A DNA stretch of 64,000 nt, from IMG/VR virus record IMGVR_UViG_3300045988_126550, positions 1 through 64,000 of that record; one strand, given 5' to 3'. Within the stretch, counting starts at the first letter, position 1, and every line of letters starts with the position of its first letter. This DNA comes from a virus. Below, in pieces: positions 1 to 64,000 of the stretch. The position numbers and the translations under genes were made by a program. The notes under the pieces were generated by a model. That model worked only from the letters and a program-made list of their open reading frames with translations. It searched no databases and was not told where the DNA came from.

Positions 1-698
1 ATTTTTTTTGTATCTATCATGCCGGAATAACATCCAGCAAGTAGATGGTCTGCATTATTGATAATTTGTAGGCGAGCCAAATCATCAAAAAATTCCACAA
101 ATCCCTCATTTCTCACATAATCCTTCGTATATCCCATACGAACCTTTACAGAGGAAATAAGCGGCAACAGATATGATTTAAAAGGCTTTTCTTGATTTAG
201 CCTAATTTTCATTCTGTCTTCATCTATAAGGATTTGTTTAGTTGTCTTATTTGCCGCACGTTCTATTTTTGGCGTAATATTATGAACCTTTCTTAAATAA
301 TTTACAATTCTTAAATAAATTAACTTATCAATCTTTACACCAGATTCTAAATCCGCCAAAACAATATCACCATTTTCCTTATTTCTATATGGTTTTAATT
401 TAGTAAAATCTAAATCACCAAATAGCAATTCAGTGTTTTCTTTTGATAACGTTGGGGCAAGCATCATAAACAACTCAAAATCTTCAATCTCCATCCAATC
501 TAAACCCATATCCCAAAGCTTGGATTTAAGGTCGCTAGGAATGGCTGTTAAAGTATGAACAACACTAAAATATTTTGCTTCACCAAAATCTACGATATCT
601 CCAATTTTTGCCTGTTTAATTTTTATTTTATCATTGATAATATAATCGTCTCCAAAATATAATTGGAGAGGATCTACTTCAAAAATATCAGAACTCAT
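1..698 (-). CDS. hypothetical protein, partial (3' end lies beyond window start)
   Basis: Own minus-strand translation: ATG 698-696, GAGGA SD 6 nt upstream, open to nt 1 (MSSDIFEVDPLQLYFGDDYIINDK...). Absent from the track because there is no stop in the window. Confidence 0.55.
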   Translation of the reverse strand, partial: MSSDIFEVDPLQLYFGDDYIINDKIKIKQAKIGDIVDFGEAKYFSVVHTLTAIPSDLKSKLWDMGLDWMEIEDFELFMMLAPTLSKENTELLFGDLDFTKLKPYRNKENGDIVLADLESGVKIDKLIYLRIVNYLRKVHNITPKIERAANKTTKQILIDEDRMKIRLNQEKPFKSYLLPLISSVKVRMGYTKDYVRNEGFVEFFDDLARLQIINNADHLLAGCYSGMIDTKK

Positions 699-1200
699 AT
701 TTGTTCCTCGTTACAGCTTTATTTAGAGAATTAGTTCTGGTAAGCTCAAATTTTAAAGTACGAGTGGAGTACGCAGTGTCCGTTACTCCCTCTTTGTTGT
801 ATATCAATTTTGCTTGCATACCGAACATATTAGACCATCCAAAAATATCACGAATTAAATACCCAAGTAAATCATGTCGCTCAATTCCATATGGAGTTTT
901 AATATCATCCGCATGACAAAACACAACAAATTGTACATATTGAATTTTCATGACACTATTATATTGATGGTCTTCTATGTCATCCACACTAAAGCATATA
1001 AAATTTCTTGCAACATCCTGCACCTCTGGCACTCGAATATATGCAAAGATATTTGTGTTTAAATAATCATCTGGGCTTGAAGGATCTAGTTCACGATTAT
1101 TTAACGCCTCAATAATATCTGGATCTGATGTAAGTTTTTGACGAATTAAACGTTTCATACTAGACACATCATCATCAATATTTTGAATATCTCTAATCAT
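688..1200 (-). CDS. hypothetical protein (virion-module neighbourhood)
   Basis: Track ORF 170 aa; start abuts the stop of the upstream ORF; no motif recognised. Confidence 0.6.
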   Translation of the reverse strand: MIRDIQNIDDDVSSMKRLIRQKLTSDPDIIEALNNRELDPSSPDDYLNTNIFAYIRVPEVQDVARNFICFSVDDIEDHQYNSVMKIQYVQFVVFCHADDIKTPYGIERHDLLGYLIRDIFGWSNMFGMQAKLIYNKEGVTDTAYSTRTLKFELTRTNSLNKAVTRNKYEF

Positions 1201-2483
1201 TAACTAATCACCTCCATAACCGTTTCTGTTGCGTACTTACCATCTTTGTTTGCGGCCGACACAACAATTTTTTTACCAACCATGCTATACAATTGTAAAC
1301 AACGTAATTTAAGAGCATTCCAATTATCTTCTGCTGGTGCAACATTAATTTTAAATATTTCTTCTCCATTGACACTACACGTAACATCACATGCATCAAC
1401 ATCCGATGGCGTAGAAACATCGTCTCTAAAACTTAAATCAGATAGCATGACATTAGAAGGGCAATCGTCAGATGGTTCAATTTCCCAATCATCATTATGA
1501 TAATGAAGATTAATAGAGCATAATAACTGGTTATCATTCATAAATGACAATTTCCATATTGGCTTATCTGCAACATATACTAAATTAAATGCATCCCAAA
1601 ACTCTGCCGTAAATACCTTAGAACTACCGCCAACACGCAATGTGGCATCTTTGCCATTATAAGTAATTCTCCCCGTCGGGGATTCTTCCTCTGGCATTTC
1701 AAGTCCGGCATCAATATAATGAGGCTCTTTTAATCTACAATATTGGCAAATTTCGTTTTTAGTAATGTCGTGCTCTTTATTCGTACACCAATTTGCTAAG
1801 CCATATTTCCCACAGTCTTCCTGCATTGTCGCTTGGACTTGTTTAAATGTCAAACGTGTAATACCAACCGGGATTGTATCTAATACCTTAGATAATTCCC
1901 ACGCTAAAGGTACCTTCCTTCCGCTATCATAAATCAATACACGTTGATTATAACTAAGCGTTTGCGTATATGGAGTTGTTGGTAATAGCATGATGGTTTG
2001 ATCTTCTGGCGTAGTAAAAATATAATCAGTCCAAAGACCAGAGTTATAAGAACTCTGCGTTCTCTGTACACACTCACACTTATAAACTTTATCTTCATGT
2101 ACCCATTTTAATGTCCAGTTACACTTTAATACATAATACATATGAAATTGTGGTTGATGATCATCAAGAATGACGAGCCATCTTTGTAATTCACCCGCAT
2201 CATCTGGGATATCAACATATGACCCAACAGGAATCTTAACATGAGGTCTAAATTGTAGCTTATATACTTCTTCGTCACCGCTTATTGAACGGCGCGTATC
2301 AATAATAAACTTAGCGTCTAGTTTTTTTAATTCAATTCCGTTTGGCACAGAAGTGACAAAAACCTCACGATATGCAGGGTCTCGCTTGAAGGTGGCGTTG
2401 ATCGTACTATCGGCATTGCGCAAATAAGCATCGCATTGACATTTCCCTAATCTTTCCATACGAGTTTTAAATGAATCAAGCAT
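1200..2483 (-). CDS. hypothetical protein, ~427 aa (virion-module neighbourhood)
   Basis: Track ORF 1200..2495. ATG 2483 preferred (GGTGA SD; ATGCTTGA overlap with the stop of 2476..2778). Confidence 0.6.
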   Translation of the reverse strand: MLDSFKTRMERLGKCQCDAYLRNADSTINATFKRDPAYREVFVTSVPNGIELKKLDAKFIIDTRRSISGDEEVYKLQFRPHVKIPVGSYVDIPDDAGELQRWLVILDDHQPQFHMYYVLKCNWTLKWVHEDKVYKCECVQRTQSSYNSGLWTDYIFTTPEDQTIMLLPTTPYTQTLSYNQRVLIYDSGRKVPLAWELSKVLDTIPVGITRLTFKQVQATMQEDCGKYGLANWCTNKEHDITKNEICQYCRLKEPHYIDAGLEMPEEESPTGRITYNGKDATLRVGGSSKVFTAEFWDAFNLVYVADKPIWKLSFMNDNQLLCSINLHYHNDDWEIEPSDDCPSNVMLSDLSFRDDVSTPSDVDACDVTCSVNGEEIFKINVAPAEDNWNALKLRCLQLYSMVGKKIVVSAANKDGKYATETVMEVIS

Positions 2484-2778
2484 TATCATCACCATCTTTC
2501 AAGGCATTAACTAAATTAGCCGCATCAAGTATAGCCTTGCGGAACTGAGAAGGATCCCTTCGTGCTGTCTCTAAACAACTAATAATAGTCAATATTTCTG
2601 GCTGATAATTAAACATTTTATTTAATCCACTTATTTGATTAATCAATGATTGCATATGGGCATCTAAAAAAGGGTATTCATTCTCTTTTTGATAAAGACA
2701 ACTAATAATTGCTCCATATAAATAACGTTTTTGCTCTATAATCTGCATTTGAGGGATATCTCCATAAATAGTATTCAT
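2476..2778 (-). CDS. hypothetical protein, 100 aa
   Basis: Track ORF 2476..2829. ATG 2778 preferred (GAGGGAGGA SD 7 nt upstream; removes the overlap with 2792..3211). Confidence 0.6.
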   Translation of the reverse strand: MNTIYGDIPQMQIIEQKRYLYGAIISCLYQKENEYPFLDAHMQSLINQISGLNKMFNYQPEILTIISCLETARRDPSQFRKAILDAANLVNALKDGDDNA

Positions 2779-2791
2779 AGTAATTCCTCCC

Positions 2792-3211
2792 TCAAGTCCA
2801 ATACGAACCATATCCATATGTATAATCACGGCTTAGCCTTTGCGCTTCTAACTTCATTTTTTCATCCAACGCTATTAATTCCGCAAGATGCTGAGACTGA
2901 GAATAATATTTCTGCTCTTTATCAGCAAAAACTTGCTTAGTCAATAAAACAGAATTAACTTGCGGCTCAAGCCACTGCCTCACAACTAAAATTGCAAGAA
3001 TTTCCTTCTCTACATCTAATAAATCTACGTTAAATTGCTTATTCTCTTCATCTCGATTAGAAAGGTCATTTTTGCATTTTCTAAATTGTGAAATAGCGCT
3101 CATAAGCCATCCATGGAACATATCTTCCAAATCTTCCTCTGGAAGTAATGCAAGATCTGGGTCTTCAATTTTAGAAGCAGCTCTTTCATAAATTTCAGAA
3201 AAAGGAGTCAT
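2792..3211 (-). CDS. hypothetical protein, 139 aa
   Basis: Track ORF; same strand, just downstream of the capsid gene block. Confidence 0.55.
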   Translation of the reverse strand: MTPFSEIYERAASKIEDPDLALLPEEDLEDMFHGWLMSAISQFRKCKNDLSNRDEENKQFNVDLLDVEKEILAILVVRQWLEPQVNSVLLTKQVFADKEQKYYSQSQHLAELIALDEKMKLEAQRLSRDYTYGYGSYWT

Positions 3212-3225
3212 TTAAATAACCCCCT

Positions 3226-3759
3226 TTACTCAATCATTAATTTTAACTCTGTGCCAAGAATTTCATCCAGTGCGTTAATCTTTGCAATACTATCTAAAGA
3301 ACCATTACGAATTTTATCCCCAGCAATATTCTTGATAGAATCTTTAAATCCAACAGGAATCTCACGGAGTCTTTTCTTAAACTGATTAATAGGTAGATTG
3401 AATAAATTATCGACATCTAGTGCAGCAACCTTTGCGTAAAGGGCCTTAAGTTCGGGCCACTGTTCAAGTAACTCTTCGTCCTCAATTACAAAATACGGGG
3501 CATTTAGATAAGCAGACCTAGTAGACCTAAGAGCTTGGAGATCTTGAAATTCTACCTCAGTAGCATCACCATAATCTGCCCATGTGTATAGTAATTGAGA
3601 CTTCTTGCCGGGTAATAGCAGTTCTCCGAACGTCACAGACTTGCACAAAATAACATCATCTTGCGCGAATTTACGAGGAGCCTTTTTCTTGGGTTCTTCC
3701 TTGATAATTTCTTCAGTAGGAGCCTCAGGCTCTACCTTCTTGGTTCTTGTATTTGCCAT
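3226..3759 (-). CDS. hypothetical protein, 177 aa, Lys/Glu-rich N-terminus
   Basis: Track ORF; AAAGGAGAA SD; preceded by motif copy 3786..3800. Confidence 0.6.
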   Translation of the reverse strand: MANTRTKKVEPEAPTEEIIKEEPKKKAPRKFAQDDVILCKSVTFGELLLPGKKSQLLYTWADYGDATEVEFQDLQALRSTRSAYLNAPYFVIEDEELLEQWPELKALYAKVAALDVDNLFNLPINQFKKRLREIPVGFKDSIKNIAGDKIRNGSLDSIAKINALDEILGTELKLMIE

Positions 3760-3785
3760 ATTAAATTTCTCCTTTTATCCTAATA

Positions 3786-3800
3786 ATTAATTTTGTATTG
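3786..3800 (-). promoter_or_regulatory. conserved intergenic motif copy (consensus CAATACAAAATTAAT)
   Basis: Gene-strand CAATACAAAATTAAT, 6 nt after the capsid exon-2 stop, upstream of 3226..3759. Confidence 0.7.
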
Positions 3801-3806
3801 TTTAAA

Positions 3807-3893
3807 TTACTTAACAATCTTCCACATACCAAACTTCTGGTTAGTGATAACACTAAGGCCCATCTTGGTCTGTACCTCGTAATCATATGTCAT
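3807..3893 (-). CDS. major capsid protein, exon 2 (28 codons + stop)
   Basis: Own translation MTYDYEVQTKMGLSVITNQKFGMWKIVK*, in frame with exon 1 once intron 3894..5022 is removed. Below the 60-aa track cutoff. Confidence 0.7.
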   Translation of the reverse strand: MTYDYEVQTKMGLSVITNQKFGMWKIVK

Positions 3894-3902
3894 CCGTTAT
3901 GT

Positions 3903-4595
3903 TTAACAATTTTTACTTTCAACTTTTATCCATGATAATGGTTCGCCTGTAATTGGATGTTTGCCAGCGTGTTTTAAATGCCCATTTGCGCAACTAGTAA
4001 CATGACTTCTAGAAATGCCATATTTATTTTCTACATCTTTTGCACCCCAAAATGATTCATGTAATTCTGGACAATACAAAGGGACTGTTGCTCTTGGATT
4101 ATTTTTACCATTTACGTCTGCATGATTTACTGACATCTTACTTTTTGTTTCTTCTGTTATAACTCTTTCGTGGTTTGCTTTTCCTATCTTTGCTCGATGT
4201 TCCTCAGTAAAAATTCTTCCTTTAAGAGCTTCGCTAATTTTTAATCTTGTTTGTTCTGACATTGTTTTAATATCACGCGAACCTCCCGGTTCAATATTGT
4301 AACCAAAATCTTCATTGTCGGATTTGTAAAATGATATATAATAACGTTCACGCTCATCCAAATGCGCAGCATCGCACTCTTCTATGATATTAAATGTAAA
4401 ATTTTCAATACCATATTTATTGACCGCAAATTGCAAATGTCTATTTTTATGCTTATTGTGTTTAAGTTTAGTTTTATGTCCATATAGCCTATCTTTTAAA
4501 TTAACAGATTGACCAATGTATTTCTTCCCATTTATAATATTTTCGATACAATAAATACCAATTCGCTTTTCCACATTATCACCACCTTTTATCAT
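3903..4595 (-). CDS. GIY-YIG homing endonuclease (I-TevI-like: GIY-YIG + NUMOD3-type repeats + IENR1-like HTH)
   Basis: GIYCIENIINGKKYIGQSVNLKDRLYGHK... motif string. Repeated ..T.E.R.KIS/G modules. GTG 4574 with a GGTGGTGA SD is an alternative start. Lies inside the intron. Confidence 0.85.
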   Translation of the reverse strand: MIKGGDNVEKRIGIYCIENIINGKKYIGQSVNLKDRLYGHKTKLKHNKHKNRHLQFAVNKYGIENFTFNIIEECDAAHLDERERYYISFYKSDNEDFGYNIEPGGSRDIKTMSEQTRLKISEALKGRIFTEEHRAKIGKANHERVITEETKSKMSVNHADVNGKNNPRATVPLYCPELHESFWGAKDVENKYGISRSHVTSCANGHLKHAGKHPITGEPLSWIKVESKNC

Positions 4596-4769
4596 AATAT
4601 TAAAGTTGAAAGTAAATATAGGGCGCTACCCCTTGTTGACCTTTCGATCCTCTATTTTTCAATAGAGCGCAGACTATATCTTCACCCTTGCGGGTGTGTA
4701 CCACTTCCACATATCAATCGCTTATATGTGTACTTCCTTTCGGAATAGTCGTTGAACCTTTTCCAGCAT

Positions 4770-4799
4770 ATATTATATATAATAATTTTGTATTGTCAA
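4770..4799 (-). promoter_or_regulatory. sigma-A-like promoter inside intron (TTGACA-N18-TAATAT), motif in spacer
   Basis: Gene strand TTGACAATACAAAATTATTATATATAATAT; upstream of the GIY-YIG ORF. Confidence 0.5.
4781..4795 (-). promoter_or_regulatory. conserved intergenic motif copy
   Basis: Gene-strand CAATACAAAATTATT, overlapping the -35/spacer of the intron-internal promoter. Confidence 0.6.
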
Positions 4800-5022
4800 T
4801 TAGCAAAACGTACAATAATATATGCTAAAACTTGGCTGCTGATTATCCATTCTTACAGTGTTTAGGGTTTAACCTTGCACTATCTTAATACTTTTTTCCA
4901 CTTTCGCAGCATTCACGCTTAGTATTTAAACTTACGTTGTAGCGTATTAAGCTTTAGGAGTTTCCAGCAATTCGATACATTATTTCTCATACTCATTTCT
5001 GAATACGTGGACTATGTTGTTA

Positions 5023-6024
5023 ATCCATATGAGTTCCAGCATCCTGAACCTGATACATTTGAGTGTCACCTTCATAAACTAGCTTGATGAAAGGCTCGAC
5101 ACCAACAGGCATAATAAACAGAATATCATTGGCAATTAGATACTGAGTGGTATCGTTAAGCTTAAAGCCGTTCTTGAGTTCCACAAGTCTAATTCCTTCC
5201 CAATAACCAAACTTACCAGTAGTGTACTTCTCATCCTTCATGCTACCAGAAGCCCATTCAACCTTAGTAAGATCAAACACACTAGCAAGAGCAGCGCGAG
5301 TACCCATAATAACGACTTCGGAATCAGATGCCATACCAACATCCATACATAGAGTACGTAGGGTTTCCTTGGTTGCATCACTTAGAGCAGAAGACTTATA
5401 CCACTGAGCGCCTAGAGTAGTACCAACACCCATTAGGGCCTCATATAGAGCCTGATTGACATAACGATCAAACGCTTCAGTAATCTTACCAACTAGAGTT
5501 GCGAAATCTTCAACACCAGTAAGTAGTCTTTCAAATTCTGCATAAACCTTAAGGCCATACCAGCTAGTCTCGACGCTAAAGGTCTTGCCAGCCCCTAGTC
5601 TCTGTCTAATAATATCGTGATGATTGCCAGAAACCTTCATAACAGAAAGAACACTCTGATCCGGGCAATAGAACTCGTTCTTATCGCCAAGTGCTAGATT
5701 ACGAATTTCGACGAACTCCTTGAAGAAAGGATTCTCCTGCCAGCCACTAACTAGAGCATCATCAATAACGACCTCAATCAGATCAAAAAGAACTGCCTGA
5801 TTTCTACGAATACCTCTACGAATTTCTGCCTTGGTGGACTTTTCGTCACAACCAATAACATTGCGGAAAATCTCAACAATCTTCTGATTTGCTTCCTTTA
5901 CGGAAATGCCATCTAGAGCATTGTGAGCATAGTCAAGCATTAGCTTATTAAAAGCATTATAGTCATTTTCATTATTGTCAAATACATTCTTAACATTCAT
6001 ATCAAACTGCATAAACTTAGCCAT
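5023..6024 (-). CDS. major capsid protein, exon 1 (334 codons)
   Basis: Track ORF 5020..6045. ATG 6024 preferred (AAAGGAGGAAA SD). Position after the portal and scaffold genes, and size, fit a capsid protein. The in-frame TAA 5022-5020 is the first triplet of the intron. Confidence 0.7.
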
Positions 6025-6053
6025 AATTATTTCCTCCTTTCTCAATTTTCAAA

Positions 6054-6581
6054 TTACGCGCCTAGACTTACGACATTGAGTCTGTAAGAAACGCTATTAG
6101 TGTGGTTAACCTTCTCAACGATCTGAAGAACAATGCCAGTCTTAGGAGCGGCGTTAGCTTCCTTATAAAGACCATTCTCAATCTCTACATAATTACCAAC
6201 AACGGGGGCAGTATCTAGAGCAGTAATAGCATTAGCAGAAACGGTGAAAATATCATCAACATATAGTTCATAAGCTCTTGCAACTTCACCAGTAGCATTA
6301 TAGAAATATCTTTCCTCTTGGTAAGAACGTCTATCGGAATTATATCCAATAGGAGGAGTGAGTACTAGGTAGGGCTTCTTACCAGCAGCATAATCTGCGG
6401 AATCAAAAACCTGTGCCTCAACCCATGCACCTCTAGTAACAATAGAACCATTGTCTAAATCCTTGTGGCACTTCATAGATAGAATATGACCAGCGCCGGT
6501 AGCCTTCAGTAGAGAACTTTCAGCAACAACGTGCTCAGTTCCGATAATTTTATCAAAAACATTTGCCATAACTAATTTCAT
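6054..6581 (-). CDS. hypothetical protein, 175 aa (capsid-associated by position; decoration or scaffold candidate)
   Basis: Track ORF, 8 nt upstream of the capsid gene. ATG 6569 (MANVF...) is an alternative start. Confidence 0.5.
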   Translation of the reverse strand: MKLVMANVFDKIIGTEHVVAESSLLKATGAGHILSMKCHKDLDNGSIVTRGAWVEAQVFDSADYAAGKKPYLVLTPPIGYNSDRRSYQEERYFYNATGEVARAYELYVDDIFTVSANAITALDTAPVVGNYVEIENGLYKEANAAPKTGIVLQIVEKVNHTNSVSYRLNVVSLGA

Positions 6582-6643
6582 CCTTTCATAATTTAAAATT
6601 GTTTTAATATAACAAAAGTCATTATTTACAACGACCTTAGTTT

Positions 6644-6658
6644 AATAATTTTGTATTA
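6644..6658 (-). promoter_or_regulatory. conserved intergenic motif copy
   Basis: Gene-strand TAATACAAAATTATT, directly after the stop of 6660..8381 and about 60 nt upstream of 6054..6581. Confidence 0.6.
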
Positions 6659-6659
6659 T

Positions 6660-8381
6660 TTAATCTTTCTTAAATAAATTACCATAAGCAGAAGCCTTTT
6701 TATCTTCCTTCTTACTAAAATTAAATCCAAGACTATGAGACTTCTTATCCTTCGCAGCAAACTGTGCCTTCTTTACACTAGCAGCGAATAGCAAATCACA
6801 CTTATTCTGAATCTCTTCGACAGAATACTTTTCGGAATCGTTCATAAGTGCCTTAAACTCATCAGATTCACGGATACTATCATATGCTTCATCTGCAAAA
6901 ATAGCATCTTTTGCGGCTTTCTGCTCTGCAGCATCATAATTATCCTTAAATGTCTTAAGCTCATTATATTTTTCTTCAAGTTCAGCATAATCACTACGCA
7001 GTTTTTCTACCGCAATCTTTTCAGATTCAGTCAATAGCATCTGGAACACTTCTGTACGCTCACCATCAAGAGATACATTTTCTCCATCAATAGCATAACC
7101 CTGTTTATAGAATTTCCCATTGCACCATCCCTGCATTATGAAGTAATTATCATAAACAGCATAAATTCCATACCATTCATTGTCTGCCTCTTCATATTCT
7201 CCAAGAAGATTATAAAGAGCATATCTGATATCCTCATGAGAAATTTCAATCTTAAAATTCTTTACAAAATTTTCACCCTTCTTCTTAGACTCGTCATCTT
7301 CAGTAGAAGCGCCTTCACCATCTTCTGGATCTTCATCTTCACTTGGCTCTGGTTCTGTTGGTTCTGGATCTGTAGGGTTTGTGCCTTCGCCATCGCCTTC
7401 ACTAGCGCTAGGATCTGTTTCTCCGGCGTCACCAGTATCAGAACCTGCATCGCCATCATCATCTGCATACTTCTTATTCTTAAATTCCTCAAAAGCTGCA
7501 TCTAACTGTTCATCCGACATGTTTTCATAATCAAAATCTAGCTCTTCTGCAGTAAAACCATACTTCTCTAGAAGTTCCTCAAAATGATTCATTTCTCTTC
7601 TCACTCCCTTCTCTGTATTGTTTTTATTGAAATTAGACAATGTGCTATCAAGCTTGTCTAATATTTCAACCAATTTTTCTTGATAATTAAATACAGGCTC
7701 CTTTTGACAGAAATCTGCAATATCAGCTCTTGCGCCAAGCATTCCTTCGCCTATTTCATTACCATGTTCATCACAGCCTAATAAAGTGCAACCACCGAAA
7801 TAAAAATCGGTCAAATCAAGATATTTCTCTTTGGCATTATAAGAAAGCTCATTGATAACCAATTCGCAGCTTACTTTTGTTCCATTCTTTCTACGAATGA
7901 TATTCGCAGCTTCAGTATATTCTTCAGGAATAACAGCATATGCATTAACATATGTCTTATCCTTTTCTTCATCATACTCAAGATAAGGATCTTCTGCCGT
8001 AAAACAACCAACTTGCTTTTCTGTATAAACTATCTTTTCATCACCATTTTCATCTTCTTCAATTTCCATATTGTGAGCATAAAAATCATATGTCCCATCA
8101 TCAAGTTGATGAATATATGCTAAGACAGGTCTATATTTTAAAGTAGGCATAGCGGTCTCCATATTTTCTTTAGAAATATGGCTCCCATTTCTATTGGTTT
8201 CGGTGTGACAAACTTTAAATTTTAATTTAAGCATCCCAGGCATATCATTATCAGATACTTCAAAATTTGCAGGAGTAGAAACAACAATCGGGTTGCCTTT
8301 TTCTTTTGAACTAAAATTAACAGACTTATTTTGTTCTACAAAGAACTGATATAAATTATCAAGCGTTAAAATTTTATGCAT
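6660..8381 (-). CDS. prohead protease/scaffold-like fusion candidate, 573 aa
   Basis: Lies between the portal and capsid genes. N-terminal ..NRNGSHISKENMETAMPTLKYRPVLAYIH resembles the start of HK97-type prohead proteases. Has an acidic low-complexity linker (PTDPEPTEPEPSEDEDPEDGEG) and a helical C-terminal half. AAAGGAGGAAA SD. Confidence 0.4.
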   Translation of the reverse strand: MHKILTLDNLYQFFVEQNKSVNFSSKEKGNPIVVSTPANFEVSDNDMPGMLKLKFKVCHTETNRNGSHISKENMETAMPTLKYRPVLAYIHQLDDGTYDFYAHNMEIEEDENGDEKIVYTEKQVGCFTAEDPYLEYDEEKDKTYVNAYAVIPEEYTEAANIIRRKNGTKVSCELVINELSYNAKEKYLDLTDFYFGGCTLLGCDEHGNEIGEGMLGARADIADFCQKEPVFNYQEKLVEILDKLDSTLSNFNKNNTEKGVRREMNHFEELLEKYGFTAEELDFDYENMSDEQLDAAFEEFKNKKYADDDGDAGSDTGDAGETDPSASEGDGEGTNPTDPEPTEPEPSEDEDPEDGEGASTEDDESKKKGENFVKNFKIEISHEDIRYALYNLLGEYEEADNEWYGIYAVYDNYFIMQGWCNGKFYKQGYAIDGENVSLDGERTEVFQMLLTESEKIAVEKLRSDYAELEEKYNELKTFKDNYDAAEQKAAKDAIFADEAYDSIRESDEFKALMNDSEKYSVEEIQNKCDLLFAASVKKAQFAAKDKKSHSLGFNFSKKEDKKASAYGNLFKKD

Positions 8382-8417
8382 GTAATTTCCTCCTTTCTTG
8401 CAGAATAACTATAAACT

Positions 8418-8609
8418 CTAAAAAAGAGATTGCAGACATAAAATATTAGTAAATGCAATCTTATCATTGCATTCAGAAAAATTAAAAGACGTGGGGCATT
8501 CATTAAGAAATACCCACACGCCATTAGAATTATTAACTTGTTTAAATATAGTAGATAGCTTTTTAGCCACCTGCTCATCTTGAGTTATAATAAATTTTTT
8601 CTGGCTCAT
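8418..8609 (-). CDS. hypothetical protein, 63 aa
   Basis: Track ORF; AAAGGAGG SD immediately after motif copy 8627..8641. Confidence 0.55.
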   Translation of the reverse strand: MSQKKFIITQDEQVAKKLSTIFKQVNNSNGVWVFLNECPTSFNFSECNDKIAFTNILCLQSLF

Positions 8610-8626
8610 AGAGCTACCTCCTTTAA

Positions 8627-8641
8627 ATTAATTTTGTATTA
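8627..8641 (-). promoter_or_regulatory. conserved intergenic motif copy (overlaps the last codons of the HNH gene)
   Basis: Gene-strand TAATACAAAATTAAT encodes ..I-Q-N-stop of 8628..9530 and is followed by AAAGGAGG. Confidence 0.65.
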
Positions 8642-9530
8642 TATGGGATTTATCTGGTTGTTCTGGATCATCAGCATAAAACCATCGAAATCCTCCTGCT
8701 GTTTTATAATTCTTTTTATGTTTACAACAACCAATAATTTGTGTATCATCTATCCCAGTTTCTCGTTTTATTTCTTTGGCACCATACCACGTTTTAATAA
8801 AAAGATCTCCATCATATTGATTAATGACTTTAGATAATTTACTTCTTTTCCCTGTTAAATGATTTTCTGGATTTTTATAACGTTCTTTTGCCTTATCTCT
8901 TAATATTTGACGAGATTCTTGAGAAAGATGTCTGCCATACATTGGGTTATTTTCTGGATTTTGATATCTCTCTTTTGTTCTCATACTTATTTTATTTTTT
9001 GTTTCTTGAGAATGATGCGTACCATACCTAGGATTATTTTCTCCTACATAATACATAGATTTATATTCATAAGCACATTCCGCTGAACAAAAAACACGAC
9101 GATTTCCATTTCTATTATATTTTTCATAATCATATGGAGTAACATTAATTTCTTCTCCACAATTAGTACAATTTGTAGTAATTCTGTTATACCAATAATT
9201 TTTTTCTCCAGAAATTGATTCAACAAAAGCAATCCTAGCTTCTTCATATTCGTCAGGTGTTAATTCATATAATTCTTGCTTGTCGCTTCCTTTTATGTGA
9301 CTCATCATCCACCATGCCGAAACCAACTTTTTATTATCTGGATTTTCCAATGCCAATAAACGATGAGCTTCAAAATGTTCTTTAGCATATAAATCAATTA
9401 GATTATTTTCATCATTTGTCCCACCGCAAGATTTTGGTAAAATATGATGTCGCTCATGATATTCATCACCACAAGCAAATCTTCCTCTACTATCAAGTAT
9501 GTTATTAATAAACTCTTCATATGTTTTCAT
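8628..9530 (-). CDS. HNH homing endonuclease with NUMOD3-type repeats and one IENR1-like HTH
   Basis: HERHHILPKSCGGTNDENNLIDLYAKEHFEAH (HNH). GENNPRYG / ENNPMYG repeats. C-terminal ..AGGFRWFY module. ATG 9530 preferred (AAGGGAGG SD) over the track start 9596. Confidence 0.85.
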   Translation of the reverse strand: MKTYEEFINNILDSRGRFACGDEYHERHHILPKSCGGTNDENNLIDLYAKEHFEAHRLLALENPDNKKLVSAWWMMSHIKGSDKQELYELTPDEYEEARIAFVESISGEKNYWYNRITTNCTNCGEEINVTPYDYEKYNRNGNRRVFCSAECAYEYKSMYYVGENNPRYGTHHSQETKNKISMRTKERYQNPENNPMYGRHLSQESRQILRDKAKERYKNPENHLTGKRSKLSKVINQYDGDLFIKTWYGAKEIKRETGIDDTQIIGCCKHKKNYKTAGGFRWFYADDPEQPDKSHIIQN

Positions 9531-9631
9531 AATATATCTGCCTCCCTTATAAGCATAAAGATAAAAGTGGTAAGAATATGATAAGGGCATATTCAACGGT
9601 TTGCAACCCGCTGTCCCACTTTTATAGCTAT

Positions 9632-9660
9632 ATTATAACACATTAATTTCGTATTGTCAA
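9632..9660 (-). promoter_or_regulatory. sigma-A-like promoter TTGACA-N17-TATAAT, motif in spacer
   Basis: Gene strand TTGACAATACGAAATTAATGTGTTATAAT; about 95-nt leader to the HNH start. Confidence 0.6.
9642..9656 (-). promoter_or_regulatory. conserved intergenic motif copy (variant)
   Basis: Gene-strand CAATACGAAATTAAT. Confidence 0.6.
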
Positions 9661-9664
9661 GAGG

Positions 9665-11212
9665 TTATTTTTGGTTAGTATCTTTATCTCTGGACGCCTC
9701 GCCCTCATCTGTAAGCTCATTATCTGGCTTGGTCGGCGCTCCGTTCGATCCATCGCCATTTTCTACATTCCCAGACTGAACATTTGACGACACTAGAGGG
9801 GCTATCCACTTGGTTTTAGCAAGTCCAAGTTTATCCTCAAGATATTCTAAACTACGAGTTTGAGCAGGATTAACCCCAAGCAAAGACATTAATTGTAATT
9901 TAATTGGTATTCCATATTGTGATAATTTCAATAATTGATCAATCTTATCATCTTTAAAGTATTTGCTAACATCTGAAAATTCGACGATTACATCTTCAAC
10001 GTTAAAATTATTTTTAATATAAAAGTTAACCCAAACATTAAATTGTGAAACAACGGCCATTGCCGTCATACTTTCAGACATCATTGCATACCGAAAACTA
10101 GTGCTATTAGTAATTTTATTAGAATTTAAAACAATATCACCATTTGTCTCAATCAGATTGGTCAATGCTTTATTAACAACATTGGTATCATTAGCTGCAT
10201 CTGCCTCAAACGTAATATCATTAAGATCCATAGGAGACATACCAAAGGCTACACCTTCTGGCAAAACGCTCTGTAACTTCTGATAAAACTGATTCGCCAA
10301 TTCAAGGTCAATCTGAAAATCATCTACTTCCTTTGAGCCAGAAATTGTATCTATCTTTGCCCAAATAAGTTTATATGCAGATAGCTCGTCTTTAACTGCC
10401 TGAATTTGAGACAAATCAACAAGGTCGATTAAAGAATTAAACAATCCGCTCAATGGAGGAACACCATAATCTAAATTTTCCTCATTAATTTTTAAGCAAA
10501 ATGTTTGTTCTGGTGGCAATTCCTGCCAACGCAATTTACTATCAGACTTATATGAATTATACATCTTCTTGAAAACAGGGTCATATACATCAAGATAAAA
10601 ACTATTAGAACCATCAAAAAACGAAAAATTAAATGCAAAATTAATCTTGCCACTATAATAGTCAACACTAGAAATTTTACAATAATCTGGGTCTAGAATA
10701 TGTAAAAAGAATAAGTCATCTTCTGGGTTTCCATAGCAGAAACAATACACAACATCATCCAGCCACGCTTTAATTAAACATTTTCTAATCTGTGTATCAA
10801 GATGCATTCCCTGTACATAATTGCTTGTCTTAATATAATTTTGATAAGAAGAATCTTCAACTTCTCCATTATCATTTAATCTTGGATAAACAATATAGCT
10901 TTTTGCATCAAATTGATTAGCTTTATTTAACACAAGTCTTCTATACACATGACTAACTGTATATAAAAACTCAGATAATTTTCTAAGGTTCTTTTGGTTA
11001 CTTTCCGTAGAAGGATTTTGTAAATAGCTTCTAAGATTATCTTTAGAATATATAGTATAAGACTGTGATTTACTACTTGTTAAATCAATTAATGTTAAAA
11101 TATCTTTAACCGCAGCAAATCTCGCTCTAGCTTTTTCGTCTTTTTGGAGAGCCGCTATGCGCTCTTGTTCTGTTAGCTCTTTCTTTTTCTGTTCAAAACT
11201 TTCCAAAGGCAT
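9665..11212 (-). CDS. portal protein candidate, 515 aa
   Basis: Immediately downstream of the large terminase. Size and acidic C-terminal tail are typical. GAAAGGAGG SD. No motif-level proof. Confidence 0.6.
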   Translation of the reverse strand: MPLESFEQKKKELTEQERIAALQKDEKARARFAAVKDILTLIDLTSSKSQSYTIYSKDNLRSYLQNPSTESNQKNLRKLSEFLYTVSHVYRRLVLNKANQFDAKSYIVYPRLNDNGEVEDSSYQNYIKTSNYVQGMHLDTQIRKCLIKAWLDDVVYCFCYGNPEDDLFFLHILDPDYCKISSVDYYSGKINFAFNFSFFDGSNSFYLDVYDPVFKKMYNSYKSDSKLRWQELPPEQTFCLKINEENLDYGVPPLSGLFNSLIDLVDLSQIQAVKDELSAYKLIWAKIDTISGSKEVDDFQIDLELANQFYQKLQSVLPEGVAFGMSPMDLNDITFEADAANDTNVVNKALTNLIETNGDIVLNSNKITNSTSFRYAMMSESMTAMAVVSQFNVWVNFYIKNNFNVEDVIVEFSDVSKYFKDDKIDQLLKLSQYGIPIKLQLMSLLGVNPAQTRSLEYLEDKLGLAKTKWIAPLVSSNVQSGNVENGDGSNGAPTKPDNELTDEGEASRDKDTNQK

Positions 11213-11224
11213 CGGCCTCCTTTC

Positions 11225-13273
11225 TTATCCAAATATTTTTTCAACCTGTTTGCGTGGGGTAACAGGTAGCATATCTATAAGTTTATAATTTGTTGTACGT
11301 TTTTTATTACGAATACGCTCTGCTCGTTTTTCTGAAAGCGCCCACGCACATAATGCAGCGCAGTAGCTTCTATCGTCGTGCAGTTTATTGGCTTTTTCTG
11401 GTATCAAATCAAAAGAGTCTTTCCCTGAATCTCTTTTTTTACGTACCATATTAACCATTTCTTCTTTCATAGCATCGATATTTTTAAGTGCAATTTCTTG
11501 ATATGGATCAAGTTTCACAATTTTTGTTTTAATACAGGAAGATTTTTTCATTTCTTCTTCAACCTTCTGCGCAAATTCTGCTTCTGGAATATTTTGCTTT
11601 TTTAGTTCTTCAGAAATACGTTTCTTCTCTGAATTATATAATTTATCATCAACCTCAAATAAAGTTAAATAACCCTTATTATCATAATCATTTGTGAAAC
11701 TAATACAATCAAGATTCATCATTTCAATAAGTGCTTCATATATAATCGACTTATATTGAGTAGGGGAGACAAGCTTTAATTTATTAATAGCATTAGGATA
11801 TTTACTAACATAATCGGCACTATATTCTTTATCTATCAAACCCCTATGTTTATTTCCCTTATCATCTACCCAATCTTCCATCAAGTAGTCTGCAATATTT
11901 ACACCACCGCCACCAGAACCAGCATCTATTAAAACGGCTTCTATATTTTCATAATCTGGAGCGTTCCCATTATAATCCAATATAAGCTCTTTTAAATATT
12001 TAATCTGATCTGGCGTTTGCATTGGAGTTTTTCTCTTCTTTCCAACATCAAGTAAATTAACACAATTTACAATACGTCCTTTATAATCACTATGCTCATC
12101 AATATAAAGTTCCATTATAAGAATAACGCTATTATCTCTAGAACGAGCAGGGTCATATGCAAATATAAACTTTTTCTCGCCCGTATCGTTATACAACAAT
12201 GGAACACGAGTTTCACTATTACGAGCAATGGTACCGCGCTTAATAATGGCATTTAAACCAGCATCTGTCGTAAATTCACAATAATACTCACGGCGTGCTT
12301 TTTCGGGATTCGTCGCCATTTCAGTTTCAACTGTACTACGCATAAGCAAAGGGGCGATGACTTTACCATGCATGGTCGGTTTAAAAGCAACTTCACAATC
12401 TATATGGGCAACAAAATAATCTTGATCTCCCATAAGTTGTCGTTTAGCAAATTCTCTATATAGACGATAAAATTCAGTATCAGTACTCGATGCTGAACTA
12501 ATATAAAATTTTTGGTTCGGAATATTTGTAGGAAATGTACGAAGTCTAATCGGGTCAATAAGATTACCATCTCTATCCTTACCGGTTTTAAAGCTTTTAT
12601 TAACAATGGCAAATGCACCATAAACTTTCATCATTTCTGCCGACAAGAAGCCGGACTCATCAAATATTACAGTTCCACGCATACCTCTCTTGGCATCTAT
12701 ATTACTATTTAAGGTTTGAGTCATTGAACCATTATATAAAGAATACGTAAAACCATTACTTGAATGACTGAATCCATCTCCTGCAGCATTTTTAATTTCC
12801 ACTTCGTGCTTAAAAATATATCCAGTTGAACCAACCATTTCATCAATATTGTCATTAGCCAGACGTTCGAGCGTTGTAAATGTTTGTTCAGCCTGTCCGC
12901 CTGATCCTGATGCTATATAACTCCAAAAGTTATTAAATAGCATCCCTTTGGACATAAGAATTAAATCAATTACTGTAGATTTTCCCAATCCACGGGTCGC
13001 AACAACCAGTACATTTGGACAATTCCAAGACCTTTGAACTATCCATGCCTGTGCATCAATTAATTCTATACCGAAAAAATCACTTATAAATCTAACAGGA
13101 TTACATTGATAATATTTTTGTAATTCTGCAATTTTTATCAATGATTCTATTTTACGAGTTGACATTGCATATACACCGGGTTTTACATATACAACGTTAC
13201 TTTCATTCATTATATCCGAAAGATACTCATCATTCATTTCATCAATTATTTTGATCTTCATCTGACTGCTCAT
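11225..13273 (-). CDS. terminase large subunit
   Basis: 682 aa. Walker A-like VVATRGLGKST, and an acidic Walker B-like VIFDESG. C-terminal nuclease-sized half. Canonical position before the portal. Confidence 0.8.
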   Translation of the reverse strand: MSSQMKIKIIDEMNDEYLSDIMNESNVVYVKPGVYAMSTRKIESLIKIAELQKYYQCNPVRFISDFFGIELIDAQAWIVQRSWNCPNVLVVATRGLGKSTVIDLILMSKGMLFNNFWSYIASGSGGQAEQTFTTLERLANDNIDEMVGSTGYIFKHEVEIKNAAGDGFSHSSNGFTYSLYNGSMTQTLNSNIDAKRGMRGTVIFDESGFLSAEMMKVYGAFAIVNKSFKTGKDRDGNLIDPIRLRTFPTNIPNQKFYISSASSTDTEFYRLYREFAKRQLMGDQDYFVAHIDCEVAFKPTMHGKVIAPLLMRSTVETEMATNPEKARREYYCEFTTDAGLNAIIKRGTIARNSETRVPLLYNDTGEKKFIFAYDPARSRDNSVILIMELYIDEHSDYKGRIVNCVNLLDVGKKRKTPMQTPDQIKYLKELILDYNGNAPDYENIEAVLIDAGSGGGGVNIADYLMEDWVDDKGNKHRGLIDKEYSADYVSKYPNAINKLKLVSPTQYKSIIYEALIEMMNLDCISFTNDYDNKGYLTLFEVDDKLYNSEKKRISEELKKQNIPEAEFAQKVEEEMKKSSCIKTKIVKLDPYQEIALKNIDAMKEEMVNMVRKKRDSGKDSFDLIPEKANKLHDDRSYCAALCAWALSEKRAERIRNKKRTTNYKLIDMLPVTPRKQVEKIFG

Positions 13274-14513
13274 TTTCGGATACCTCCTCGTTAACAGGTT
13301 CTATTTCACTAAGAGGGGAGAAGAGTTCATTTAAATTGATAAGATTCTCTTGCGGCAATAAATCATGCTCAGACAACGTATCTTTCAAATCTAAATTTTC
13401 TCTCAATAAAATCCTACATATCTCTTTATAACTTTCCCTTTCACTAGTAAGTTGAGTTACAAGCTTTCTTTGCTCCGCAACAATATCAGAATATTCAGAC
13501 TCATCAAGAGCAAGTTGCTTTAAAATAGAAGCATTACTCAAATCCATAACCTGTTGCATACCTTTACATGTTGCAATGTCAAATCCATTAACTTCTCCCT
13601 CGCGGAGATTTAATTCTTTAATTTTTTTAATTTTACCAGTCCAAGTATTTTCACCTTTACTCTGATTTTTATTATGTTTTAAGCTTAAGCAAGATTGTTC
13701 CGCCAACAAAGAAACGGTAGAGGCTATATTTTTCTTAGAATCTAGGTAAGATTTAATTTCACCAGATTTATTAGAAACATTTGGAGAAGACATAGCCTTT
13801 GCAATCATATCATCCAGCTTTGCCTGTTGCGAAAATCCACGAACAATAGTGATCGCAGAAGAAATTCTCATCATGTCATCATTTTCTCCACTTGCATCCA
13901 AATATCCAATCAACTGAGAGTAGAGCAGTGGCTTATCTTCTTCTTGTTCATGCTCAAAAGGATCATATCCAAGTAATCTAATAACATCTATACGGTTTTT
14001 TTCATACTCTTCATTGATTTCTTGATTTTTTGGGCGTTGGTCTTCTGATAATTCCTTTCCAATATCTTGTTTAGCTTGCTTAATTGCTTCCTCTTTATAA
14101 TTTGCAAATAAATCCCCATCACGCCAACGCATCGTTTTATACTGCGGCATACTAATATTTTTAATATATGCCGCCCATATATTACTACGTTGCTTTGGAT
14201 TTTTATCATTTATATACTCAAAATAACTAGAATTCCAAATATTTTCGAGGAAGGGTTTATCAAGACGTTCAAGTGCTTCTTGGACGGACGCCTTCGTGCA
14301 ATCACCATATGTCTTAGTCCTAGCATTATAATTTCTTGCAATCTTTTCTGCACAATCCTTACACATTACCGTTTTGCCAGTCATCACAAGCGGATCAGAG
14401 CTCATATAAAAATCTCCAGCTTTTTTAATGGTGTTACAATATGGGCACAAATATTTTTCAATTTGACAAGCCTTAGAAGTTTGTCTTCTTCCAGCACTTT
14501 TACCTGCCGCCAT
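13242..14513 (-). CDS. terminase small subunit candidate (Zn-ribbon N-terminus)
   Basis: 423 aa, overlaps the TerL start by 32 nt. CPYCN..CKDC ribbon. Call is by position only. Confidence 0.35.
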   Translation of the reverse strand: MAAGKSAGRRQTSKACQIEKYLCPYCNTIKKAGDFYMSSDPLVMTGKTVMCKDCAEKIARNYNARTKTYGDCTKASVQEALERLDKPFLENIWNSSYFEYINDKNPKQRSNIWAAYIKNISMPQYKTMRWRDGDLFANYKEEAIKQAKQDIGKELSEDQRPKNQEINEEYEKNRIDVIRLLGYDPFEHEQEEDKPLLYSQLIGYLDASGENDDMMRISSAITIVRGFSQQAKLDDMIAKAMSSPNVSNKSGEIKSYLDSKKNIASTVSLLAEQSCLSLKHNKNQSKGENTWTGKIKKIKELNLREGEVNGFDIATCKGMQQVMDLSNASILKQLALDESEYSDIVAEQRKLVTQLTSERESYKEICRILLRENLDLKDTLSEHDLLPQENLINLNELFSPLSEIEPVNEEVSENEQSDEDQNN

Positions 14514-14540
14514 AACTCTTCCTCCCTCCTGATTAGCATT

Positions 14541-14572
14541 TTGTCACGAATATTATATATTATTCGTGACAA
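14541..14572. other. perfect 12-bp inverted repeat TTGTCACGAATA-N8-TATTCGTGACAA
   Basis: Read directly. Overlaps the stop of 14560..14787. No flanking T-run on either strand. Confidence 0.6.
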
Positions 14573-14787
14573 ATCTCAACGGATTCATCGTTTGCCTGTT
14601 TCTTAAGACTATCATTCAGCTCCGAAAACGCAGCCTCGAAAGCTTCGTCACGCTTAAAAACAAAAATAGTCTTATCTGGGTTTTCCTTAGACTGCTTAAT
14701 ATCTGCAATAGTACATCCAGCGCGTAATAAACGTCTGGCGCATCCGGGGTTAAAAACTAACTTAAAATTCTTTTTAATGTCTTCCAT
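14560..14787 (-). CDS. hypothetical protein, 75 aa
   Basis: Track ORF; AAAGGAGAA SD. Confidence 0.6.
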   Translation of the reverse strand: MEDIKKNFKLVFNPGCARRLLRAGCTIADIKQSKENPDKTIFVFKRDEAFEAAFSELNDSLKKQANDESVEICHE

Positions 14788-14827
14788 TTTATTATGTTCT
14801 CCTTTATTTTTTGTTATTTATATTATT

Positions 14828-14856
14828 AAAACGGCAGTAATTATTAATTACTGCCG
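14828..14856 (-). terminator. rho-independent terminator (11-bp stem, 3-nt loop, TTTT)
   Basis: Gene strand CGGCAGTAATT-AAT-AATTACTGCCG-TTTTAATAATA, downstream of 14880..16070. Confidence 0.7.
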
Positions 14857-14863
14857 AAATAAT

Positions 14864-14878
14864 ATTAATTTTGTATTG
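14864..14878 (-). promoter_or_regulatory. conserved intergenic motif copy
   Basis: Gene-strand CAATACAAAATTAAT, between the stop at 14880 and the terminator hairpin. Confidence 0.7.
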
Positions 14879-14879
14879 T

Positions 14880-16070
14880 TTATAATTTAATATTATAGGT
14901 GCACTGTCTACCATCTTCCGGCGTAAAAATTACTAATGTTTGTCCCGGAGATGAATATAATCTCTTATTATTAGAATACTCATCTGCTCCACATAAGGAA
15001 CGAACTAGAATAGATTCAATACCAAGTTGTTCAAACTCTTCAATGTGGTGCTTGTCTGCAAGGAACGAATAATCAATTGTCTTCCCATAAAGCTTTGAAA
15101 AAATAGTATTTGCAATAACGCCAAAATTCTTAATCTTATCAAGGTCTCCATGGCAACCAATTATATTATATCCACACACACTAAATGCAATAAATTCATA
15201 GTAATCACTTTCAACTATATTAACACGATTATTATTCTGTAATCTTTGCTTTAACCACCATGGAATAATACGTTCCATATTATCTGAGTGAATACTATCA
15301 TCCTTATTTTGGATTGTTCTTGCATGATTACCATATGTAGAATATACATCAACTTGTTTCACTTTAGCAGAAAGCTCATTAATGAATTGCGCCAAAATTT
15401 CAGAAACATGCATAAGCTGCTCGCATGTATTTTCTTCAGACATAACTCTGCAGCCAGAATGAATAGCGCCATGAATTTCATCGCCAAGTAACATAATATG
15501 TAATTTTTCAACATGGTTATACTTTAAATATTGAGAAACTTTTTCATAAAGCTTTTGCACTCTCTGCTTGCATATATCAGTATTATATTTATTCCAAATA
15601 TTGTCTGAGACTTCTCCATAGTGCCAATCCGCTAAAACCAAAATAGCCTCTTTGCCAGATTCAACTACTGGAATATCTGAAAAATTATTTAATTCACGAA
15701 CCGGAAGAGATTTAGCGACCTTAATTAATTCTTCTGTTAAATGGTCTGAGCGGGCATCCATAGTAAGGATTTTATTATATTCACGCCTTTGGTCTTGAAA
15801 TTGTTTTTTGGCTTTATAAAGTTCTTCCTTCTCTTCACGAATTTTCTTCAAATATTCATCCTCAGTGAAAAATGTACTTTCATTCGCTTCCATCATTTTA
15901 TTAAAACTCTGTACCTTTTTTCTATAAGCACTTTCACCATAATTATATCCAAGAGATTCATTTAATATGTCAGCAATATTTTGCCACGTTAAGCCTTGTG
16001 ACTCTTTCATAGAGCATATACGCAATATATATTGTTCTTCATTTTCATTAACTAATTTCTCATACCCCAT
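14880..16070 (-). CDS. calcineurin-like metallophosphoesterase (Mre11/SbcD-type fold) with N-terminal HTH-like region
   Basis: LADWHYGE .. LLGDEIHG .. YGNHAR .. GCHGDLD motif series. ATG 16070 preferred (GGGGTG SD, after the HU stop) over the track start 16130. Confidence 0.7.
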   Translation of the reverse strand: MGYEKLVNENEEQYILRICSMKESQGLTWQNIADILNESLGYNYGESAYRKKVQSFNKMMEANESTFFTEDEYLKKIREEKEELYKAKKQFQDQRREYNKILTMDARSDHLTEELIKVAKSLPVRELNNFSDIPVVESGKEAILVLADWHYGEVSDNIWNKYNTDICKQRVQKLYEKVSQYLKYNHVEKLHIMLLGDEIHGAIHSGCRVMSEENTCEQLMHVSEILAQFINELSAKVKQVDVYSTYGNHARTIQNKDDSIHSDNMERIIPWWLKQRLQNNNRVNIVESDYYEFIAFSVCGYNIIGCHGDLDKIKNFGVIANTIFSKLYGKTIDYSFLADKHHIEEFEQLGIESILVRSLCGADEYSNNKRLYSSPGQTLVIFTPEDGRQCTYNIKL

Positions 16071-16083
16071 AAAATCACCCCAA

Positions 16084-16389
16084 TTATTCTCCATTAATTC
16101 TATATCTAAATGGCTGACTAAATTTGGCATATGGGATAACTCTTTCTGGGGCCATCAAAGTTGTATTATCACGCGGGTTTCTAACTTCGCGTGGGGCAAC
16201 TCTACGAGCGCCAATTGTAACACCGGGGATTAATTTCATCTCAGCATTTTCATCAAAACTTGCTTCCTGCATAACATCAACAACTAGCGCTTCTAGAGCA
16301 GTTAGAAACTCTTCAATATTATACTTATAAAAACCTGTACGATCTGCGAGTTCATTAATTATATCTTGCTTTTTTAGTATTTTATTCAT
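16084..16389 (-). CDS. HU/IHF-family histone-like DNA-binding protein
   Basis: MNK..KQDIINELADRTG..K..IEEFLTAL...V...L .. GARRVAPREVRNPRDNTTLMAPERVIPYAKFS, the characteristic beta-arm R-N-P motif. Confidence 0.8.
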   Translation of the reverse strand: MNKILKKQDIINELADRTGFYKYNIEEFLTALEALVVDVMQEASFDENAEMKLIPGVTIGARRVAPREVRNPRDNTTLMAPERVIPYAKFSQPFRYRINGE

Positions 16390-16402
16390 TTTTTGCTCCT
16401 CC

Positions 16403-16415
16403 TAATTTGTATTTT
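16403..16415 (-). promoter_or_regulatory. degenerate motif copy
   Basis: Gene-strand AAAATACAAATTA followed directly by GGAGGAG, the SD of the HU-like gene. Confidence 0.4.
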
Positions 16416-16602
16416 ATTCATAATCCTCATCATACGAAATAGACATAGAAACCGGCTTATCTAAAAAATCTACAAATAATCTGGATAATTCAATAAATTC
16501 ACCAGTGTCTGGATTCTCAATTCCAATAACGTTATTCTCGTCTAGACCAAGTACTCCCTTTGCAGAGAGCTTATAATTCTTGTTAATACTTGCTTTTGCC
16601 AT
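16414..16602 (-). CDS. hypothetical protein, 62 aa
   Basis: Track ORF; TAGGAGGAG SD. Confidence 0.6.
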   Translation of the reverse strand: MAKASINKNYKLSAKGVLGLDENNVIGIENPDTGEFIELSRLFVDFLDKPVSMSISYDEDYE

Positions 16603-16620
16603 ATTTATTGCTCCTCCTAA

Positions 16621-17331
16621 TCATTCAAGTTCATCAGCTTTTGTTGAAACAATGCCTCTATGATTTGTTGTTAAATGACAAATCTGTGCATATGATTCAT
16701 CTTTGAAATGCTCAATATATTTAACAAAACCACTATTTTCTGGATGGTGATACAAATCACATTGTCCACTATGACCAATTACAATAGTTTTAGAAGTATC
16801 AGAAATTCTTGTTAAAACCTTTTTTAATTCATCTGTATACATATTTTGTGATTCTTCAATAATAACGACTTTATTTTCTAAATTGCACCCTCTTAGATAA
16901 ACATGAGAAATGCAATCAATATATCCAGTTCCATTCTTTTGATTTTCTACTCCTTCTTGAATGACAGAAGTAAACGGATTAATTCCAAGCTTTGCAAGTG
17001 CATCATATAGTGGAGTAGTGTAAATAGATACTTTTTCGTCCGCGCTACCCGGAAGAAATCCAAGTTTTTCTTCCTGAACAGGGCTAACTATATACACGAT
17101 GCCATCATATTCGCCATGTTGTACTAAAAGGTTTGCGGCAGCTACAGCCATTAATGTCTTGCCAGTACCAGCTCTTGCATTCGCAAATACAATTAATTTA
17201 TCCGGATTCAAAATGGCATTTACAAATTCCTTTTGTTCGTTATCTAATGTAAGACCATAAAAGGGGTGCCCCTCAACAGTTCTTGGAGCATCTCCATACT
17301 CGTTTGTGATAGTCTTTTTCTTTGTAGCCAT
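16621..17331 (-). CDS. phoH: PhoH-like ATPase
   Basis: Walker A ARAGTGKT, Walker B VVIIEESQN, and the C-terminal GHSGQCD / HRG pattern typical of the PhoH family. Confidence 0.8.
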   Translation of the reverse strand: MATKKKTITNEYGDAPRTVEGHPFYGLTLDNEQKEFVNAILNPDKLIVFANARAGTGKTLMAVAAANLLVQHGEYDGIVYIVSPVQEEKLGFLPGSADEKVSIYTTPLYDALAKLGINPFTSVIQEGVENQKNGTGYIDCISHVYLRGCNLENKVVIIEESQNMYTDELKKVLTRISDTSKTIVIGHSGQCDLYHHPENSGFVKYIEHFKDESYAQICHLTTNHRGIVSTKADELE

Positions 17332-17345
17332 ATAGTCCCTCCAAA

Positions 17346-17960
17346 TTATAGAATCTCATCAATATCTTTAATAATTCCATCAGCCATGCCAAGAGTAACA
17401 GCCTCTTCGCATGTGATATACCATTCTGTACTCTTTTTCTTATTAAAAGTCTTAGAGTCAATGGATGTTTTATCTAAAATATAATTTCTCATCTTGTCAA
17501 CAAGGGCTTTATATTGTTTCATTTGCTCAGTTGTTTGCTCAAATGAACCACCACAGCCACCGCTTCCACTATGAAGCAAATAATTAGTATTTGGCATAGC
17601 AAAACGCTTATGTCCAGATAATGCAATTAAACATGCTGCCGAATATGCCCATCCCATATTAACAGTTATAATTGGCGTCTTACTGATTTCTACAAGCCCA
17701 ACAAAAGACAATGTATCTTCTAATGTGCCTCCAGGAGAATTAATAAATATCTTAATTGGTTTTCTATCCTCTGGTGGAGTACCTTTGTCTTCTCTGTTCC
17801 AATTCATAATCAGCTTTGATGCTTCAAATAGGCTTTCATCAATTTCCCCCTCGATCCAAATGCTACGATTTTCTACATCCTTATAGAACTGTAGGAGCTC
17901 TGGGTTTGGTAATGAAAGATTCTCAATTGAATTTGGAATTGCGATTGCTAATTGTTCCAT
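17346..17960 (-). CDS. clpP: ClpP-family serine protease
   Basis: INSPGG .. MGWAYSAACLIALSG (Ser) .. LLHSGSGG (His), collinear with ClpP signatures. Confidence 0.75.
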   Translation of the reverse strand: MEQLAIAIPNSIENLSLPNPELLQFYKDVENRSIWIEGEIDESLFEASKLIMNWNREDKGTPPEDRKPIKIFINSPGGTLEDTLSFVGLVEISKTPIITVNMGWAYSAACLIALSGHKRFAMPNTNYLLHSGSGGCGGSFEQTTEQMKQYKALVDKMRNYILDKTSIDSKTFNKKKSTEWYITCEEAVTLGMADGIIKDIDEIL

Positions 17961-18053
17961 GTCTTGTACCTCCCTGTTGTGTGTTTTATTTAATAAAATA
18001 TAAGCATATTCTTATATCATTACTATTTTGTATCAATCCATTTTTTACAGTAG

Positions 18054-18080
18054 CAAAAAATGCAAGTAAATCACTTGCAT
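18054..18080 (-). terminator. rho-independent terminator (8-bp stem), potentially bidirectional
   Basis: Gene strand ATGCAAGT-GATTT-ACTTGCAT-TTTTTT; a T-run is also present on the plus side. Confidence 0.7.
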
Positions 18081-18087
18081 TTTCTAC

Positions 18088-18102
18088 ATTAATTTTGTAT
18101 TG
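18088..18102 (-). promoter_or_regulatory. conserved intergenic motif copy
   Basis: Gene-strand CAATACAAAATTAAT, between the stop at 18122 and the terminator hairpin. Confidence 0.7.
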
Positions 18103-18121
18103 TCTATTTTGAGGCGACCCC

Positions 18122-19006
18122 CTACATATTCTTCTTTCTCTCTCTATATCTTTGTATTTCTAGCCTCTTTAATTCTCGCAAATGATCTCTTCTACATTGT
18201 TCGCATCTACAAGTTTCCGTAGCAAGAGGGCTTACTAAAAATCTTTTTCCACATTCAATACATTCAATTTCAACGTCACTAGATAACTCATAATCTGGGC
18301 GATGAATACTACAATACTTTGCTGAATTTGACCTAGCCTTAAACCATCTGCCACAAACATCGCATCTTTTATATCCACCATTTTTATAATTCAAAAATGC
18401 ATAAGCAAGTTCCAAATAATCATATTCATCAAGCGTAAGGACGACTTCGTCCTCATCATGATCTACAAAAGCGGCAGTCAAGGCATTATAACCTATACTG
18501 AAATTCTGTTTGAGTAATCCTTCCTTATATGCAAATCCAAAATACAAATCTCTATCTTTGGCTGGTATAACAACCCTTGCAAATTTAAATATTTCAGAAG
18601 TCTTTGCGTAAAATGTATCATTATCTCTTTGACTTTCGGCATTTTGATATTTTGCTAATGCTAAAATGACAAATGCAATTTTTTCTTTCCTTATATCATT
18701 TAAAGACATGATTTTGTCCATTTCTCTTTTTGTAATATTAATAGTATTTACATCTTTAATTTTATATTTATAAGCCTTATTAATATCCTTATTAATGGTA
18801 TTTATATACCCCTGATACATAAAACCATTATAATTTTGAGCCATAAAGTCAACAATTTTCCAAAATACATCATTCTTATCTGCAGGATTTAATTGTGTAT
18901 AATAAATTGCCGCATTCCAAATTGCCTGAGTTATACTAACCCCGTCAATATTTTTATCCTCTATAATGCTATAAATCCTACTTTTTTCATTAAAATTAAA
19001 TCTCAT
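18122..19006 (-). CDS. hypothetical protein, 294 aa, C-terminal Cys4-type Zn-ribbons plus a basic tail
   Basis: CDVCG..CSIH..CIECG..CRCEQC followed by RRDHLRELKRLEIQRYRERKK. Overlaps the stop of the RNAP-like gene by 11 nt. Confidence 0.6.
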   Translation of the reverse strand: MRFNFNEKSRIYSIIEDKNIDGVSITQAIWNAAIYYTQLNPADKNDVFWKIVDFMAQNYNGFMYQGYINTINKDINKAYKYKIKDVNTINITKREMDKIMSLNDIRKEKIAFVILALAKYQNAESQRDNDTFYAKTSEIFKFARVVIPAKDRDLYFGFAYKEGLLKQNFSIGYNALTAAFVDHDEDEVVLTLDEYDYLELAYAFLNYKNGGYKRCDVCGRWFKARSNSAKYCSIHRPDYELSSDVEIECIECGKRFLVSPLATETCRCEQCRRDHLRELKRLEIQRYRERKKNM

Positions 19007-21827
19007 CTATAATTTCACCTCCAATTCTAATAGTTTTATTAGAAAATTTCGTACCACAACAACAAAAATCTGCATTTTCACTCTTTTCTGGATATATAAG
19101 AGTATTATCATGTTTTTCTAACATATTTTTAATAATTTGAGTACCACAAACATCCCAAACTATAGTTTTACTCATTTTTCCAGTATAGCAAATATCTAAT
19201 AAAATATCACAAAGAGACTCTTCATTCGGGCAAATAGACGTCATATCTTCTATGAGAGTTTCTAGAAGTCTGTCTTTATCCTCTAATAATATCTTTCTTT
19301 CTTCTTCATTATTAATTTTTCTACTATTTAAAGTCTTCAAATTCATTAAATAATGCTCGCACAAACCTTTAATTTCTGCATAAGAGCTTCTTTTTACATT
19401 ATTTTTTGATTTATAAATACTATAGTCAAATTCTAATTCTTCACAAGAAAAATTTTCATCAAATTCTTCTTCTATTTTTCTACAAATGCGATTCATAGTA
19501 GAAGGAGACATATCAATAGGGCATTTTGCAGAACAATATTTAACAAATTTCGCCGCATCTTCACTTAAATTATCCATTTTTAGCATATCTTCAAACGAAA
19601 TGCCATATAGGCCAATTGATTTTGAATTGACTTCTTCAATAAATTTTTGATAATTAATTCTTTCTGTATCATAGTTATACATAAAGAAATACGGCTTTTT
19701 ATTTGCACAAATTGTTTGATTAAATGCTTTTTTCTCTTGAATTTCCTCAGAATCATCAGATTTTATAATATTTGCACCATATTGATACCATTCTTTTGGC
19801 ATCGGAATAGGTAAAATCCCCTTTGCTTTATCAATTTCTCTTTGCTGCAGTGCTTGACCACATTGAGTTCTATATCTTAATGTTTCATATTCTTTACTAT
19901 TTGGGGTATAATTTGCCATTAAACTTGTCATTTGTGTAATTTTATTTGTTATAGAGCCAATTTTACTGCCAAATCCAGCCTTATTTGAAGCAATTATATC
20001 CTCTTCTTTAACTACTTTTTTAGGAGCCTTTGTCTGTATGCAATTCAATGCAGGAAGATTAGTTTGTCTTCTTATCAACGACGCATTATTTGTTGTAAAT
20101 AATAAATCACCATCAAAATCAAAGCCATTTAATGCAGCTGGCATTGTATCCCATCCGTTTACAACTATACAAGTATCAATATATTGAAACCAATCAAGAG
20201 CTTTTTTATCTTTACATATATTTTGAGCAACTATAGAATGAGCATTACTCATTGGTGCTCTGAAACAAAGAACTCTATCTACACCTTCATCATACCAATA
20301 TTTACTATAAATTTCACCGGCCTTTAAAATTCCATGTGGTTCTAATCCAAACATACTTTCACAAAGAGCGTATAAATCTCCAGAAAGGATTTGGAAGTTT
20401 CCATGCAGATCCAAAACACCAATTTTAGCGTCTTTTATTCGTCTATTTATCATTTTTTTGATTTTTGAACGAATATAAGGATCATTTATAGCAATTTTAT
20501 CAATCATAAGCGCTTTTGCAATATTTTCAGCAAAAATTACATTTTTCTCGTTTAATCCCTTGCCACATAAATATGCAACGCTTTTTCTTGGATCTAACTC
20601 CATAATATCTTTAATTTCATTAACTGTTGGTGCAATAAGCTCATCTATATCATCATCTGTAAGATCTAAAGACTGTATAAATTGATAATTTAATTGTCTT
20701 ATATCATCATTTTCTTCCTCAGATGTTTTTGTAACCCTTAAAGTATAATGATTCGCAATACATTTTTCATAATAATCTTCCCATGAAGAATAACTGCCGC
20801 ACAACTTAAGCTGACTTTCAGTTAATATTAAATCAGCATCGCGTATATCTCTTTCTTTCCCCCAATAATCTTTAATTAAATACTTTTCTGGATGTTCTAC
20901 AGACGCACCAATAATTTCTTCTGCGAATCTAATAAAATCAAAAGTGAGAGCCATGCCTTTTGTAAACGCACAACGCATATTACATCCGCTCATTGTATGT
21001 TCTGAGTCTCCATTTAGCTCTCCATTCCACCTTTTAGATAAGTTGGGGAGCATCATTGAGCACCCATCCGACATATTATTTTCAAAATCTTCATTATGTT
21101 TCTCTGTTACTTTTGGCTCTACCGTTGGATCACTGTCATCTATTTCAATAAAATTCGTCTTAAAATGAACAACACAGTCTTTTACAACAATAATGCCTCC
21201 GGGAATATTACTTTCACGAGATCTAGGCCAGCTAACTGGAATTGATGCACTAGCGGCAAGTGATTCATAGGCTCCATACTTAGCAGGAGAGAGCTTTACA
21301 TCTGTATTCCTGCCATTTGCTATGCGTCTCTTTAACTCATCATGAATATTTACACTTTGCCCATTGTACTCAACGCATCTATCTGCGGCATATACAACAC
21401 TAGATGTTTTTACTCCATTGGTAGTGCAAATCAATCTTTTATATGCAACTCCATTTACTTTAAATCCTTTATTTGCTCTATCATAATCAGAATTTTTATC
21501 AAAAACCACACACAAATAATCCTTTTTGAACTGTAAATCATATAATTCTGTATATTTTTCTGAAACTTTTTTCTTGTTGTCATCACTATTTGGCTGTTTT
21601 TTAATTTCTTTTATGTCTTTTTTAATTTGTTTTGCTCTTGAATCATAATCCTCAGTTCCATTTAATTCATTAATCCAAGTTAAAATTTGTGAATCAGCCA
21701 AAGAAACAACAACCCCAGGAATTTTTCTTGCGTCTGACAATGGTAACTCTAATTCCCAATTATTTTGCTTGAGCAGACTTGAATTAATTTTATATATATA
21801 CTGTTGTGTTTTTTGCTGTTTTGCCAA
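18996..21827 (-). CDS. RdRP/YonO-like single-subunit RNA polymerase candidate (two-barrel type)
   Basis: Collinear motifs NMRCAFTKGMALTFD (cf. Q-I-R..G.KG of cellular RdRPs), FRAPMSNAHS (cf. R.P.lh), then about 55 aa later NGFDFDGDLLF (DxDGD metal site, cf. beta-prime NADFDGD). Size about 940 aa. Start uncertain: TTG 21827 sits 8 nt after GGAGG; the track start is 21842. Confidence 0.65.
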   Translation of the reverse strand: MAKQQKTQQYIYKINSSLLKQNNWELELPLSDARKIPGVVVSLADSQILTWINELNGTEDYDSRAKQIKKDIKEIKKQPNSDDNKKKVSEKYTELYDLQFKKDYLCVVFDKNSDYDRANKGFKVNGVAYKRLICTTNGVKTSSVVYAADRCVEYNGQSVNIHDELKRRIANGRNTDVKLSPAKYGAYESLAASASIPVSWPRSRESNIPGGIIVVKDCVVHFKTNFIEIDDSDPTVEPKVTEKHNEDFENNMSDGCSMMLPNLSKRWNGELNGDSEHTMSGCNMRCAFTKGMALTFDFIRFAEEIIGASVEHPEKYLIKDYWGKERDIRDADLILTESQLKLCGSYSSWEDYYEKCIANHYTLRVTKTSEEENDDIRQLNYQFIQSLDLTDDDIDELIAPTVNEIKDIMELDPRKSVAYLCGKGLNEKNVIFAENIAKALMIDKIAINDPYIRSKIKKMINRRIKDAKIGVLDLHGNFQILSGDLYALCESMFGLEPHGILKAGEIYSKYWYDEGVDRVLCFRAPMSNAHSIVAQNICKDKKALDWFQYIDTCIVVNGWDTMPAALNGFDFDGDLLFTTNNASLIRRQTNLPALNCIQTKAPKKVVKEEDIIASNKAGFGSKIGSITNKITQMTSLMANYTPNSKEYETLRYRTQCGQALQQREIDKAKGILPIPMPKEWYQYGANIIKSDDSEEIQEKKAFNQTICANKKPYFFMYNYDTERINYQKFIEEVNSKSIGLYGISFEDMLKMDNLSEDAAKFVKYCSAKCPIDMSPSTMNRICRKIEEEFDENFSCEELEFDYSIYKSKNNVKRSSYAEIKGLCEHYLMNLKTLNSRKINNEEERKILLEDKDRLLETLIEDMTSICPNEESLCDILLDICYTGKMSKTIVWDVCGTQIIKNMLEKHDNTLIYPEKSENADFCCCGTKFSNKTIRIGGEIIDEI

Positions 21828-21851
21828 ACGCACCACCTCCAAACCACAAAA

Positions 21852-22091
21852 TTATTCGCCAATTTCTCTTATTTCATAACAATTTTCACAAAAATTATCG
21901 CCATTTTTTAATTTAACGTATTCGCCATTTATCCAATCTCCACAATTATCACATTTATGTGTTTCTGCATAGGTTCCACCACAAGATGGGCACCCATCCC
22001 ATTCTTCATATGGAGGGGAGTCCAAACCGTGTGTTTCTATCCAATGTTTAGGCTCGTTAAAAATACAACCACAATCCAAACAAATAAACAT
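21852..22091 (-). CDS. Zn-ribbon protein, ~79 aa
   Basis: CLDCG..CPSCGG..CDNCG..CENC. ATG 22091 preferred (GGTGGTGA SD). Confidence 0.6.
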   Translation of the reverse strand: MFICLDCGCIFNEPKHWIETHGLDSPPYEEWDGCPSCGGTYAETHKCDNCGDWINGEYVKLKNGDNFCENCYEIREIGE

Positions 22092-22112
22092 AATTATCAC
22101 CACCATTCAAAA

Positions 22113-22460
22113 TTACTCAACCGTCATTGTCATAAGATTTCCATTTTTATCTGGAATACCCATAAAACTTATATTTGTTGTTAATGATTTGTTAGATATA
22201 TAACTTGCAACCTCCCTACCAATGATGTCATAACAGTTAACCGTATCTGCCGACATTTCAATTGTGTTCAATATTGGCTTTACTAATTGAGTAATATATA
22301 CTTGTTGCCCATTCATATTTGTACGTATTTTCAAATAAAATGGTTCACCACTTTCAAAATCAATGGCACTCATATCATAATAAGAAGTCCCACAATACGG
22401 GCATTTATTCTTATTAATATCATATGGAGCTCCGCAATTAGGGCAGTTTCTTCTTCGCAT
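22113..22460 (-). CDS. hypothetical protein with N-terminal Zn-ribbon (CPNCG..CPYCG)
   Basis: Track ORF; ATG 22460 with an AAGGAG SD. Confidence 0.6.
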   Translation of the reverse strand: MRRRNCPNCGAPYDINKNKCPYCGTSYYDMSAIDFESGEPFYLKIRTNMNGQQVYITQLVKPILNTIEMSADTVNCYDIIGREVASYISNKSLTTNISFMGIPDKNGNLMTMTVE

Positions 22461-22471
22461 CAAACCACTCC

Positions 22472-22768
22472 TTAATAGGCTGCTTCTTCTTTAATAAATT
22501 TTAAAATTTCTTTTGCGCAACCATCATCATCTGCATGGCACTCAAAGCATCTAAACGTAGTCGCACAATCATGATATACGAGCTTAGAAAACCAAGATGC
22601 AAGCTCTTCATCAGACATAGAACGAAATTTATCACCATTCGTCATTGGAACTTCAATTTCACCAGTTCCATTACATTCAAGACATTTTTCACTCCAGATG
22701 GAGCAATCATTAAATTTTGAAATAAAACCATGCCCCTTACAAGCAGGGCAACTAATTTTCTTTTTCAT
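22472..22768 (-). CDS. hypothetical protein with DnaJ-type CxxCxGxG zinc-finger repeats
   Basis: CPACKGHG and CLECNGTG; GAGGTGA SD. Confidence 0.6.
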   Translation of the reverse strand: MKKKISCPACKGHGFISKFNDCSIWSEKCLECNGTGEIEVPMTNGDKFRSMSDEELASWFSKLVYHDCATTFRCFECHADDDGCAKEILKFIKEEAAY

Positions 22769-22776
22769 AATTCACC

Positions 22777-23172
22777 TCAACCAAATTGATATTCTACATG
22801 ACCGCATCTATCACAACAATATTCATATTTCGCAGGATAAGAAGTTAGTACTACCATTTCATTGCGACGCATACCGCCTTTATGACATTTAGGGCAAATA
22901 TACTTTGGTTCTGACCATTCTTGTGGATAGCACATAGAATCTTCAATAAATTTACGATATTCATCCGCAGTAGGGAGCCCTGTATTTAATTCACTCACAG
23001 ATACATCACCGGTATTTTTACCATAAGTAATTTGCAACGTCTTCATATCAGTAGTTGTAGTAGTGGTAACAGTCTTATTGATAGGAAAATCATTATTCTG
23101 ACAATTCTCACAAGGGTTAATGATACTCCAATATGGCCCGTTATATGGACAATTCTCACATAATTTATTCAT
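22777..23172 (-). CDS. Cys-rich hypothetical protein, 131 aa
   Basis: Track ORF; CGGAGG SD; several CxxC pairs. Confidence 0.6.
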   Translation of the reverse strand: MNKLCENCPYNGPYWSIINPCENCQNNDFPINKTVTTTTTTDMKTLQITYGKNTGDVSVSELNTGLPTADEYRKFIEDSMCYPQEWSEPKYICPKCHKGGMRRNEMVVLTSYPAKYEYCCDRCGHVEYQFG

Positions 23173-23177
23173 ATATT

Positions 23178-23276
23178 TTACCTCCGTATATTTTTTAAAT
23201 TATTTTTATCAAAATGGTTAATAGCGAAAAGTCCTACAATAAATGCTAGAACAATCACGCATACTTCTAAAGACAT
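23178..23276 (-). CDS. small membrane protein candidate, 32 aa
   Basis: Own translation MSLEVCVIVLAFIVGLFAINHFDKNNLKNIRR*. GGAGG SD 8 nt upstream; one hydrophobic helix. Below the track cutoff. Confidence 0.45.
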   Translation of the reverse strand: MSLEVCVIVLAFIVGLFAINHFDKNNLKNIRR

Positions 23277-23378
23277 AATAAAACCTCCAAAATTTAATCA
23301 TTATACAATTGGAATACAATACTAATTTAAATATCAATACATGCACCCATGAGTTTATACTATTAAAATTTTCATTTG

Positions 23379-23395
23379 AATTAATATTGTATTGT
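23379..23395 (-). promoter_or_regulatory. motif copy (variant ACAATACAATATTAATT)
   Basis: Read on the gene strand, just after the stop of 23406..23678. Confidence 0.5.
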
Positions 23396-23405
23396 AATAA
23401 AAATA

Positions 23406-23678
23406 TTACTTATTTCTGCTTGCCTGTAGACGAGCGGCAATTGCAGCCCTTTGCTCATCTGATAGATTTACCTGCTTAGGAGGAGAAACCTTAATCCAAG
23501 ACTTAGGCACCTCAAACTCCGACATTTCATCTGAACTACGAACAACATGGATATCCGGATTCACACCAACAAGTTTATTAAGCTTATTTCTCAAGGCCTT
23601 ATTGAAAGTATAAACAGAGGCGGTCTTTTCTTCTTCGTTAAAATTAATAATTGTTTCACGCTCATAAGATGTTAACAT
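23406..23678 (-). CDS. hypothetical protein, 90 aa
   Basis: Track ORF; TGGAGG SD. Confidence 0.6.
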   Translation of the reverse strand: MLTSYERETIINFNEEEKTASVYTFNKALRNKLNKLVGVNPDIHVVRSSDEMSEFEVPKSWIKVSPPKQVNLSDEQRAAIAARLQASRNK

Positions 23679-23719
23679 AAATATATAACCTCCATTAATA
23701 TCATATTATTCTCACTTCT

Positions 23720-24145
23720 TTAATCCCACAACGAAAAGAAGTATTCGCTAAAGAGCTTAAAAAACTCATTTTTAGCATTTATCCGTGTTTCATATTCTGT
23801 TTTCCAATCCATATTGTCATAAATTTCATTATTTTCGTCCATTTTATCAAGAAAGCCAATCATTTTATCAAGGATAGTATCATATGCCTTTTCATTTTCT
23901 TCATCCCATGTTTCGTAATCATTGAATTCAACAACACATGGACTACCGAATCTATTATGACGATAATTTATTAAAATCTCTCGCATCATATCTATAAAAT
24001 ATGCAAAGGTTTCCCATCGGGCAACAGGAGAGTAGCCATGCTTGAGCGTAAAGAAAATGCGTTTAAAAAGAATATGGATGTCTCTGAAATTTTTCCAAAA
24101 ATACTTACCACGGTACATAAAAAGACCACAAGTAATTTTATTCAT
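23720..24145 (-). CDS. hypothetical protein, ~141 aa
   Basis: Track ORF 23720..24151. ATG 24145 preferred (GGAGGAG SD; ATGA overlap with the upstream stop). Confidence 0.6.
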   Translation of the reverse strand: MNKITCGLFMYRGKYFWKNFRDIHILFKRIFFTLKHGYSPVARWETFAYFIDMMREILINYRHNRFGSPCVVEFNDYETWDEENEKAYDTILDKMIGFLDKMDENNEIYDNMDWKTEYETRINAKNEFFKLFSEYFFSLWD

Positions 24146-24471
24146 AGCCAATTCTCCTCCATTTTACGCATATCCTCATTGAACCTCTTTTCTGTAGCTT
24201 CAACATCTGCCAAAACATCTTCTTTTGTCTTACCAAGCTTTTTGAGGGTGCGTTCAATCTTATCTTTTGCCCAAACTGCTAGGTCGTTCCAACCAACGCA
24301 CCAAACAGTACCTACAATATCATTATAAGGCTCCAGACCTTCGTTTAAACATTTTTCGCAATAAGCATTGATACAAGCGCCGAGAGTAGACGCTGCGACG
24401 ACCACAGGAGCTTCCTTGCCACATACTTCACAGACGCCATGTCTAGCCATATCAGTAAAAGTCTTTTTCAT
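24142..24471 (-). CDS. hypothetical protein, ~109 aa
   Basis: Track ORF; ATG 24471 with a GGAGGA SD. Confidence 0.6.
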   Translation of the reverse strand: MKKTFTDMARHGVCEVCGKEAPVVVAASTLGACINAYCEKCLNEGLEPYNDIVGTVWCVGWNDLAVWAKDKIERTLKKLGKTKEDVLADVEATEKRFNEDMRKMEENWL

Positions 24472-24509
24472 CAATACAAATCCTCCGAATATAATTCATT
24501 TTTCATAAT

Positions 24510-24845
24510 TTAATCTTTTCTTTCATAATGTCCAGGAACCCACACTAGGTTCTCGCCGTTGATCTCCTCCCAAGCATCTGCCATTTCAGTAAGACACTCA
24601 AGACAACAAATCCAAGTACTACAACATTGATCCTTTAGAAGTTCTTCAGAAGCTTTGTCAAAAAGGGCAGTAGGGATTCTTTCTTTTACTTCTTGTATGT
24701 CCTCATTAATGCGTTTCTGTATGATAGGAGAAATATCAATAGTAGGACATTTATCAATTAAATCATATTCATCATCAAATTTGATTTCTCCACGTATATA
24801 TTTGTCTCTTAGCTTCTTTAGTTCATCAGCATCAATCGGGCGCAT
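24510..24845 (-). CDS. hypothetical protein, member of the IDADEL-N-terminus paralogue set
   Basis: Starts MRPIDADELKKL; Cys cluster CCSTWICCLEC. Confidence 0.6.
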   Translation of the reverse strand: MRPIDADELKKLRDKYIRGEIKFDDEYDLIDKCPTIDISPIIQKRINEDIQEVKERIPTALFDKASEELLKDQCCSTWICCLECLTEMADAWEEINGENLVWVPGHYERKD

Positions 24846-25102
24846 TAGTATTTTACCTTCTTTCTTTTACCGTACTTACAGAAAAATTCCGAATCATCCG
24901 GGCATTTCGTCTGAAGCGCCCAACAATAAATAAAATTTTCTCCTTCATCATGATATTCGCAATCCTTACAACGTACAATAGGAACGGCATCAATGGTATG
25001 TGCTGTATCAATGCAATAAAATGCCGTTTCCTTATCCTCATATTCACCGAAGTGTTCGTTCTCAATAGTGCCTCTCAGCTCATCGGCATCAATCAGTCGC
25101 AT
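24845..25102 (-). CDS. hypothetical protein, member of the IDADEL-N-terminus paralogue set
   Basis: Starts MRLIDADELRGT; ..DAVPIVRCKDCEYH. Confidence 0.6.
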   Translation of the reverse strand: MRLIDADELRGTIENEHFGEYEDKETAFYCIDTAHTIDAVPIVRCKDCEYHDEGENFIYCWALQTKCPDDSEFFCKYGKRKKVKY

Positions 25103-25601
25103 CTATAATATCCTCCAAACTTGCAAATAGTAGTGATAGGTCTGGCTTAACCTTTTGTTCAAACTTGCAATGTTCCATATTGTTTAGCAGATTACATCCT
25201 GAACCTTCCAAAAAAATATTATGGTGTGTACATTCAGTGCAATTTTCTTTATTAGTATATTCAGCCATTTCCATACCTCCATCCATCTTCGCTCCACAAT
25301 TTGGACAGAATTTTGATAATACAAATTCATTATTACAATCCAATGTGGCTTCTTCATTGCAGTTAGAACATTCATATCCGGCAATTGGGTCACGCCCTGC
25401 AAATTCTGGATTCCAGCCCGTTACCTCACTTTCATAAAAAGGGATCCAAATCCCATGCACAACCGGCGTAACGTCGGTAGAGGGCGCATTTTTAATTCGC
25501 CAGATTGCGTCTTCTGTTCTATCTCTTTGGTATGGGTATTCGACAGATTTCAGCCATTCAAATTCTGCAAGCAGCGCTTCCCGATCTATATATTCAGGCA
25601 T
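25089..25601 (-). CDS. hypothetical Zn-ribbon protein, paralogue set member
   Basis: ATG 25601 preferred (MPEYIDREALL..); ..VTPVVHGIW.. and FCPNCGAKMDGG. Confidence 0.6.
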   Translation of the reverse strand: MPEYIDREALLAEFEWLKSVEYPYQRDRTEDAIWRIKNAPSTDVTPVVHGIWIPFYESEVTGWNPEFAGRDPIAGYECSNCNEEATLDCNNEFVLSKFCPNCGAKMDGGMEMAEYTNKENCTECTHHNIFLEGSGCNLLNNMEHCKFEQKVKPDLSLLFASLEDIIDATD

Positions 25602-25869
25602 TATATTCATCTCCATCCATTTTTGCGCCGCAATTAGGGCAGTATGGCGACCTTACTTTATTTTTTCTATTGCACCAAGCGTAATCTTCCTTGTATACTT
25701 TTTTCTGACAAACTGAGCAATACACTCCAGCATTTGCGCAATCAGCTAACGATATCCAATGTCCATGTCGTACCGGAGCAGCATCAGTTATAAATGAATT
25801 CATACAAGAATAGCAAACCTGTATACCTTCTGGAATAATTTTTCCGCAGCATACGCAACGATTTTCCAT
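25594..25869 (-). CDS. hypothetical Zn-ribbon protein, paralogue set member
   Basis: ..DAAPVRHGHW.. and YCPNCGAKMDGD; AAAGGAGG SD directly after motif copy 25884..25898. Confidence 0.6.
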   Translation of the reverse strand: MENRCVCCGKIIPEGIQVCYSCMNSFITDAAPVRHGHWISLADCANAGVYCSVCQKKVYKEDYAWCNRKNKVRSPYCPNCGAKMDGDEYNA

Positions 25870-25883
25870 ATTTAAATACCTCC

Positions 25884-25898
25884 TTTAATTTTGTATTG
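25884..25898 (-). promoter_or_regulatory. conserved intergenic motif copy
   Basis: Gene-strand CAATACAAAATTAAA followed by GGAGG. Confidence 0.7.
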
Positions 25899-25932
25899 TT
25901 ATTATAACACATTTTTCCAGTTTGTCAATGGG

Positions 25933-26241
25933 TTATAGTTCGTTATCTTCTGGTAATTCATAAAATTCATATCCATCATTTGTTTCTACTAAATAGCCAT
26001 ATTCAATAAGATCCGCAATAGCGTCATAATAAGACGACTTCGATAGCCCAGTTTCTTTCATGACATGTGTTCTGCGCAGAATTGGATTCCAGCCGTCATC
26101 ATTTTGCATGAAATAAGTATATAGATAGAATCCAGACTTTGTTAGTACACGCATAGCTTCTTTATTTGCCGCCACATTGGCTTTATAGTAATGATGATCC
26201 TCATCCATAATTGTCTTATTGATAAGGACTTTTTTCTCCAT
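25933..26241 (-). CDS. winged-helix DNA-binding protein candidate, 102 aa
   Basis: ..ETGLSKSSYYDAIADLIEYGYLVE.. HTH-plus-wing pattern. First gene of the minus arm, next to the iterons. Confidence 0.5.
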   Translation of the reverse strand: MEKKVLINKTIMDEDHHYYKANVAANKEAMRVLTKSGFYLYTYFMQNDDGWNPILRRTHVMKETGLSKSSYYDAIADLIEYGYLVETNDGYEFYELPEDNEL

Positions 26242-26255
26242 TGCACCACCCCCAA

Positions 26256-26270
26256 GTTAATTTTGTGTTG
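26256..26270 (-). promoter_or_regulatory. motif copy (variant CAACACAAAATTAAC)
   Basis: 5 nt downstream of the TATTAT -10, followed by a GGGGGTGG SD. Confidence 0.6.
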
Positions 26271-26272
26271 TA

Positions 26273-26301
26273 ATAATAGCACAAGGTTTTAATTTTGTCA
26301 A
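26273..26301 (-). promoter_or_regulatory. sigma-A-like promoter TTGACA-N17-TATTAT for the wHTH gene
   Basis: Gene strand TTGACAAAATTAAAACCTTGTGCTATTAT; the iterons begin 8 nt upstream of the -35. Confidence 0.55.
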
Positions 26302-26305
26302 GAGG

Positions 26306-26575
26306 GTGTGTCCCAATTTTCGGAATATAGTGTCCTAATTTTCGGAAAAATTATTCCAGAAAATAGGACGCTTAATATAATATATATTAATATAATAATT
26401 TAATATAATATAAATCACAAAAAACAAGATGGTATGGGCGCGGCGAGTGGTGGTTAAAGATAGTGTCCTATTTTTCGGAAAAAGTGTGTCCCATTTTTCG
26501 GAAAAAAAATTCCGAAATTTAGGACACTTAATATAATTATATTTAATATAAAAAATATTAATATAATAGGAGGGC
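26306..26575. repeat. iteron array: six copies of a ~17-bp repeat TGTCCYAWTTTTCGGAA in two [direct, direct, inverted] clusters, each followed by a ~45-bp A+T tract
   Basis: Copies at 26309-26325, 26331-26347, 26354-26371 (inverted), 26464-26480, 26487-26503, 26510-26526 (inverted). The following tracts CTTAATATAATATATATTAATATAATAATTTAATATAAT and CTTAATATAATTATATTTAATATAAAAAATATTAATATAAT are themselves related. Confidence 0.85.
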
Positions 26576-27343
26576 AAAAGAGAAATAGTTTGAATGGTAT
26601 TTGGGTTTGGTTGGGTATAGTTTATATGGACAGGTGTGGGAGATGGTTGAAAGCGTTCTGGTATATGATAGGCTGATTTTGCAATATGTGTGGTGTATAT
26701 ATTATATCAACCCTCTAGCGAGTTTTTGCCGACTCGTTTCACTTCGTCTTCAAAAAACGTCCCAGTCATGGGACTCTCGCTTTGTCTGGCTTGCTAAAGC
26801 AAACCATCCAAAATAAGATTTGAAACGGATTTTGGCAATGATTAGTTGGTGTGTAAATGTTTGTATAGTAATTGGACAGATATTTTTGATGAATTTTATA
26901 TATTCTGGATTGAATTATAAAGAAATTGTTGGTTAAATTAGCCGTTTTACAATTTTGATGCTGTAATAATTAAGAGAAAATTTATAGCAAAAGTTTAATA
27001 TATAGGTAATTATATGTTGTTATTTTACGATTCATATTGTTAATTTAATCTGATAAATGATTTGTTTTATAATTTATATAATGGATAATTTTGTATAAAG
27101 AGACGTGTAAAATGGGTTTGATAGTGGGAAATTATTAGAAAAGAGTGCTGTTTTATGTGGCAGTGGTCAACGATATTTAGATGATATTTAGGTAATATTT
27201 GACACAATAATAGTGAAAAAGTTTAGAGAAATTTTTCTGAGTTAGTGTATATGATAACCTCGTATACCCAACATTGAAAAAACCATTGCAAACGCTAGTT
27301 TTATGTACCCCGGATGCGTGATTACACGTCGAAAAAATCAATT

Positions 27344-27374
27344 TTCTCAAAATATCAATTTTGAGAAGTTTTTT
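27344..27374 (+). terminator. rho-independent terminator (10-bp perfect stem, loop ATCA, T6), potentially bidirectional
   Basis: TTCTCAAAAT-ATCA-ATTTTGAGAA-GTTTTTT, with an A-run upstream. Confidence 0.7.
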
Positions 27375-27385
27375 GCTTTTCTGGC

Positions 27386-27415
27386 TGTCAAAACACAAAA
27401 AAATTGTGCTATGTT
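27386..27415 (+). promoter_or_regulatory. candidate early promoter (TGTCAA-N18-TGcTATGTT, extended -10)
   Basis: Read directly; about 75-nt leader to ATG 27492. Confidence 0.35.
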
Positions 27416-27491
27416 GGTGGTGGGCAACGGCTCAGCGGTTGACTGAGTTTGTTAGCCTTAGCTACTTAACTGTAGCAGATTGGAGTTAATC

Positions 27492-27857
27492 ATGTTGAAA
27501 GTTACTTTGGCAAATGGTACTGTTATCGAGGCTTCTACCGTTGAAGAATTGGCTGCTGTTCAGTCTCTTCTTTCTTCTTCTGTTCCTGGTAAGCCTACCA
27601 GGACTACCGGAATGAGTGCCGCTGAAAAGTGGGAAAAGAGCAAGGCTGACAGAGCCGCTGAACGTGAGGCATTTTACAAGACACATAAATGTGTCAAGAC
27701 AGCTGACGAAAATAGGGCTATGGTCTATGAAGCTATGGGCTATGTTCCCAAGTCTGGAATGTACTTTGACAAGGCACTTTACAAGGCTACTGCAAAGAAA
27801 CTCGGCGTTCTCGGTAAGTCCGGTAAGGTTGTCGGCACTTATGAAGAGATCAAGTAA
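27492..27857 (+). CDS. hypothetical basic Lys/Ala-rich protein, 121 aa (first gene of the plus arm)
   Basis: Track ORF 27480..27857 (TTG). ATG 27492 preferred (GGAG SD 6 nt upstream). Confidence 0.65.
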   Translation: MLKVTLANGTVIEASTVEELAAVQSLLSSSVPGKPTRTTGMSAAEKWEKSKADRAAEREAFYKTHKCVKTADENRAMVYEAMGYVPKSGMYFDKALYKATAKKLGVLGKSGKVVGTYEEIK

Positions 27858-27875
27858 CGCGACCTGATCCCTATA

Positions 27876-27911
27876 GCCTCTCACCCTTCGGGGTGAGGGG
27901 CTTATTTTTTT
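27876..27911 (+). terminator. rho-independent terminator (11-bp GC-rich stem, TTCG loop, T-run)
   Basis: GCCTCTCACCC-TTCG-GGGTGAGGGGC-TTATTTTTTT. Confidence 0.85.
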
Positions 27912-27913
27912 GT

Positions 27914-27950
27914 GTGAACGGTTTTGTATTTTTTCAAGCCGTTCACTTTT
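27914..27950 (+). terminator. second hairpin (GTGAACGG..CCGTTCAC) followed by TTTT
   Basis: 8-bp stem, 17-nt loop; weaker than the first. Confidence 0.4.
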
Positions 27951-28132
27951 CTTATGTTCTCGTGTCTATGTGTTTTTGCATAGATGCGTTTTTATATATT
28001 TCACCGGGCTATGAGGTGTGAGTCCCCATAGCTTAACAAACAAACACCCAGTGTGAAACAGACGAGCATTATATGCTAGTCAATCTCGACGAGTGTGAAA
28101 CACGAGTCAATAATATTTAGGAGGTACAAATT

Positions 28133-28336
28133 ATGAAAAAGTCCATCATCATCTTCTCTGCTATCTGTCTCATGCTCATTGCCTATATCATTGGTGTCAA
28201 GGTTGGTCGCAACGAGGCTATTCATAATGCTTACTTGGTGAGTGACGACGGCGATACCTACGTCATTGGTTACGGCTACAATAATGACGACGAGCTTGAC
28301 GATGAATATCATGAATACATCCGAGAGGAGGAATAA
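28133..28336 (+). CDS. small membrane-anchored protein, 67 aa, acidic C-terminus
   Basis: MKKSIIIFSAICLMLIAYIIGV helix; TAGGAGG SD. Confidence 0.65.
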   Translation: MKKSIIIFSAICLMLIAYIIGVKVGRNEAIHNAYLVSDDGDTYVIGYGYNNDDELDDEYHEYIREEE

Positions 28337-28339
28337 TCT

Positions 28340-28576
28340 ATGAACAAACTAACCCTTATCCAATTGCTCAACGTAGCAAACATCCCTTTCTTATCTTACA
28401 CCGACAAGGTTGTCTTTGTGGTTGACAATGAACTCCACGAATGTTTTCTCGATGAGCACGATTGTGTAGCCGCAGAAGAAACATGGTTTGACGGATGCAC
28501 ACTTGATGATTATGTCAAAGAAGCTGGGAGGAATAAATGCACTCCACCATGTGAAGATGAGGAGGTTGATGAATAA
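28340..28576 (+). CDS. hypothetical protein, 78 aa (tandem paralogue 1 of 3)
   Basis: GAGGAGGA SD; ..VVFVVDNELHECF..CTLDDYV. Confidence 0.6.
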   Translation: MNKLTLIQLLNVANIPFLSYTDKVVFVVDNELHECFLDEHDCVAAEETWFDGCTLDDYVKEAGRNKCTPPCEDEEVDE

Positions 28577-28578
28577 AC

Positions 28579-28794
28579 ATGAGCATTGAATTACTACTTA
28601 AAACTCTGGCGCTCAAGTGTACACATATCATTTGCACCGACCTTAGCATTGTGTTTGAGGTCGGCAATGTTTTGCATGAAGCAATGTATGCACATGGTCA
28701 TGTCTATCAGGAGTACATCTTGAGTGACATGACACTCAACGACTACATTGCACTTTGCAAAACTCATCATGTTCACTATCAACAAATTGCTTAG
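28579..28794 (+). CDS. hypothetical protein, 71 aa (tandem paralogue 2 of 3)
   Basis: GAGGAGG SD; ..IVFEVGNVLHEAM..MTLNDYI. Confidence 0.6.
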   Translation: MSIELLLKTLALKCTHIICTDLSIVFEVGNVLHEAMYAHGHVYQEYILSDMTLNDYIALCKTHHVHYQQIA

Positions 28795-28806
28795 GAGAAA
28801 CACAAA

Positions 28807-29082
28807 ATGACATTTACATTCACTGACCTGAAGAATCTCTACTATGGATGTCACTTCATTGGCTGGGCTGATGGCATAATGCCAACAGCTTACGACGCAG
28901 GAGTTCTATTCGTTGCAGATAGCAACCACAACATCATTGCACAGTTTGAGAGCGTCTATGATGAAGAACGTGACATTTGCATTGGCTTTAAGCCCAACGA
29001 ACTGAACATTGAAATGCTTGGGCATCACACAATTGACTTAATGGAGTGGCTTGACGGTGGATGCACAATCAGAGAGTTTTGA
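28807..29082 (+). CDS. hypothetical protein, 91 aa (tandem paralogue 3 of 3, more diverged)
   Basis: TAGGAGAA SD; ..VLFVADSNHNIIAQF..CTIREF. Confidence 0.55.
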   Translation: MTFTFTDLKNLYYGCHFIGWADGIMPTAYDAGVLFVADSNHNIIAQFESVYDEERDICIGFKPNELNIEMLGHHTIDLMEWLDGGCTIREF

Positions 29083-29124
29083 GCACAACAAATTATTTGA
29101 CGGCTAATAAACTTATAACCAGTG

Positions 29125-29156
29125 GGCGTAAGTGTTTAGCTTACGCCTATTATTAT
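29125..29156 (+). terminator. hairpin GGCGTAAG-N7-CTTACGCC followed by a T-rich tract
   Basis: Read directly, after 28807..29082. Confidence 0.5.
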
Positions 29157-29222
29157 GGGCTTATTTACTGACTACCCACTAGCAATAGGGGTTAAGGTCA
29201 AGCTCATAGGAAGGAGCAAACA

Positions 29223-29420
29223 ATGACTAAGTTTGAACAAAGAGGTATCAATTTCCAGTATGATGCAACAACTAAGGAGCAAGCACAAAAATCTTTCCAG
29301 TATTCTTGCGACTGTTGCTGCAACAAGGGTATGCGCATTGATTGCGACCACTGCGCAATCAGCTACACCCACAAAATGGTTGTGGCGTATTTTGAAACTA
29401 AGGAGGAAGAAGCCCACTAA
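29223..29420 (+). CDS. Cys-rich hypothetical protein, 65 aa
   Basis: GGAAGGAG SD. The overlapping track ORF 29233..29427 lacks an SD. Confidence 0.6.
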   Translation: MTKFEQRGINFQYDATTKEQAQKSFQYSCDCCCNKGMRIDCDHCAISYTHKMVVAYFETKEEEAH

Positions 29421-29472
29421 CAATTAAATATCACTGGTCAAATCAACAAGTATAAAACAGGAGGATTGCAAT

Positions 29473-29667
29473 ATGACTAAACAGCAGCGAGACATCATTG
29501 ACGCCAAGAAAGAAGTGTTCCGTGGTTTCTGCCTCAAGTGGGACAAGGACATTGAGCACCGTTTCCTTGATGAGTGCTCCCGGCGTCCTAATGCAGACCC
29601 TCAAATCATCATGGGCAGGCTGACTCATGACAAGATTCAGGAGCGTTTCGATGAGTTCTACGGATGA
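29473..29667 (+). CDS. hypothetical protein, 64 aa
   Basis: CAGGAGGA SD. Confidence 0.6.
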   Translation: MTKQQRDIIDAKKEVFRGFCLKWDKDIEHRFLDECSRRPNADPQIIMGRLTHDKIQERFDEFYG

Positions 29668-29772
29668 CTAGTCATAACTCATGCTGGCTAAGCAACGAGG
29701 TGTGCAACGTCAATGAGTCACAATTTTTCCGATTGGCTGCGCCAGTGCCAACTGAATAAAACCTATATGAAG

Positions 29773-29800
29773 CCCTTGACCTTGCGTCGAGGGTTTCCTT
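29773..29800 (+). terminator. weak hairpin CCCTTGAC-N5-GTCGAGGG followed by TTTCCTT
   Basis: Read directly. Confidence 0.35.
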
Positions 29801-29876
29801 ATGGGCTTTGCTCAGAGGCTTGCGTAAAACACGAGTCAAATTTAATAGCCGACGGGCTTAAAACGTGGAGGTTCTT

Positions 29877-30374
29877 ATGAATAAGCAGGAAGTTATGAAG
29901 GCGCTGGATATCTGTGGTGACACCAATCGTATGTGCTGTGAGGAGTGCCCTTACTATGGTGTGGAGAGCTGTGATACTCGTATGAACAACGATGCTATTG
30001 CTCTGCTCAAGTCTGAACCTGAGTGTGATACCAAGCCCACCTATCACACCGCTTATATCTACACCAAACATGACAACCTGAGCAAGTGGTTCGATGTGAA
30101 CCGCGCTAAGTTCATTGTTGACGGCAACATGGAGTACTCCGAACACTTCGTAAGAGCCGAAGCACATTATGCTCAGGAGCGTATCGTTAAGCTCGTTATC
30201 CTCGTTCGTCATGAGGCTGGCAAGTGCATTTGCCGCATCAAGTGCCCCATCAATCCTCTGCCCATCAAGGGTGAGTTCGTAACAACTACTGCCGCTGATG
30301 TTGGCAGACTGATTATGTCCATGGGCTGGAGCTTCAGCCACAAGATTGAACTTAACTCTCCGCTTTACAAGTAA
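29877..30374 (+). CDS. hypothetical protein, 165 aa
   Basis: Track 29865..30374; ATG 29877 preferred (TGGAGG SD). Confidence 0.6.
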   Translation: MNKQEVMKALDICGDTNRMCCEECPYYGVESCDTRMNNDAIALLKSEPECDTKPTYHTAYIYTKHDNLSKWFDVNRAKFIVDGNMEYSEHFVRAEAHYAQERIVKLVILVRHEAGKCICRIKCPINPLPIKGEFVTTTAADVGRLIMSMGWSFSHKIELNSPLYK

Positions 30375-30450
30375 GGCGGAGTGCAAGGAAGGTGGTGATG
30401 CCCAAACAATTATATCCACGCAAATCATTAAATTTTAGGAGGTAAATCAA

Positions 30451-30699
30451 ATGAAACTCAAAAGCGAAATTCCTTTCATCAAGGCAAACTTCAGTAAAAT
30501 CACAAACTTGCCCGAGTATGCCGAAAGACTCAAGGCAAATGGGAACTACAAGGACTTCGGCACTCGTCTTGCTTGGGATTGCATCCACGCAACCATCCCA
30601 AGCGAAATTGTTTGCGGCTGGTATGACAAGTACAATTGCCATGACGACCATATCACAACTGCGGCAAAAGCTGCATTAAGGGAAATGGGGGTGCTTTAA
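30451..30699 (+). CDS. hypothetical protein, 82 aa
   Basis: TAGGAGG SD. Confidence 0.6.
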   Translation: MKLKSEIPFIKANFSKITNLPEYAERLKANGNYKDFGTRLAWDCIHATIPSEIVCGWYDKYNCHDDHITTAAKAALREMGVL

Positions 30700-30872
30700 T
30701 GAAGGCAAATGAATATATGAGTCAGCTTAAAGCCGCGTTCCCAAAGGCAGATGCAATTTATGAGGACACAATCATTGACATCTGTGGCAGGGAAGGGCTT
30801 CTTTCTTTAAGGGAAAGCCGCCTGATTGAACTGTGCGGTGTCCTCGAAGGCAGACGACTTTATGCCATTTAA
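30699..30872 (+). CDS. hypothetical protein, 57 aa
   Basis: Own translation MKANEYMSQLKAAFPKADAIYEDTIIDICGREGLLSLRESRLIELCGVLEGRRLYAI*. TAATG overlap with the upstream stop. Below the track cutoff. Confidence 0.5.
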   Translation: MKANEYMSQLKAAFPKADAIYEDTIIDICGREGLLSLRESRLIELCGVLEGRRLYAI

Positions 30873-30896
30873 GGCAAATAGAAAGGAGAATGTAAA

Positions 30897-31409
30897 ATGA
30901 CTGAATATCAAGCTCAAGCGAAACAGTTTCTTGCGGACAGTAACGCCACAATGGAAATCAGCTTCATCGGAAAGGAGATCCCTTCTCACTGGTTGGGCGA
31001 AACCAAGCCGCACAACAAGTATCAGTTCACCATTACAACTCCCAAAGGCAAATACACAAGCTACTTCTGGGACAGCCTGCACAACACAGAGGTGAGTGAA
31101 GTTTCCGAGAGAACCTATGCTCAACAGAAGTATAAAGCAAGTTATGATTGTCTGAGGTCTCATGAAAAGGCAAAGGCAAGGGCAGAACTTGCAAAACTCA
31201 AGGCAAACGCAATTCCCACCGAGTATGACATCATTGCTTGCGTAGAGAAATACAGCTACGACAGCTTCAGCGACTTCTGTGCCGAGTTCGGCTACAGTAC
31301 CGACAGTATCTCTGCAAGGGAAACTTTCCTTGCTTGTGGTGAGGAATATGCAGGGCTTCGCCGTATCTTTACGGAGGAGCAAATGGAAAAGATGAGGAAA
31401 ATTTATTAA
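30897..31409 (+). CDS. hypothetical protein, 170 aa
   Basis: AAAGGAGAA SD. Confidence 0.6.
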   Translation: MTEYQAQAKQFLADSNATMEISFIGKEIPSHWLGETKPHNKYQFTITTPKGKYTSYFWDSLHNTEVSEVSERTYAQQKYKASYDCLRSHEKAKARAELAKLKANAIPTEYDIIACVEKYSYDSFSDFCAEFGYSTDSISARETFLACGEEYAGLRRIFTEEQMEKMRKIY

Positions 31410-31422
31410 GGAGGTAAGGCAA

Positions 31423-31608
31423 ATGAAACTGCGTGACTTTGTAAATCTCTATGACAATTGGAATGGCATTCTGGTTGTTAATGACGACAATCTCAACCCG
31501 ATTGTAAAAGGAAAAGTTGAGGTTGCTTTATCCTATGGAAATGTGTATGAAAAGGAAGTCGTTGCCTTCGGCTTCTACGACAACGAACTTTGTGTAAGAG
31601 TGAGGTAA
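31423..31608 (+). CDS. hypothetical protein, 61 aa
   Basis: TAAGGAGG SD. Confidence 0.6.
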   Translation: MKLRDFVNLYDNWNGILVVNDDNLNPIVKGKVEVALSYGNVYEKEVVAFGFYDNELCVRVR

Positions 31609-31613
31609 AGCAA

Positions 31614-31835
31614 ATGAGAAGATTTTATATGTCTATGGCTCCTTCTATGGACTATTGTAAGGGATGGAACGCTGCTGTTGAAGCTGTAACCATTGATGCT
31701 CAAAACAACCGCTCCAAGGCAGAACAGTGCTTGATTGACAACGGAATTGAACCCGATGAAGCGCCCATTGTTCTTCAGGCATTGGGTTACATTCTGCTCG
31801 ATGAAGAACTTTATCCAGAGGAGGAAGTGAAATGA
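31614..31835 (+). CDS. hypothetical protein, 73 aa
   Basis: Track 31590..31835; ATG 31614 preferred (GTGAGG SD). Confidence 0.55.
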   Translation: MRRFYMSMAPSMDYCKGWNAAVEAVTIDAQNNRSKAEQCLIDNGIEPDEAPIVLQALGYILLDEELYPEEEVK

Positions 31836-32038
31836 CCATTCAAGATAAAATCGGCATTATTTATGCTATTTCTGATTGTTCGTGTAGGTCATGCGATAAT
31901 TGTGCCGCAACGAACGTATGTCGTGGCGGAAAAAGAGCCTTTGTCATTGACCTGATAAACGAAGTTAAAGCTCTTATCAAAGAGCGAGATGAGGCAGTTG
32001 CTGAACTTGCCGCCCTCAAAGAAAAAACCGAAAATTAA
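31832..32038 (+). CDS. hypothetical protein, 68 aa, C-terminal coiled segment
   Basis: GAGGAGGAAG SD; ATGA overlap. Confidence 0.6.
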   Translation: MTIQDKIGIIYAISDCSCRSCDNCAATNVCRGGKRAFVIDLINEVKALIKERDEAVAELAALKEKTEN

Positions 32039-32039
32039 A

Positions 32040-32054
32040 CAATACAAAATTATT
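32040..32054 (+). promoter_or_regulatory. conserved intergenic motif copy (first on the plus arm)
   Basis: CAATACAAAATTATT, 2 nt after the stop at 32038, upstream of the lipoprotein gene. Confidence 0.65.
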
Positions 32055-32073
32055 ACTGAAAGGAAATAAAACC

Positions 32074-32502
32074 ATGAAAAAGATTCTTGCTATCGTTCTT
32101 GCCCTGCTCGTTATCCTGTCCCTGACTGCTTGTACAAATCCGATGCTGACATCAGCCGAAGTTCACGAAACGGAAACCGAGCCGAGTGGCATCACGAAGG
32201 ATGAATGCGTAAAGGAAATTGACACAGAGTTCAAATCAATCTTTGGCGATGACTTGCTTCTCACCATGTATGAGGACGGAATTTATTCTGTCGTATTCAC
32301 AGCAGAGGGAATTGACGACATCTACAATTACTATCACGCAATTCCTACTGACATTTCTAATCCTGTAAAGGAAATGAGCAAAGCAACTTACGAAGCAGGT
32401 CTTGACAATATGTTTGTGCTTGTAAGTGATGTTGACAATACAGAATTGCTCATCATCTACAACGGAATTGATGTAACGAAGGAGGTACTCAATGAAAACT
32501 GA
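32074..32502 (+). CDS. lipoprotein (signal peptide with lipobox LSLTAC)
   Basis: MKKILAIVLALLVILSLTAC|TNP. Confidence 0.7.
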   Translation: MKKILAIVLALLVILSLTACTNPMLTSAEVHETETEPSGITKDECVKEIDTEFKSIFGDDLLLTMYEDGIYSVVFTAEGIDDIYNYYHAIPTDISNPVKEMSKATYEAGLDNMFVLVSDVDNTELLIIYNGIDVTKEVLNEN

Positions 32503-32605
32503 AATCAAATGTGAATATGGACACTATGTTGTCTATGCAGACGGAAAGTTCTATTGCAGTGCTGACACATACAGCGAAGCTGAAAGAGAAATTAAGGAGG
32601 AATAA
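32492..32605 (+). CDS. hypothetical protein, 37 aa
   Basis: Own translation MKTEIKCEYGHYVVYADGKFYCSADTYSEAEREIKEE*; AAGGAGG SD. Below the track cutoff. Confidence 0.45.
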   Translation: MKTEIKCEYGHYVVYADGKFYCSADTYSEAEREIKEE

Positions 32606-32608
32606 ATT

Positions 32609-34444
32609 ATGTTTCATGTTGGCGACATGGTAAAAGCACTTGATGATGGAAGTCATTATACCATTACAACGAGAGGTTGGATTGGGTATGTGACGAGAGT
32701 AATCAACGACGACACAATCTGTGTATCTAATAGCATGCCTGGTATTTTTAAGGAATGGAGAGTGTCGGCTCGTTATTTTGAGTTAGTTAAATCAACTTGT
32801 ATTGAAGAAAAGGAGGAAAATAAAATGGATGTAAAGGAAATTATCACTGAGGACGAAAGAAAATCACTTCTTAAGGACATGGAGCATTTGCTCGATGAAT
32901 ATGACTACGACTACACCGAGGAAGCGCTCGACAGGATCATTAACACATGGGCAGAAAACAAGGCAGACCTTATCACCGCTTTCAAGAAGCATCCGAACTA
33001 TCTCAAAGGCAAATTCATGATTGTATTCAGCCACAATTTTGCACGCGAGACAAGCACCAATGCGCTTAGAGACTTTGCCAAATGGCTTCTGGATTTGGAC
33101 AATGCACTTGCAGTAAGGGAATTCATGCCTGATGACATGAAAGACTATTGCACGTCTTATGGTAAAAAACTTCCTGGAGCTATCTTCAATTTCGTTATCA
33201 ATCTGTACCAATTCTCTGACCAGTACATTGACGAGGCAACCGCAGGTAAATTTAATGAAATGTTGCCTGACATTCACGCTCACAACGGACAGAAGATGAG
33301 CCGCGTTATGAACAAGCTGCTCACATACATTGGCTACAATAAGCTGCCCGACTACAATAGGGAATTTGCAAAGTATGCTGATGCAATCAATCCGCTTCAG
33401 ATTGTAAGGCATACCGTTCTTTCTGTGAACCCGCTTGATTATCTCACCATGTCGTTTGGTAATTCGTGGGCAAGCTGCCATACCATCGACAAGAAAAACA
33501 AGCGTGGTATGCCTAACAGTTATGAAGGAATGTATTCTTCTGGTACTGTAAGCTACATGTTGGATAAGCCTTCCATGGTATTCTATACTGTGGACGCAGC
33601 CTACGGAGGGAAAGATTTCTGGCATGAGCCTAAGATTAACCGTCAGATGTTCCATTGGGCAGAAGACAAACTCGTACAGGGCAGACTGTACCCGCAAGAC
33701 AATGACGGAAACGGTGGTGCATATACTCCTTACAGAGAAATTGTCCAAAAGATTATGTCCGAAATCTTTGAATTTCCGAATCTGTGGACTGTCTCAAAGG
33801 GAACTGATGCGGCAAGCAAATATGTGGTATCCGAAGGCACTCACTATAGAGACTATGAGAGCTACAGTAATTGCACACTTTCTCGTCTGAAGGGAAGCGA
33901 GAATGAAGAATACTTCACAGTTGGTCATGCACCGATTTGTATCAAGTGCGGCTATGAACATGACAAACAGGGAAATATTTCTTGCTGCGCTAGTAAAGTA
34001 ACTTGCGCAAATTGCGGTTGCCTCATTGAAAGTGATAGTGACGAAGTCGTTTGGATTAACGGAGAACCATATTGCAGCGATTGTGTAAGCTGGTGCGACT
34101 GCTGCGAAAGCTACGTTGTTAGCGGTGTAACAGAAGTAGATGGTGGCTATTTTGTGTGTGATGATTGTTTGGATAATTATTACAGACAGTGTTCCGATTG
34201 TAGAGAGTACCATAGGGAAAGCCGCATGACATATGTAGACTCCATTGAAGATTATGTTTGCCGCAATTGTCTTGAAGAGAATTATTCTTTCTGCGATGAC
34301 TGCAGAGAATTCTTCAGAAGCGAAGACTTGACAGAACATAATGGACGTTGGTTGTGTGATAGTTGTCTTGAAGAAGCGGAAGCACAGGAAGAAGACGATG
34401 AAGAAGAAAGCTCCGAGGCAAACGCCGAAGAACAGGCTATTTAA
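32609..34444 (+). CDS. large hypothetical protein, 611 aa, C-terminal array of CxxC Zn-ribbon repeats and an acidic tail
   Basis: TAAGGAGGA SD. At least 6 CxxC..CxxC units between aa ~445 and 590. Confidence 0.65.
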   Translation: MFHVGDMVKALDDGSHYTITTRGWIGYVTRVINDDTICVSNSMPGIFKEWRVSARYFELVKSTCIEEKEENKMDVKEIITEDERKSLLKDMEHLLDEYDYDYTEEALDRIINTWAENKADLITAFKKHPNYLKGKFMIVFSHNFARETSTNALRDFAKWLLDLDNALAVREFMPDDMKDYCTSYGKKLPGAIFNFVINLYQFSDQYIDEATAGKFNEMLPDIHAHNGQKMSRVMNKLLTYIGYNKLPDYNREFAKYADAINPLQIVRHTVLSVNPLDYLTMSFGNSWASCHTIDKKNKRGMPNSYEGMYSSGTVSYMLDKPSMVFYTVDAAYGGKDFWHEPKINRQMFHWAEDKLVQGRLYPQDNDGNGGAYTPYREIVQKIMSEIFEFPNLWTVSKGTDAASKYVVSEGTHYRDYESYSNCTLSRLKGSENEEYFTVGHAPICIKCGYEHDKQGNISCCASKVTCANCGCLIESDSDEVVWINGEPYCSDCVSWCDCCESYVVSGVTEVDGGYFVCDDCLDNYYRQCSDCREYHRESRMTYVDSIEDYVCRNCLEENYSFCDDCREFFRSEDLTEHNGRWLCDSCLEEAEAQEEDDEEESSEANAEEQAI

Positions 34445-34459
34445 GGGAGGTAAATGAAT

Positions 34460-35371
34460 ATGAATAAAGAGTTTGAAAAAATTTGCCGCATGTCTCAGAA
34501 ATCACTGAAGAATCATGTGAAACAGAAACTGGTAAAAACACACGGTGAAATTGTCAGCGGGGATGGTTTTGTGTTTGCACAAGGTAAATTCCCCGTGCTC
34601 TTGATGGCACATCTTGACACAGTGCACAAAATCTTGCCGACCATGGTTGAATATGATACAGAACAGAACATTATTTCTTCTCCTAATGGAATTGGAGGAG
34701 ATGATCGATGCGGTGTATACATGATTTTTAAGATTCTCAAAAAATATAATTGCTCAGTTCTTTTCTGTGAGGATGAGGAGATTGGATGTGTTGGCGCAGG
34801 GAAATTCATTAAAACAGAACTTGCAAAGGAACTCGATTTTAATTACATCATTGAGTTCGACCGTGCCAATGCAAACGACGCAGTATTTTATCAGTGTGCA
34901 AATGATGAGTTCGAAAAATTCATCACAAAGGAATTCTATGAAACAGCATTTGGTTCGTTCTCTGATATTTGCGAGGTTGCGCCATTCATTGGGTGTGCGG
35001 CAGTGAATCTCAGCTGTGGATATTACAGAGCACATACCACAAGCGAATATGTGGTGCTTTCTGAAATGGAAAAGAGTATTCAGGAAGCATGCAAGATTCT
35101 TGAAAGGACAACGGAAAACGACAAATTCAATTATGTGGAAAGCTATCGCAGTGCCGCAGCAGATTGGATTGATGAGATGTATGATGACTATTATGGCAGC
35201 AAGTATTATGTTGTCGAATATGTAGACAAAAATAATATTATGTGCTGGTATGATACGATCGCACATTCCAAGGCAGAGGCAGTCGGCAAATTCGTTATGG
35301 AATGCCCCGACATTCCTTTTGAAAATGTAATTGACGTCATGGTTGACAGCAACGTGTACAACTATATCTAA
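34460..35371 (+). CDS. clan-MH (M20/M28/M42-like) metallopeptidase candidate
   Basis: Collinear AHLDTVH .. GGDDRCG .. CEDEEIG .. EFDR .. RAHT ligand-like pattern. ATG 34460 preferred over 34454 (SD spacing). Confidence 0.5.
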   Translation: MNKEFEKICRMSQKSLKNHVKQKLVKTHGEIVSGDGFVFAQGKFPVLLMAHLDTVHKILPTMVEYDTEQNIISSPNGIGGDDRCGVYMIFKILKKYNCSVLFCEDEEIGCVGAGKFIKTELAKELDFNYIIEFDRANANDAVFYQCANDEFEKFITKEFYETAFGSFSDICEVAPFIGCAAVNLSCGYYRAHTTSEYVVLSEMEKSIQEACKILERTTENDKFNYVESYRSAAADWIDEMYDDYYGSKYYVVEYVDKNNIMCWYDTIAHSKAEAVGKFVMECPDIPFENVIDVMVDSNVYNYI

Positions 35372-35374
35372 TAA

Positions 35375-35390
35375 CAAAACAAAATTATTG
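35375..35390 (+). promoter_or_regulatory. degenerate motif copy
   Basis: CAAAACAAAATTATTG. Confidence 0.4.
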
Positions 35391-35417
35391 CCAACTGGCA
35401 GAAAGGAAATTGACATC

Positions 35418-35798
35418 ATGAAAAACATCACCATCATCAAAGCTAAGTATATTGTGGAGAGCGACCGTCGTAAGGGTAAGGCAGTCTTTGATTTGGACAC
35501 TGGGGAAGCGTTTACGAGCGCAAAGGAATGTTCTGATATCAGAGGATTCTGCTATGTATACTTCACGCAGATTCTCAACAAGGGAAAGGTTGCGAAAGAT
35601 GGACACTTGTATTGCTATGTAGAGGATATGGCTTATTACGCGAATGCGATTCAGTCGCGGCTTTGTGCAAGGCTGCAAAAAGAATATGATACTGCGGTTC
35701 TACAGGTGGCGAATTATCAACAGAAAGCAAAAGAATTTTCTCGAAAGCAAGCAATTGCAGAAGCCAAGGTTGAGAAATTGAAAATGATGCTTAAGTAA
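35418..35798 (+). CDS. hypothetical protein with an IENR1-like HTH module and a C-terminal coiled coil
   Basis: Track 35331..35798; ATG 35418 preferred (AAAGGAAA SD). ..DTGEAFTSAKECSDIRGF.. Confidence 0.55.
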   Translation: MKNITIIKAKYIVESDRRKGKAVFDLDTGEAFTSAKECSDIRGFCYVYFTQILNKGKVAKDGHLYCYVEDMAYYANAIQSRLCARLQKEYDTAVLQVANYQQKAKEFSRKQAIAEAKVEKLKMMLK

Positions 35799-35812
35799 GG
35801 AGGTAGAGTAAT

Positions 35813-35947
35813 ATGTTTGTTTGGAGAAGTTGGATCAAAACAACCGTAACGCAAGGGATTCTTGTAACAACTACAACTCACAAAGTGTACAAAATGCTTT
35901 TGCTGTTTGGGTTTATCCCGTTGTTTATTAGTATTGATGGTAAATGA
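35813..35947 (+). CDS. small hydrophobic protein, 44 aa
   Basis: Own translation MFVWRSWIKTTVTQGILVTTTTHKVYKMLLLFGFIPLFISIDGK*; AAGGAGG SD. Confidence 0.45.
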   Translation: MFVWRSWIKTTVTQGILVTTTTHKVYKMLLLFGFIPLFISIDGK

Positions 35948-35968
35948 TTCAAATGGAGGTAAGGTAAA

Positions 35969-36133
35969 ATGAAAAACATCAAGTCATTCTACATTGGTCA
36001 GGCAAATGCTTCTGGCATTATTTGTGAAAGCAAAGAAGAATTTCTCCAGTCTCTCAGTGAGGAAATTGACCGTATTGATGAAGAAGGAGAATTTGAGCAC
36101 TTCGACATTATGATTGAACCGAACAATAATTAA
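35969..36133 (+). CDS. small acidic protein, 54 aa
   Basis: Own translation MKNIKSFYIGQANASGIICESKEEFLQSLSEEIDRIDEEGEFEHFDIMIEPNNN*; TGGAGG SD. Confidence 0.5.
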   Translation: MKNIKSFYIGQANASGIICESKEEFLQSLSEEIDRIDEEGEFEHFDIMIEPNNN

Positions 36134-36221
36134 AAGGTAAAGCAAGTTGACACAGCAGTATAATAAGGGTAAAATAATTACGAATAATGTATAGGTCTTG
36201 TTAATAAAGGGAGGTAAACAA

Positions 36222-36368
36222 ATGGTTGTTATTTTACTTATTATCATTGCTTGTGTACTACTATTCGGAAAGGACGAAACAAAAGACGGGATTATTGCTC
36301 TCATTGGAACCATCGTAGTCTTTGCAATTATTGCAATGATTGCAAATGCATGTGGATTTTTAGACTAA
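36222..36368 (+). CDS. small two-helix membrane protein, 48 aa
   Basis: Own translation MVVILLIIIACVLLFGKDETKDGIIALIGTIVVFAIIAMIANACGFLD*; AGGGAGG SD. Confidence 0.5.
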   Translation: MVVILLIIIACVLLFGKDETKDGIIALIGTIVVFAIIAMIANACGFLD

Positions 36369-36417
36369 ACAAAATAGTTTGTCCTATAATGGGGCAAACT
36401 AATACAAAACGAAATAC

Positions 36418-36430
36418 AGTACAAAATTAA
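36418..36430 (+). promoter_or_regulatory. conserved intergenic motif copy
   Basis: AGTACAAAATTAA followed directly by AGGAGG. A partial second copy AATACAAAACGAAAT lies at 36401-36415. Confidence 0.65.
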
Positions 36431-36443
36431 AGGAGGAACCATT

Positions 36444-36866
36444 ATGAACATATCAAGAGAAATCAAAAAGGCAGAGGCAATTAACCGCATGAAAGAGCTT
36501 GGGCTGTTTGCTCCGTGTATCAAGGCATTCAAGAGAGGCGAGGTGCAGCTTTCTGAACCGACTGGAGGTTTGTATGAGTTCAGCAGCGATAAGGAACTTA
36601 CTGCAAAGGTGCAGGAGTTTGAAAAGGAAAACAATGCACTTGTGTATCATGTAATTCATACTCCTGCAATGATTGACGGCGAAGCAATGGATATGTACAA
36701 TTTCTTGTATGTATCGGATTATCAGGAGGAGTGGGAAATGGACAATGCCGACATCAAGGAAGGTTATGCCCTTGTTTATGTATGGAACAAAACCATTGAC
36801 TACTTCAGTGAGTTTGGCAGCATTGCAGTCAAAGAAAGGTTCGGTGGACTTGTGCGAATCGGCTAA
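36444..36866 (+). CDS. hypothetical protein, 140 aa
   Basis: Track ORF; AAAGGAGGAA SD. Confidence 0.65.
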   Translation: MNISREIKKAEAINRMKELGLFAPCIKAFKRGEVQLSEPTGGLYEFSSDKELTAKVQEFEKENNALVYHVIHTPAMIDGEAMDMYNFLYVSDYQEEWEMDNADIKEGYALVYVWNKTIDYFSEFGSIAVKERFGGLVRIG

Positions 36867-36940
36867 GAAAATTTGTAGAATATGACATATTGAATTTTGA
36901 GAAAGAGGTGATATAATAAAGGCAAAAGGGGCTGATACAA

Positions 36941-37072
36941 ATGGAAAACAAGGAACTACAAGAAGTGGTTGATGTAATACTTCAGGCACTGCTTGAAATG
37001 GAAGAAAGGTTCAACAAAAAGTTCGATGAAATAGACAAGTGGTTCGACAAGTTTGAAGAAAAGTCAAAGTAA
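36941..37072 (+). CDS. small helical protein, 43 aa
   Basis: Own translation MENKELQEVVDVILQALLEMEERFNKKFDEIDKWFDKFEEKSK*; followed by a terminator. Confidence 0.4.
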   Translation: MENKELQEVVDVILQALLEMEERFNKKFDEIDKWFDKFEEKSK

Positions 37073-37074
37073 GC

Positions 37075-37097
37075 GAGGGGCATTTGCCCCTTGTTTT
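37075..37097 (+). terminator. short GC hairpin (AGGGG..CCCCT) followed by TGTTTT
   Basis: Read directly. Confidence 0.5.
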
Positions 37098-37100
37098 ACG

Positions 37101-37115
37101 CAATACAAAATTAAC
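37101..37115 (+). promoter_or_regulatory. conserved intergenic motif copy
   Basis: CAATACAAAATTAAC followed directly by GGAGG. Confidence 0.7.
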
Positions 37116-37126
37116 GGAGGCATCTT

Positions 37127-38332
37127 ATGAAACTTTTGCTTAGACAGTTTGGTGACGAATGCTACGTATGGAAAAATGCGGAAATGAATGATGAAAAAAC
37201 ATTTATTGTGGATGGGAGAACTGTAAATCAGGGAAACGTCGTGTCTATTTATAGAGACAATAGAAATAAATTCGTCAAATGTTCGCATTGTGGCACTATT
37301 CTCAAGAATACGGACACAGAGATCAAAGAGCATAGGCTCATGAGCACAACTTCTACAACATGTTTTGGATGCCCAAACTTAAGAACATGTGAAGAAATTA
37401 CAAAGTCGATTAAATATGTGTTACAAGATGATGGTAAGTATATTGCAACGGTCAAAAAGGAAATGCAACTCAAGTGCCGTCAGGGTTGGGGTAGATTGTA
37501 CGACATCAATTCCGAAGATGCAAGAACTGGTTGTAAATATAGAGGATGTATTGATGCAACGATGAAAAGCATTCAGGATATTTTCACAGAGTGCCCCGGT
37601 ATTTTTGATGACATTATTACCATTGACTGTATTCTGGATACAAATTTCGAAGACAGAACTTCACATAGAAACGGCACGACATATAAGCTCAAGGGAAGAG
37701 ACAACATTGTGGCGGTTGGAACAGAATTAAAAAGAGGGCATACAACTTCATGTGGATGTTTGCGCAATGAAAAAATATCAAAAGCAAACAAAAAAGAAAA
37801 TGTGTTTGATTTAGATAGTGCGGAATATGCTATCGGATATACAGCGAAGGGAGAGGAATTTTGGTTTGATAAAGAAGATTATGATTTAGTAAAAAAATAT
37901 TGTTGGCATTATTATCAAGGATATGTAATAACAAACGGAGAAGACCATCATAAAATTTATTTGCATAGATTAGTTATGGGTGTAACGGATTGTAATGTAT
38001 GTGTTGATCATATTATTCACCCACCATATCCACAGCATAAAATAGACAACAGAAAGTCAAATTTAAGAATAACCACAAATCAACAAAATACAATGAATCG
38101 GTCTTTGAACAGAAATAATTCAAGTGGAGTAACTGGTGTTACATGGGACAAAAAGAACAACAATTGGAGAGCGTACATTAGATTTAATTGGAAGCTAATC
38201 CATCTTGGCAGTTTCATCAACAAAGAAGATGCTATAGCTGCTCGAAAAGCAGCAGAAGAAAAATATTTTGGCGAATACGCATACAAAGAAGAATTGAAAG
38301 GAGATAACAATGAGAGATTCAAAGAGAATTGA
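37127..38332 (+). CDS. HNH-AP2 homing endonuclease fused to an unrelated ~190-aa Cys-containing N-terminal region
   Basis: C-terminal YLHRLVMG..VDHI..DNRKSNLR (HNH) followed by SGVTGVTWDKKNNNWRAYIRF..HLGSF...EDAIAARKAAEEKYFGEY (AP2). Confidence 0.8.
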   Translation: MKLLLRQFGDECYVWKNAEMNDEKTFIVDGRTVNQGNVVSIYRDNRNKFVKCSHCGTILKNTDTEIKEHRLMSTTSTTCFGCPNLRTCEEITKSIKYVLQDDGKYIATVKKEMQLKCRQGWGRLYDINSEDARTGCKYRGCIDATMKSIQDIFTECPGIFDDIITIDCILDTNFEDRTSHRNGTTYKLKGRDNIVAVGTELKRGHTTSCGCLRNEKISKANKKENVFDLDSAEYAIGYTAKGEEFWFDKEDYDLVKKYCWHYYQGYVITNGEDHHKIYLHRLVMGVTDCNVCVDHIIHPPYPQHKIDNRKSNLRITTNQQNTMNRSLNRNNSSGVTGVTWDKKNNNWRAYIRFNWKLIHLGSFINKEDAIAARKAAEEKYFGEYAYKEELKGDNNERFKEN

Positions 38333-38492
38333 CAAGTTCTGTGAGATGCTTAAGAAATACTGGCACATGGTTCCTGACTTGAGATTTATGCAGTTAGTGT
38401 GTAATCTTCAGGCACAGATTGAAAGTGATGGATTTTATCTGGAAGACGATAAGGCAATGGAACTGATTGGGCAGATGTTAAAAGGAGAATAA
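38310..38492 (+). CDS. hypothetical protein, 60 aa
   Basis: AAAGGAGA SD. Confidence 0.6.
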   Translation: MRDSKRIDKFCEMLKKYWHMVPDLRFMQLVCNLQAQIESDGFYLEDDKAMELIGQMLKGE

Positions 38493-38493
38493 A

Positions 38494-38826
38494 ATGCTGA
38501 TTAATTATAACAATAATGAAACTAATCATGTAAAGTTTGTTTCTTATACTGGGAAATATCCAAATCTTTGCACTGGAGATTTAACACTTGAAATTGATGG
38601 AGAGATTGCAACGTTTGGCTATGGTTTTGAGTCTAAAGAGAAACCGAAATACCATCGGTTTTGGAGTAGCGGCGGTGGTCTAAATCCCAATTATGAGGGA
38701 GCGTGGCAAGGTGAATGGCAAATTGATATTAATATGATTCCTGAACAGTTCCGTAAATATGCAACAGAAATTAATGAAGTGTTCAATGATAACGTTGAGT
38801 GGGGATGTTGTGGAGGATGTATTTAA
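38494..38826 (+). CDS. hypothetical protein, 110 aa
   Basis: AAAGGAGAA SD. Confidence 0.6.
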   Translation: MLINYNNNETNHVKFVSYTGKYPNLCTGDLTLEIDGEIATFGYGFESKEKPKYHRFWSSGGGLNPNYEGAWQGEWQIDINMIPEQFRKYATEINEVFNDNVEWGCCGGCI

Positions 38827-38828
38827 GA

Positions 38829-38843
38829 CGATACAAAATTAAG
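38829..38843 (+). promoter_or_regulatory. conserved intergenic motif copy
   Basis: CGATACAAAATTAAG followed by GGAGG. Confidence 0.65.
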
Positions 38844-38855
38844 GGAGGATTTGAA

Positions 38856-39212
38856 ATGAAACAAAGCGAGTATATGTCTATTATCAACAAACTTTTTAAT
38901 AAACACATTGGGGTAAACAAACACATTCTTGATAGTTATTGCTATAACGATCACAGAGCATGTGATTTAATTGTTGGCTTCAAAAAAGACGTTGAGAAAC
39001 TTGGGTTAAAGTTCTCGAATTGTCATCATGCAAACGGAATTGGAAATAACAATGATTATACAATTTATCTCGAAACACACGATGACGATGGTTTTGTAAT
39101 CAAGAAGGAAATTGCAAATTTCTATTATTGCTACGGAATTTATGGTGGATGTTATGTGCTTATAAAAGATTTAACAACAGGAAATACAATTAAAGTAAGT
39201 CGTGCAAGATAA
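38856..39212 (+). CDS. hypothetical protein, 118 aa
   Basis: Track 38799..39212; ATG 38856 preferred (AGGGAGGA SD). Confidence 0.6.
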   Translation: MKQSEYMSIINKLFNKHIGVNKHILDSYCYNDHRACDLIVGFKKDVEKLGLKFSNCHHANGIGNNNDYTIYLETHDDDGFVIKKEIANFYYCYGIYGGCYVLIKDLTTGNTIKVSRAR

Positions 39213-39228
39213 AAAGAGGAAAAATTAA

Positions 39229-39573
39229 ATGACTCGTAAAAAGTATTACAAACTCGTTAATGAATTTTTTCGCATTAAAAATTGGGAGGAAACTTTGGAC
39301 AAGTATCCAAAAATGTTTAATGTAATTTGCATTTATTGCTTTAAGCTTCCAAAGAGAGTTCGCAAAGACCTGTTCACAAATCTTGTACAGGGAAATTGGA
39401 TTCATCTTTGGGAGACGGATGAAGAAAAAGAAATGAACATTGTAGAATTGTGTAATGACCTTAGAACAGAAGTATTTTATTGCAGCGACAGAATGTCTTG
39501 GGACAGACTTTGCCGGATTCATTGGTATTGGCAGAGAATCCAAGATAGATTGCGAATGCAGAACAAGGCGTAG
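39229..39573 (+). CDS. hypothetical protein, 114 aa
   Basis: Track ORF; AGAGGAAA SD. Confidence 0.6.
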   Translation: MTRKKYYKLVNEFFRIKNWEETLDKYPKMFNVICIYCFKLPKRVRKDLFTNLVQGNWIHLWETDEEKEMNIVELCNDLRTEVFYCSDRMSWDRLCRIHWYWQRIQDRLRMQNKA

Positions 39574-39591
39574 AGAAATCTACGCCTTTTT
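39567..39591 (+). terminator. rho-independent terminator GGCGTAG-N6-CTACGCC-TTTTT
   Basis: Overlaps the stop of 39229..39573. Confidence 0.7.
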
Positions 39592-39600
39592 ATTGACAAT

Positions 39601-39614
39601 AATACAAAATTAAT
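39601..39614 (+). promoter_or_regulatory. conserved intergenic motif copy (between TTGACA 39593 and TATAAT 39616)
   Basis: TTGACAATAATACAAAATTAATGTATAATGGAGG. Confidence 0.65.
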
Positions 39615-39633
39615 GTATAATGGAGGTACAATT

Positions 39634-40329
39634 ATGAAAAAGACAAACGAAAATAAAGTATGGATGGACAGAGAAGACTATATTAATTATCTTTCAGTAA
39701 AGACAAATGAGGTACATATAAGCGACCACAACAGTAAGACAGGCCCTTTGTGCAATGACTTAGCATTTCCCGTTTGTACTTGTCGCGAAGATGCCCCATG
39801 TAGAAACGGCGGCTGCTATTGTATGAAAGGCAGACAGCAAATAGCAGTTGTACAGGCCGCATATACAAGAAACTTGAGACTATACAATACAGATCCGGTA
39901 GACTTTTGGGAGCAAGTAAAATTTAAGATTAAGCACCGTCCGTATCCGTTGTTTAGGTGGACAGATTGCGGTGATATTCCTGATGCGGACTTCTTTGTTG
40001 GGATGGTTGACTTGGCAAAGACGTTTACCGATATTAAGTTCCTTGCATATACAAAGAAATATTGGATTGTAAATGAATGGATTGATAAGAACGGAGACTT
40101 GCCAGATAACCTTACAATCAGATTTTCTGCATGGCATATTGGTTGGAAGGTAGAAAATCCTCATAATTTACCGGTTGCTTATGTGGATTTCAAGGATAAA
40201 ACTTTGAATCCTGAGTTTCCAAATGGGACAACTGGTTGTCCTAATCAAAAGGATAAAACAATCACTTGTAGTATTTGTAGAAAGTGTTTCAATAAGAAAA
40301 TTCAATCTGTTAAGTTTGACCAACATTAA
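39634..40329 (+). CDS. Cys-rich hypothetical protein, 231 aa
   Basis: Track 39613..40329; ATG 39634 preferred (GGAGG SD). CTCREDAPCRNGGCYC cluster and a C-terminal CPN..CSICRKC. Confidence 0.6.
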   Translation: MKKTNENKVWMDREDYINYLSVKTNEVHISDHNSKTGPLCNDLAFPVCTCREDAPCRNGGCYCMKGRQQIAVVQAAYTRNLRLYNTDPVDFWEQVKFKIKHRPYPLFRWTDCGDIPDADFFVGMVDLAKTFTDIKFLAYTKKYWIVNEWIDKNGDLPDNLTIRFSAWHIGWKVENPHNLPVAYVDFKDKTLNPEFPNGTTGCPNQKDKTITCSICRKCFNKKIQSVKFDQH

Positions 40330-40344
40330 CAATACAAAATTAAT
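40330..40344 (+). promoter_or_regulatory. conserved intergenic motif copy
   Basis: CAATACAAAATTAAT, starting 1 nt after the stop. Confidence 0.7.
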
Positions 40345-40361
40345 ATAAGGATGTGATATTT

Positions 40362-40535
40362 ATGATTATTTGCAAACAATGTTTTAAAGGAGATGAACCA
40401 TGCAAGGAGGCAGAATTTGATTACTGGCAATGGTTTGATTCAACAGAAGATTTTTATGACCCACATGGACACTGTTGTGATATATGTGGAAAAGAGTTTG
40501 AAGACGGAGAAACAGTAATTTTAGTTGACGAATAA
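40362..40535 (+). CDS. small Zn-finger protein, 57 aa
   Basis: Track 40353 (GTG); ATG 40362 preferred. CKQC..CDIC. Confidence 0.55.
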   Translation: MIICKQCFKGDEPCKEAEFDYWQWFDSTEDFYDPHGHCCDICGKEFEDGETVILVDE

Positions 40536-40557
40536 CAGAAAGGAAATGACATAATTT

Positions 40558-41172
40558 ATGGCAGCTAAGGATTGGACAGGAAATAGCAAGGCAATTTATT
40601 CTTGCCATGGTGCGAGCAACCATAGTGAAACTGAACGAGAAGTAAATGATTATTATGCTACCCCTCCAAGTGCAGTAGAAATGCTACTTGAACTTGAGGA
40701 GTTTAGTAAGGTAATTATGGAGCCCGCTTGCGGACAAGGCCATATTGCGGAAGTTCTTAAAAGTCATGGGCATACAGTATGTGCAACAGACCTTATTGAC
40801 AGAGGATATGGTATTGGAAATGTAGATTTTTTTAGTATTAATGATCCGAGAAATATGGACATAATCACAAACCCACCTTATAGTCTTGCAAAAGAATTTG
40901 TCGAACACGCAATGGATATTGTGACAGACGGACATAAAGTCGCTATGTTCCTTAAGCTAACGTTCCTTGAGGGGCAAGGCAGAAAAGAATTGTTTAAGAA
41001 ATATCCGCCGAAGATTGTTTACGTTTCTATTTCTCGTATTGGGTGCGCCAAGAATGGAGAGTTTAAAAAGGATAAGAATGGAAATCTAAAAGCGGATTCG
41101 GCGGTAGCGTATTGTTGGTATGTCTGGCAAAAGGGGTTTAGTGGAAGTCCGACTATTAAATGGTTTAATTAA
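40558..41172 (+). CDS. DNA N6-adenine (or N4-cytosine) methyltransferase
   Basis: Motif I-like EPACGQG and motif IV ITNPPY. Confidence 0.8.
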   Translation: MAAKDWTGNSKAIYSCHGASNHSETEREVNDYYATPPSAVEMLLELEEFSKVIMEPACGQGHIAEVLKSHGHTVCATDLIDRGYGIGNVDFFSINDPRNMDIITNPPYSLAKEFVEHAMDIVTDGHKVAMFLKLTFLEGQGRKELFKKYPPKIVYVSISRIGCAKNGEFKKDKNGNLKADSAVAYCWYVWQKGFSGSPTIKWFN

Positions 41173-41184
41173 GGAGGAAGATGA

Positions 41185-41466
41185 ATGAAAATTGTTAGAA
41201 ATGGAAACGAATTTGAACTTACAAAAGACGAACTTTATACGGCATATCTAGAACGAGAGCACGAATTTGACAGAGATACTTGTTTATGTTACATTGATGA
41301 ACATTTTAGCGACGATGAATGGTATGGCGAAAAGAGCTATGACGACATTATGCAGTTGACTGATAAAATGGCATATGAGTATCGAAGGTATGTGAATAAG
41401 TATTTAGATGAGGATTTCGCGCTATCCAATGCATGGGATTGTATTAAGGGAACAATACAAAATTAA
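41185..41466 (+). CDS. hypothetical protein, 93 aa
   Basis: TAAGGAGGAA SD. The last codons I-Q-N-stop are encoded by the motif copy. Confidence 0.6.
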   Translation: MKIVRNGNEFELTKDELYTAYLEREHEFDRDTCLCYIDEHFSDDEWYGEKSYDDIMQLTDKMAYEYRRYVNKYLDEDFALSNAWDCIKGTIQN

Positions 41467-41467
41467 G
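41453..41467 (+). promoter_or_regulatory. conserved motif copy overlapping the 3' end of 41185..41466
   Basis: CAATACAAAATTAAG followed by GAGGAA. Confidence 0.7.
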
Positions 41468-41478
41468 GAGGAACGGAA

Positions 41479-42228
41479 ATGAAAATATTTGCAGTATCAG
41501 ATATTCATTCATTTTATACGCCCATGAAAGAAGCGCTTGATAAAGCTGAATTTGAGTCTGGGAATGAGCAACAGTTGCTAGTGATTTGTGGAGATTGCTT
41601 TGATAGGGGCGATGAAAGTCAACAGGTCTTAGATTATTTAATGAATGTGCCAAATAAGGTACTTGTCAAAGGCAATCACGAGAGCCTTTTCGAAGAGTTT
41701 TGTCAGCGCCGCTATCCTATGTCTCATGACTGGTCAAATGGTACGGCAAAAACTATTATGGATTTGGCTCCAGAAGCAAAAAACTGGGATGTCGCTTGCA
41801 TGGTTGCAATTGAAAAGATGAAACCGCTGCTAGATCAAATGGTTGATTACTATGAAACAGAAAACTATATATTCGTGCATAGCTTCGTTGCCCTAAAGTG
41901 CAATGATAATTATCCCGTATATTATATAAGAAATAGAAAGTTTGAGTATAATCCAGATTGGAGAACTGCTCATGCTTCTGCTTGGGAAACTGCAAGATGG
42001 GGAAATCCTTTCAAACTTGCAGATGATGGTCTAAATAAAACAGGCAAAACAATCGTGCATGGGCATTTTCACAACAGCTATGGTTGGGCGGCAAAAGGAA
42101 TTGGAAGTGAATTTGGAGAAGATGCCTGCTTTGATATTTGTAAACATGATGGATGTATCGGACTAGATTCATGTTGCGCTTACACGCACAAAGTAAATAT
42201 ACTTGTGATTGAAGATAATTTAATTTGA
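41479..42228 (+). CDS. Ser/Thr-type metallophosphatase (calcineurin-like)
   Basis: SDIH .. GDCFDRGD .. GNHE .. VHGH motif series. Confidence 0.8.
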   Translation: MKIFAVSDIHSFYTPMKEALDKAEFESGNEQQLLVICGDCFDRGDESQQVLDYLMNVPNKVLVKGNHESLFEEFCQRRYPMSHDWSNGTAKTIMDLAPEAKNWDVACMVAIEKMKPLLDQMVDYYETENYIFVHSFVALKCNDNYPVYYIRNRKFEYNPDWRTAHASAWETARWGNPFKLADDGLNKTGKTIVHGHFHNSYGWAAKGIGSEFGEDACFDICKHDGCIGLDSCCAYTHKVNILVIEDNLI

Positions 42229-42241
42229 AAGGAAATTAATT

Positions 42242-42616
42242 ATGAAAAACTGGTGGAAGAATCCTGTACTACAGGGAGAAGACAATGACTATGGTCAGTA
42301 TGATTATCTTATTGAAGAGCTTCCACATGACGAAGCCAATTGGGAGTGGTATTACAGGAAGTGTGATACTTGCGGGAAATATCATAGGTTGAATTTTTAT
42401 TCCAACCATTACTTTTACACATATGATGGCTGGGATTCGTTGGATTATGCTGATTGTTGGAAGTGCAGATTTGAGGATAAGGTTTGGAGCATCAAGAATA
42501 AAATTAAAAAGGAAATTAAAGCTCATAAGCTGGCGTTTTCTCTGCTGAATAGAAAGCATTCTGTTAAGAGAAATCTTGAGTATTATAAACTTGGGCTTAA
42601 GGTTGCAAAGGGTTAA
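42242..42616 (+). CDS. hypothetical protein, 124 aa
   Basis: Track ORF. Confidence 0.6.
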   Translation: MKNWWKNPVLQGEDNDYGQYDYLIEELPHDEANWEWYYRKCDTCGKYHRLNFYSNHYFYTYDGWDSLDYADCWKCRFEDKVWSIKNKIKKEIKAHKLAFSLLNRKHSVKRNLEYYKLGLKVAKG

Positions 42617-42653
42617 TGAAATAATATATAATAAATATAATTTGAGGTGTAAA

Positions 42654-42839
42654 ATGGAAAAGATTATTGAGATTACGGAACTGCACGAAGGAAGTAGTTG
42701 TTTGGTGTGTGGGGAAAAGGCAGAAAAGAAAATTAAGTTCAATCGCATCGGACTTGGATATTATGATGTAATTATAAGCTTTAATATTTGTTCTAAATGT
42801 TTAGAGCAAATGAAAAATGAAATTGAGACTCGTGAATAA
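42654..42839 (+). CDS. small Zn-ribbon protein, 61 aa
   Basis: Track 42576..42839; ATG 42654 preferred (GAGGTG SD). CLVCG..CSKC. Confidence 0.55.
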   Translation: MEKIIEITELHEGSSCLVCGEKAEKKIKFNRIGLGYYDVIISFNICSKCLEQMKNEIETRE

Positions 42840-42852
42840 CGGGTCTCTTTTT
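42825..42852 (+). terminator. rho-independent terminator GAGACTCG-N7-CGGGTCTC-TTTTT
   Basis: Overlaps the stop of 42654..42839. Confidence 0.65.
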
Positions 42853-42871
42853 AATTGAAAGGAGATTAATT

Positions 42872-43393
42872 ATGAAACATATTATCAAAAAAGGATATAA
42901 GTTATTTGAAATGAGGGATGACAATAAATTATTTCCTCTTTTTATTTCTAAGACTACAGAAACACCAATGCATGAATGGGTTATGGCGGAAATAGTTGAA
43001 TATCACCCTCAGTTTGCACATCGTCCGGGGTGGCATTTGGGTGCGGTAAGCCCTTCTGCTCCATGGCTTATGTCTGCAAATGGAACTTATAAAAGCCAAA
43101 GAGGAAAGCGCTTCAAAAGGGTTTGGTGTGAAGTAGAATATGTGGCAGATGTTGATTATACTTCTGTCGTAGAAAAACTTCCTAAAAAATGTTTTACAGA
43201 TAGACTACCAGATGGAGGATTCTATAATTTTAGAGAATCTGGAAATAGGCTTTGGGTAATTGCAGACAGGATTAGAGTTACAAAAATTCTTACGGAAAGT
43301 GAGAGAGTTAAAATTCTTAATGATATGAAGTATAACGAAGCAGAAGCATTTGAACCTTATCGTAAGGCAATGGAAAAGAGGATGGCGAGTTGA
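42872..43393 (+). CDS. hypothetical protein, 173 aa
   Basis: AAAGGAGA SD. Confidence 0.6.
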   Translation: MKHIIKKGYKLFEMRDDNKLFPLFISKTTETPMHEWVMAEIVEYHPQFAHRPGWHLGAVSPSAPWLMSANGTYKSQRGKRFKRVWCEVEYVADVDYTSVVEKLPKKCFTDRLPDGGFYNFRESGNRLWVIADRIRVTKILTESERVKILNDMKYNEAEAFEPYRKAMEKRMAS

Positions 43394-43412
43394 CGAAATA
43401 TTCTCAAAATTC

Positions 43413-43441
43413 TTGACAAAACAAAATTAATGTGGTAAGAT
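43413..43441 (+). promoter_or_regulatory. sigma-A-like promoter TTGACA-N17-TAAGAT with a motif variant (AAACAAAATTAAT, 43419-43431) in the spacer
   Basis: Read directly. Confidence 0.55.
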
Positions 43442-43459
43442 TATCATAGAAAGGAAAGG

Positions 43460-43693
43460 ATGATTTGGGTGAAAACGTTATACGGATGTGAATCTGAAAA
43501 CTGTGCAGCTTATTGTAAATTGCATGGATGTTGTATGACGGTAAGGCAAATTAGAAAGAAGAATTGCCTACAAAAGCAATGTCATTATTTAGAAAAGATT
43601 GAAACACATGATTGGTGGAGACAGAGAGCGGTTACAAAGCAAAGACGAATTGACAGGAAAGAAAGATTATATGGAGGTATCAAAAATGTATAA
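43460..43693 (+). CDS. Cys-rich basic hypothetical protein, 77 aa
   Basis: Track ORF; AAAGGAAAGG SD. Confidence 0.55.
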   Translation: MIWVKTLYGCESENCAAYCKLHGCCMTVRQIRKKNCLQKQCHYLEKIETHDWWRQRAVTKQRRIDRKERLYGGIKNV

Positions 43694-44108
43694 AAAGGTA
43701 AAGTATAATGGAGAACCTGCATTTGTATACTATAACGCAAATCCAAAAGGAAAAAATACTGATGATTGTGTAATTAGAGCAATCGCAGCAGCAGAGGGAA
43801 GAGAATGGGTGGACGTGTTAAAGCAACTGACTGATTATGCAATTAAAACTGGGTATATGACAACAGCTGTAGAAAATTATACCATATATTTTAAGGAAAA
43901 CGGCTGGACAGAAAAATCACAGCCAAAGAAAGCGAATGGTAAAAAATATAAGGCATATGAATTTGCAAAAATTTATAACGGGAGATGTCTTGCTCATGTT
44001 GGAGTGCACCACATGAGCTATTTGTGTGATCATAGCTGGTACGATTCTTGGAACTGTACGGAAGGAGTCGTAGGGAAATATTGGGTTTATGAAGGAGAGA
44101 TTAAATGA
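43686..44108 (+). CDS. hypothetical protein, 140 aa (possible papain-like Cys/His peptidase; weak)
   Basis: Track 43599..44108; ATG 43686 preferred (TGGAGG SD). ..DDCVIRAIA.. and ..AHVGVHHMS.. Confidence 0.5.
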   Translation: MYKKVKYNGEPAFVYYNANPKGKNTDDCVIRAIAAAEGREWVDVLKQLTDYAIKTGYMTTAVENYTIYFKENGWTEKSQPKKANGKKYKAYEFAKIYNGRCLAHVGVHHMSYLCDHSWYDSWNCTEGVVGKYWVYEGEIK

Positions 44109-44536
44109 GCTATGCTAATCAGAATTTTAATGAATGGCTTGCAGATAAGCAATTGAGCGGAAGATACAAGACAAAATTATATCTTGATGGTGATATAGAA
44201 TGTCAAGCAGATCATAAAATCTATCATCTGAAAGGAATATATTATGTTGATTCAATGTATAATAATGGCGTTTACAGTTGCGTTAATGAAGATGGGATTG
44301 GAATAAGTGCAAAGCATAAAGATTTGGTTAGAATTGTTAAGCAAGTATATAACCAAAAGGATGTAGACAATTGGGTTAAATCTTCACGAGATAAAAATCA
44401 GTATGTAGATACTTTCAACGGAACGCTTTGGTATATCGTATTGATGATTTTAGTAAGCTTATTTAATGGAAGGATTGTAGGCTGGATATTCATTACGATT
44501 GTATATTTTATATGGAAATATCAAAAACATAATTAA
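44105..44536 (+). CDS. hypothetical protein, 143 aa, C-terminal transmembrane helices
   Basis: ..LWYIVLMILVSLFNGRIVGWIFITIVYFIW. Confidence 0.6.
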   Translation: MSYANQNFNEWLADKQLSGRYKTKLYLDGDIECQADHKIYHLKGIYYVDSMYNNGVYSCVNEDGIGISAKHKDLVRIVKQVYNQKDVDNWVKSSRDKNQYVDTFNGTLWYIVLMILVSLFNGRIVGWIFITIVYFIWKYQKHN

Positions 44537-44553
44537 TATTAAGGAGGTAAATT

Positions 44554-45534
44554 ATGAACGGAAGACTTGAAGCTGAATTAAATAAACAAAAGTTAATTAA
44601 AGACAAACTTAAATATTTGCCTAAAGTTTTCGAAGAATTTTATTATTACATGGAGGAAGATGATAGATCATATAATACTATTGAGCATTATATTGATTAT
44701 AATGTAGAATTTATGAACTATATTACAAACGGGAATAAAGATGAATATTATTATAAAAATGTAAATTCAACGCACATCAAACAATTTATTAGTTCACAAC
44801 GTACTAAAGAAATTAATGGAGAGCTGGTTAGAATCGGTGATAGCATTTTGGCTACAAAATTTTCAGCTATTAAAAAATTCTTTTCATTTTTAAGTGATTC
44901 TAATTATATTGATGAAAATCCGGTAGAAGGAGTTCGAAGACCAAAAGTTAAAACAGATCATACGGTTACATTTCTTGAAGAAAACGAAATCAATAAGTTG
45001 TTTTCAAACATTAAAACAATGGCAAATGAAAGATTATTAAATAGAGATTTATGTATGTTTTCTTTGTTTATTTCTACTGGTCTTAGAAAATCTGCATTAG
45101 TGCAGATCAATGTAGAAGATATCAATTTTAAGACAAATACAATTAAGGTAATTGAAAAAGGGAGAAAGGAAAGGTTAATTAGTTTTGGCGGAAATATGAG
45201 ACAGCTTTTATTAAACTGGATTCAAGATAGAAGAGATTATTTTAAAGTAGAAGAAAGTGGGCCATTATTTGTTTCTCAATGGAACAATAGAATGTCTACA
45301 AAAAATGTAGAAATGTTGTTGGCGAAGTATCTAGATGGCGTGAGCGATAAACATATCACAGTTCATAAACTTAGAGCAACTGCTGCAACTCAAATGGCAG
45401 CACATGATGTTCCAGTTCAGGTTATAAAGGAAATGTTGAATCATGAAAATGTTTCCACAACAATGAGATATGTTGCTGCAATTGACAGCCAGAAGCAAGA
45501 GGCAGTTAATATTCTTGATAGCATCGTGAAATAA
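44554..45534 (+). CDS. tyrosine recombinase/integrase (XerC/D-like)
   Basis: ..TGLRKSAL.. (Arg I) and ..HKLRATAATQMA..V..LNHENVSTTMRYV (H-x-x-R ... Y). Confidence 0.8.
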   Translation: MNGRLEAELNKQKLIKDKLKYLPKVFEEFYYYMEEDDRSYNTIEHYIDYNVEFMNYITNGNKDEYYYKNVNSTHIKQFISSQRTKEINGELVRIGDSILATKFSAIKKFFSFLSDSNYIDENPVEGVRRPKVKTDHTVTFLEENEINKLFSNIKTMANERLLNRDLCMFSLFISTGLRKSALVQINVEDINFKTNTIKVIEKGRKERLISFGGNMRQLLLNWIQDRRDYFKVEESGPLFVSQWNNRMSTKNVEMLLAKYLDGVSDKHITVHKLRATAATQMAAHDVPVQVIKEMLNHENVSTTMRYVAAIDSQKQEAVNILDSIVK

Positions 45535-45536
45535 TC

Positions 45537-45565
45537 TTGACTAAATTAATATTGTATTGTATAAT
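45537..45565 (+). promoter_or_regulatory. sigma-A-like promoter TTGACT-N17-TATAAT with an inverted motif copy (45544-45559) in the spacer
   Basis: TTGACTAAATTAATATTGTATTGTATAAT. Confidence 0.6.
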
Positions 45566-45591
45566 GTAAACCATAAGGGAGTGAAAAGGAG

Positions 45592-46479
45592 ATGTTTGAC
45601 AAAGAACAAAAAGAGGCATTTATAAAAGAATACTTGAAGAGTAAGGTAGTCGCAAAAACTAGCCTTTATGCGGTTTTCAGAAAGACAGAACCATTTGAAG
45701 AGAAGCTAAATAAGGATGCATCACAATTTACAAGGGAAGAAATATTGGATATGTTTGCGCAATTCAGAGCGAAATCTGTTAATTCGTTGCTAAATTACGC
45801 TATCATATTGAAGCATTATTCACGTTTAATGCGTGGAGAAAATGAATACGAGTCAATTGCAAAAGCAGATGTTGTAGATCTTATTGATAAAAGTGGAAGC
45901 ATATTATTAAGTAGAGAGGAACTTGATGATATTGAAGCACAACTTTTAAATTGGAGTGATAAAGCAATTGTTGAACTTCTTTGGGATGGTGTTTCAAGGC
46001 AAAGCATGAAAGACATATATGCCGTTTCTGAAGAATGTGTACATGGCGATATTCTTCGTATAAATGGAAAAGAATTTCAAATTAGCAAACGTTTAAAAGA
46101 ATTGTTGCCGAAGGCATTTGCTGAGACGGAAATCATGAGCTATGGAAATACAATGCGTATAATTGAGGTAGAAGGTAAAGGAAGGCTTTATAAAGCAAGA
46201 GCAAATACTAGGAATGTCGATTCTAATGACCAAAAATTCCGTTACTTTTATCGCCGTATTCAAATATTTAGAGAGTATTTGGACATTCCGGGTTTAACTA
46301 TGAAGAATCTGAGTGCATCAGGAATGTTCCATTATCTTCAACTTGGCATAAAGGAAACAGGTTTGACACTTAGAGAGTTTTTAAAAACAGCAAAAGGAAA
46401 AGAGTTAGCGATGCAATACGATTTTGCTGAAGACTATTATGTTGATACGATAGCACAGAAATACGAGCAATATATTTAA
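45592..46479 (+). CDS. hypothetical protein, 295 aa
   Basis: Track ORF; GGGAGTG SD. Only vague resemblance to recombinase core-binding domains. Confidence 0.6.
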   Translation: MFDKEQKEAFIKEYLKSKVVAKTSLYAVFRKTEPFEEKLNKDASQFTREEILDMFAQFRAKSVNSLLNYAIILKHYSRLMRGENEYESIAKADVVDLIDKSGSILLSREELDDIEAQLLNWSDKAIVELLWDGVSRQSMKDIYAVSEECVHGDILRINGKEFQISKRLKELLPKAFAETEIMSYGNTMRIIEVEGKGRLYKARANTRNVDSNDQKFRYFYRRIQIFREYLDIPGLTMKNLSASGMFHYLQLGIKETGLTLREFLKTAKGKELAMQYDFAEDYYVDTIAQKYEQYI

Positions 46480-46507
46480 TTATGTTGCTCATTATTCAAA
46501 TACTTAC

Positions 46508-46522
46508 AGTACAAAATTAATT
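46508..46522 (+). promoter_or_regulatory. conserved intergenic motif copy
   Basis: AGTACAAAATTAATT. Here it is not SD-proximal; it is followed by promoter 46552..46580. Confidence 0.6.
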
Positions 46523-46551
46523 AGAAATATATAGCAGGGGAACATTAGTTC

Positions 46552-46580
46552 TTGCATATTGTGGGTAAATATGTTAGAAT
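46552..46580 (+). promoter_or_regulatory. sigma-A-like promoter TTGCAT-N17-TAGAAT
   Basis: Read directly, upstream of 46618..46869. Confidence 0.5.
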
Positions 46581-46617
46581 ATTTGTATAATTTTAGTAGC
46601 AAAAAGGGGAGTAAATC

Positions 46618-46869
46618 ATGGGACAAATACTTGAGGCATTAAGAGAAACAAAAGATAAAAATGTAGACATCTATACAGAGCATAAACTCTTCGGCAAGCA
46701 ACATATTCAAATGAAGTTTATACCAGAAACAGAAGCGGGATGGGGGTTCCGTGCACGTGGACAAGCAATCTATATTAATAAAGATGATGTTGTTTCATAT
46801 GATATTAACAACAGAAAGGTGGAAATTAAGGGAAAAATGATGAGTATAAAAATCATTTTAAGGTCTTGA
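46618..46869 (+). CDS. hypothetical protein, 83 aa
   Basis: AAGGGGAG SD. Confidence 0.6.
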   Translation: MGQILEALRETKDKNVDIYTEHKLFGKQHIQMKFIPETEAGWGFRARGQAIYINKDDVVSYDINNRKVEIKGKMMSIKIILRS

Positions 46870-46893
46870 CAAATTGGAAATATGTGGTATAAT
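46866..46893 (+). promoter_or_regulatory. sigma-A-like promoter TTGACA-N16-TGgTATAAT (extended -10)
   Basis: Read directly. The -35 overlaps the stop of 46618..46869. Confidence 0.65.
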
Positions 46894-46972
46894 AAGGGCA
46901 CGAGATAGGGGGTCTGGTGCCCTTGTAACTAACATATTTGCAGAAAGGGGGAAGCTGGATGTCGGTTTGGGC

Positions 46973-47185
46973 ATGAGCGTAAGTATGAGTGAGAAATATT
47001 ATTATCAGTGCCAACAATGCGGAGAAATACATGAAACACGTTTTGAATATAAAACAGAAGATGCGTTTGTTGATTTGTGGTGTGACGAATGTGAAACAGA
47101 AACTTCACAATTATATGTTGGAATGGATTTATTGGAAAAATATTTGTATATGAATCCAAATTTCGATGAGCGATTTTATTTATGA
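46973..47185 (+). CDS. Zn-ribbon hypothetical protein, ~70 aa
   Basis: Track 46874..47185 would start inside the promoter. ATG 46973 is preferred, coupled by ATGA to a 5-codon uORF (46959-46976) that has the GGGGG SD. CQQCG..CDEC. Confidence 0.5.
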   Translation: MSVSMSEKYYYQCQQCGEIHETRFEYKTEDAFVDLWCDECETETSQLYVGMDLLEKYLYMNPNFDERFYL

Positions 47186-47191
47186 TTAACA

Positions 47192-47206
47192 CAATACAAA
47201 ATTAAT
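47192..47206 (+). promoter_or_regulatory. conserved intergenic motif copy
   Basis: CAATACAAAATTAAT, then TTAAAAGGAG. Confidence 0.7.
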
Positions 47207-47224
47207 TTAAAAGGAGATATAATT

Positions 47225-48412
47225 ATGCCAGATACGTTTGAATTTTATGGAGAAATTAAGCCAATTAAGAAAACAGAAAAATTTGATCCAGTTACGAAGA
47301 CCGAGTATAAATCTGGGTGGTGCAACGTAACTACTAATTTTAATGTAGTAAGTGGATTTAACAGAGTAATGGTACAGGCAAAGGGTGGTATGTGGACTGA
47401 TCCGAAGAAGAATTCAGTAAAGACGTTCAGTAAAAGTACTACTGATGCAAATGGCAAGGTAACTAAGGGCCAGCCAATTACTATTGAATGGGACAAGAGA
47501 AGTTCTCAAGAGGAAATCGATAAGGTCGCTGGATTTAAGAAGTTTGTCGTAGATCTTGGTAATAAGAAGATGCGCTATGCACTACAGCATATTGTAGAGA
47601 GTGGAACTATTACTGATGAGCAGCAAATGGAAACAGGATGTGATACTGTAGAAGCTGCTAAGGAAGCTCTTGATAAGAGCAATAAGCGTAGACATGTATT
47701 TCTAGCAGAGTCAGATTTCGCAGAGTACTGTGCAAAAGTTGTTCAGTCTGATAAGATTGTTGGCAACAAATTCAAGATCACAGGTGATTACGAAGTTCAG
47801 TACAGTGCAGACAAGCAGAAGTTCTATACTAATTATCATGTTCGTAAAATCGAACTGATGGGCGCAGACGTAGAACAAAAGCTGCTTCTTAAGACTGAAT
47901 TTTATTTTGGTGCAGATTGTTGGGACGATAGCAGCTACGCTGAAAGCGAAAAGGTATTTGTAAACGGGTTTGTTAAGTATTACGACAGCAGCGTAAAGGA
48001 CTTTGGATTCAAACCTATGACAATTGTTGTAACTGGTACTGAGAAGAAGGTAAATGCACTCAAGAAGAAGTTTACGTGCGAAGATGGTGCAATTAAGTGC
48101 ATCGATCTAAATTTGGATGTCGTAGATGGGGCTGAGAGAAAGGAAATTCGTCTTGAAGATCTCGATGAAGAAGTAAGAGACGATATAGAAATGGGCTTAC
48201 TCAATTTTGAAACTGTTAAGAGAGAAATGGGCGGCGGTATTGCTGGGTCTAGAGTGAGCGAACTAAGATTTGCAGATCTTGGTAGTACTAAGGGAGCGCA
48301 GGAAACTGATTATACCGAGTACAATATGCATCCGGCTGTTGTGAAGGTTAAGGACGAAGACGAAGACGAAGACGAAGACGTTGATCTGTTCAGTGACGAT
48401 GACGAATTATAA
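47225..48412 (+). CDS. ssDNA-binding-protein-like candidate, 395 aa, acidic C-terminal tail
   Basis: Ends KDEDEDEDEDVDLFSDDDEL. Sits in the replication module. Call rests on the tail and context only. Confidence 0.35.
   Translation: MPDTFEFYGEIKPIKKTEKFDPVTKTEYKSGWCNVTTNFNVVSGFNRVMVQAKGGMWTDPKKNSVKTFSKSTTDANGKVTKGQPITIEWDKRSSQEEIDKVAGFKKFVVDLGNKKMRYALQHIVESGTITDEQQMETGCDTVEAAKEALDKSNKRRHVFLAESDFAEYCAKVVQSDKIVGNKFKITGDYEVQYSADKQKFYTNYHVRKIELMGADVEQKLLLKTEFYFGADCWDDSSYAESEKVFVNGFVKYYDSSVKDFGFKPMTIVVTGTEKKVNALKKKFTCEDGAIKCIDLNLDVVDGAERKEIRLEDLDEEVRDDIEMGLLNFETVKREMGGGIAGSRVSELRFADLGSTKGAQETDYTEYNMHPAVVKVKDEDEDEDEDVDLFSDDDEL
48353..48380 (+). repeat. hexanucleotide repeat (GACGAA) x4.7 encoding (DE)n
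   Basis: Read directly, inside 47225..48412. Confidence 0.8.
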
Positions 48413-48432
48413 TGGAGATTAATTTCTCCCTT

Positions 48433-48448
48433 AAAATACAAAATTAAT
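48433..48448 (+). promoter_or_regulatory. conserved intergenic motif copy
   Basis: AAAATACAAAATTAAT. Confidence 0.65.
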
Positions 48449-48490
48449 TTAAAAGATACAAAAAGAAAGGAAATAGCATTATGAGAGTTT

Positions 48491-50104
48491 ATGACATCAG
48501 GGGGAGTACATTTGGAAGAGGAAAAGACATATAAAGAATTTATACAGAATATTTTAGATACTCGTGGAAGATTTAATTGCGGAGATGGGTATCATGAGCG
48601 GCATCATATCTTACCTAAGTGTCTTGGTGGCGGAAATGAGGAAGAGAATCTAATTGATCTTTATGCTAAAGAACACTTTATAGCGCATAAGTTATTGGCA
48701 TTAGAAAATCCTGATAATAATGGGTTACAATATGCTTGGTGGGCTATGTCAAATATGAAGACTGAATTTACAAAAGAGAGATATCACGCATCCCCAGAGG
48801 AATATGAAGAAGCCAAAACAGCATTTAGCATAATGATGAGGGAAAAATCATGTATGCCTGTTGTTCAATTAGATTTACTTGGAAATTATATTTCAAAATA
48901 TAAAAGTTGTGCAGAAGCAGAGTTTATTCTTGGTATAGATAGCAGATATATTGTTGATTGTAAAAATCACAAAAGAGGACATGCTTGTGGTTTTATATTT
49001 ATTTCAGAAGATGAGTATGATTCAAACAAAAATTATAGATATAAATTTCCAGGAAGAGAAGTTGTTCAATTCGCCATTGATGGAAGTTATATTGCAACAT
49101 TTATTAATCCTCCTACTGCAGCAAGAGAAATTGGAGTTAATGTTGTGTCTATTAGGAGTTGTTGCTGTGAACAAGGTAATACTGCTGGTGGATTTAGATG
49201 GATGTATTTAGATGAATGGGATGGTAAAAAACTAAGTCCAATTGAATATGACTATAAAAATCAAAGGGCCATAGTCGATATAAAAAGAGAAACAATTCAA
49301 GTAAATAGATATGATAATAGAGGTAGATATATTTGCACATATGATAGTGTAAACGATGCAGCATTTGATGCAGGATGTGCATCTACAAATATTAGTCGCT
49401 GTTGTAGAGAAATTCATAAAATGATAGATAATTGCTATTGGAGATATACAAACGAATGTGACGGAGCAAATGATATTATTATAGAAACATATAAATATAA
49501 TCAACATAAGCCAGTGATTCAATTATCATTAGATGGAGAGTTTATTGCGGTATATAATTCTATGGTAGAGGCGGAACGGATCGCAGGAGTACCGGCAGGA
49601 TGTATTTCTGGATGCTGTTGTGGTACGCAATTTACAGCAGGTAATTATTTATGGGTATTAGCATCAGAATACGATAAAGGAAATATCCCAGTATATCATC
49701 CACGACAAACAGTTGCCGTTATTCAACTTGATAAAAACGGAACATTTGTTAGAAAATATAATTCAATAAAAGAAGCACAAGACGCAACCGGTGTCAATAG
49801 TTGCAATATTATTATATGCTGTCAAAAATCAAATTTATCGGCAGGTGGTTTTCAATGGATATATGAAAAAGATTACGATCCTAATAAAATATATCCGCCA
49901 GTTAAAGTTCACGAAAGAAGAGTTGTTAAACTAACAATTGATATGAAGTATATAGAAACATTTGATAGTGTTAGTTTGGCTGCTGCTTCTGTTGGGAAAA
50001 AATCTCCGGCAATTATCAGAAATTGCAAGCATCCACATCTTACGGCGTATGGCTTTAAATGGATGTACGAAGAAGATTATATAAAATTACTTACAGACAC
50101 TTGA
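48491..50104 (+). CDS. HNH homing endonuclease with six tandem IENR1/NUMOD1-like HTH repeats
   Basis: N-terminal ~85 aa are a close paralogue of 8628..9530 (HERHHILPKCLGGGNEEENLIDLYAKEHFIAH). Six ~50-aa repeats end in ..AGGF(R/Q)W(M/I)Y. Start uncertain (TTG 48512 possible). Confidence 0.85.
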   Translation: MTSGGVHLEEEKTYKEFIQNILDTRGRFNCGDGYHERHHILPKCLGGGNEEENLIDLYAKEHFIAHKLLALENPDNNGLQYAWWAMSNMKTEFTKERYHASPEEYEEAKTAFSIMMREKSCMPVVQLDLLGNYISKYKSCAEAEFILGIDSRYIVDCKNHKRGHACGFIFISEDEYDSNKNYRYKFPGREVVQFAIDGSYIATFINPPTAAREIGVNVVSIRSCCCEQGNTAGGFRWMYLDEWDGKKLSPIEYDYKNQRAIVDIKRETIQVNRYDNRGRYICTYDSVNDAAFDAGCASTNISRCCREIHKMIDNCYWRYTNECDGANDIIIETYKYNQHKPVIQLSLDGEFIAVYNSMVEAERIAGVPAGCISGCCCGTQFTAGNYLWVLASEYDKGNIPVYHPRQTVAVIQLDKNGTFVRKYNSIKEAQDATGVNSCNIIICCQKSNLSAGGFQWIYEKDYDPNKIYPPVKVHERRVVKLTIDMKYIETFDSVSLAAASVGKKSPAIIRNCKHPHLTAYGFKWMYEEDYIKLLTDT

Positions 50105-50128
50105 TAAATTCACAAAATATGATATTAT
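50101..50128 (+). promoter_or_regulatory. sigma-A-like promoter TTGATA-N16-TATTAT
   Basis: Followed after 5 nt by TACAAAATTA. Confidence 0.5.
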
Positions 50129-50130
50129 AA

Positions 50131-50145
50131 CAATACAAAATTAAT
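50131..50145 (+). promoter_or_regulatory. conserved intergenic motif copy
   Basis: CAATACAAAATTAAT, then AGGAAGAAGGAAA. Confidence 0.7.
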
Positions 50146-50163
50146 AGGAAGAAGGAAATTAAT

Positions 50164-51345
50164 ATGGCATTTGTAAAACCTCAAATTAATAAAATTAACG
50201 CAGATATTGCAAATCTTTCAATTTATCTTAGAAGCACTAAGAAATTCGGTAAGACAACTTTATTTAGAGATCTTATTTTAGCCAAATACGGCGATCCAAG
50301 TTACGGACTGCTTGTTGGTTGTGGCGCAGAAATTGGTTATAAGATGCTCGATAATTTAAATTACACACAGGTGTCAAGCTGGAGAGATTTGGTAGAGCTT
50401 AAAAAGTGGCTTATTGAAGGGAAAAATACTGAGCATAATGTAAAAATTATTGCATTTGACACCGGAGATGAAATGGTACTATTGGCAGATAAGGAAACAA
50501 TCCGTCAGAGCAATATTGAAAACCCAAATAAAACCACAAAATCAATTAAGGGAGCGTTTTCTGGGTTTACAGCCGGAGAAAAATATTCTGCCAATAACCT
50601 AATTAAGCCTTATATCACAGATCTTCAACTGAATGGTTTTGGCACATGGGTCATAGCACATTCAAAATTTAAGACAATCAAAGATAAGGGGTCTCTTGAT
50701 GAGGATGGATATCAACAGCTAACATCGAACCTTGGTGCAGACTATGAAGCAGCATTTGGAGACTGTATGGATGTCTGTCTTACTGGTGTAATTGATAGAG
50801 ATTTTGATGAAAAGGTTGACGGAGATAAGAAGAAGAGATACGCAACAGATGTTGTTAGAAAGCTATATTTTAGAGGGACACCAATGATCGATGCGGGGGG
50901 ACGTTTTGCAGACGGCGCAGTGCCAGAGTATATGGTATTTGATAAGCCAAATATGGGTGCAGATTTCTTAAAAGTAATCGAAGATGGTATGGAAAAAAGC
51001 AAGACCGTGTCTACGACCTCAGCTTTCGCGTCTAAGAAGCTAAACGCAAATGAAGAATCGCTTGAAGACCACGTAACCGTTACAAAGGAAGAAGCAGAGG
51101 AGCTTCACGATATGGGAGCAGTTCTTCTAAACGATGAAGATGAGGATCTAGACTCTCCGCCTTTTGATGCAGATGATGATGAAGAGCCATTTGATGTAGA
51201 ATCTGCCAAGGCAAATTTACGCAGTCTATACAAAAGTGGCACAGTAGAGCAAAAGAATGCAGTAAAGAAAATTCGTGGAGACAAGAATCTAGCTCAGATC
51301 AACGATCAAGCGACCATTGAGAAGATGTTGGCAGTATTTGAATAA
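50164..51345 (+). CDS. AAA_24/Sak4-like RecA-fold ATPase candidate
   Basis: Walker A-like STKKFGKTT, Walker B-like IIAFDTGDE, acidic C-terminal third. Confidence 0.5.
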   Translation: MAFVKPQINKINADIANLSIYLRSTKKFGKTTLFRDLILAKYGDPSYGLLVGCGAEIGYKMLDNLNYTQVSSWRDLVELKKWLIEGKNTEHNVKIIAFDTGDEMVLLADKETIRQSNIENPNKTTKSIKGAFSGFTAGEKYSANNLIKPYITDLQLNGFGTWVIAHSKFKTIKDKGSLDEDGYQQLTSNLGADYEAAFGDCMDVCLTGVIDRDFDEKVDGDKKKRYATDVVRKLYFRGTPMIDAGGRFADGAVPEYMVFDKPNMGADFLKVIEDGMEKSKTVSTTSAFASKKLNANEESLEDHVTVTKEEAEELHDMGAVLLNDEDEDLDSPPFDADDDEEPFDVESAKANLRSLYKSGTVEQKNAVKKIRGDKNLAQINDQATIEKMLAVFE

Positions 51346-51354
51346 ACAATTTAT

Positions 51355-51381
51355 GGAGGAGGCGGCGGTTCTGCCTCCTCC
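51355..51381 (+). other. 9-bp GC-rich hairpin GGAGGAGGC-N9-GCCTCCTCC (no T-run)
   Basis: Read directly, after the stop of 50164..51345. Confidence 0.5.
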
Positions 51382-51415
51382 AATGTTTAAAAATATGAGT
51401 GAAAGGAGAATGGGA

Positions 51416-51922
51416 ATGAGGCAGGTTAAATGTCGTAACTGTGGCACATTTATTAATAGAGACTCTGCTATTAGCGTCCAAAATGGAAAGGCAAAACTAT
51501 GGTATTGCGATTCTTCGTGTTTAGAGCAAGCAACAAAAAATGCGTTAGAAGCTGCAAAGAAAAAAGAAGAATATGACTCTATTTTTGAAGAGACGAAAGT
51601 TATATTTGGATATGATTTTCAGGGATATAGTCTTCTAAAAAAAGAAGTTCAAAACTGGGAAAAACTCGCGAATAGAAATAAGATATTAAATTATCTTAAA
51701 GAAAACGAAAATTATTTATCTTCTATCTTGGCAAAAAAAGAATTTGCAAATGACTATAATAGAATAAGATATTATAGCGTTATTGTATCTTCAAAATTGC
51801 ACGATTATCAAGGTAAAACAGAAGAGAAAGTTGTCCCGAAGGTTGATATGATTTTTTACGAACCAAGCCAAACGAGCAACAACAAACGTAGATCATTGGA
51901 GGACTTGGAGGATGAATTTTAA
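51416..51922 (+). CDS. hypothetical protein with N-terminal Zn-ribbon, 168 aa (helicase-associated by position)
   Basis: Track 51317..51922; ATG 51416 preferred (AAGGAG SD). CRNCG..CDSSC. Confidence 0.55.
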   Translation: MRQVKCRNCGTFINRDSAISVQNGKAKLWYCDSSCLEQATKNALEAAKKKEEYDSIFEETKVIFGYDFQGYSLLKKEVQNWEKLANRNKILNYLKENENYLSSILAKKEFANDYNRIRYYSVIVSSKLHDYQGKTEEKVVPKVDMIFYEPSQTSNNKRRSLEDLEDEF

Positions 51923-53502
51923 TGAACAAAACAGATTTTATTAATGGAGTTTTTGAATTGTATGACGAAAGACTTTTAGAATCTAGATTAACAGAAGAGG
52001 GTAATGTTTGTGGATGTCTACTCAAATCATTACCTTTGTATGATGATTGTGGATTATCCTCTAAAGATTTCGTCACAAAATCAGGTCGGCTTTTATTTAT
52101 AATTGGCAAACAAATTCGAGATAAAAAATATAGTGAGTTTGATGAAATAAGTTTTATTTCTAATACTAGTGAAGATGTTCGTAATAAAATTAATGATGAG
52201 TTTGGTGGGTTTAAGGCAATTCAAAATGTTATGGATGTTGTATCTATTAAAAACTATGATTCTTTTCTAGATGATTTGAATAAAAGTAATATTATTCTGT
52301 CGCTGTATAGGAAAAATTTTAATGTTTTAGAAGAAATGACTTTAGATAACGGTAAAAAGGTAGTTCCATTTAATGTGTTTAAAAAACTAACTGCATCTGA
52401 GGTTATTGATTTTTACGAAGGCACTTTAGCAACGCTTGATACAAAAATTAATTCTTCGAAAATTGTTGAAGAAGGTTATATTAGTTTCGGAGAAGATTTT
52501 GTAAACAGGCTAGTGAATAAAGAGGAAATGGGTGTTAGTTTCGGATCTGCTGGGTTAGATATTTCTGGAAATGAAATTAGAACGTTCCCATTTATGTCAA
52601 ACGATATTCTAGGATTAAAACATGGTACTTTATCATGCTGGTCGGCGCATTCCGGTGCAGGAAAATCAACCTATATGGTAACGGTGTGTATGTCATTAAT
52701 TTCTCAGGGAGAACGTGTTACTGTAATTACTAATGAAAGCTCAAAGTCGGATGTAGAGGTACAGTTTTTAATTTGGCTTCTAACAAGATGTCTTGGCTAT
52801 TGGAAAATTAATAAAAAGAAACTTGTATCTGGGAATTTAACAGACGAAGACCGTATTAAAATAAAAGAGGCACAGCAATGGTGGAATGAACATTATGCAA
52901 AATCTATTAAAGTGACAAGTCTAAGTGATGCAGATGCAAGACTTACATGTCAAATTATTAAAAAGGATATTACTCGTGGCGGCTTTTCAACGTTTCTGGT
53001 AGATACTTTTAAGCTTACTATTGATAATGGAAGCAACGATGCGGCGTGGATGAGTTTGATTAAAGATACAAGAAGTTTAACGGAGATTGCAATGAAATAT
53101 AATGTTATTGGTCTTATGACAGTCCAGCTTGCACTTAGTTCTTTAAATAGATGTTGGATTTCTTCAGACTGTCTCGCGGGGAGTAAAGCTATTAAGGAAA
53201 CCCTGTCAAACTTGGTAATGTTCAAAAAAGTAACAGACATGGAACTTGACCCATCTTCTCCAGTTTTTATCCATCCATTTAGACATAAGCAAAAAGAAGA
53301 TGGAACGTGGTATGAAGAAGAATTTTTCCCAGATAGGAGTAAAGTATGGAGATTATTTTTTATAGATAAATGTAGACGAGGCGCAGATTCTGGTGATACT
53401 GGAATTGCTTATTTGGTTAGATATGATGGGGACTTTTGTTGTTTTTATGAAACCGCGAAAGCAAGACCTACACATAAACTGATTAATACAGATGGTAGGT
53501 AA
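51922..53502 (+). CDS. DnaB-like replicative helicase
   Basis: RecA-type C-terminal domain with Walker A HSGAGKST and Walker B FLVDTF. Size and N-terminal domain are consistent. Confidence 0.65.
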   Translation: MNKTDFINGVFELYDERLLESRLTEEGNVCGCLLKSLPLYDDCGLSSKDFVTKSGRLLFIIGKQIRDKKYSEFDEISFISNTSEDVRNKINDEFGGFKAIQNVMDVVSIKNYDSFLDDLNKSNIILSLYRKNFNVLEEMTLDNGKKVVPFNVFKKLTASEVIDFYEGTLATLDTKINSSKIVEEGYISFGEDFVNRLVNKEEMGVSFGSAGLDISGNEIRTFPFMSNDILGLKHGTLSCWSAHSGAGKSTYMVTVCMSLISQGERVTVITNESSKSDVEVQFLIWLLTRCLGYWKINKKKLVSGNLTDEDRIKIKEAQQWWNEHYAKSIKVTSLSDADARLTCQIIKKDITRGGFSTFLVDTFKLTIDNGSNDAAWMSLIKDTRSLTEIAMKYNVIGLMTVQLALSSLNRCWISSDCLAGSKAIKETLSNLVMFKKVTDMELDPSSPVFIHPFRHKQKEDGTWYEEEFFPDRSKVWRLFFIDKCRRGADSGDTGIAYLVRYDGDFCCFYETAKARPTHKLINTDGR

Positions 53503-53577
53503 AATAAATAAGAAAGGAGTATATTGTGATTATTAAAAAGAAACAATAAGAAAATAATTTATATATGGTAAAACATT

Positions 53578-55017
53578 ATGTCTAAGAAGAAAACACATGA
53601 AGAATATATATCAGAGGTACAAAAGAAAAATCCTAATGTAGAAGTAGTAGAGGAGTATCGAGGGAAAAAGGAAAAAATTTTACACAGATGTAAAGTTTGT
53701 GGACATCAATGGCCAGTATATCCAGGAAGTATTCTACAAGGATATGGATGCCCAAAATGTGGCAGAATTAAACAGGCAAACTCTAAGAAAATGTCACACG
53801 AAAAATACCTATCTAAACTATCTAAACTAAATTCAAACATAGAAGTATTAGAAAAATATAATGGCATGTCTGTGCCTATACGGCATAGATGTAAAGTTTG
53901 CGGATATGGTAAGAATGGGGAATGGAATCCTAAACCTTGTAATATTTTGCACGGAGATGGCTGCCCAGTGTGCTGTTTTCCCCCTAAAAAAATCGGCCAA
54001 CCTCCAGAGTATAAAAATAGTATATGGGCGAGTGAATATAAAAAATTAGCGGAGTATTATGGTATGGCAGAGGAGCAAATGAAAGAAATTATGCCAATGA
54101 GTCATAAAAATATAGATATAAAATGCCCAAATTGTGGTAATATTAAATCAATAACTCCAATGCAGTTATTTAAAACAGGACTTAGTTGCTCAAAATGTTC
54201 AGACGGAATTAGTTATCCTGAAAAATTTATGATATCATTATTAGATCAACTTCATTTTAAATATCAATTACAATATTCTCCTAATTGGGCAGATGATAAA
54301 AAATATGATTTTTATATTCCAAATTATAATTGTATTGTCGAAATACATGGAGGGCAACATTATAAAGACCAAAAAAGAGGAAGGTCTCTAAAAGAAGAGC
54401 AAGAAAATGATCTATTAAAGGAGAATGTTGCGAGATTAAATGGCATTATAAAATATATTGTTCTTGATTGTAGAGAGTCAGTAGAAGAATGGATTAAAAA
54501 TAGCATTATGAATAGCGATATACCAAATTTATTACATTTTACAGACAATGATATTAATTGGAGTAAATGTAATATAGACGCTTTAAGTAGTAAAGTTAAA
54601 TATGCGGCAGTTTTATGGAGCAATGGATTATCAATTGGTAAAATTGCAAAGAATATAAATGTAAATGCATGTACGGTAACAAGGTGGCTTAAAAAAGCGG
54701 CCAATTGTGGGATGTGTGATTATACGCCAGAAAAAAGTAAAAAAAGGCAAGGAGAATTAATGAGAGGAAGGACTGTCTCAGAAGAATCTAAGAGAAAAAA
54801 TAGTGAATCACATAAAGGAGTTCAAACTGGTGAAAACGGGACAAAGGCACGCAAGGTAATTCGTTTAGTTGATTTTAAAATTTACGGCTGTCTTAATTAT
54901 GCAGCACAAAATAACAACATAAGCAATGTCACAATGCGAAATCGTTGTAAAAAGCATAAAGATTTTATGTACTACGATGACTGGCTGGCAGAACAAGAGA
55001 ATTTGAAAGGAGAATGA
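53578..55017 (+). CDS. homing-endonuclease-like protein: Zn-ribbons + PD-(D/E)XK/Vsr-like core + HTH + NUMOD3/IENR1-like modules
   Basis: CKVCGH..CPKCG (x2-3). YDFYIP..CIVEIHGGQHY core. ..LSIGKIAKNINVNACTVTRWLKK HTH. ..SEESKRKNSESHKG.. Confidence 0.55.
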   Translation: MSKKKTHEEYISEVQKKNPNVEVVEEYRGKKEKILHRCKVCGHQWPVYPGSILQGYGCPKCGRIKQANSKKMSHEKYLSKLSKLNSNIEVLEKYNGMSVPIRHRCKVCGYGKNGEWNPKPCNILHGDGCPVCCFPPKKIGQPPEYKNSIWASEYKKLAEYYGMAEEQMKEIMPMSHKNIDIKCPNCGNIKSITPMQLFKTGLSCSKCSDGISYPEKFMISLLDQLHFKYQLQYSPNWADDKKYDFYIPNYNCIVEIHGGQHYKDQKRGRSLKEEQENDLLKENVARLNGIIKYIVLDCRESVEEWIKNSIMNSDIPNLLHFTDNDINWSKCNIDALSSKVKYAAVLWSNGLSIGKIAKNINVNACTVTRWLKKAANCGMCDYTPEKSKKRQGELMRGRTVSEESKRKNSESHKGVQTGENGTKARKVIRLVDFKIYGCLNYAAQNNNISNVTMRNRCKKHKDFMYYDDWLAEQENLKGE

Positions 55018-55019
55018 TT

Positions 55020-55268
55020 ATGTATAGTGCAAAAGAAATTGAGAAAATGAAAAAGCTCATTAATCCAAATAGTGATAAATATTCAGATATACTTGTACAA
55101 ATGTACGAACAGACGAAAAATAAATATGAATTTGCATTTGCTAATTTGCCAAATTATATGGACGAAGATGATAGAATTAAATTGCTTAAATGGTATAAAT
55201 GTTTTGGAGATAAAGGATATGAATATTCTCTTTCTGAACATAGCATTATAGGGAAAATTATCAAGTAA
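55020..55268 (+). CDS. hypothetical protein, 82 aa
   Basis: Track 55014; ATG 55020 preferred (SD spacing). Confidence 0.55.
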   Translation: MYSAKEIEKMKKLINPNSDKYSDILVQMYEQTKNKYEFAFANLPNYMDEDDRIKLLKWYKCFGDKGYEYSLSEHSIIGKIIK

Positions 55269-55282
55269 TAGACCTCCCCCTC

Positions 55283-55310
55283 TTGACAAACCGAAAATCT
55301 ATGATATAAT
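55283..55310 (+). promoter_or_regulatory. sigma-A-like promoter TTGACA-N16-TATAAT
   Basis: Followed after 5 nt by TACAAAATTA. Confidence 0.65.
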
Positions 55311-55313
55311 CAT

Positions 55314-55328
55314 AGTACAAAATTAATT
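55314..55328 (+). promoter_or_regulatory. conserved intergenic motif copy
   Basis: AGTACAAAATTAATT, then GGAAGGTGA. Confidence 0.7.
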
Positions 55329-55343
55329 GGAAGGTGATAATAA

Positions 55344-55769
55344 ATGAGTAACTACACCGCTTACAACGCCGACATTAACATCATCAACTCAGAACTCACA
55401 GTAGATAAAAACAGAAACCTGACTAGCTTCGATGCACTATGTGAATGCAACGGCAATCAGCTTGTGCTTACATATGTTGCTGATTCTGGCAATACTCCAG
55501 AAGATTGGTGCTTTGCAGTTTTGGACAATATGTACAACAAAGCACTAGAATACCTATCTGACGCCCTAACAAATGAGGAAGATGTATTTGTTAATGCGTT
55601 TAGATATAAGGATTCGCCAACCGCATATGATATCTATTATGGTTGCGAAGACCAGTTTGAAACTCCAGCAGATGCAGCAAGATGGGTTCTTGCGCATGGA
55701 GGTATCGAAAATATCGGGCATTATTATACTGAAACTAGAGACGGAGAGAAGACAGCAATTGAATTTTAA
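55344..55769 (+). CDS. hypothetical protein, 141 aa
   Basis: Track ORF. Confidence 0.6.
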   Translation: MSNYTAYNADINIINSELTVDKNRNLTSFDALCECNGNQLVLTYVADSGNTPEDWCFAVLDNMYNKALEYLSDALTNEEDVFVNAFRYKDSPTAYDIYYGCEDQFETPADAARWVLAHGGIENIGHYYTETRDGEKTAIEF

Positions 55770-55804
55770 TAAAAATAATTAACAGAAAGGAGGGTGCGCA
55801 ATGA

Positions 55805-56821
55805 ATGATTAATAAACTTAAGCAGATGCTATTAGAGAATCCAGAGAACATTGCCGCCCTCCTTTCCGCATATGATTTTGAGAAGATATCTATACGTAAT
55901 AATGAACTACGCTTTGCACATGATTCAGATGGTGGCGCAAATAATGTATCTATTCGTACAGACCAAGATAGAAATTCTTACTTAAATGTGGCAGATTATA
56001 GCCATGGTATTTATACGGATATATTTAGCTATATCATTCAAGAGCGTGGAGTGACGTTTAAGGATGTTCTGACAACAACTAAGAATATTTTAGGACTTGA
56101 TGAACATTGGACTGCGCCAAGTAAATGTAGACCTCTGTTCGGAGGAATTTACCAACGAATCATTAATAAAACTTCTCCAGAACCAAAGGTATATCCAGAA
56201 GAAATCTTGAAGCAGTATGTTCAAATTGGAAATGAACTTTGGCTTAAAGACGGAATAAGTCTTGAAGTGCAGAGAGAATTTGATGTGTGTTTTTCTCCAG
56301 AAGATAATGCAATAATTTTTCCATGGAGAGATGCAAAAGACGATATTATCGCAATTAAATCAAGATATAATGGTACGCCACCAGAAGGTATGAGCAAATA
56401 TTTTTATCCTGTAGGCGGCAATATATCAAGCAGCCTATATGGATATAGTCACAATTATCAATACTTATATGGTAATGATGTTGTAATTACAGAAGCGGAA
56501 AAGAGTTGCCTTCAAGGTTGTACATTTAAATACAGAAATATTGTTGCGATTGGTTCTAATAATCTGAGTGAAGCACAGGCGAAGTTAATATTGCAATTAC
56601 AACCAAAAAGAATTATTATGGCACTCGACGAAGGTTTGGAGTTTGAGCAAGTAAAAAAGAATTTAGACTTATTAAAATCACTTGCTACAATGAGGCAAGT
56701 GGAACTTTACTATTGGGATAGCACATTAGATTTGGACATTCCATCTAAAGCATCTCCTACGGATATGGGAGTAGAAAAATTCAATGAAATAATGCAGGAA
56801 CAGCTTGTAGAATATACTTGA
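55805..56821 (+). CDS. TOPRIM-domain primase-like protein
   Basis: VVITEAEKSCLQG (TOPRIM Glu) and IIMALDEGLE (acidic DxD-like); sits next to the helicase module. Confidence 0.5.
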   Translation: MINKLKQMLLENPENIAALLSAYDFEKISIRNNELRFAHDSDGGANNVSIRTDQDRNSYLNVADYSHGIYTDIFSYIIQERGVTFKDVLTTTKNILGLDEHWTAPSKCRPLFGGIYQRIINKTSPEPKVYPEEILKQYVQIGNELWLKDGISLEVQREFDVCFSPEDNAIIFPWRDAKDDIIAIKSRYNGTPPEGMSKYFYPVGGNISSSLYGYSHNYQYLYGNDVVITEAEKSCLQGCTFKYRNIVAIGSNNLSEAQAKLILQLQPKRIIMALDEGLEFEQVKKNLDLLKSLATMRQVELYYWDSTLDLDIPSKASPTDMGVEKFNEIMQEQLVEYT

Positions 56822-56845
56822 CAAACTAGTATTTTATGTTATAAT
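56818..56845 (+). promoter_or_regulatory. sigma-A-like promoter TTGACA-N16-TATAAT
   Basis: The -35 overlaps the stop of 55805..56821. Followed after 5 nt by TACAAAATTA. Confidence 0.65.
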
Positions 56846-56847
56846 GA

Positions 56848-56862
56848 CAATACAAAATTAAA
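56848..56862 (+). promoter_or_regulatory. conserved intergenic motif copy
   Basis: CAATACAAAATTAAA followed by GGAG. Confidence 0.7.
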
Positions 56863-56874
56863 GGAGAAATAATT

Positions 56875-57051
56875 ATGACACCTGAAGAATTCGCTAAAAA
56901 GGCGCAGGAAATTTATGACAAGCATGAAGGTTACGCAGGAGAAGATGGTCATATTGATATAGATCGTCTTATGATTAAATGTCTTGAAAACTTAGGTTAT
57001 AAAGATGGATGTGATATTTTGTGGAGTATGTCTAGTATTTGGTATTCATAA
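56875..57051 (+). CDS. hypothetical protein, 58 aa
   Basis: Own translation MTPEEFAKKAQEIYDKHEGYAGEDGHIDIDRLMIKCLENLGYKDGCDILWSMSSIWYS*; AAAGGAGAA SD. Below the track cutoff. Confidence 0.55.
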   Translation: MTPEEFAKKAQEIYDKHEGYAGEDGHIDIDRLMIKCLENLGYKDGCDILWSMSSIWYS

Positions 57052-57070
57052 AAATAAGGGAGAATTAATT

Positions 57071-57328
57071 ATGAAATTATTTAAACAAGAAAAGTGTCCA
57101 ATTTGCGATTATAAAATCTCTAGTTGCCAGTGTCTATATGGTGGCAGTGCCCATCCAGATAGATCGAAACGTATTGATGTAGTTTTTGATCATCTGTATC
57201 TATTTAGCAAAAAGCAAATTAAGCATCTGATTGAACTGCAAAAATATTGGCAAATCAGTTATGGAGATAGTGATAAAGAAAATATTAAAAATGATATGGT
57301 TCAAGAATATGAATATAGAGAGGGCTAA
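57071..57328 (+). CDS. hypothetical protein, 85 aa
   Basis: Track 57005..57328; ATG 57071 preferred (AAGGGAGAA SD). Confidence 0.55.
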   Translation: MKLFKQEKCPICDYKISSCQCLYGGSAHPDRSKRIDVVFDHLYLFSKKQIKHLIELQKYWQISYGDSDKENIKNDMVQEYEYREG

Positions 57329-57330
57329 TT

Positions 57331-57660
57331 ATGCTGACACAAGAACAATACCAAGCATACGTAGATGCTGTTGATAAGTTTGATAAATATATCCGAGAAC
57401 ATCCAGAAGTCATAGAAGAGGCTGCGCGTAAGTATGCAGAGCAGCTTGTTGACGTTAGGGATGTCTCACTTGGAGATAAAGTTCCGTTTGTAGGATATGT
57501 TCAAGACAGCCCAGTGGTCGTAGGGAACGCTCTTCACGAGCTGGCAGGGCAGTTTACAAGAGATTGTCATAAGTGCGTCTACGAAGTTGGATGTCATGGC
57601 AATCCAGTAGGTTGCAAGGACTATAAGAGAGATGCTCCCGATGGAGGTTATTATGGATAA
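57331..57660 (+). CDS. hypothetical protein, 109 aa
   Basis: Track ORF. Confidence 0.6.
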   Translation: MLTQEQYQAYVDAVDKFDKYIREHPEVIEEAARKYAEQLVDVRDVSLGDKVPFVGYVQDSPVVVGNALHELAGQFTRDCHKCVYEVGCHGNPVGCKDYKRDAPDGGYYG

Positions 57661-57681
57661 TATCACCAAGGAGAATGAATT

Positions 57682-57954
57682 ATGTTGATGAAAATTGCAC
57701 ACCACAATGATGGTAAAGAAAAATGGCAATCACATACCTGTTATTTGTTTAATGATGCTGACGAACATCATAATTTTGATATAACAAACGTTTACGGACA
57801 TGGTGAAACAAAAGAAGAAGCAATAGAAAATCTCAAGAAAGAACTTGAATATTATTTTAATGAACTTAATGCATTGGAAAAGATGCTTTACGAAACAGAT
57901 GCACTTGATAATGATATTGTTGAAGTTGATTGTCTAGGGAGGAAAATTGAATGA
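57682..57954 (+). CDS. hypothetical protein, 90 aa
   Basis: CAAGGAGAA SD. Confidence 0.6.
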   Translation: MLMKIAHHNDGKEKWQSHTCYLFNDADEHHNFDITNVYGHGETKEEAIENLKKELEYYFNELNALEKMLYETDALDNDIVEVDCLGRKIE

Positions 57955-58145
57955 GCGATATTAAAAATTTAAAGTGCTATTGTTGCAAATGCTATGATAG
58001 TTTTGATGGGTGTACAGCATGGTCATGCAAAGATGACTTTGAGATTAGTATTGATAAAATCAAGCAGGTGTCGAAGATTATGGACTTAAGTATTGCAGAC
58101 ATTACTGCGTTGATTGACTTTGAACGAAGAGGTGGTAGCAGATGA
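57951..58145 (+). CDS. hypothetical protein, 64 aa
   Basis: GGAGGAAA SD; ATGA overlap. Confidence 0.55.
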   Translation: MSDIKNLKCYCCKCYDSFDGCTAWSCKDDFEISIDKIKQVSKIMDLSIADITALIDFERRGGSR

Positions 58146-58555
58146 ATTATATTATTGCCGCACTTATTGGTATTGTGGCATGGCAAATTATTTCTTTTAT
58201 TGCTTATGAAATCAGCAAAGAGAATGAAGATGTGTTGGAGGTGTTGACACTTGGGTTAGTTGCATTTCCTGTAGGATTTGTTAACTGGATTTACAGAGTA
58301 ATCCGTTTCAAGTGGTGTAAAATGTATCTTAATGGTTATAGATTTTTCATTAATGACACGGGTTCTTGTGTATATTACATGACTGACAAACAAGCAAAGA
58401 AACTTTACAGTAAGGGTGAAAATGATCATTATATTGTAAAATGTTCAGAGGGGCGTAATTGGAAATCTCCTCCTCACAAAAGTGAAATTTACAAGGGGCA
58501 AGAAGTATTCCATGGCATTTATGTGAAAAAGTATTGGAAGGAGCAATCGGTATGA
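58142..58555 (+). CDS. membrane protein, 137 aa (two N-terminal helices)
   Basis: MNYIIAALIGIVAWQIISFIAY .. LTLGLVAFPVGFVNWIY. Confidence 0.6.
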   Translation: MNYIIAALIGIVAWQIISFIAYEISKENEDVLEVLTLGLVAFPVGFVNWIYRVIRFKWCKMYLNGYRFFINDTGSCVYYMTDKQAKKLYSKGENDHYIVKCSEGRNWKSPPHKSEIYKGQEVFHGIYVKKYWKEQSV

Positions 58556-58875
58556 CAAATGAAGAAATCCTTGCAAAGATTGCTGAGCTAGGAGACCTAA
58601 AAGACAAGCCGGTAACATGGGGAGATTTACTTGAAACCTTGTGTGCTATGAGTACTGAAATTATGGAAACAATCAAAATTGCAGATGAGTGTCAAGACAA
58701 GGTTGTTGATAGCTTAGGTGAACATGTATTGAAACTATATAACGAAGCTGAATATCGACGCATGCGTAGTATGGCATTTGTTCTCGCTATTACTGGGCAT
58801 ACAGATTCAACTAAATGGTATCCTATTTATGAGGAGTTTTGCAAGGAGTATGATAAGTTAAATAGAAAGGAATGA
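58552..58875 (+). CDS. hypothetical protein, 107 aa
   Basis: Track 58534; ATG 58552 preferred (GGAAGGAG SD). Confidence 0.55.
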   Translation: MTNEEILAKIAELGDLKDKPVTWGDLLETLCAMSTEIMETIKIADECQDKVVDSLGEHVLKLYNEAEYRRMRSMAFVLAITGHTDSTKWYPIYEEFCKEYDKLNRKE

Positions 58876-58881
58876 CATGTG

Positions 58882-59283
58882 ATGGGATTGGACAATGGCA
58901 TTCTGTTAAAAGTCAAAAATGAAAAGGATTATGAAAAGGCGCACCGCCTATTTAATCATGAATCTTGGTATGACGCAGATGAATGTTCTGTTTGTTACTG
59001 GAGAAAATGCTATGGCATCAGAAATGCAATTCTACGAGTGGTAGATCCGACCATTACAAATGAGTATGAGTATCCTGTGACACTTGATAATATTGATGAT
59101 ATCATCAAGACATTTAAGTACTTTCTACATAAGAAAGAATGGGAAGAGGAAGCGGATACAATCTGGGAGTGGGACGAAAATACGAGACGTAATCAAGCAA
59201 GGAATTTAAGAGGATTGCGATGTTTGCGGCGTTGGCTCAGGAGACACCCAGATGATACTGCGTATTTTTATGACAGTTATTAA
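58882..59283 (+). CDS. hypothetical protein, 133 aa
   Basis: Track 58879 (GTG); ATG 58882. Confidence 0.6.
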   Translation: MGLDNGILLKVKNEKDYEKAHRLFNHESWYDADECSVCYWRKCYGIRNAILRVVDPTITNEYEYPVTLDNIDDIIKTFKYFLHKKEWEEEADTIWEWDENTRRNQARNLRGLRCLRRWLRRHPDDTAYFYDSY

Positions 59284-59293
59284 GGAGGGCAAT

Positions 59294-59542
59294 ATGGCAG
59301 AAAAAGATCAATTGTTGCAGAATATTTTATCACGTGTGGGACAATTTGAATATAATTTCGGATATGATTCTGTTAAGGCAATTTTTGTAAATGATTATGC
59401 ATGGAAGCTGATTACAACGTACCGCATATATGAAATGCAATATTTCAATGGTGGTTATGGATGTGTCGGTAGGCTTTATGGATATTTAACGTACAGATAT
59501 CATGACGATAAGAATGCGCCAGATTTTTATATTGGCGTATAA
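59294..59542 (+). CDS. hypothetical protein, 82 aa (paralogue of 60251..60502)
   Basis: Track 59252; ATG 59294 preferred (TAAGGAGGG SD). Ends ..YHDDKNAPDFYIGV versus ..YSDKKDTPEYYFGIR. Confidence 0.55.
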   Translation: MAEKDQLLQNILSRVGQFEYNFGYDSVKAIFVNDYAWKLITTYRIYEMQYFNGGYGCVGRLYGYLTYRYHDDKNAPDFYIGV

Positions 59543-59543
59543 C

Positions 59544-59557
59544 AGCACGAAATTAAT
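59544..59557 (+). promoter_or_regulatory. motif copy (variant AGCACGAAATTAAT)
   Basis: Followed directly by GAGGTGA. Confidence 0.5.
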
Positions 59558-59568
59558 GAGGTGATATT

Positions 59569-59799
59569 ATGAAAAATGAAAAGCCTACGCGTTGTATTGA
59601 TCCTGTCATAAAGTATTGTCAGAGCTGCGAATATGGCTGGATGTCGTATCCAGATTGGGTTGAAACGGTAGGAGACCTTGATGGATGTTGCTTCGATTCT
59701 GGTTGCATATATGGGCTAGAAAATACTCAACCCACGGAGGAAGAGCTTGCAGAGTTTTATAGATGGGTTGATAAGTGGAATAAGGAAGTAGTTTTATGA
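59569..59799 (+). CDS. hypothetical protein, 76 aa
   Basis: Track ORF. Confidence 0.6.
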   Translation: MKNEKPTRCIDPVIKYCQSCEYGWMSYPDWVETVGDLDGCCFDSGCIYGLENTQPTEEELAEFYRWVDKWNKEVVL

Positions 59800-60236
59800 A
59801 TACTCTAAACATTGAAGCCAAGCTTGCGCAAAAATATGGGTATAAACCATTGCCAAAAGACTTGTCGAAAAAATATAGACAGTTTTATATTGATAATCTT
59901 CCTGAAAGATTTATCATAGGTGGTTCAGATGATACCTTATGTACTAAGAATGGCACAGTTGTATGTAATGGTTATACTCGTATTGTCGTTGGTGACTATG
60001 GGGCGTTTATAGAATTTGATAAAGAACAAGCAAACTTTGATAAATATATTATTGCTCCAGGACAGGAATATAGGGTCAATGATCCAAAGTATTCAAAGAA
60101 TGTAAAATACATTTGGATGACTATTACCGATGGAAGCAATATTAAAATATATAAACAGAAGAAAAAAGTGGCTTATGCAGATTACAGAAGCGGAATGTTT
60201 TATATTAGCCCACATGAGTGTGTAATACAAAATTAA
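59796..60236 (+). CDS. hypothetical protein, 146 aa
   Basis: Track ORF. The last codons V-I-Q-N-stop are encoded by the motif copy. Confidence 0.6.
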   Translation: MNTLNIEAKLAQKYGYKPLPKDLSKKYRQFYIDNLPERFIIGGSDDTLCTKNGTVVCNGYTRIVVGDYGAFIEFDKEQANFDKYIIAPGQEYRVNDPKYSKNVKYIWMTITDGSNIKIYKQKKKVAYADYRSGMFYISPHECVIQN

Positions 60237-60237
60237 T
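60222..60237 (+). promoter_or_regulatory. conserved motif copy overlapping the 3' end of 59796..60236
   Basis: GTAATACAAAATTAAT, then GGATGTGA. Confidence 0.65.
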
Positions 60238-60250
60238 GGATGTGATATGA

Positions 60251-60502
60251 ATGAAGAAAATGAATGAGAATAGTTTTGTGTTGGAGCTTTATTATAAGAT
60301 TTTGTTTTATGAGAGCAAGTATGGTGAAGGATTTATCGAAAAGATATTTATGAATGGGAAAGCTCTTTCGATGTGTCAGGCTTCTCCACGGTTTATGTTT
60401 TGTAATACAGGAGAAGGAATAACCTATATGTTTGTTGGAATTTCAGTAGAGGTATATTCAGATAAGAAAGATACTCCTGAGTATTATTTTGGGATTAGGT
60501 GA
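60251..60502 (+). CDS. hypothetical protein, 83 aa (paralogue of 59294..59542)
   Basis: Track ORF. Confidence 0.55.
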   Translation: MKKMNENSFVLELYYKILFYESKYGEGFIEKIFMNGKALSMCQASPRFMFCNTGEGITYMFVGISVEVYSDKKDTPEYYFGIR

Positions 60503-60507
60503 TATAG

Positions 60508-62230
60508 ATGAAGTATAAATTAATTGGTAAAAATGATAAAGAAAATTTAATTGAGCAAGTTCTACTTAATAGAGGCATCGAGAATCCAGAGGAATACCTT
60601 TCTCTGGATTCAAGTTGCATAAATGACTATGATAATCTTGATAATATGGAAGAAGCCGTTGACTGCTTTGCGAAGCATTTTGAAAGGGGTGATTTGGTCG
60701 CTATCCTCGTTGATAGCGATCCCTGATGGATTTTCAAGTGCAGCAATGTTATATAATTATATCAAGATGTTAGATAAAGATTACCCCGTTAGGTATATTT
60801 TACATAAAAATAATAAAGCACATGGCCTTGCAAAGATGGATAATGGAGATTTTAATATTCCAGATGGTACAAAGTTATTTATAGTACCAGATGCAGGAAC
60901 AAATGATTCTGAGCAATTTAATAAACTTATTGATAATGGTGTTGATTGTATTTGCCTAGATCATCATGAGGCTGAAGATATAGCAAAATCAAATAAGACT
61001 ATTATTGTTAACAATCAAATGAGCAAAAATTACACAGATAAAGATTTTTCAGGTGCAGGAATTGTGATGGAATTTTTAAGGGCATTGGACGATTATTATA
61101 TCTGTGATTATGCAGATAAATTTTTAGACTTGTGTGCTTTTGCAAATATCAGTGATGTTATGGATATACGTAATTCTCAAACAAGATACTATATTGAAGA
61201 GGGTATTAAAAATGTACGAAATAAATTCTTACTAGCACTTGCAAAAGCACAAGAATTTAGCACAAAAGGTGTTACGAATATTCATACTATTTCGTGGTAT
61301 TGGACACCTATCCTAAACAGCATGATACGTATTGGTGAAATTGAGGATAGAGATCTCGTGTTTAGGGCTTTTATTGAAACAGATGAAGTATTTCCATATA
61401 AAAAACGTGGAAGTTACGTTGAAGTCGATGAAGATATTTATACAAGAGCAGCGAGACTTTGTAAAAATATTAAAGCCAAACAAGATAAGATGAGAGATGC
61501 CTTGTATGATGATCTCAAAGACGAGATTAATCCAGATGATAAAGTTGTTATACTTGTTGCAAATGGTGCAGACAGTGGCATTGTAGGTTTGTCAGCAATG
61601 AAGTTATGTGATTATGCACAGAAGCCGACCATACTTCTTCAAGAGTACAAGGATGGTGTTCTTGGTGGTTCTGCGAGAAATTATGATGGATCTCCAGTGA
61701 AAGATTTTAAAGAGTTGGTAAATTCTGTTGGATTGTTTAACTTTGCTCAAGGACATTCAGGTGCATTTGGCGTAGATATTGATGAAAATAAACTTGAAGA
61801 TGCGAGAGTGGCACTTAATGAAGCTCTTAATCATATTGAATATGACGATACTATTTATGTTGATTTTATTTTTGAGCCTTATGATTTAGATGCAGACTTC
61901 TTTCAGATACTTGATAAGAACCAATGGGTTTGGGGGCACGGGATTTCTGAGCCTTTGGTCGCAGTAGAAGGTGCTACAGTTTCTACAGATGAAATTGCTA
62001 TTATGGGCAAGGATAAAAATTCTATCTCATTTTTTGCAGACGGTGTAAAGTATTGCAAGTTTAAACTTTCGCAAGATGATGAACTGCTGCAGTTGGCAAA
62101 TGAAGCATCAGGAGAAGAAATTAAGCTTAATGTTGTTGGAGAATGCAGTATTAATGATTATGGTGGAAAAAGAGTGGCGCAAATGATTATTAATAATTAT
62201 GAAGTGCTTGACAAATCGGAAAAATCGTGA
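60508..62230 (+). CDS. RecJ-like DHH-family ssDNA exonuclease, interrupted by a +1 frame change at 60721-60726 (CCC TGA)
   Basis: Track ORFs 60508..60726 and 60623..62230 join as ..VAILVDSDP|DGFSSAAML.., restoring DHH motif I (D-x-D-x-D-G). Downstream: DAGTND, CLDHHEAE (DHH), and a GGSARN/GHSGAFG DHHA1-like region. Confidence 0.8.
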
Positions 62231-62236
62231 TATAAA
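62208..62236 (+). promoter_or_regulatory. sigma-A-like promoter TTGACA-N17-TATAAA, inside the 3' end of the RecJ-like ORF
   Basis: Followed after 5 nt by TACAAAATTA. Confidence 0.6.
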
Positions 62237-62238
62237 TA

Positions 62239-62253
62239 CAATACAAAATTAAT
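62239..62253 (+). promoter_or_regulatory. conserved intergenic motif copy
   Basis: CAATACAAAATTAAT, then TGAGGAGGAG. Confidence 0.7.
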
Positions 62254-62267
62254 TGAGGAGGAGCGCT

Positions 62268-62654
62268 ATGACCTGTATTGAAAAGTATAACGAACAAAAA
62301 AATATAACAAATAAGATTATCGTCAATCTTAATAAGGCCAAAGGCCTTACTGCTATTGGGAAAGAAGATTCTCGCAACGACAAGTATCAAATTATGTTTT
62401 ACGATCATAAAATCTGGGATGGTGATATTCAAGTATACTTTCATGCGTCATATGGGTATTATGGGGATTCTAGTGGCTATAGTGCTTGTTGCCCAGAGAT
62501 GCAGGATTATCTTTTAAAGGCACTTAATCATTATAAGGGTGAGATTGTAGATTATATTATGGAGCAAGCAGAAAAGGATAAAAATGATGCTTTGTTGGCT
62601 TGCAAGCAAGAAGCCGAGAGTATTTTAAAGCAAATTGAAGAGAAGATGCTGTGA
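62268..62654 (+). CDS. hypothetical protein, 128 aa
   Basis: Track 62253; ATG 62268 preferred (GAGGAGGAG SD). Confidence 0.6.
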   Translation: MTCIEKYNEQKNITNKIIVNLNKAKGLTAIGKEDSRNDKYQIMFYDHKIWDGDIQVYFHASYGYYGDSSGYSACCPEMQDYLLKALNHYKGEIVDYIMEQAEKDKNDALLACKQEAESILKQIEEKML

Positions 62655-62655
62655 G

Positions 62656-62669
62656 AGTACAAAATTAAT
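62656..62669 (+). promoter_or_regulatory. conserved intergenic motif copy
   Basis: AGTACAAAATTAAT followed directly by GGAGGAGG. Confidence 0.7.
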
Positions 62670-62685
62670 GGAGGAGGTGTAGGAA

Positions 62686-63438
62686 ATGAAAGGAAAGACT
62701 GGAACAAATTATCCAAAAGGATATTGGGAACAGTTTAAGGAAGATATTGTTTATTTATATAAAAATAAAATAATGTCTACATATCAATTAGCAGATAAAT
62801 ATAATACTACTCCTGTTACAATTGTTAGAAATTTAAAACGATGGGGAGTTTATGATAAATCAACTGCGTTTTGCAAAAAAAATAAATTTGAAGATTGTGG
62901 AGATTTTTATATCGGATATACACGTAATAATAATTATGAATTTTATATTGATAAAAAATATTATGATTTGATTTGGCAATATTGTTGGTATAGGCATAAA
63001 GATGGATATCTTAGAACATGCATTGGGAAAAAAGAAAATGGCGGGAATATCTATAAACTTATGCACGTAATGATTATGGAGGCAGAAGGTTATACTTGTG
63101 CAAAAGACGAAGAAGTGGATCATATTAACGGAAAGCCAAATGATAATCGAATTGAAAATCTTCGTATAGTAAGCCACAAAAATAATATGAAAAACGAAAA
63201 ATTGTATAACAATAATACAAGTGGTCACAAAGGCGTGTATTATTCAAAGAGAGAGAAAAAATGGAAGGCTGCTATTACAAGTGACAATGTAGTCTATCAT
63301 CTTGGCACGTTTAATACAAAAGACGAAGCAATTTGCGCTAGAGAAGATGCGGAACAGAAACTACATAAAGAATATAACCGCGCAAAAGAAGATCTATATA
63401 ATGGCACAAGACAAAGTGATTATGAGGTGGCTATATGA
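62686..63438 (+). CDS. HNH-AP2 homing endonuclease
   Basis: ..VDHINGKPNDNRIENLR.. (HNH) followed by SGHKGVYYSKREKKWKAAIT..HLGTFNTKDEAICAREDAE (AP2). ATGA overlap with the polymerase gene. Confidence 0.85.
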   Translation: MKGKTGTNYPKGYWEQFKEDIVYLYKNKIMSTYQLADKYNTTPVTIVRNLKRWGVYDKSTAFCKKNKFEDCGDFYIGYTRNNNYEFYIDKKYYDLIWQYCWYRHKDGYLRTCIGKKENGGNIYKLMHVMIMEAEGYTCAKDEEVDHINGKPNDNRIENLRIVSHKNNMKNEKLYNNNTSGHKGVYYSKREKKWKAAITSDNVVYHLGTFNTKDEAICAREDAEQKLHKEYNRAKEDLYNGTRQSDYEVAI

Positions 63439-64000
63439 GATATAATAATTATCATAAACATACAATGTATAGTAATTTACGCACTTTAGATTGTGTTGTA
63501 AAACCAATTGATTACATTAATCGTGCTAAGGAGCTTGGTCATACCACATATTTTACGACCGAACATGGATTTCAGGGTAATATCTATGAGGCATTCACTC
63601 TTTGTCAGCAAAATGATTTAAAGTGTATTTATGCAGTAGAGGCGTATTATGTTGATGATATAAAGGATAAAACAAGTCGTGAAATGTATCATATAATGCT
63701 TATTGCAATGACTGAAAACGCAAGGCGTGAGATCAACAAAATAATGTCTATTGCAAATACAGATGGATATTACTATCGTCCTCGTATAGATTTAAAGTTA
63801 TTATTAAGCCTTACGCCATCAGAAACAATTATTACTACTGCATGTATAGCTGGGCGTATGTTTAAGCCGAGAAGAACTGAAAAGACAAAGAATATTATTG
63901 GTTATAAAGAAACAGTTGTATATGATAGCGGCCCTGGATATATTGATGAAGCTGGCCATATTGAAAAAATTCCAATTTATGAAACAATTTCAATAGATGA
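63435..64000 (+). CDS. DNA polymerase III alpha-type (PHP domain N-terminus), partial; runs off the window end
   Basis: Own translation MRYNNYHKHTMYSNLRTLDCVVKPIDYINRAKELGHTTYFTTEHGFQGNIYEAF..AVEAYYV..YHIMLIA: the classic PHP H-x-H..S..D / T-E/D-H-G / E / H pattern. No stop before nt 64000. Confidence 0.75.
   Translation, partial: MRYNNYHKHTMYSNLRTLDCVVKPIDYINRAKELGHTTYFTTEHGFQGNIYEAFTLCQQNDLKCIYAVEAYYVDDIKDKTSREMYHIMLIAMTENARREINKIMSIANTDGYYYRPRIDLKLLLSLTPSETIITTACIAGRMFKPRRTEKTKNIIGYKETVVYDSGPGYIDEAGHIEKIPIYETISID

What the first reader, a model, noticed from the sequence alone, without database searches (positions are those of the whole stretch)
3786..62669. About 31 copies of a 15-nt motif (CAATACAAAATTAAT) placed immediately 5' of ribosome-binding sites on both arms
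SEEN: On the gene strand, (C)AATACAAAATTAAT recurs across the window. The near-invariant core is TACAAAATTA, with a few variants (ACGAAATTA, ACAATATTA, ACAAATTA). Copies before minus-arm genes start at 3786, 4781, 6644, 8627, 9642, 14864, 16403, 18088, 23379, 25884 and 26256. Copies before plus-arm genes start at 32040, 35375, 36418, 37101, 38829, 39601, 40330, 41453, 43419, 46508, 47192, 48433, 50131, 55314, 56848, 59544, 60222, 62239 and 62656. Every copy is in the orientation of the downstream gene except one inverted copy (45544). In most cases a GGAGG-type SD starts 0-6 nt after the motif. There are three context classes. (a) At five sites a TTGACA/TTGATA-N16-17-TATAAT-like promoter is followed by exactly 5 nt and then TACAAAATTA (CACAAAATTA in one). 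These are 26301-26256 on minus, and 50101, 55283, 56818 and 62208 on plus. A sigma-A start point there would fall on the first bases of the motif. (b) At five sites the motif fills the -35/-10 spacer (4799, 9660, 39593, 43413, and 45537 inverted). (c) About 20 sites have no recognisable host-type promoter. No copy lies between 26.3 and 32.0 kb. KNOWN: Several kinds of element present as gene-proximal, orientation-specific repeats. These include phage-specific promoters (T7-type), operators of global phage regulators, preferred sites of HU-type binders (SPO1 TF1) and translational operators (T4 RegA). INFERENCE: This is a phage-specific cis element governing most non-early units. Candidate readers encoded in the window are the RdRP/YonO-like polymerase (18996..21842), the HU-like protein (16084..16389) and the wHTH protein (25933..26241). 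Sequence alone cannot separate DNA-level from RNA-level function.
Basis: partly seen in the sequence, partly recalled or inferred. Interest (0 to 1): 0.8.

Follow-up and report, generated by a model that had tools for sequence, protein, structure and literature searches.

The report
Repressor operator boxes across a phage
The repeated 15-16-base motif is real. It is most likely the DNA docking site of this phage's integrase-like master repressor, a relative of SPbeta MrpR/SroF, placed on nearly every strong host-type promoter and in many gene gaps to keep the phage silent, and not a promoter for the phage's own RNA polymerase.

Summary
There are 24 exact TACAAAATTA copies against 0.84 expected, and about 31 copies of A-CAATACAAAATTAAT-(G). 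Thirty of 31 point the same way as the local genes, and 26 of 30 lie in the 11% of the window that is non-coding.

The window is part of a ~150-170 kb uncultured SPbeta-like phage. It encodes a homologue of the SPbeta master repressor MrpR/YopR/SroF, which published work shows binds as a monomer to an asymmetric A/T-rich box at many distant sites.

The window motif follows the same placement rules as the SPbeta and phi3T boxes:
- It fills the -35/-10 spacer of sigma-A promoters.
- It starts exactly 2 nt after the -10.
- It sits directly 5' of a ribosome-binding site.

Nine of the 11 strongest sigma-A promoters in the window carry it. An inverted copy sits in the repressor gene's own promoter. 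The window's only LexA box lies just downstream of that gene, ahead of a small ORF, matching the SroF-Sar layout. Distant SroF-like lineages have different boxes placed the same way. Relatives that encode the polymerase at 46% identity or less have no dense motif.

About two thirds of copies have no promoter. These resemble mycobacteriophage L5 "stoperators". Binding itself is untested, and box-to-box sequence similarity alone is not significant (P about 0.08).

The parts
45592..46479 (+). Gene for a 295-aa MrpR/YopR/SroF-family integrase-fold protein, the proposed reader of the motif
   Evidence: Pfam MrpR_N_CB scores 48.8 bits against a cut-off of 27. phmmer against PDB gives 9rd5 at 1e-9 and MrpR/YopR 8a0a/8bj6 at about 1e-7. 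Foldseek top hits are 'Phi3T SroF bound to DNA', then MrpR and YopR, though the model is poor (pLDDT 64). BLASTP against SPbeta YopR gives E 2e-10. A full-length alignment includes YopR and Geobacillus E3 gp146.
45537..45571 (+). Sigma-A promoter of the repressor gene (TTGACT-N17-TATAAT) with the inverted motif copy (45545-45559, minus strand) as its spacer
   Evidence: Promoter score 14.2. The promoter and inverted box are identical in 9 relatives, although the upstream coding sequence exists as two different alleles.
44554..45534 (+). XerD-like tyrosine recombinase directly upstream of the repressor gene (YopP/SroD-like position)
   Evidence: Pfam Phage_integrase at 5e-35. PDB XerD at 1.6e-17. 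BLASTP against SPbeta YopP gives E 1e-4. Geobacillus E3 has the same integrase-then-MrpR-like gene order.
46540..46551 (+). LexA (Cheo) box GAACATTAGTTC overlapping the -35 of a TTGCAT-N17-TAGAAT promoter
   Evidence: This is the only GAAC-N4-GTTC in the 64 kb. The alternative allele in relatives has CGAACTAATGTTTG at the same place. The position matches the SOS box ahead of sar in phi3T and SPbeta (bioRxiv 10.1101/2025.11.27.690993).
46618..46869 (+). 83-aa ORF, candidate Sar-like antirepressor (assigned by position only)
   Evidence: It lies just downstream of the repressor gene and the SOS box. It has no Pfam or PDB similarity, so the assignment is an inference.
26256..26301 (-). Class a: sigma-A promoter TTGACA-N17-TATTAT, 2 nt, then motif CAACACAAAATTAAC (26256-26270); precedes the wHTH gene 25933-26241
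   Evidence: promoter score 14.4.
25884..25928 (-). Class a: TTGACA-N16-(TGT)TATAAT, 2 nt, then motif (25884-25898); heads the operon that leads to the polymerase gene
   Evidence: promoter score 15.9.
50101..50145 (+). Class a: TTGATA-N16-TATTAT, 2 nt, then motif (50131-50145); precedes the AAA_24 protein and DnaB-like helicase genes
55283..55327 (+). Class a: TTGACA-N16-TATAAT, 2 nt, then motif (55313-55327); precedes the 141-aa gene and the primase gene
   Evidence: promoter score 15.9.
56818..56862 (+). Class a: TTGACA-N16-TATAAT, 2 nt, then motif (56848-56862)
   Evidence: promoter score 15.9.
62208..62253 (+). Class a: TTGACA-N17-TATAAA, 2 nt, then motif (62239-62253)
   Evidence: promoter score 11.3.
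35345..35389 (+). Weak class a: TTGACA-N18-TCTAAT, 2 nt, then motif variant CAAAACAAAATTATT (35375-35389)
   Evidence: promoter score 10.4.
4766..4799 (-). Class b: motif (4781-4795) forms the spacer of TTGACA...TATAAT. It lies inside the group I intron match and precedes the GIY-YIG homing endonuclease gene
   Evidence: (promoter score 14.4).
9626..9660 (-). Class b: motif CAATACGAAATTAAT (9642-9656) forms the spacer of TTGACA...(TGT)TATAAT; precedes homing endonuclease gene 8628-9596
   Evidence: (promoter score 16.9).
39593..39621 (+). Class b: motif (39600-39614) in the spacer. This copy forms the full palindrome ATACA-AAATTAA-TGTAT
   Evidence: (promoter score 15.4).
43413..43441 (+). Class b: motif CAAAACAAAATTAAT (43417-43431) in the spacer of TTGACA...TAAGAT
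   Evidence: promoter score 14.4.
3786..3800 (-). Class c copy (no strong promoter), 26 nt before the ATG at 3759
6644..6658 (-). Class c copy, 1 nt after the upstream stop codon and 74 nt before the next start codon
8627..8641 (-). Class c copy overlapping the stop codon of the homing-endonuclease gene, with an SD directly after it
14864..14878 (-). Class c copy 1 nt after the stop codon of the YonJ-like exonuclease gene. A terminator-like hairpin follows (about 14827-14853), at the head of the structural-gene block
16403..16413 (-). One-base-shorter variant AATACAAATTA directly 5' of the SD of the HU-like gene
18088..18102 (-). Class c copy after the 294-aa gene, followed by a hairpin (ATGCAAGT...ACTTGCAT)
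23380..23394 (-). Class c copy (ACAATATTA variant)
32040..32054 (+). Class c copy, the first on the plus arm, 1 nt after a stop codon
36417..36431 (+). Class c copy, with an SD immediately after it
37101..37115 (+). Class c copy just after a terminator-like hairpin and before an HNH endonuclease gene
38829..38843 (+). Class c copy
40330..40344 (+). Class c copy, exact 15-mer, 0 nt after the stop codon
41453..41467 (+). Class c copy lying in the last codons of the upstream gene; its TAA serves as that gene's stop codon
46507..46521 (+). Class c copy 27 nt after the repressor gene and upstream of the LexA box. Relatives diverge into two alleles right after it
47192..47206 (+). Class c copy, exact 15-mer, before the 395-aa gene
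48434..48448 (+). Class c copy after a hairpin and before a homing-endonuclease gene
59543..59557 (+). Degenerate class c copy CAGCACGAAATTAAT (3 mismatches)
60223..60237 (+). Class c copy overlapping the stop codon of the upstream gene
62655..62669 (+). Class c copy before an HNH endonuclease gene

Best explanation
The motif A-CAATACAAAATTAAT-(G) is the DNA operator box of the phage's master repressor. That repressor is the MrpR/YopR/SroF-family, integrase-fold protein encoded at 45592-46479. By analogy with phi3T SroF, one repressor monomer clamps one asymmetric A/T-rich box.

Proposed action at each class of site:
- About a third of the boxes sit at two fixed positions on strong sigma-A promoters. 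In class b the box is the -35/-10 spacer and shares its CA with TTGACA. In class a the box begins 2 nt after the -10, over the start point. A bound repressor there would block host RNA polymerase from binding or escaping.
- The remaining two thirds lie in short gaps between genes, all oriented with transcription. I propose they act as roadblocks to read-through transcription, or as extra loading sites, in the manner of mycobacteriophage L5 stoperators. Together the sites would keep the whole ~160 kb genome silent.
- An inverted box in the repressor gene's own promoter would give autoregulation.
- Release would come from a small antirepressor expressed from the LexA-box promoter immediately downstream of the repressor gene.

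Shown here: the motif statistics, the placement rules, the protein homology, the layout of the switch, and the pattern across relatives.

Inferred: that this protein binds this box, that binding represses, and that promoter-less copies block elongation.
For: 1. A homologous repressor is encoded in the window. It follows an integrase gene, as yopR follows yopP in SPbeta and gp146 follows gp148 in Geobacillus E3.
2. Published work establishes how the family behaves. MrpR binds the SPbeta repeated element at 10 promoter regions by ChAP-seq and EMSA (PMC10516654). SroF of phi3T binds as a monomer to an asymmetric 26-bp A-tract box, with many sites spread across the genome (bioRxiv 10.1101/2025.11.27.690993).
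3. I re-derived those boxes from the SPbeta and phi3T sequences. They follow the same placement rules as the window motif: gene-oriented, in the -35/-10 spacer, between the -10 and the SD, or directly 5' of the SD.
4. The boxes share sequence with the window motif. The SPBRE has AATACAAAA, and the window's ACAAAATTAATG compares with phi3T's ATAAAATTACTG.
5. Nine of the 11 strongest sigma-A promoters in the window carry the motif, at only two fixed positions. Across the family, 22 sites have the -10 ending exactly 2 nt before the motif and 22 have the motif in the spacer.
6. The inverted copy in the repressor gene's promoter is invariant in relatives.
7. The only LexA box in the window lies between the repressor gene and a small ORF.
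8. Distant SroF-like lineages (24-25% identity) carry a different box, AATG(T/A)TTTAATCAAAA, placed by the same rules.
9. The motif is under purifying selection, with 94% identity against 81% in the flanks.
Against: - No binding data exist for this protein and this motif.
- Sequence similarity between the window motif and the SPBRE or the phi3T box is not significant on its own in this A/T-rich setting (12 of 17 matches, P about 0.08; PWM test P = 0.07).
- The conserved core is 16-17 nt, whereas SroF reads 24 bp.
- Density is about 0.5 per kb, including the structural-gene block. SPbeta has about 10 ChAP-seq peaks in 134 kb and no SPBRE in the part of its late operon that I examined.
- Two thirds of the copies have no promoter, so a repressor function there rests only on analogy with L5.
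- No integrated prophage copy was found, so lysogeny is not shown.
- The 83-aa ORF has no detectable similarity to Sar.
- Within the family the motif does not change while the repressor varies from 67 to 90% identity, so there is no fine-scale co-variation.
Confidence: 0.62

Rival explanations
1. The motif is the promoter or initiator recognised by the phage's YonO-like single-chain RNA polymerase (18996-21842). Transcription would start inside or at the end of the motif, giving short leaders ahead of each ribosome-binding site.
For: - There are about 31 gene-oriented copies in gaps between genes on both arms.
- The phage encodes its own polymerase.
- No YonO promoter sequence has yet been defined (PMC5467207).
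- Some copies follow terminator-like hairpins (37101, 48434).
- The motif persists in relatives whose polymerase is 56-98% identical.
Against: - The motif sits at two fixed positions on strong sigma-A promoters, including inside the spacer and once inverted. A separate polymerase promoter would have no reason to do this.
- In SPbeta, YonO starts a single late operon at one site about 0.7-0.9 kb upstream of yonK (PMC5467207). I found no SPBRE in the yonN-yonK gap of SPbeta. In phi3T no box match better than 6 mismatches lies in the equivalent gap upstream of yonK.
- Phages that encode the polymerase at 46% identity or less show no dense motif. This covers many IMG/VR loci, c-st and PMBT24.
- L177, whose polymerase is 56% identical to the window's and 72% to a motif-bearing relative, has no motif in 16 kb.
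- Two copies are followed at once by terminator-like hairpins.
Confidence: 0.12
2. The motif is a DNA site for a different phage-encoded regulator, such as the wHTH protein at 25933-26241, the HU-like protein at 16084-16389, or a factor encoded outside the window. It would act as repressor or activator.
For:
- The wHTH gene itself sits behind a class a promoter.
- About 100 kb of the genome lies outside the window.
Against: - The wHTH protein gives only sub-threshold HTH hits.
- HU-type proteins are not known to read a 16-nt sequence with this precision (general knowledge).
- HU and the polymerase are present in c-st and PMBT24, which lack any such motif.
- The only family with experimentally shown asymmetric, multi-site, A/T-rich boxes placed this way is MrpR/SroF, and its homologue is present here with a box in its own promoter.
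Confidence: 0.13
3. The motif works in the mRNA. It could be a leader element next to the ribosome-binding site that serves as a translational operator or enhancer, a stability element, or a processing site.
For: - Most copies end 0-8 nt before an SD.
- Class a promoters would start transcripts at about motif position 5, so those mRNAs begin with the motif.
- The motif is single-strand-specific in orientation.
Against: - Class b copies lie upstream of the predicted start point.
- One copy is inverted and conserved.
- Where the gap between genes is long, the motif sits next to the upstream stop codon, 74-127 nt from the next start.
- Two copies are separated from the next gene by a terminator-like hairpin.
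- No Rfam family matches at the gathering threshold.
- The homologous boxes in SPbeta and phi3T are bound as DNA (PMC10516654; bioRxiv 10.1101/2025.11.27.690993).
Confidence: 0.07
4. The motif is mainly a recombination or mosaic-boundary sequence, or a repeat spread by homing-endonuclease cassettes, with no regulatory role of its own.
For: - Homology blocks between the window and relatives end within 15 nt of a motif 26 times, against 3.4 expected.
- Several homing-endonuclease genes are flanked by copies.
- Relatives diverge into two alleles right after the copy at 46507.
Against: - Gene starts without the motif also collect block ends, at 54 per 91 starts against 32 per 32 motif sites. The excess over ordinary gene boundaries is therefore modest.
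- This idea does not explain the fixed positions on sigma-A promoters or the strict orientation.
- Boundary effects would be expected as a by-product of any conserved short sequence.
Confidence: 0.04

Closest known systems
SPBRE / SroF box, the operator of the integrase-fold master repressor MrpR (YopR, SroF) of Bacillus phages SPbeta and phi3T
   Same: - A homologous repressor gene is present, next to an integrase gene.
- The box is asymmetric, A/T-rich and A-tract-rich, and present at many distant sites.
- Orientation follows the downstream gene.
- Positions match: in the sigma-A spacer, between the -10 and the SD, or directly 5' of the SD (searches compared with 24, 50).
- Sequence is shared: AATACAAAA with the SPBRE, and A(C/T)AAAATTA(A/C)TG with the phi3T box.
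- A LexA box and a small ORF lie next to the repressor gene, as with sar (bioRxiv 10.1101/2025.11.27.690993).
   Different: - The repressor is only about 25% identical to YopR.
- The host is not Bacillus. This is an uncultured gut-type phage, and no arbitrium module was seen in the window.
- The conserved core is 16-17 nt, against a 22-26 bp box.
- There are about 31 copies in 64 kb, against about 10 peaks in 134 kb.
- Copies extend into the structural-gene block.
- Two thirds of copies have no promoter.
- The repressor gene has its own promoter with an inverted box, instead of lying inside a six-gene sro operon.
Operators and 'stoperators' of the mycobacteriophage L5 (cluster A) repressor gp71
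   Same: - The site is short and asymmetric, and bound by a monomer in L5.
- There are more than 20 sites spread over both arms in short gaps between genes.
- Orientation correlates strikingly with the direction of transcription.
- Some sites lie on the early lytic promoter and the rest are without a promoter (PMC9283540; compare).
   Different: - The repressor fold is unrelated: an HTH plus stoperator domain in L5, against an integrase fold here.
- The host phylum and the motif sequence differ.
- A block to elongation is demonstrated for L5 and is only inferred here.
Phage-polymerase promoters (T7-type; YonO of SPbeta)
   Same: A conserved, oriented motif lies ahead of many genes in a phage that encodes its own RNA polymerase.
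   Different: - The motif is locked to host-type promoters at fixed positions.
- It does not track the polymerase across relatives.
- SPbeta YonO uses a single late promoter that is not an SPBRE (PMC5467207).

Membership tests
MrpR/SroF repressor with SPBRE-type operator (SPbeta family) | The phage encodes an MrpR/YopR/SroF-family protein with an integrase fold | tested here: met
   Pfam MrpR_N_CB scores 48.8 bits against a cut-off of 27. PDB phmmer E values are 1e-9 to 1e-7. Foldseek top six hits are SroF, MrpR and YopR. A full-length alignment includes YopR and E3 gp146.
MrpR/SroF repressor with SPBRE-type operator (SPbeta family) | The recombinase catalytic signature is lost | tested here: inconclusive
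   In alignment A2 the segment LTMKN..SG stands where I would expect the recombinase H-x-x-R box, a placement made from memory because no recombinase is in that alignment. A C-terminal Tyr (Y291) is conserved. MrpR_C_cat is below cut-off, at 19.6 against 27 bits. No structure-based residue mapping was possible with a model at pLDDT 64.
MrpR/SroF repressor with SPBRE-type operator (SPbeta family) | An asymmetric A/T-rich box is repeated at many distant sites, oriented with genes, on or next to sigma-A promoters | tested here: met
   The same placement rules were re-derived for SPbeta and phi3T.
MrpR/SroF repressor with SPBRE-type operator (SPbeta family) | The box sequence is related to known SroF/MrpR boxes | tested here: inconclusive
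   12 of 17 positions match both the SPBRE consensus and the phi3T box in the same orientation, but shuffles give P about 0.08.
MrpR/SroF repressor with SPBRE-type operator (SPbeta family) | The repressor physically binds the box and represses the adjacent promoters | not testable with these tools
   This needs EMSA, footprinting, ChAP-seq and reporter assays.
MrpR/SroF repressor with SPBRE-type operator (SPbeta family) | An SOS-box-controlled small antirepressor gene (sar) lies next to the repressor gene | tested here: inconclusive
   The unique LexA box at 46540-46551 precedes an 83-aa ORF, and relatives have a LexA-like box at the same place. The ORF shows no similarity to any PDB chain, Sar included.
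MrpR/SroF repressor with SPBRE-type operator (SPbeta family) | An arbitrium module (aimR-aimP-aimX) is linked to the repressor operon | tested here: not met
   Nothing AimR-like was found in the window. The neighbouring 395-aa protein has no PDB, Pfam or PHROG match. The roughly 100 kb outside the window was not examined.
L5-type operator/stoperator system | More than 20 short asymmetric sites lie in short gaps between genes across the genome, oriented with transcription | tested here: met
   31 sites in 64 kb; 30 of 31 co-oriented; 26 of 30 in non-coding sequence.
L5-type operator/stoperator system | A gp71-type HTH/stoperator-domain repressor is present | not tested
   No search for gp71 homologues was run. 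The candidate reader here has a different, integrase-type fold.
L5-type operator/stoperator system | Transcription elongation is blocked in an orientation-dependent way at promoter-less sites | not testable with these tools
   This needs reporter constructs with the site in both orientations, with and without the repressor.
Phage RNA-polymerase promoter | The motif (or a lineage-specific equivalent) tracks the polymerase gene across relatives | tested here: not met
   No dense motif is present in c-st, PMBT24 or BUCT082, nor in loci whose polymerase is 33-46% identical. L177, at 56% identity, lacks it.
Phage RNA-polymerase promoter | Polymerase-dependent transcripts start at the motif | not testable with these tools
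   This needs differential RNA-seq, 5'-RACE or in vitro transcription.
Translational operator / mRNA leader element (RegA-type) | The element is always in the transcript, at a constrained distance from the ribosome-binding site | tested here: not met
   Five copies lie in promoter spacers, one of them inverted. Copies at 6644, 14864, 18088 and 46507 lie 74-127 nt from the next start, next to the upstream stop codon.

The most novel reading that the evidence does not exclude
The box has two uses. As well as being the repressor's operator, its 5' part (ACAATAC) would be the start signal for the YonO-like two-barrel RNA polymerase at the roughly 20 promoter-less copies. One bound repressor would then shut out both the host and the phage polymerases. 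This would give the first defined promoter for a YonO-type enzyme.

The evidence does not exclude this reading. Class a sigma-A promoters are predicted to start at the same bases. No YonO promoter sequence is known. The promoter-less copies have no demonstrated function.
Probability: 0.1. Interest if true: 0.85.

Novelty: new variant of a known kind. Interest (0 to 1): 0.45.

Why it matters
If correct, four things follow.
- The recently described integrase-fold repressor switch (MrpR/SroF, Sar and LexA) extends beyond Bacillus arbitrium phages, into an abundant family of ~160 kb uncultured phages that encode a YonO-like RNA polymerase.
- Such a repressor can be deployed at very high site density, on essentially every strong host-type promoter and in many gaps between genes. 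That pattern converges on the L5 stoperator strategy using an unrelated protein fold.
- There is now a concrete, cheap experiment: one protein and one 16-26 bp DNA.
- The motif is removed from the list of candidate YonO-type promoters. This helps anyone looking for the still-unknown promoter of that polymerase family.

Tried and rejected
- Megablast of 8.5 kb against cultured phages found nothing. Only protein-level relatives exist.
- K-mer searches for an equivalent dense motif in c-st, PMBT24, BUCT082 and phi3T found none of comparable copy number.
- PWM and consensus comparisons of the window motif with the SPBRE and the phi3T box were not significant in this A/T-rich background (P = 0.07-0.09). 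I therefore do not rest the case on sequence similarity.
- A second half-site (TGTAT at +14, which would make an SPBRE-like palindrome) is present in only 15 of 152 sites, mostly where it overlaps an extended -10. I treat the box as asymmetric.
- Homology-block end points are enriched at motifs, but gene starts without a motif are also enriched. I rejected this as a primary explanation.
- The AlphaFold2 model of the repressor was poor (pLDDT 64, pTM 0.39). I used only the ranking of Foldseek hits, not the TM-scores.
- The 83-aa ORF and the 395-aa neighbour showed no similarity to Sar or AimR.
- The genome-contig scan returned only a 147 kb contig of a MAG labelled Prevotella. The GGAGG ribosome-binding sites, TTGACA/TATAAT promoters and GAAC-N4-GTTC LexA box argue for a Firmicute host, so I regard the binning as unreliable. 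No integrated prophage was found.
- Geobacillus virus E3 has an MrpR-like gene and an enriched palindrome in gaps between genes, ATAAAA-N5-TTTTA (24 against 5.5 expected). I could not link that element to the repressor.
- I could not place the published SPbeta YonO start site (168 genome coordinate 2225998) on the phage record to the nucleotide.

Full report

Yes. The 10-nt core TACAAAATTA occurs 24 times, against 0.84 expected from dinucleotide-preserving shuffles (largest shuffle value 3). The 15-mer CAATACAAAATTAAT with up to 2 mismatches occurs 32 times, against 1.5 expected.

Thirty of 31 are oriented like the local genes (P = 1.5e-8). Twenty-six of 30 lie mostly in the 10.9% of the window not covered by called genes (P about 2e-21).

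From 152 non-redundant sites collected in 42 related IMG/VR loci, the element is 16-17 nt long: A at -1 (90%), then CAATACAAAATTAAT, then G at +15 (53%). No other conserved position lies within 45 nt upstream or downstream. In orthologous alignments to relatives at 90% identity or less, motif positions are 94% identical against 81% in the flanks.

**2. What is the window?**

No cultured phage is similar at the DNA level. The 948-aa protein is a YonO/RdRP-like polymerase. It is 36% identical to that of Clostridium phage c-st and the Enterocloster phages, and 27-29% identical to those of the SPbeta-like phages.

The gene order runs polymerase, an overlapping ~294-aa gene, HU-like, YonJ-like phosphoesterase, terminase, portal. 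The same order is seen in SPbeta, phi3T, BUCT082, c-st and PMBT24. Close relatives, with polymerase 86-99% identical, are numerous metagenomic contigs of 150-170 kb.

The minus arm carries the polymerase operon and the structural genes. The plus arm carries small genes, several homing endonucleases, an integrase pair, and replication genes (helicase, primase, RecJ-like).

**3.

The 295-aa product of 45592-46479 belongs to the MrpR/YopR/SroF family.
- Pfam MrpR_N_CB scores 48.8 bits against a cut-off of 27.
- phmmer against PDB hits 9rd5/9rgl at 1e-9 and MrpR/YopR at about 1e-7.
- BLASTP against SPbeta YopR gives E 2e-10.
- A full-length alignment includes YopR and Geobacillus E3 gp146.
- The six best Foldseek hits of an admittedly poor model are 'Phi3T SroF bound to DNA', MrpR, the SroF-Sar complex and YopR.

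A XerD-like integrase gene lies directly upstream, as yopP precedes yopR in SPbeta.

[quoted passage not shown] SroF of phi3T binds as a monomer, clamp-like, to an asymmetric 26-bp A-tract box, with many sites across the genome. It is released by the antirepressor Sar, whose gene lies next to sroF under a LexA box (bioRxiv 10.1101/2025.11.27.690993).

**4. The same placement rules in the experimentally studied phages**

I re-derived the SPBRE from the SPbeta record, using the regions upstream of the ChAP-seq target genes. It reads AAATACAAA(A/T)AATATGTATA(T/A)A. In phi3T the published box, read in gene orientation as CATTAAGAATAAAAATAAAATTACTG, recurs around yonP and yonO.

In both phages the box points with the downstream gene. 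It sits in one of three places:
- in the -35/-10 spacer (yonP and yorE in SPbeta; TTTACA-box-TATAAT in phi3T);
- a few nt after the -10 (yopV);
- directly 5' of the SD (yopM, yopV, the second yonX copy, and phi3T 4360 and 4574).

The window motif shares AATACAAAA with the SPBRE, and A(C/T)AAAATTA(A/C)TG with the phi3T box. In this A/T-rich setting, however, 12 of 17 matches is not significant (P about 0.08). I count the sequence resemblance as suggestive only.

**5. Coupling to host-type promoters**

I scanned the window with a sigma-A scoring matrix. Of the 11 strongest promoters (score 14 or more), nine carry the motif.
- Four have the -10 ending exactly 2 nt before the motif.
- Four have the motif as the spacer, with its CA completing TTGACA.
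- One has it inverted in the spacer.

Of the two exceptions, 36147 is followed by a possible degenerate copy and 46866 has none. Among 90 genes without a motif, none has a promoter of that strength.

Family-wide, 22 sites have the -2 position exactly, 22 have the spacer position, and 101 have no strong promoter. Such fixed overlap with the polymerase-binding surface is what operators show. A second polymerase's promoter or an mRNA element would not need it.

**6. The switch around the repressor gene**

The repressor gene has its own promoter (TTGACT-N17-TATAAT), and its spacer is the single inverted motif copy. Promoter and box are identical in nine relatives, although the coding sequence upstream exists as two alleles.

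Twenty-seven nt after the gene comes another motif copy. The only GAAC-N4-GTTC of the whole window follows, at 46540-46551. It overlaps the -35 of a promoter for an 83-aa ORF. Relatives with a different downstream allele have CGAACTAATGTTTG at the same place.

This reproduces the sroF, SOS box, sar arrangement. The small ORF, however, has no detectable similarity to Sar, and no AimR-like protein was found.

**7. Pattern across relatives**

- The motif is kept in relatives whose polymerase is 56-98% identical and, in the loci examined, whose repressor is 67-71% identical.
- It is absent from all loci whose polymerase is 33-46% identical, and these show no alternative dense motif.
- L177, whose polymerase is 56% identical to the window's and 72% to a motif-bearing relative, has none in 16 kb.
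- A distinct lineage whose SroF-like protein is only 24-25% identical carries a different repeat, AATG(T/A)TTTAATCAAAA. It is again placed 2 nt after a -10, directly before an SD, or flanking a promoter.

The placement rules therefore follow the presence of SroF-like repressors, and the box sequence differs between repressor lineages. Dense motifs are not a general property of phages that encode the polymerase. In SPbeta, YonO starts one late operon from a single site (PMC5467207). I found no SPBRE in the yonN-yonK gap of SPbeta. In phi3T no box match better than 6 mismatches lies in the equivalent gap upstream of yonK.

**8. Mechanism proposed**

Shown:
- the motif statistics;
- the two fixed promoter positions;
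- the homologous repressor and the layout of its switch;
- conservation of the motif.

Inferred:
- The 295-aa protein binds one box as a monomer.
- At class a and class b sites it excludes or traps host RNA polymerase. This would keep silent the polymerase operon (26301, 25928), the replication genes (50101, 55283, 56818, 62208) and the self-promoted homing-endonuclease genes (4799, 9660).
- The two thirds of copies without a promoter act as oriented roadblocks or extra loading sites. This is the logic shown for the >20 asymmetric, transcription-oriented operator and stoperator sites of mycobacteriophage L5 (PMC9283540).
- DNA damage releases the repressor through the small gene under the LexA box.

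The closeness of the motif to the SD is largely a result of compact gaps between genes. Where a gap is long, the motif sits next to the upstream stop codon (6644, 14864, 18088, 46507).

**9. Rivals**

- Promoter for the YonO-like polymerase: confidence 0.12.
- Site for another DNA-binding regulator: 0.13.
- mRNA-level element: 0.07.
- Recombination boundary without regulatory function: 0.04.

The evidence for and against each is given in the structured fields. The main explanation carries 0.62.

Its principal weaknesses are these:
- There are no binding data.
- Box similarity is not significant.
- Site density is about five times that of SPbeta and extends into the structural genes.
- There is no evidence yet that this phage forms lysogens.

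**10. Novelty and verdict**

The kind of element, an operator box of an integrase-fold master repressor, is known from SPbeta and phi3T (2023-2025). This is a divergent member in an uncultured, non-Bacillus phage family. It has a markedly different deployment: about 0.5 sites per kb on both arms, most without promoters, and a repressor gene with its own promoter.

I rate it a new variant of a known kind, of moderate interest. The finding is not a candidate YonO promoter. That reading keeps about a 10% chance and would be of high interest if experiments proved it.

Noticed in passing
window 4650-5032 (-), with ORFs 5020-6045 and 3903-4595: A group I intron (Rfam RF00028, 68.9 bits, full model) begins at the end of the phrog_4088 ORF (5020-6045). 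The class b sigma-A promoter plus motif (4766-4799) lies inside the intron match. A GIY-YIG homing-endonuclease ORF (3903-4595) follows. Exon 2 was not located.
   Followed up: partly
window 26300-26560: Iteron-like direct and inverted repeats GTGTCC(C/T)AATTTTCGGAA, with runs of 'aatataat', lie in the divergent gap between genes. This coincides with the sign change of the GC skew and looks like a replication origin or another protein-binding array.
   Followed up: no
window 27400-32040: This stretch has 43-45% G+C against 33-36% elsewhere and about 16 small plus-strand genes. It has no 15-mer motif copy and no strong sigma-A promoter. How it is transcribed is unclear. One isolated core copy lies just upstream of this stretch, at 27086-27095 (-).
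   Followed up: no
window 3903-4595, 8628-9596, 37127-38332, 48491-50104, 53578-55017, 62686-63438: There are six homing-endonuclease-type genes (GIY-YIG, HNH and others) in 64 kb. Most are flanked by motif copies, and two have their own sigma-A promoter with the motif as spacer.
   Followed up: partly
window 46866-46930 (+): This is one of the two strong sigma-A promoters without a motif (TTGACA-N16-(TGG)TATAAT, score 15.9). It sits just after the 83-aa ORF and is followed by a GGGCAC...GTGCCC hairpin. It may drive a small RNA or the leader of the 103-aa ORF.
   Followed up: no
window 14865/14877, 18104, 25891, 48441 compared with loci L122-L133: Homology blocks between the window and its relatives often begin or end at motif copies (26 end points within 15 nt against 3.4 expected). 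This suggests the shared box serves as a crossover point for module exchange. Gene boundaries without a motif also collect end points.
   Followed up: partly
L171, L173, L174 (IMG/VR contigs 3300045988_160425, _143395, _153448): A different large-phage lineage with a 24-25% identical SroF-like gene carries its own repeat, AATG(T/A)TTTAATCAAAA. It is placed 2 nt after -10 hexamers, directly before SDs, and flanking promoters. L172 has yet another repeat (ATATTTGRAAAATA, then the SD).
   Followed up: partly
L148 (Geobacillus virus E3, NC_029073 86138-127007): E3 has the integrase, YopQ-like, MrpR-like gene order. It also has an enriched palindrome in gaps between genes, ATAAAA-N5-TTTTA(T), before many SDs (24 against 5.5 expected). 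E3 was not among the tblastn hits of the YonO-like polymerase.
   Followed up: partly
L001 9130-9280 (phi3T, upstream of yonK): There are two copies of a ~26-nt repeat, CAGTTG(A/G)CA(G/A)GCAACATAAAAACTTG, in the long non-coding region where the YonO-dependent late transcript of SPbeta-like phages is reported to start. This may be relevant to the unknown YonO promoter.
   Followed up: no
L147 (USJD01000001.1, 147 kb): The only hit in the species-representative genome set is a whole-phage-sized contig in a MAG labelled 'uncultured Prevotella sp.'. The GGAGG ribosome-binding sites, TTGACA/TATAAT promoters and Firmicute-type LexA box argue against a Bacteroidota host, so the contig is probably mis-binned.
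   Followed up: no

Follow-up and report, generated by a model that had tools for sequence, protein, structure and literature searches.

In the 64,000 nucleotides of viral DNA analysed here (the window, positions 1 to 64,000 of IMG/VR record IMGVR_UViG_3300045988_126550), the reading frame of a putative major capsid protein stops after 334 codons, and the question raised by this locus is whether the gene ends there or continues beyond an intervening element. Both of the signposts that the earlier note had placed here were found: the stop of the capsid ORF (TAA, 5022-5020) and, farther downstream, a frame of 28 codons at 3893-3807, which reads MTYDYEVQTKMGLSVITNQKFGMWKIVK and then a stop codon. 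We consider it very probable that codon 334 of the major capsid (YonB-family) gene is followed by a mobile group I intron of subgroup IA (5022..3894, minus strand) that interrupts the gene, and we infer from the sequence that this intron is self-splicing and mobile. The features on which the argument draws are as follows.

5023..6024, minus strand: capsid exon 1, from ATG 6024, 334 codons, ending in CAT ATG GAT (from the ORF listing)
3894..5022, minus strand: group I intron of 1,129 nt, from UAA (an in-frame stop) to the terminal G3894 (from intron-less relatives and RF00028)
5008..5027, minus strand: P1, exon UGGAU plus intron UA (5027-5021) paired with UAGUCCA (5014-5008); U5023.G5012 marks the predicted 5' splice site
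4620..5006, minus strand: ribozyme core P2-P9.2, comprising P4, P7, P7.1, P7.2, P3, P8 (GCAA loop), P9, P9.1 and P9.2, with covariation
4969-4964/4842-4837, minus strand: P4, core helix
4750-4745/4677-4672, minus strand: P7, core helix
4744-4742/4737-4735, minus strand: P7.1, with a GAAA loop
4730-4724/4714-4708, minus strand: P7.2, with compensatory changes in 7 of 7 pairs
4772..4799, minus strand: promoter-like TTGACA-16-TATAAT in the P6 loop, upstream of the endonuclease ORF (12/12 match)
4599..4619, minus strand: closing helix, 5' strand (inverted repeat of 21 nt, 90% complementary)
3903..4574, minus strand: homing endonuclease ORF, 223 aa from GTG 4574, with Shine-Dalgarno sequence AAAGGTGGTGA
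3909..3929, minus strand: closing helix, 3' strand, overlapping the last codons of the endonuclease (KVESKN)
3894..3908, minus strand: conserved 3' tail (..GUUAAACAUAACG), with the terminal G3894 at its end
3807..3893, minus strand: capsid exon 2, 28 codons plus stop, corresponding to the C-terminus of uninterrupted homologues

The boundaries of the insert could be defined by comparison with alleles that lack it. The intron-less relatives L001-L006 align to the window up to position 5023 and again from 3893, at adjacent coordinates of the locus (5002 and 5003), and closely related contigs without the insert (95-98% nucleotide identity) cover 7500..5023 and 3893..2500 without any gap in their own sequence. 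Because the intron-less contigs align gap-free with both flanks, the insert is exactly 5022..3894; these alleles join 5023 to 3893 to the base, which bears out the earlier proposal that the intron ends in G3894.

Exon 1, whose ATG is preceded by the Shine-Dalgarno sequence GAAAGGAGG, matches nucleotides 1-1002 of the uninterrupted genes. Joining GAT to ATG preserves the frame, as had been anticipated, and the predicted spliced protein of 362 residues is 100% identical, across 100% of its length, to P0001, the 362-aa product of uninterrupted genes seen on at least 24 contigs. The predicted junction sequence reads CAGGATGCTGGAACTCATATGGAT followed directly by ATGACATATGATTACGAGGTACAG (predicted junction peptide THMDMTYDYEVQTK), and the intron-less allele of L016 has CATATGGAT followed by ATGACATATG around the same junction. 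Exon 2 is intact in every carrier of an intron at this site, with columns T336, K344, G346, G356 and W358 invariant in the family. Among the best 120 matches, the homologue clusters include 31 with a protein of 334 aa and 12 with one of 281 aa, truncated exactly at two of the intron sites.

The designation of the product as a probable major capsid protein rests on its Pfam family (YonB), on about 30% identity to annotated capsids of large Bacillus phages and on the synteny of the head module. Precomputed matches assign it to PF27364 (YonB) and its neighbours to YonD_N, YomW and YomU_Tube; the name comes from these matches, our own Pfam search with the exon 1 protein having returned none. The identity to the "major capsid protein" of Bacillus phages is 27-30% (E down to 4e-42), and one homologue cluster carries the name "capsid protein". 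Comparison with PDB sequences gave only noise. An AlphaFold2 model built from a shallow alignment was poor (pLDDT 55, pTM 0.50); the top 14 PDB structures retrieved with it by Foldseek were all phage capsids or a related virus-like particle, at weak scores (E >= 3e-3, TM about 0.3).

That the insert is a group I intron is indicated by its RNA. RF00028 matches 5032..4650 on the minus strand with 68.9 bits (gathering threshold 50, E = 2.2e-15), over model positions 1-253 of 253. A second Rfam match was absent from the 64 kb even at E <= 0.1, and neither other introns nor tRNAs were found in the window. The four core elements reported from the letters alone, P (4972-4959), Q (4844-4835), R (4757-4745) and S (4682-4672), lie precisely at these positions and each occurs a single time in the window, while the GCAA-loop hairpin noticed between R and S is P8 (CACCC-GCAA-GGGTG, 4696-4683). 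The pairing suggested for the 5' splice site, exon UGGAU (5027-5023) with GUCCA (5012-5008) and a U5023.G5012 wobble at the junction, was recovered as P1, and all 18 of the distinct related introns have this U.G pair. The accompanying suggestion of a P10 between CAU and AUG stood only in part: three base pairs can form, but the helix is weak, is offset by one base from P1 and comprises two pairs in L007, which has its intron at the same site. Across insertion sites P10 varies from 2 to 5 bp, and it is weak at the site used in the window.

In the Michel-Westhof classification, group I introns of subgroup IA are recognised by two additional helices, P7.1 and P7.2, that lie between P7 and the 3' strand of P3; in its predicted fold the window's intron has both and is of this subgroup. 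The fold was examined in an alignment of 19 related intron cores, in which 89.7% of cells are paired (36-44% in slid controls) and 49 of the 88 pairs show compensatory double changes. The covariation score of 0.411 compares with at most 0.118 for slid controls and was reached by 0 of 500 shuffles. Compensatory changes fall in P2, P3, P7.2, P8, P9 and P9.2; P4 is invariant and hence uninformative. A conserved core with compensatory changes points to selection on the RNA fold. The earlier reading of the locus, a capsid gene split by a group I intron that bears a GIY-YIG endonuclease, is thus upheld by the Rfam match, base-exact boundaries, complete identity of the predicted spliced product and covariation.

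The most likely start of the endonuclease is GTG 4574, which gives 223 aa as in its relatives (orthologues of this length are present in L007 and L025), rather than ATG 4595 as in the ORF listing. It consists of a GIY-YIG catalytic domain, NUMOD3 repeats and a C-terminal NUMOD-like module; the Pfam matches are GIY-YIG PF01541 (39.2 bits against a cut-off of 22.6, E 8.9e-10) and NUMOD3 (32.2 bits against 20.4), and the protein also falls in PHROG homing endonuclease families. Alignment to the catalytic domain of I-TevI (1MK0) indicates that GIY, YIG, Arg, Glu (in ERERYY) and GYNI are retained. The C-terminal 78 aa are 45% identical to a module of the HNH enzyme encoded by the related intron at capsid-gene site 839. 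Free-standing endonuclease genes also occur in the vicinity (9596..8628 of the window).

The ORF sits in the loop of a long-range helix (4619-4599/3929-3909), which is kept, with compensatory changes, in all ORF-bearing relatives in which it was read. Relatives without the ORF, whose introns measure 359-393 nt, lack exactly this cassette, and in them the 3' tail follows directly after P9.2. The tail motif UUAAACAnAAnGG also ends the sister introns at sites 413 and 839, and the 3' ends of those at sites 473 and 820 are looser variants of it. An extension of the closing helix over the ribosome-binding site of the endonuclease has a z-score of -2.7 in the window and of -2.0 to +1.2 in sister introns.

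The promoter-like element that had been noted in a peripheral loop proved to be a perfect 12/12 consensus site (4799..4772). Perfect TTGACA/TATAAT sites number 7 in the window, with 0.21 expected, and of 19 related introns 11 have a perfect site in this loop, its spacer differing among them. The closest carrier, L017, has two mismatches in this site, and the site is absent from three other ORF-bearing introns at the same position in the gene (L007, L009 and L025). Since these three keep the ORF, the site is not required for retention of the endonuclease.

Related introns occupy five sites of the capsid gene, after nucleotides 413, 473, 820, 839 and 1002. The guide changes together with the exon (UGGAU/GUCCA, GACU/GGUC, GACAU/GUGUC, GGGAU/GUUCC, GCGGU/GCUGC and CGGAU/GUUCG); a supposed sixth site, 475, was dropped, since it proved to be site 473 in a copy whose exon is diverged and whose guide matches it. 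Genomes at least 95% identical to one another have no intron, one of four alternative single introns, or two introns, and a single lineage at this level of identity includes the intron-less L016 and carriers at sites 1002 (L017), 839 (L027) and 473 (L033). RF00028 matched at the break in every sampled contig with a truncated capsid gene, and scans of four contigs with an intact gene (L001, L004, L015 and L018) returned none.

It is conceivable, although we hold this only tentatively and think it rather doubtful, that one intron lineage colonised all five sites of this 1.1-kb gene, rewriting its guide and exchanging GIY-YIG and HNH heads on a shared C-terminal DNA-binding module, always within the same hairpin-closed, promoter-equipped cassette. 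The introns would then be weapons between co-infecting strains of one gut phage species, which cut the capsid gene of a rival, and not mere passengers. Cutting of a rival phage has been reported for the intron endonuclease of PhiPA3 (PMC11620839).

Three other explanations of the locus have to be weighed against a mobile intron. The intron might splice but be mobile no longer, its endonuclease being inactive or serving another role, its inheritance vertical and its patchy distribution the outcome of repeated precise loss. Signs of decay of the endonuclease do occur in the family (the ORF of L040 is frameshifted at the C-terminus), and the existence of ORF-less introns and the mismatches in the P6 site of L017 are in line with such a history. 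However, the window's own endonuclease ORF is full length, close to that of its orthologues, and retains the GIY, YIG, Arg, Glu and Asn positions, and four intron states within one lineage of at least 95% identity are more easily produced by homing than by multiple base-exact deletions; we therefore regard loss of mobility as unlikely.

Much less credible still is the absence of splicing, with the gene truly split or truncated into a 334-aa protein and a separate 28-aa peptide, or the phage defective. Exon 2 happens to open with ATG, but no Shine-Dalgarno sequence precedes it (aaacataacgg before the ATG), it codes for residues that vary little or not at all across the family, compensatory changes preserve the ribozyme core, and the same split-gene arrangement recurs on many contigs of 150-166 kb from independent samples. 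The least probable explanation, which we rate as barely worth considering, is that the insert is an assembly chimera or an element of another class, such as an intein, a group II intron or a free-standing endonuclease cassette. The window was probably assembled from a metagenome, and the free-standing endonuclease genes nearby would suit the last of these; yet the same insert is unbroken in the independent contig L017 (96.7% identity), and RF00028 was matched along the entire model. An intein is ruled out by the UAA with which the insert opens, and by the stops in the capsid frame, and a group II intron by the lack of any group II Rfam family at E <= 0.1 and by the GIY-YIG nature of the ORF.

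For the mobile intron, the following course of events may be proposed. In the late capsid pre-mRNA, the end of the 5' exon, UGGAU, would pair with the internal guide GUCCA, with the U.G wobble at the cleavage site, and the core P3-P9 would fold around the guanosine-binding P7. The long-range helix (15-21 bp, 4619-4599/3929-3909) would loop out the 690-nt endonuclease region and return the conserved 3' tail, with the 3' splice site at G3894, to the ribozyme core. Two transesterifications would then join GAU to AUG, yielding the 362-residue capsid protein, while the opening UAA would halt ribosomes at the edge of the ribozyme. The looped-out ORF would supply an I-TevI-like GIY-YIG/NUMOD endonuclease, with a sigma-A-type promoter of its own in the P6 loop probably driving transcription. 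In a mixed infection this enzyme may cut intron-less capsid alleles near the insertion site, and repair would copy the intron in.

Introns of this kind are well known from phage T4. The td (I-TevI) and nrdD/sunY (I-TevII) introns likewise have a subgroup IA core with P7.1 and P7.2, lie in protein-coding phage genes and carry a stop codon at or near the intron start, and the GIY-YIG domain of the window's enzyme can be aligned to that of I-TevI (1MK0). In sunY the entire catalytic core lies 5' of the ORF, as in the window's intron, and the T4 intron ORF has a promoter of its own, of which the promoter-like site would be the counterpart here. The two systems differ in the host gene (virion structural in the window, nucleotide metabolism in T4), in the position of the ORF (in the window between P9.2 and the 3' tail, in a cassette closed by a hairpin, and in P6a in td) and in the promoter-like site (host sigma-70/sigma-A consensus, as against the middle or late type of T4).

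Group I introns in capsid genes have been described in mycobacteriophage LittleE and lactococcal phage Tuc2009 (PMC3706429), where, as in the window, the major capsid gene of a siphovirus-type phage is affected. The LittleE intron also has a putative homing endonuclease, with exon 1 ending in U and the intron in G, and its identification was aided by intron-less related genomes; its splicing was demonstrated by RT-PCR and protein sequencing (PMC3706429), whereas that of the window's intron is predicted from sequence. The LittleE ORF, in contrast, is LAGLIDADG-like and on the opposite strand, and the capsid families are unrelated. The crAss-like Delta and Zeta gut phages have a capsid gene in up to five fragments (PMC7886860), and Jug phages contain about 18.5 group I introns per genome (PMC12880540). 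These, too, are uncultivated gut-type phages in which essential genes, including that of the capsid, are broken by group I introns and endonucleases, and in which introns confound ORF-based annotation. The lineage is nevertheless a different one, the window having an SPbeta/Tsamsa-like head module and belonging with contigs of 150-170 kb; it holds a single intron, and the sisters at the five sites can be shown to form a single RNA family whose guides have been retargeted.

The closest cores among GenBank phages belong to unannotated introns of Enterocloster CB457P1/P2 and CB473P1-3, Staphylococcus Kayvirus and Clostridium c-st/D-1873 (75-79% identity over 35-68% of the window's core). After the Enterocloster intron comes an "intron-associated endonuclease 1" that shares 31% identity with the window's enzyme, but the gene interrupted is a different one, and its product does not resemble the capsid protein. 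When GenBank phages were searched by megablast, all that matched was a stretch of 33 nt in the conserved R region, shared with Lak phages and one Enterococcus phage, and hence there is no close sequenced relative among them.

To conclude, the window's intron is a genuine selfish element of a familiar kind, and no new principle is involved, as group I introns in capsid genes, also several per gene, have already been described. It should be noted that ORF callers report a capsid fragment of 334 aa (or 341 aa) that is missing the conserved C-terminus of 28 residues, the correct protein having a predicted 362, and that the same truncated call has been made in many public relatives. The locus also constitutes a natural series for the spread of group I introns in an uncultivated phage, with ORF-bearing and ORF-less forms, retargeted guides, and two nuclease types on one DNA-binding module.

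The major capsid gene of the window is split by a group I intron, the ends of which could be fixed to the base. The minus-strand capsid ORF opens with ATG 6024, reaches GAT 5025-5023 and is then closed by TAA 5022-5020. Exon 1 (6024-5023) was fused in silico to exon 2 (3893-3807), and the 362-residue product was used as a query. The top match was P0001, a 362-aa capsid protein present on many contigs (100% identity, 100% query coverage). The gene encoding it is uninterrupted in six contigs, L001-L006, whose DNA aligns with window positions 7500..5023 and 3893..2500 at 95-98% identity. Since these two pieces are adjacent on the locus side (5002|5003), the insert is exactly 5022..3894 (1,129 nt), and the junction cannot slide, because the bases at the two insert ends differ. 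The stop codon and the 28-codon exon 2 frame lie where the earlier note had put them, and the splice sites that it proposed proved to be base-exact.

Elements of the intron and exon 2
5027-5021 with 5014-5008, minus: P1, with U5023.G5012 at the cleavage site
5006-5000 with 4995-4989, minus: P2, GAAA loop
4979-4973 with 4703-4697, minus: P3
4969-4964 with 4842-4837, minus: P4, the P/Q pairing
4959-4855, minus: P5, branched extension
4835-4757, minus: P6, with a 70-nt insert
4750-4745 with 4677-4672, minus: P7, the R/S pairing
4744-4708, minus: P7.1 and P7.2, a subgroup IA hallmark
4696-4683, minus: P8, GCAA loop
4667-4650, minus: P9
4649-4638, minus: P9.1
4633-4620, minus: P9.2
4619-4599 with 3929-3909, minus: long-range closing helix, 21 nt, 90% complementary
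3' of the closing helix, ending at the terminal G3894, minus: 15-nt tail (..GUUAAACAUAACG)
3893-3807, minus: exon 2, frame MTYDYEVQTKMGLSVITNQKFGMWKIVK and stop

The capsid protein belongs to Pfam family PF27364 (YonB), and its gene neighbours carry YonD_N, YomW and YomU_Tube, a neighbourhood which is an SPbeta-type head-tail module. In GenBank it is closest (27-30% identity, E down to 4e-42) to proteins of the ~165-kb Bacillus siphoviruses FADO, Tsamsa, PBC2 and Thrax, and "major capsid protein" is the annotation of many of these proteins. AlphaFold2 modelled the protein with low confidence (pLDDT 55); the model's top PDB matches, weak ones (E >= 3e-3, TM ~0.3), consisted of phage capsids and a related virus-like particle. 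Intact homologues span 361-363 aa, and the stretch encoded by exon 2 contains the invariant columns T336, K344, G346, G356 and W358, besides many near-invariant ones. In every same-site intron carrier examined, exon 2 was intact and in frame.

The Rfam scan proposed in the earlier note yielded a match to RF00028 at 5032..4650 (minus), covering the full model with 68.9 bits (E = 2.2e-15) against a gathering score of 50; no other Rfam family was found in the 64-kb window at E <= 0.1. The core motifs P, Q, R and S each occur once in the window, in the positions claimed for them, and the position claimed for the GCAA-loop hairpin is right as well. P7.1 and P7.2 mark subgroup IA, the usual type in phages. 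As the helix coordinates (P1-P9.2) indicate, the entire catalytic core lies 5' of the endonuclease ORF. The predicted P10 fared less well: a 3-bp pairing is present here, but it is offset by one base and is not kept in the relative L007, which makes it a weak element. A consensus scan also flagged a terminator-like hairpin, GGGGTAGCGCCCT followed by a T-rich run, at 4620-4632 (minus). This hairpin is helix P9.2 and, given the compensatory changes across the family, it is more likely to be a ribozyme element than a terminator.

Covariation was assessed on 19 aligned cores of related introns (alignment A1), with pairs counted on the structure listed here. Standard pairs filled 89.7% of the cells, versus 36-44% when partners were slid by 1-3 columns, and the covariation score was 0.411, versus at most 0.118 after sliding (0/500 shuffles reached 0.411). 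Changes on both sides were seen in 49 of 88 pairs. Compensatory changes were located in P2, P3, P5a, P5c, P7.2, P8, P9 and P9.2; P4 and most of P7, being invariant, are uninformative.

The claim that the intron carries a GIY-YIG endonuclease was corroborated by Pfam (GIY-YIG, 39.2 bits vs 22.6, plus NUMOD3), by assignment to homing-endonuclease families of PHROGs, and by alignment of the N-terminal 90 residues to the catalytic domain of I-TevI (1MK0; E = 6.6e-5), in which GIY, YIG, Arg, Glu and GYNI are kept. GTG 4574 is the likely start, in place of ATG 4595, since it is preceded by a Shine-Dalgarno sequence (AAAGGTGGTGA) and the orthologues are 223 aa long. The closing helix, absent from the earlier finding, encloses this ORF. 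It occurs in every ORF-bearing member where it was read, with sequences that differ yet stay complementary, and is followed by a tail of 15-19 nt; sites 413, 839 and 1002 show the form UUAAACAnAAnGG, and sites 473 and 820 looser variants of it. In three ORF-less introns (359, 374 and 393 nt), P9.2 is joined directly to the tail. The endonuclease is therefore housed in a cassette of its own, discrete and hairpin-closed. Hiding of the ribosome-binding site by the closing helix was also tested; the value for the window (z = -2.7) is suggestive, yet the feature is not conserved among sister introns.

The promoter-like element that the earlier note had placed in a peripheral loop was recovered as a 12/12 match, TTGACA-16-TATAAT, at 4799..4772 (minus) in the P6 loop. 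It is one of seven perfect TTGACA-N16-18-TATAAT sites in the window, versus 0.21 expected by chance.

Perfect promoter-like sites
4772-4799, minus
9632-9660, minus
25901-25928, minus
39593-39621, plus
46866-46893, plus
55283-55310, plus
56818-56845, plus

A TG stands one base ahead of the -10 hexamer in five of the seven, and the intergenic sites 9660..9632 and 39593..39621 share a start, TTGACAATA, and the spacer motif AAATTA. This set suggests that a group of the phage's transcripts depends on the primary sigma factor of the host. A perfect site lies at the same place in P6 in 11 of 19 related introns, with differing spacers, and two further introns have one or two mismatches; it is absent from six with short P6 loops, including two ORF-less introns and those of L007, L009 and L025. 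The retention of both hexamers while the spacer changes argues for a functional role of the putative P6 promoter.

Scanning IMG/VR yielded 44 loci, in which exon mapping and boundary refinement placed introns after nt 413, 473, 820, 839 and 1002 of the capsid gene; the gene is intron-free in 12 loci, has a single intron in 28 and two introns in four. RF00028 was found at all sampled breaks (60-98 bits) and in none of four scanned intact-gene loci (L001, L004, L015, L018). The relatives L007-L010 have an intron, with a 223-aa GIY-YIG ORF, at site 1002 as the window does, and L011-L014 have an intron at a second site (~78% nucleotide identity in both groups). The exon/guide pairs are UGGAU/GUCCA (1002), GACU/GGUC (839), CGGAU/GUUCG (820) and GACAU/GUGUC (413), and two exon variants at site 473 have matching guides (GGGAU/GUUCC and GCGGU/GCUGC); judged by these pairings, the guides track the exons across sites. 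The nucleases are GIY-YIG at sites 413, 473 and 1002 and HNH at sites 820 and 839, and they share a C-terminal module, at the end of which stands a motif of the type KH(A/T)GKHP(I/V)T-E-L(S/T)W (KHAGKHPITGEPLSW in the window's enzyme). In the site-413 intron of L040 (2097-2981), the GIY-YIG ORF is frameshifted and so lacks the KHAGKHPITGEPL(T)W motif that is conserved at the C-terminus, and this endonuclease appears to be decaying within an otherwise intact intron.

Four states coexist within one lineage (at least 95% nucleotide identity to the window across flanking genes): intron-less (L001-L006, L015, L016), this intron (L017, unbroken and at 96.7% identity), the site-839 intron (L027) and the site-473 intron (L033). 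Across all alleles, the 12 bases on either side of the junction hardly vary, as they would be expected to do if a homing site lies in a conserved region of an essential gene. We infer homing as the best explanation of this presence/absence pattern. In L031 (3821-4982) and L011 (4840-6111), sites 820 and 839, only 19 nt apart, hold related introns with related HNH enzymes. Several carriers, moreover, differ from the nearest intron-less allele in the exon sequence close to the junction (alignment gaps), which may reflect co-conversion or target-site changes.

Other elements were observed nearby. One is listed here:
8628..9596, minus: free-standing HNH + NUMOD3 + zinc-finger endonuclease gene (322 aa), between two head-module genes

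This gene is preceded by a perfect TTGACA-17-TATAAT (9660..9632, minus). In related contigs its slot is empty or is taken by a GIY-YIG or a DUF723-type gene, and looks like a hotspot for free-standing endonucleases. A further group I intron is found in L007 (7962-8080), where a LAGLIDADG ORF follows it, and in L035 (5721-6031). It interrupts a gene downstream of the capsid module that encodes 427 aa; the window's copy of this gene (2495..1200, 431 aa) has no such break. Nearly all long ORFs lie on the minus strand in 1-31400 (structural module) and on the plus one in 32000-64000, and no tRNA genes were found in the window.

Capsid-gene group I introns have been documented in lactococcal phage Tuc2009 and in mycobacteriophage LittleE, the latter proven by RT-PCR (PMC3706429); capsid genes of crAss-like Zeta-group phages are split by several (PMC7886860), and Jug phages have a mean of 18.5 group I introns per genome (PMC12880540). 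In GenBank phages, the introns closest in core sequence (75-79% identity for part of the core) are those of Enterocloster, Staphylococcus and Clostridium phages, which lack annotation. The Enterocloster intron is likewise followed by an I-TevI-like gene, but its host gene is unrelated.

The central claim, a capsid gene split by a group I intron with a GIY-YIG endonuclease, stands, both as observed and as interpreted. On sequence grounds, the feature is a previously unannotated subgroup-IA group I intron that interrupts an essential late gene of the phage and carries a predicted GIY-YIG homing endonuclease. This class of intron is well known and the case, though solid, will not surprise a specialist; it is of use for annotation and for intron population biology. 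Its added value lies in the correction of the capsid protein to 362 aa and in the family context, in which one intron lineage occupies five sites of one gene, its guides are retargeted, its nucleases are of two types and its ORF cassette is conserved.
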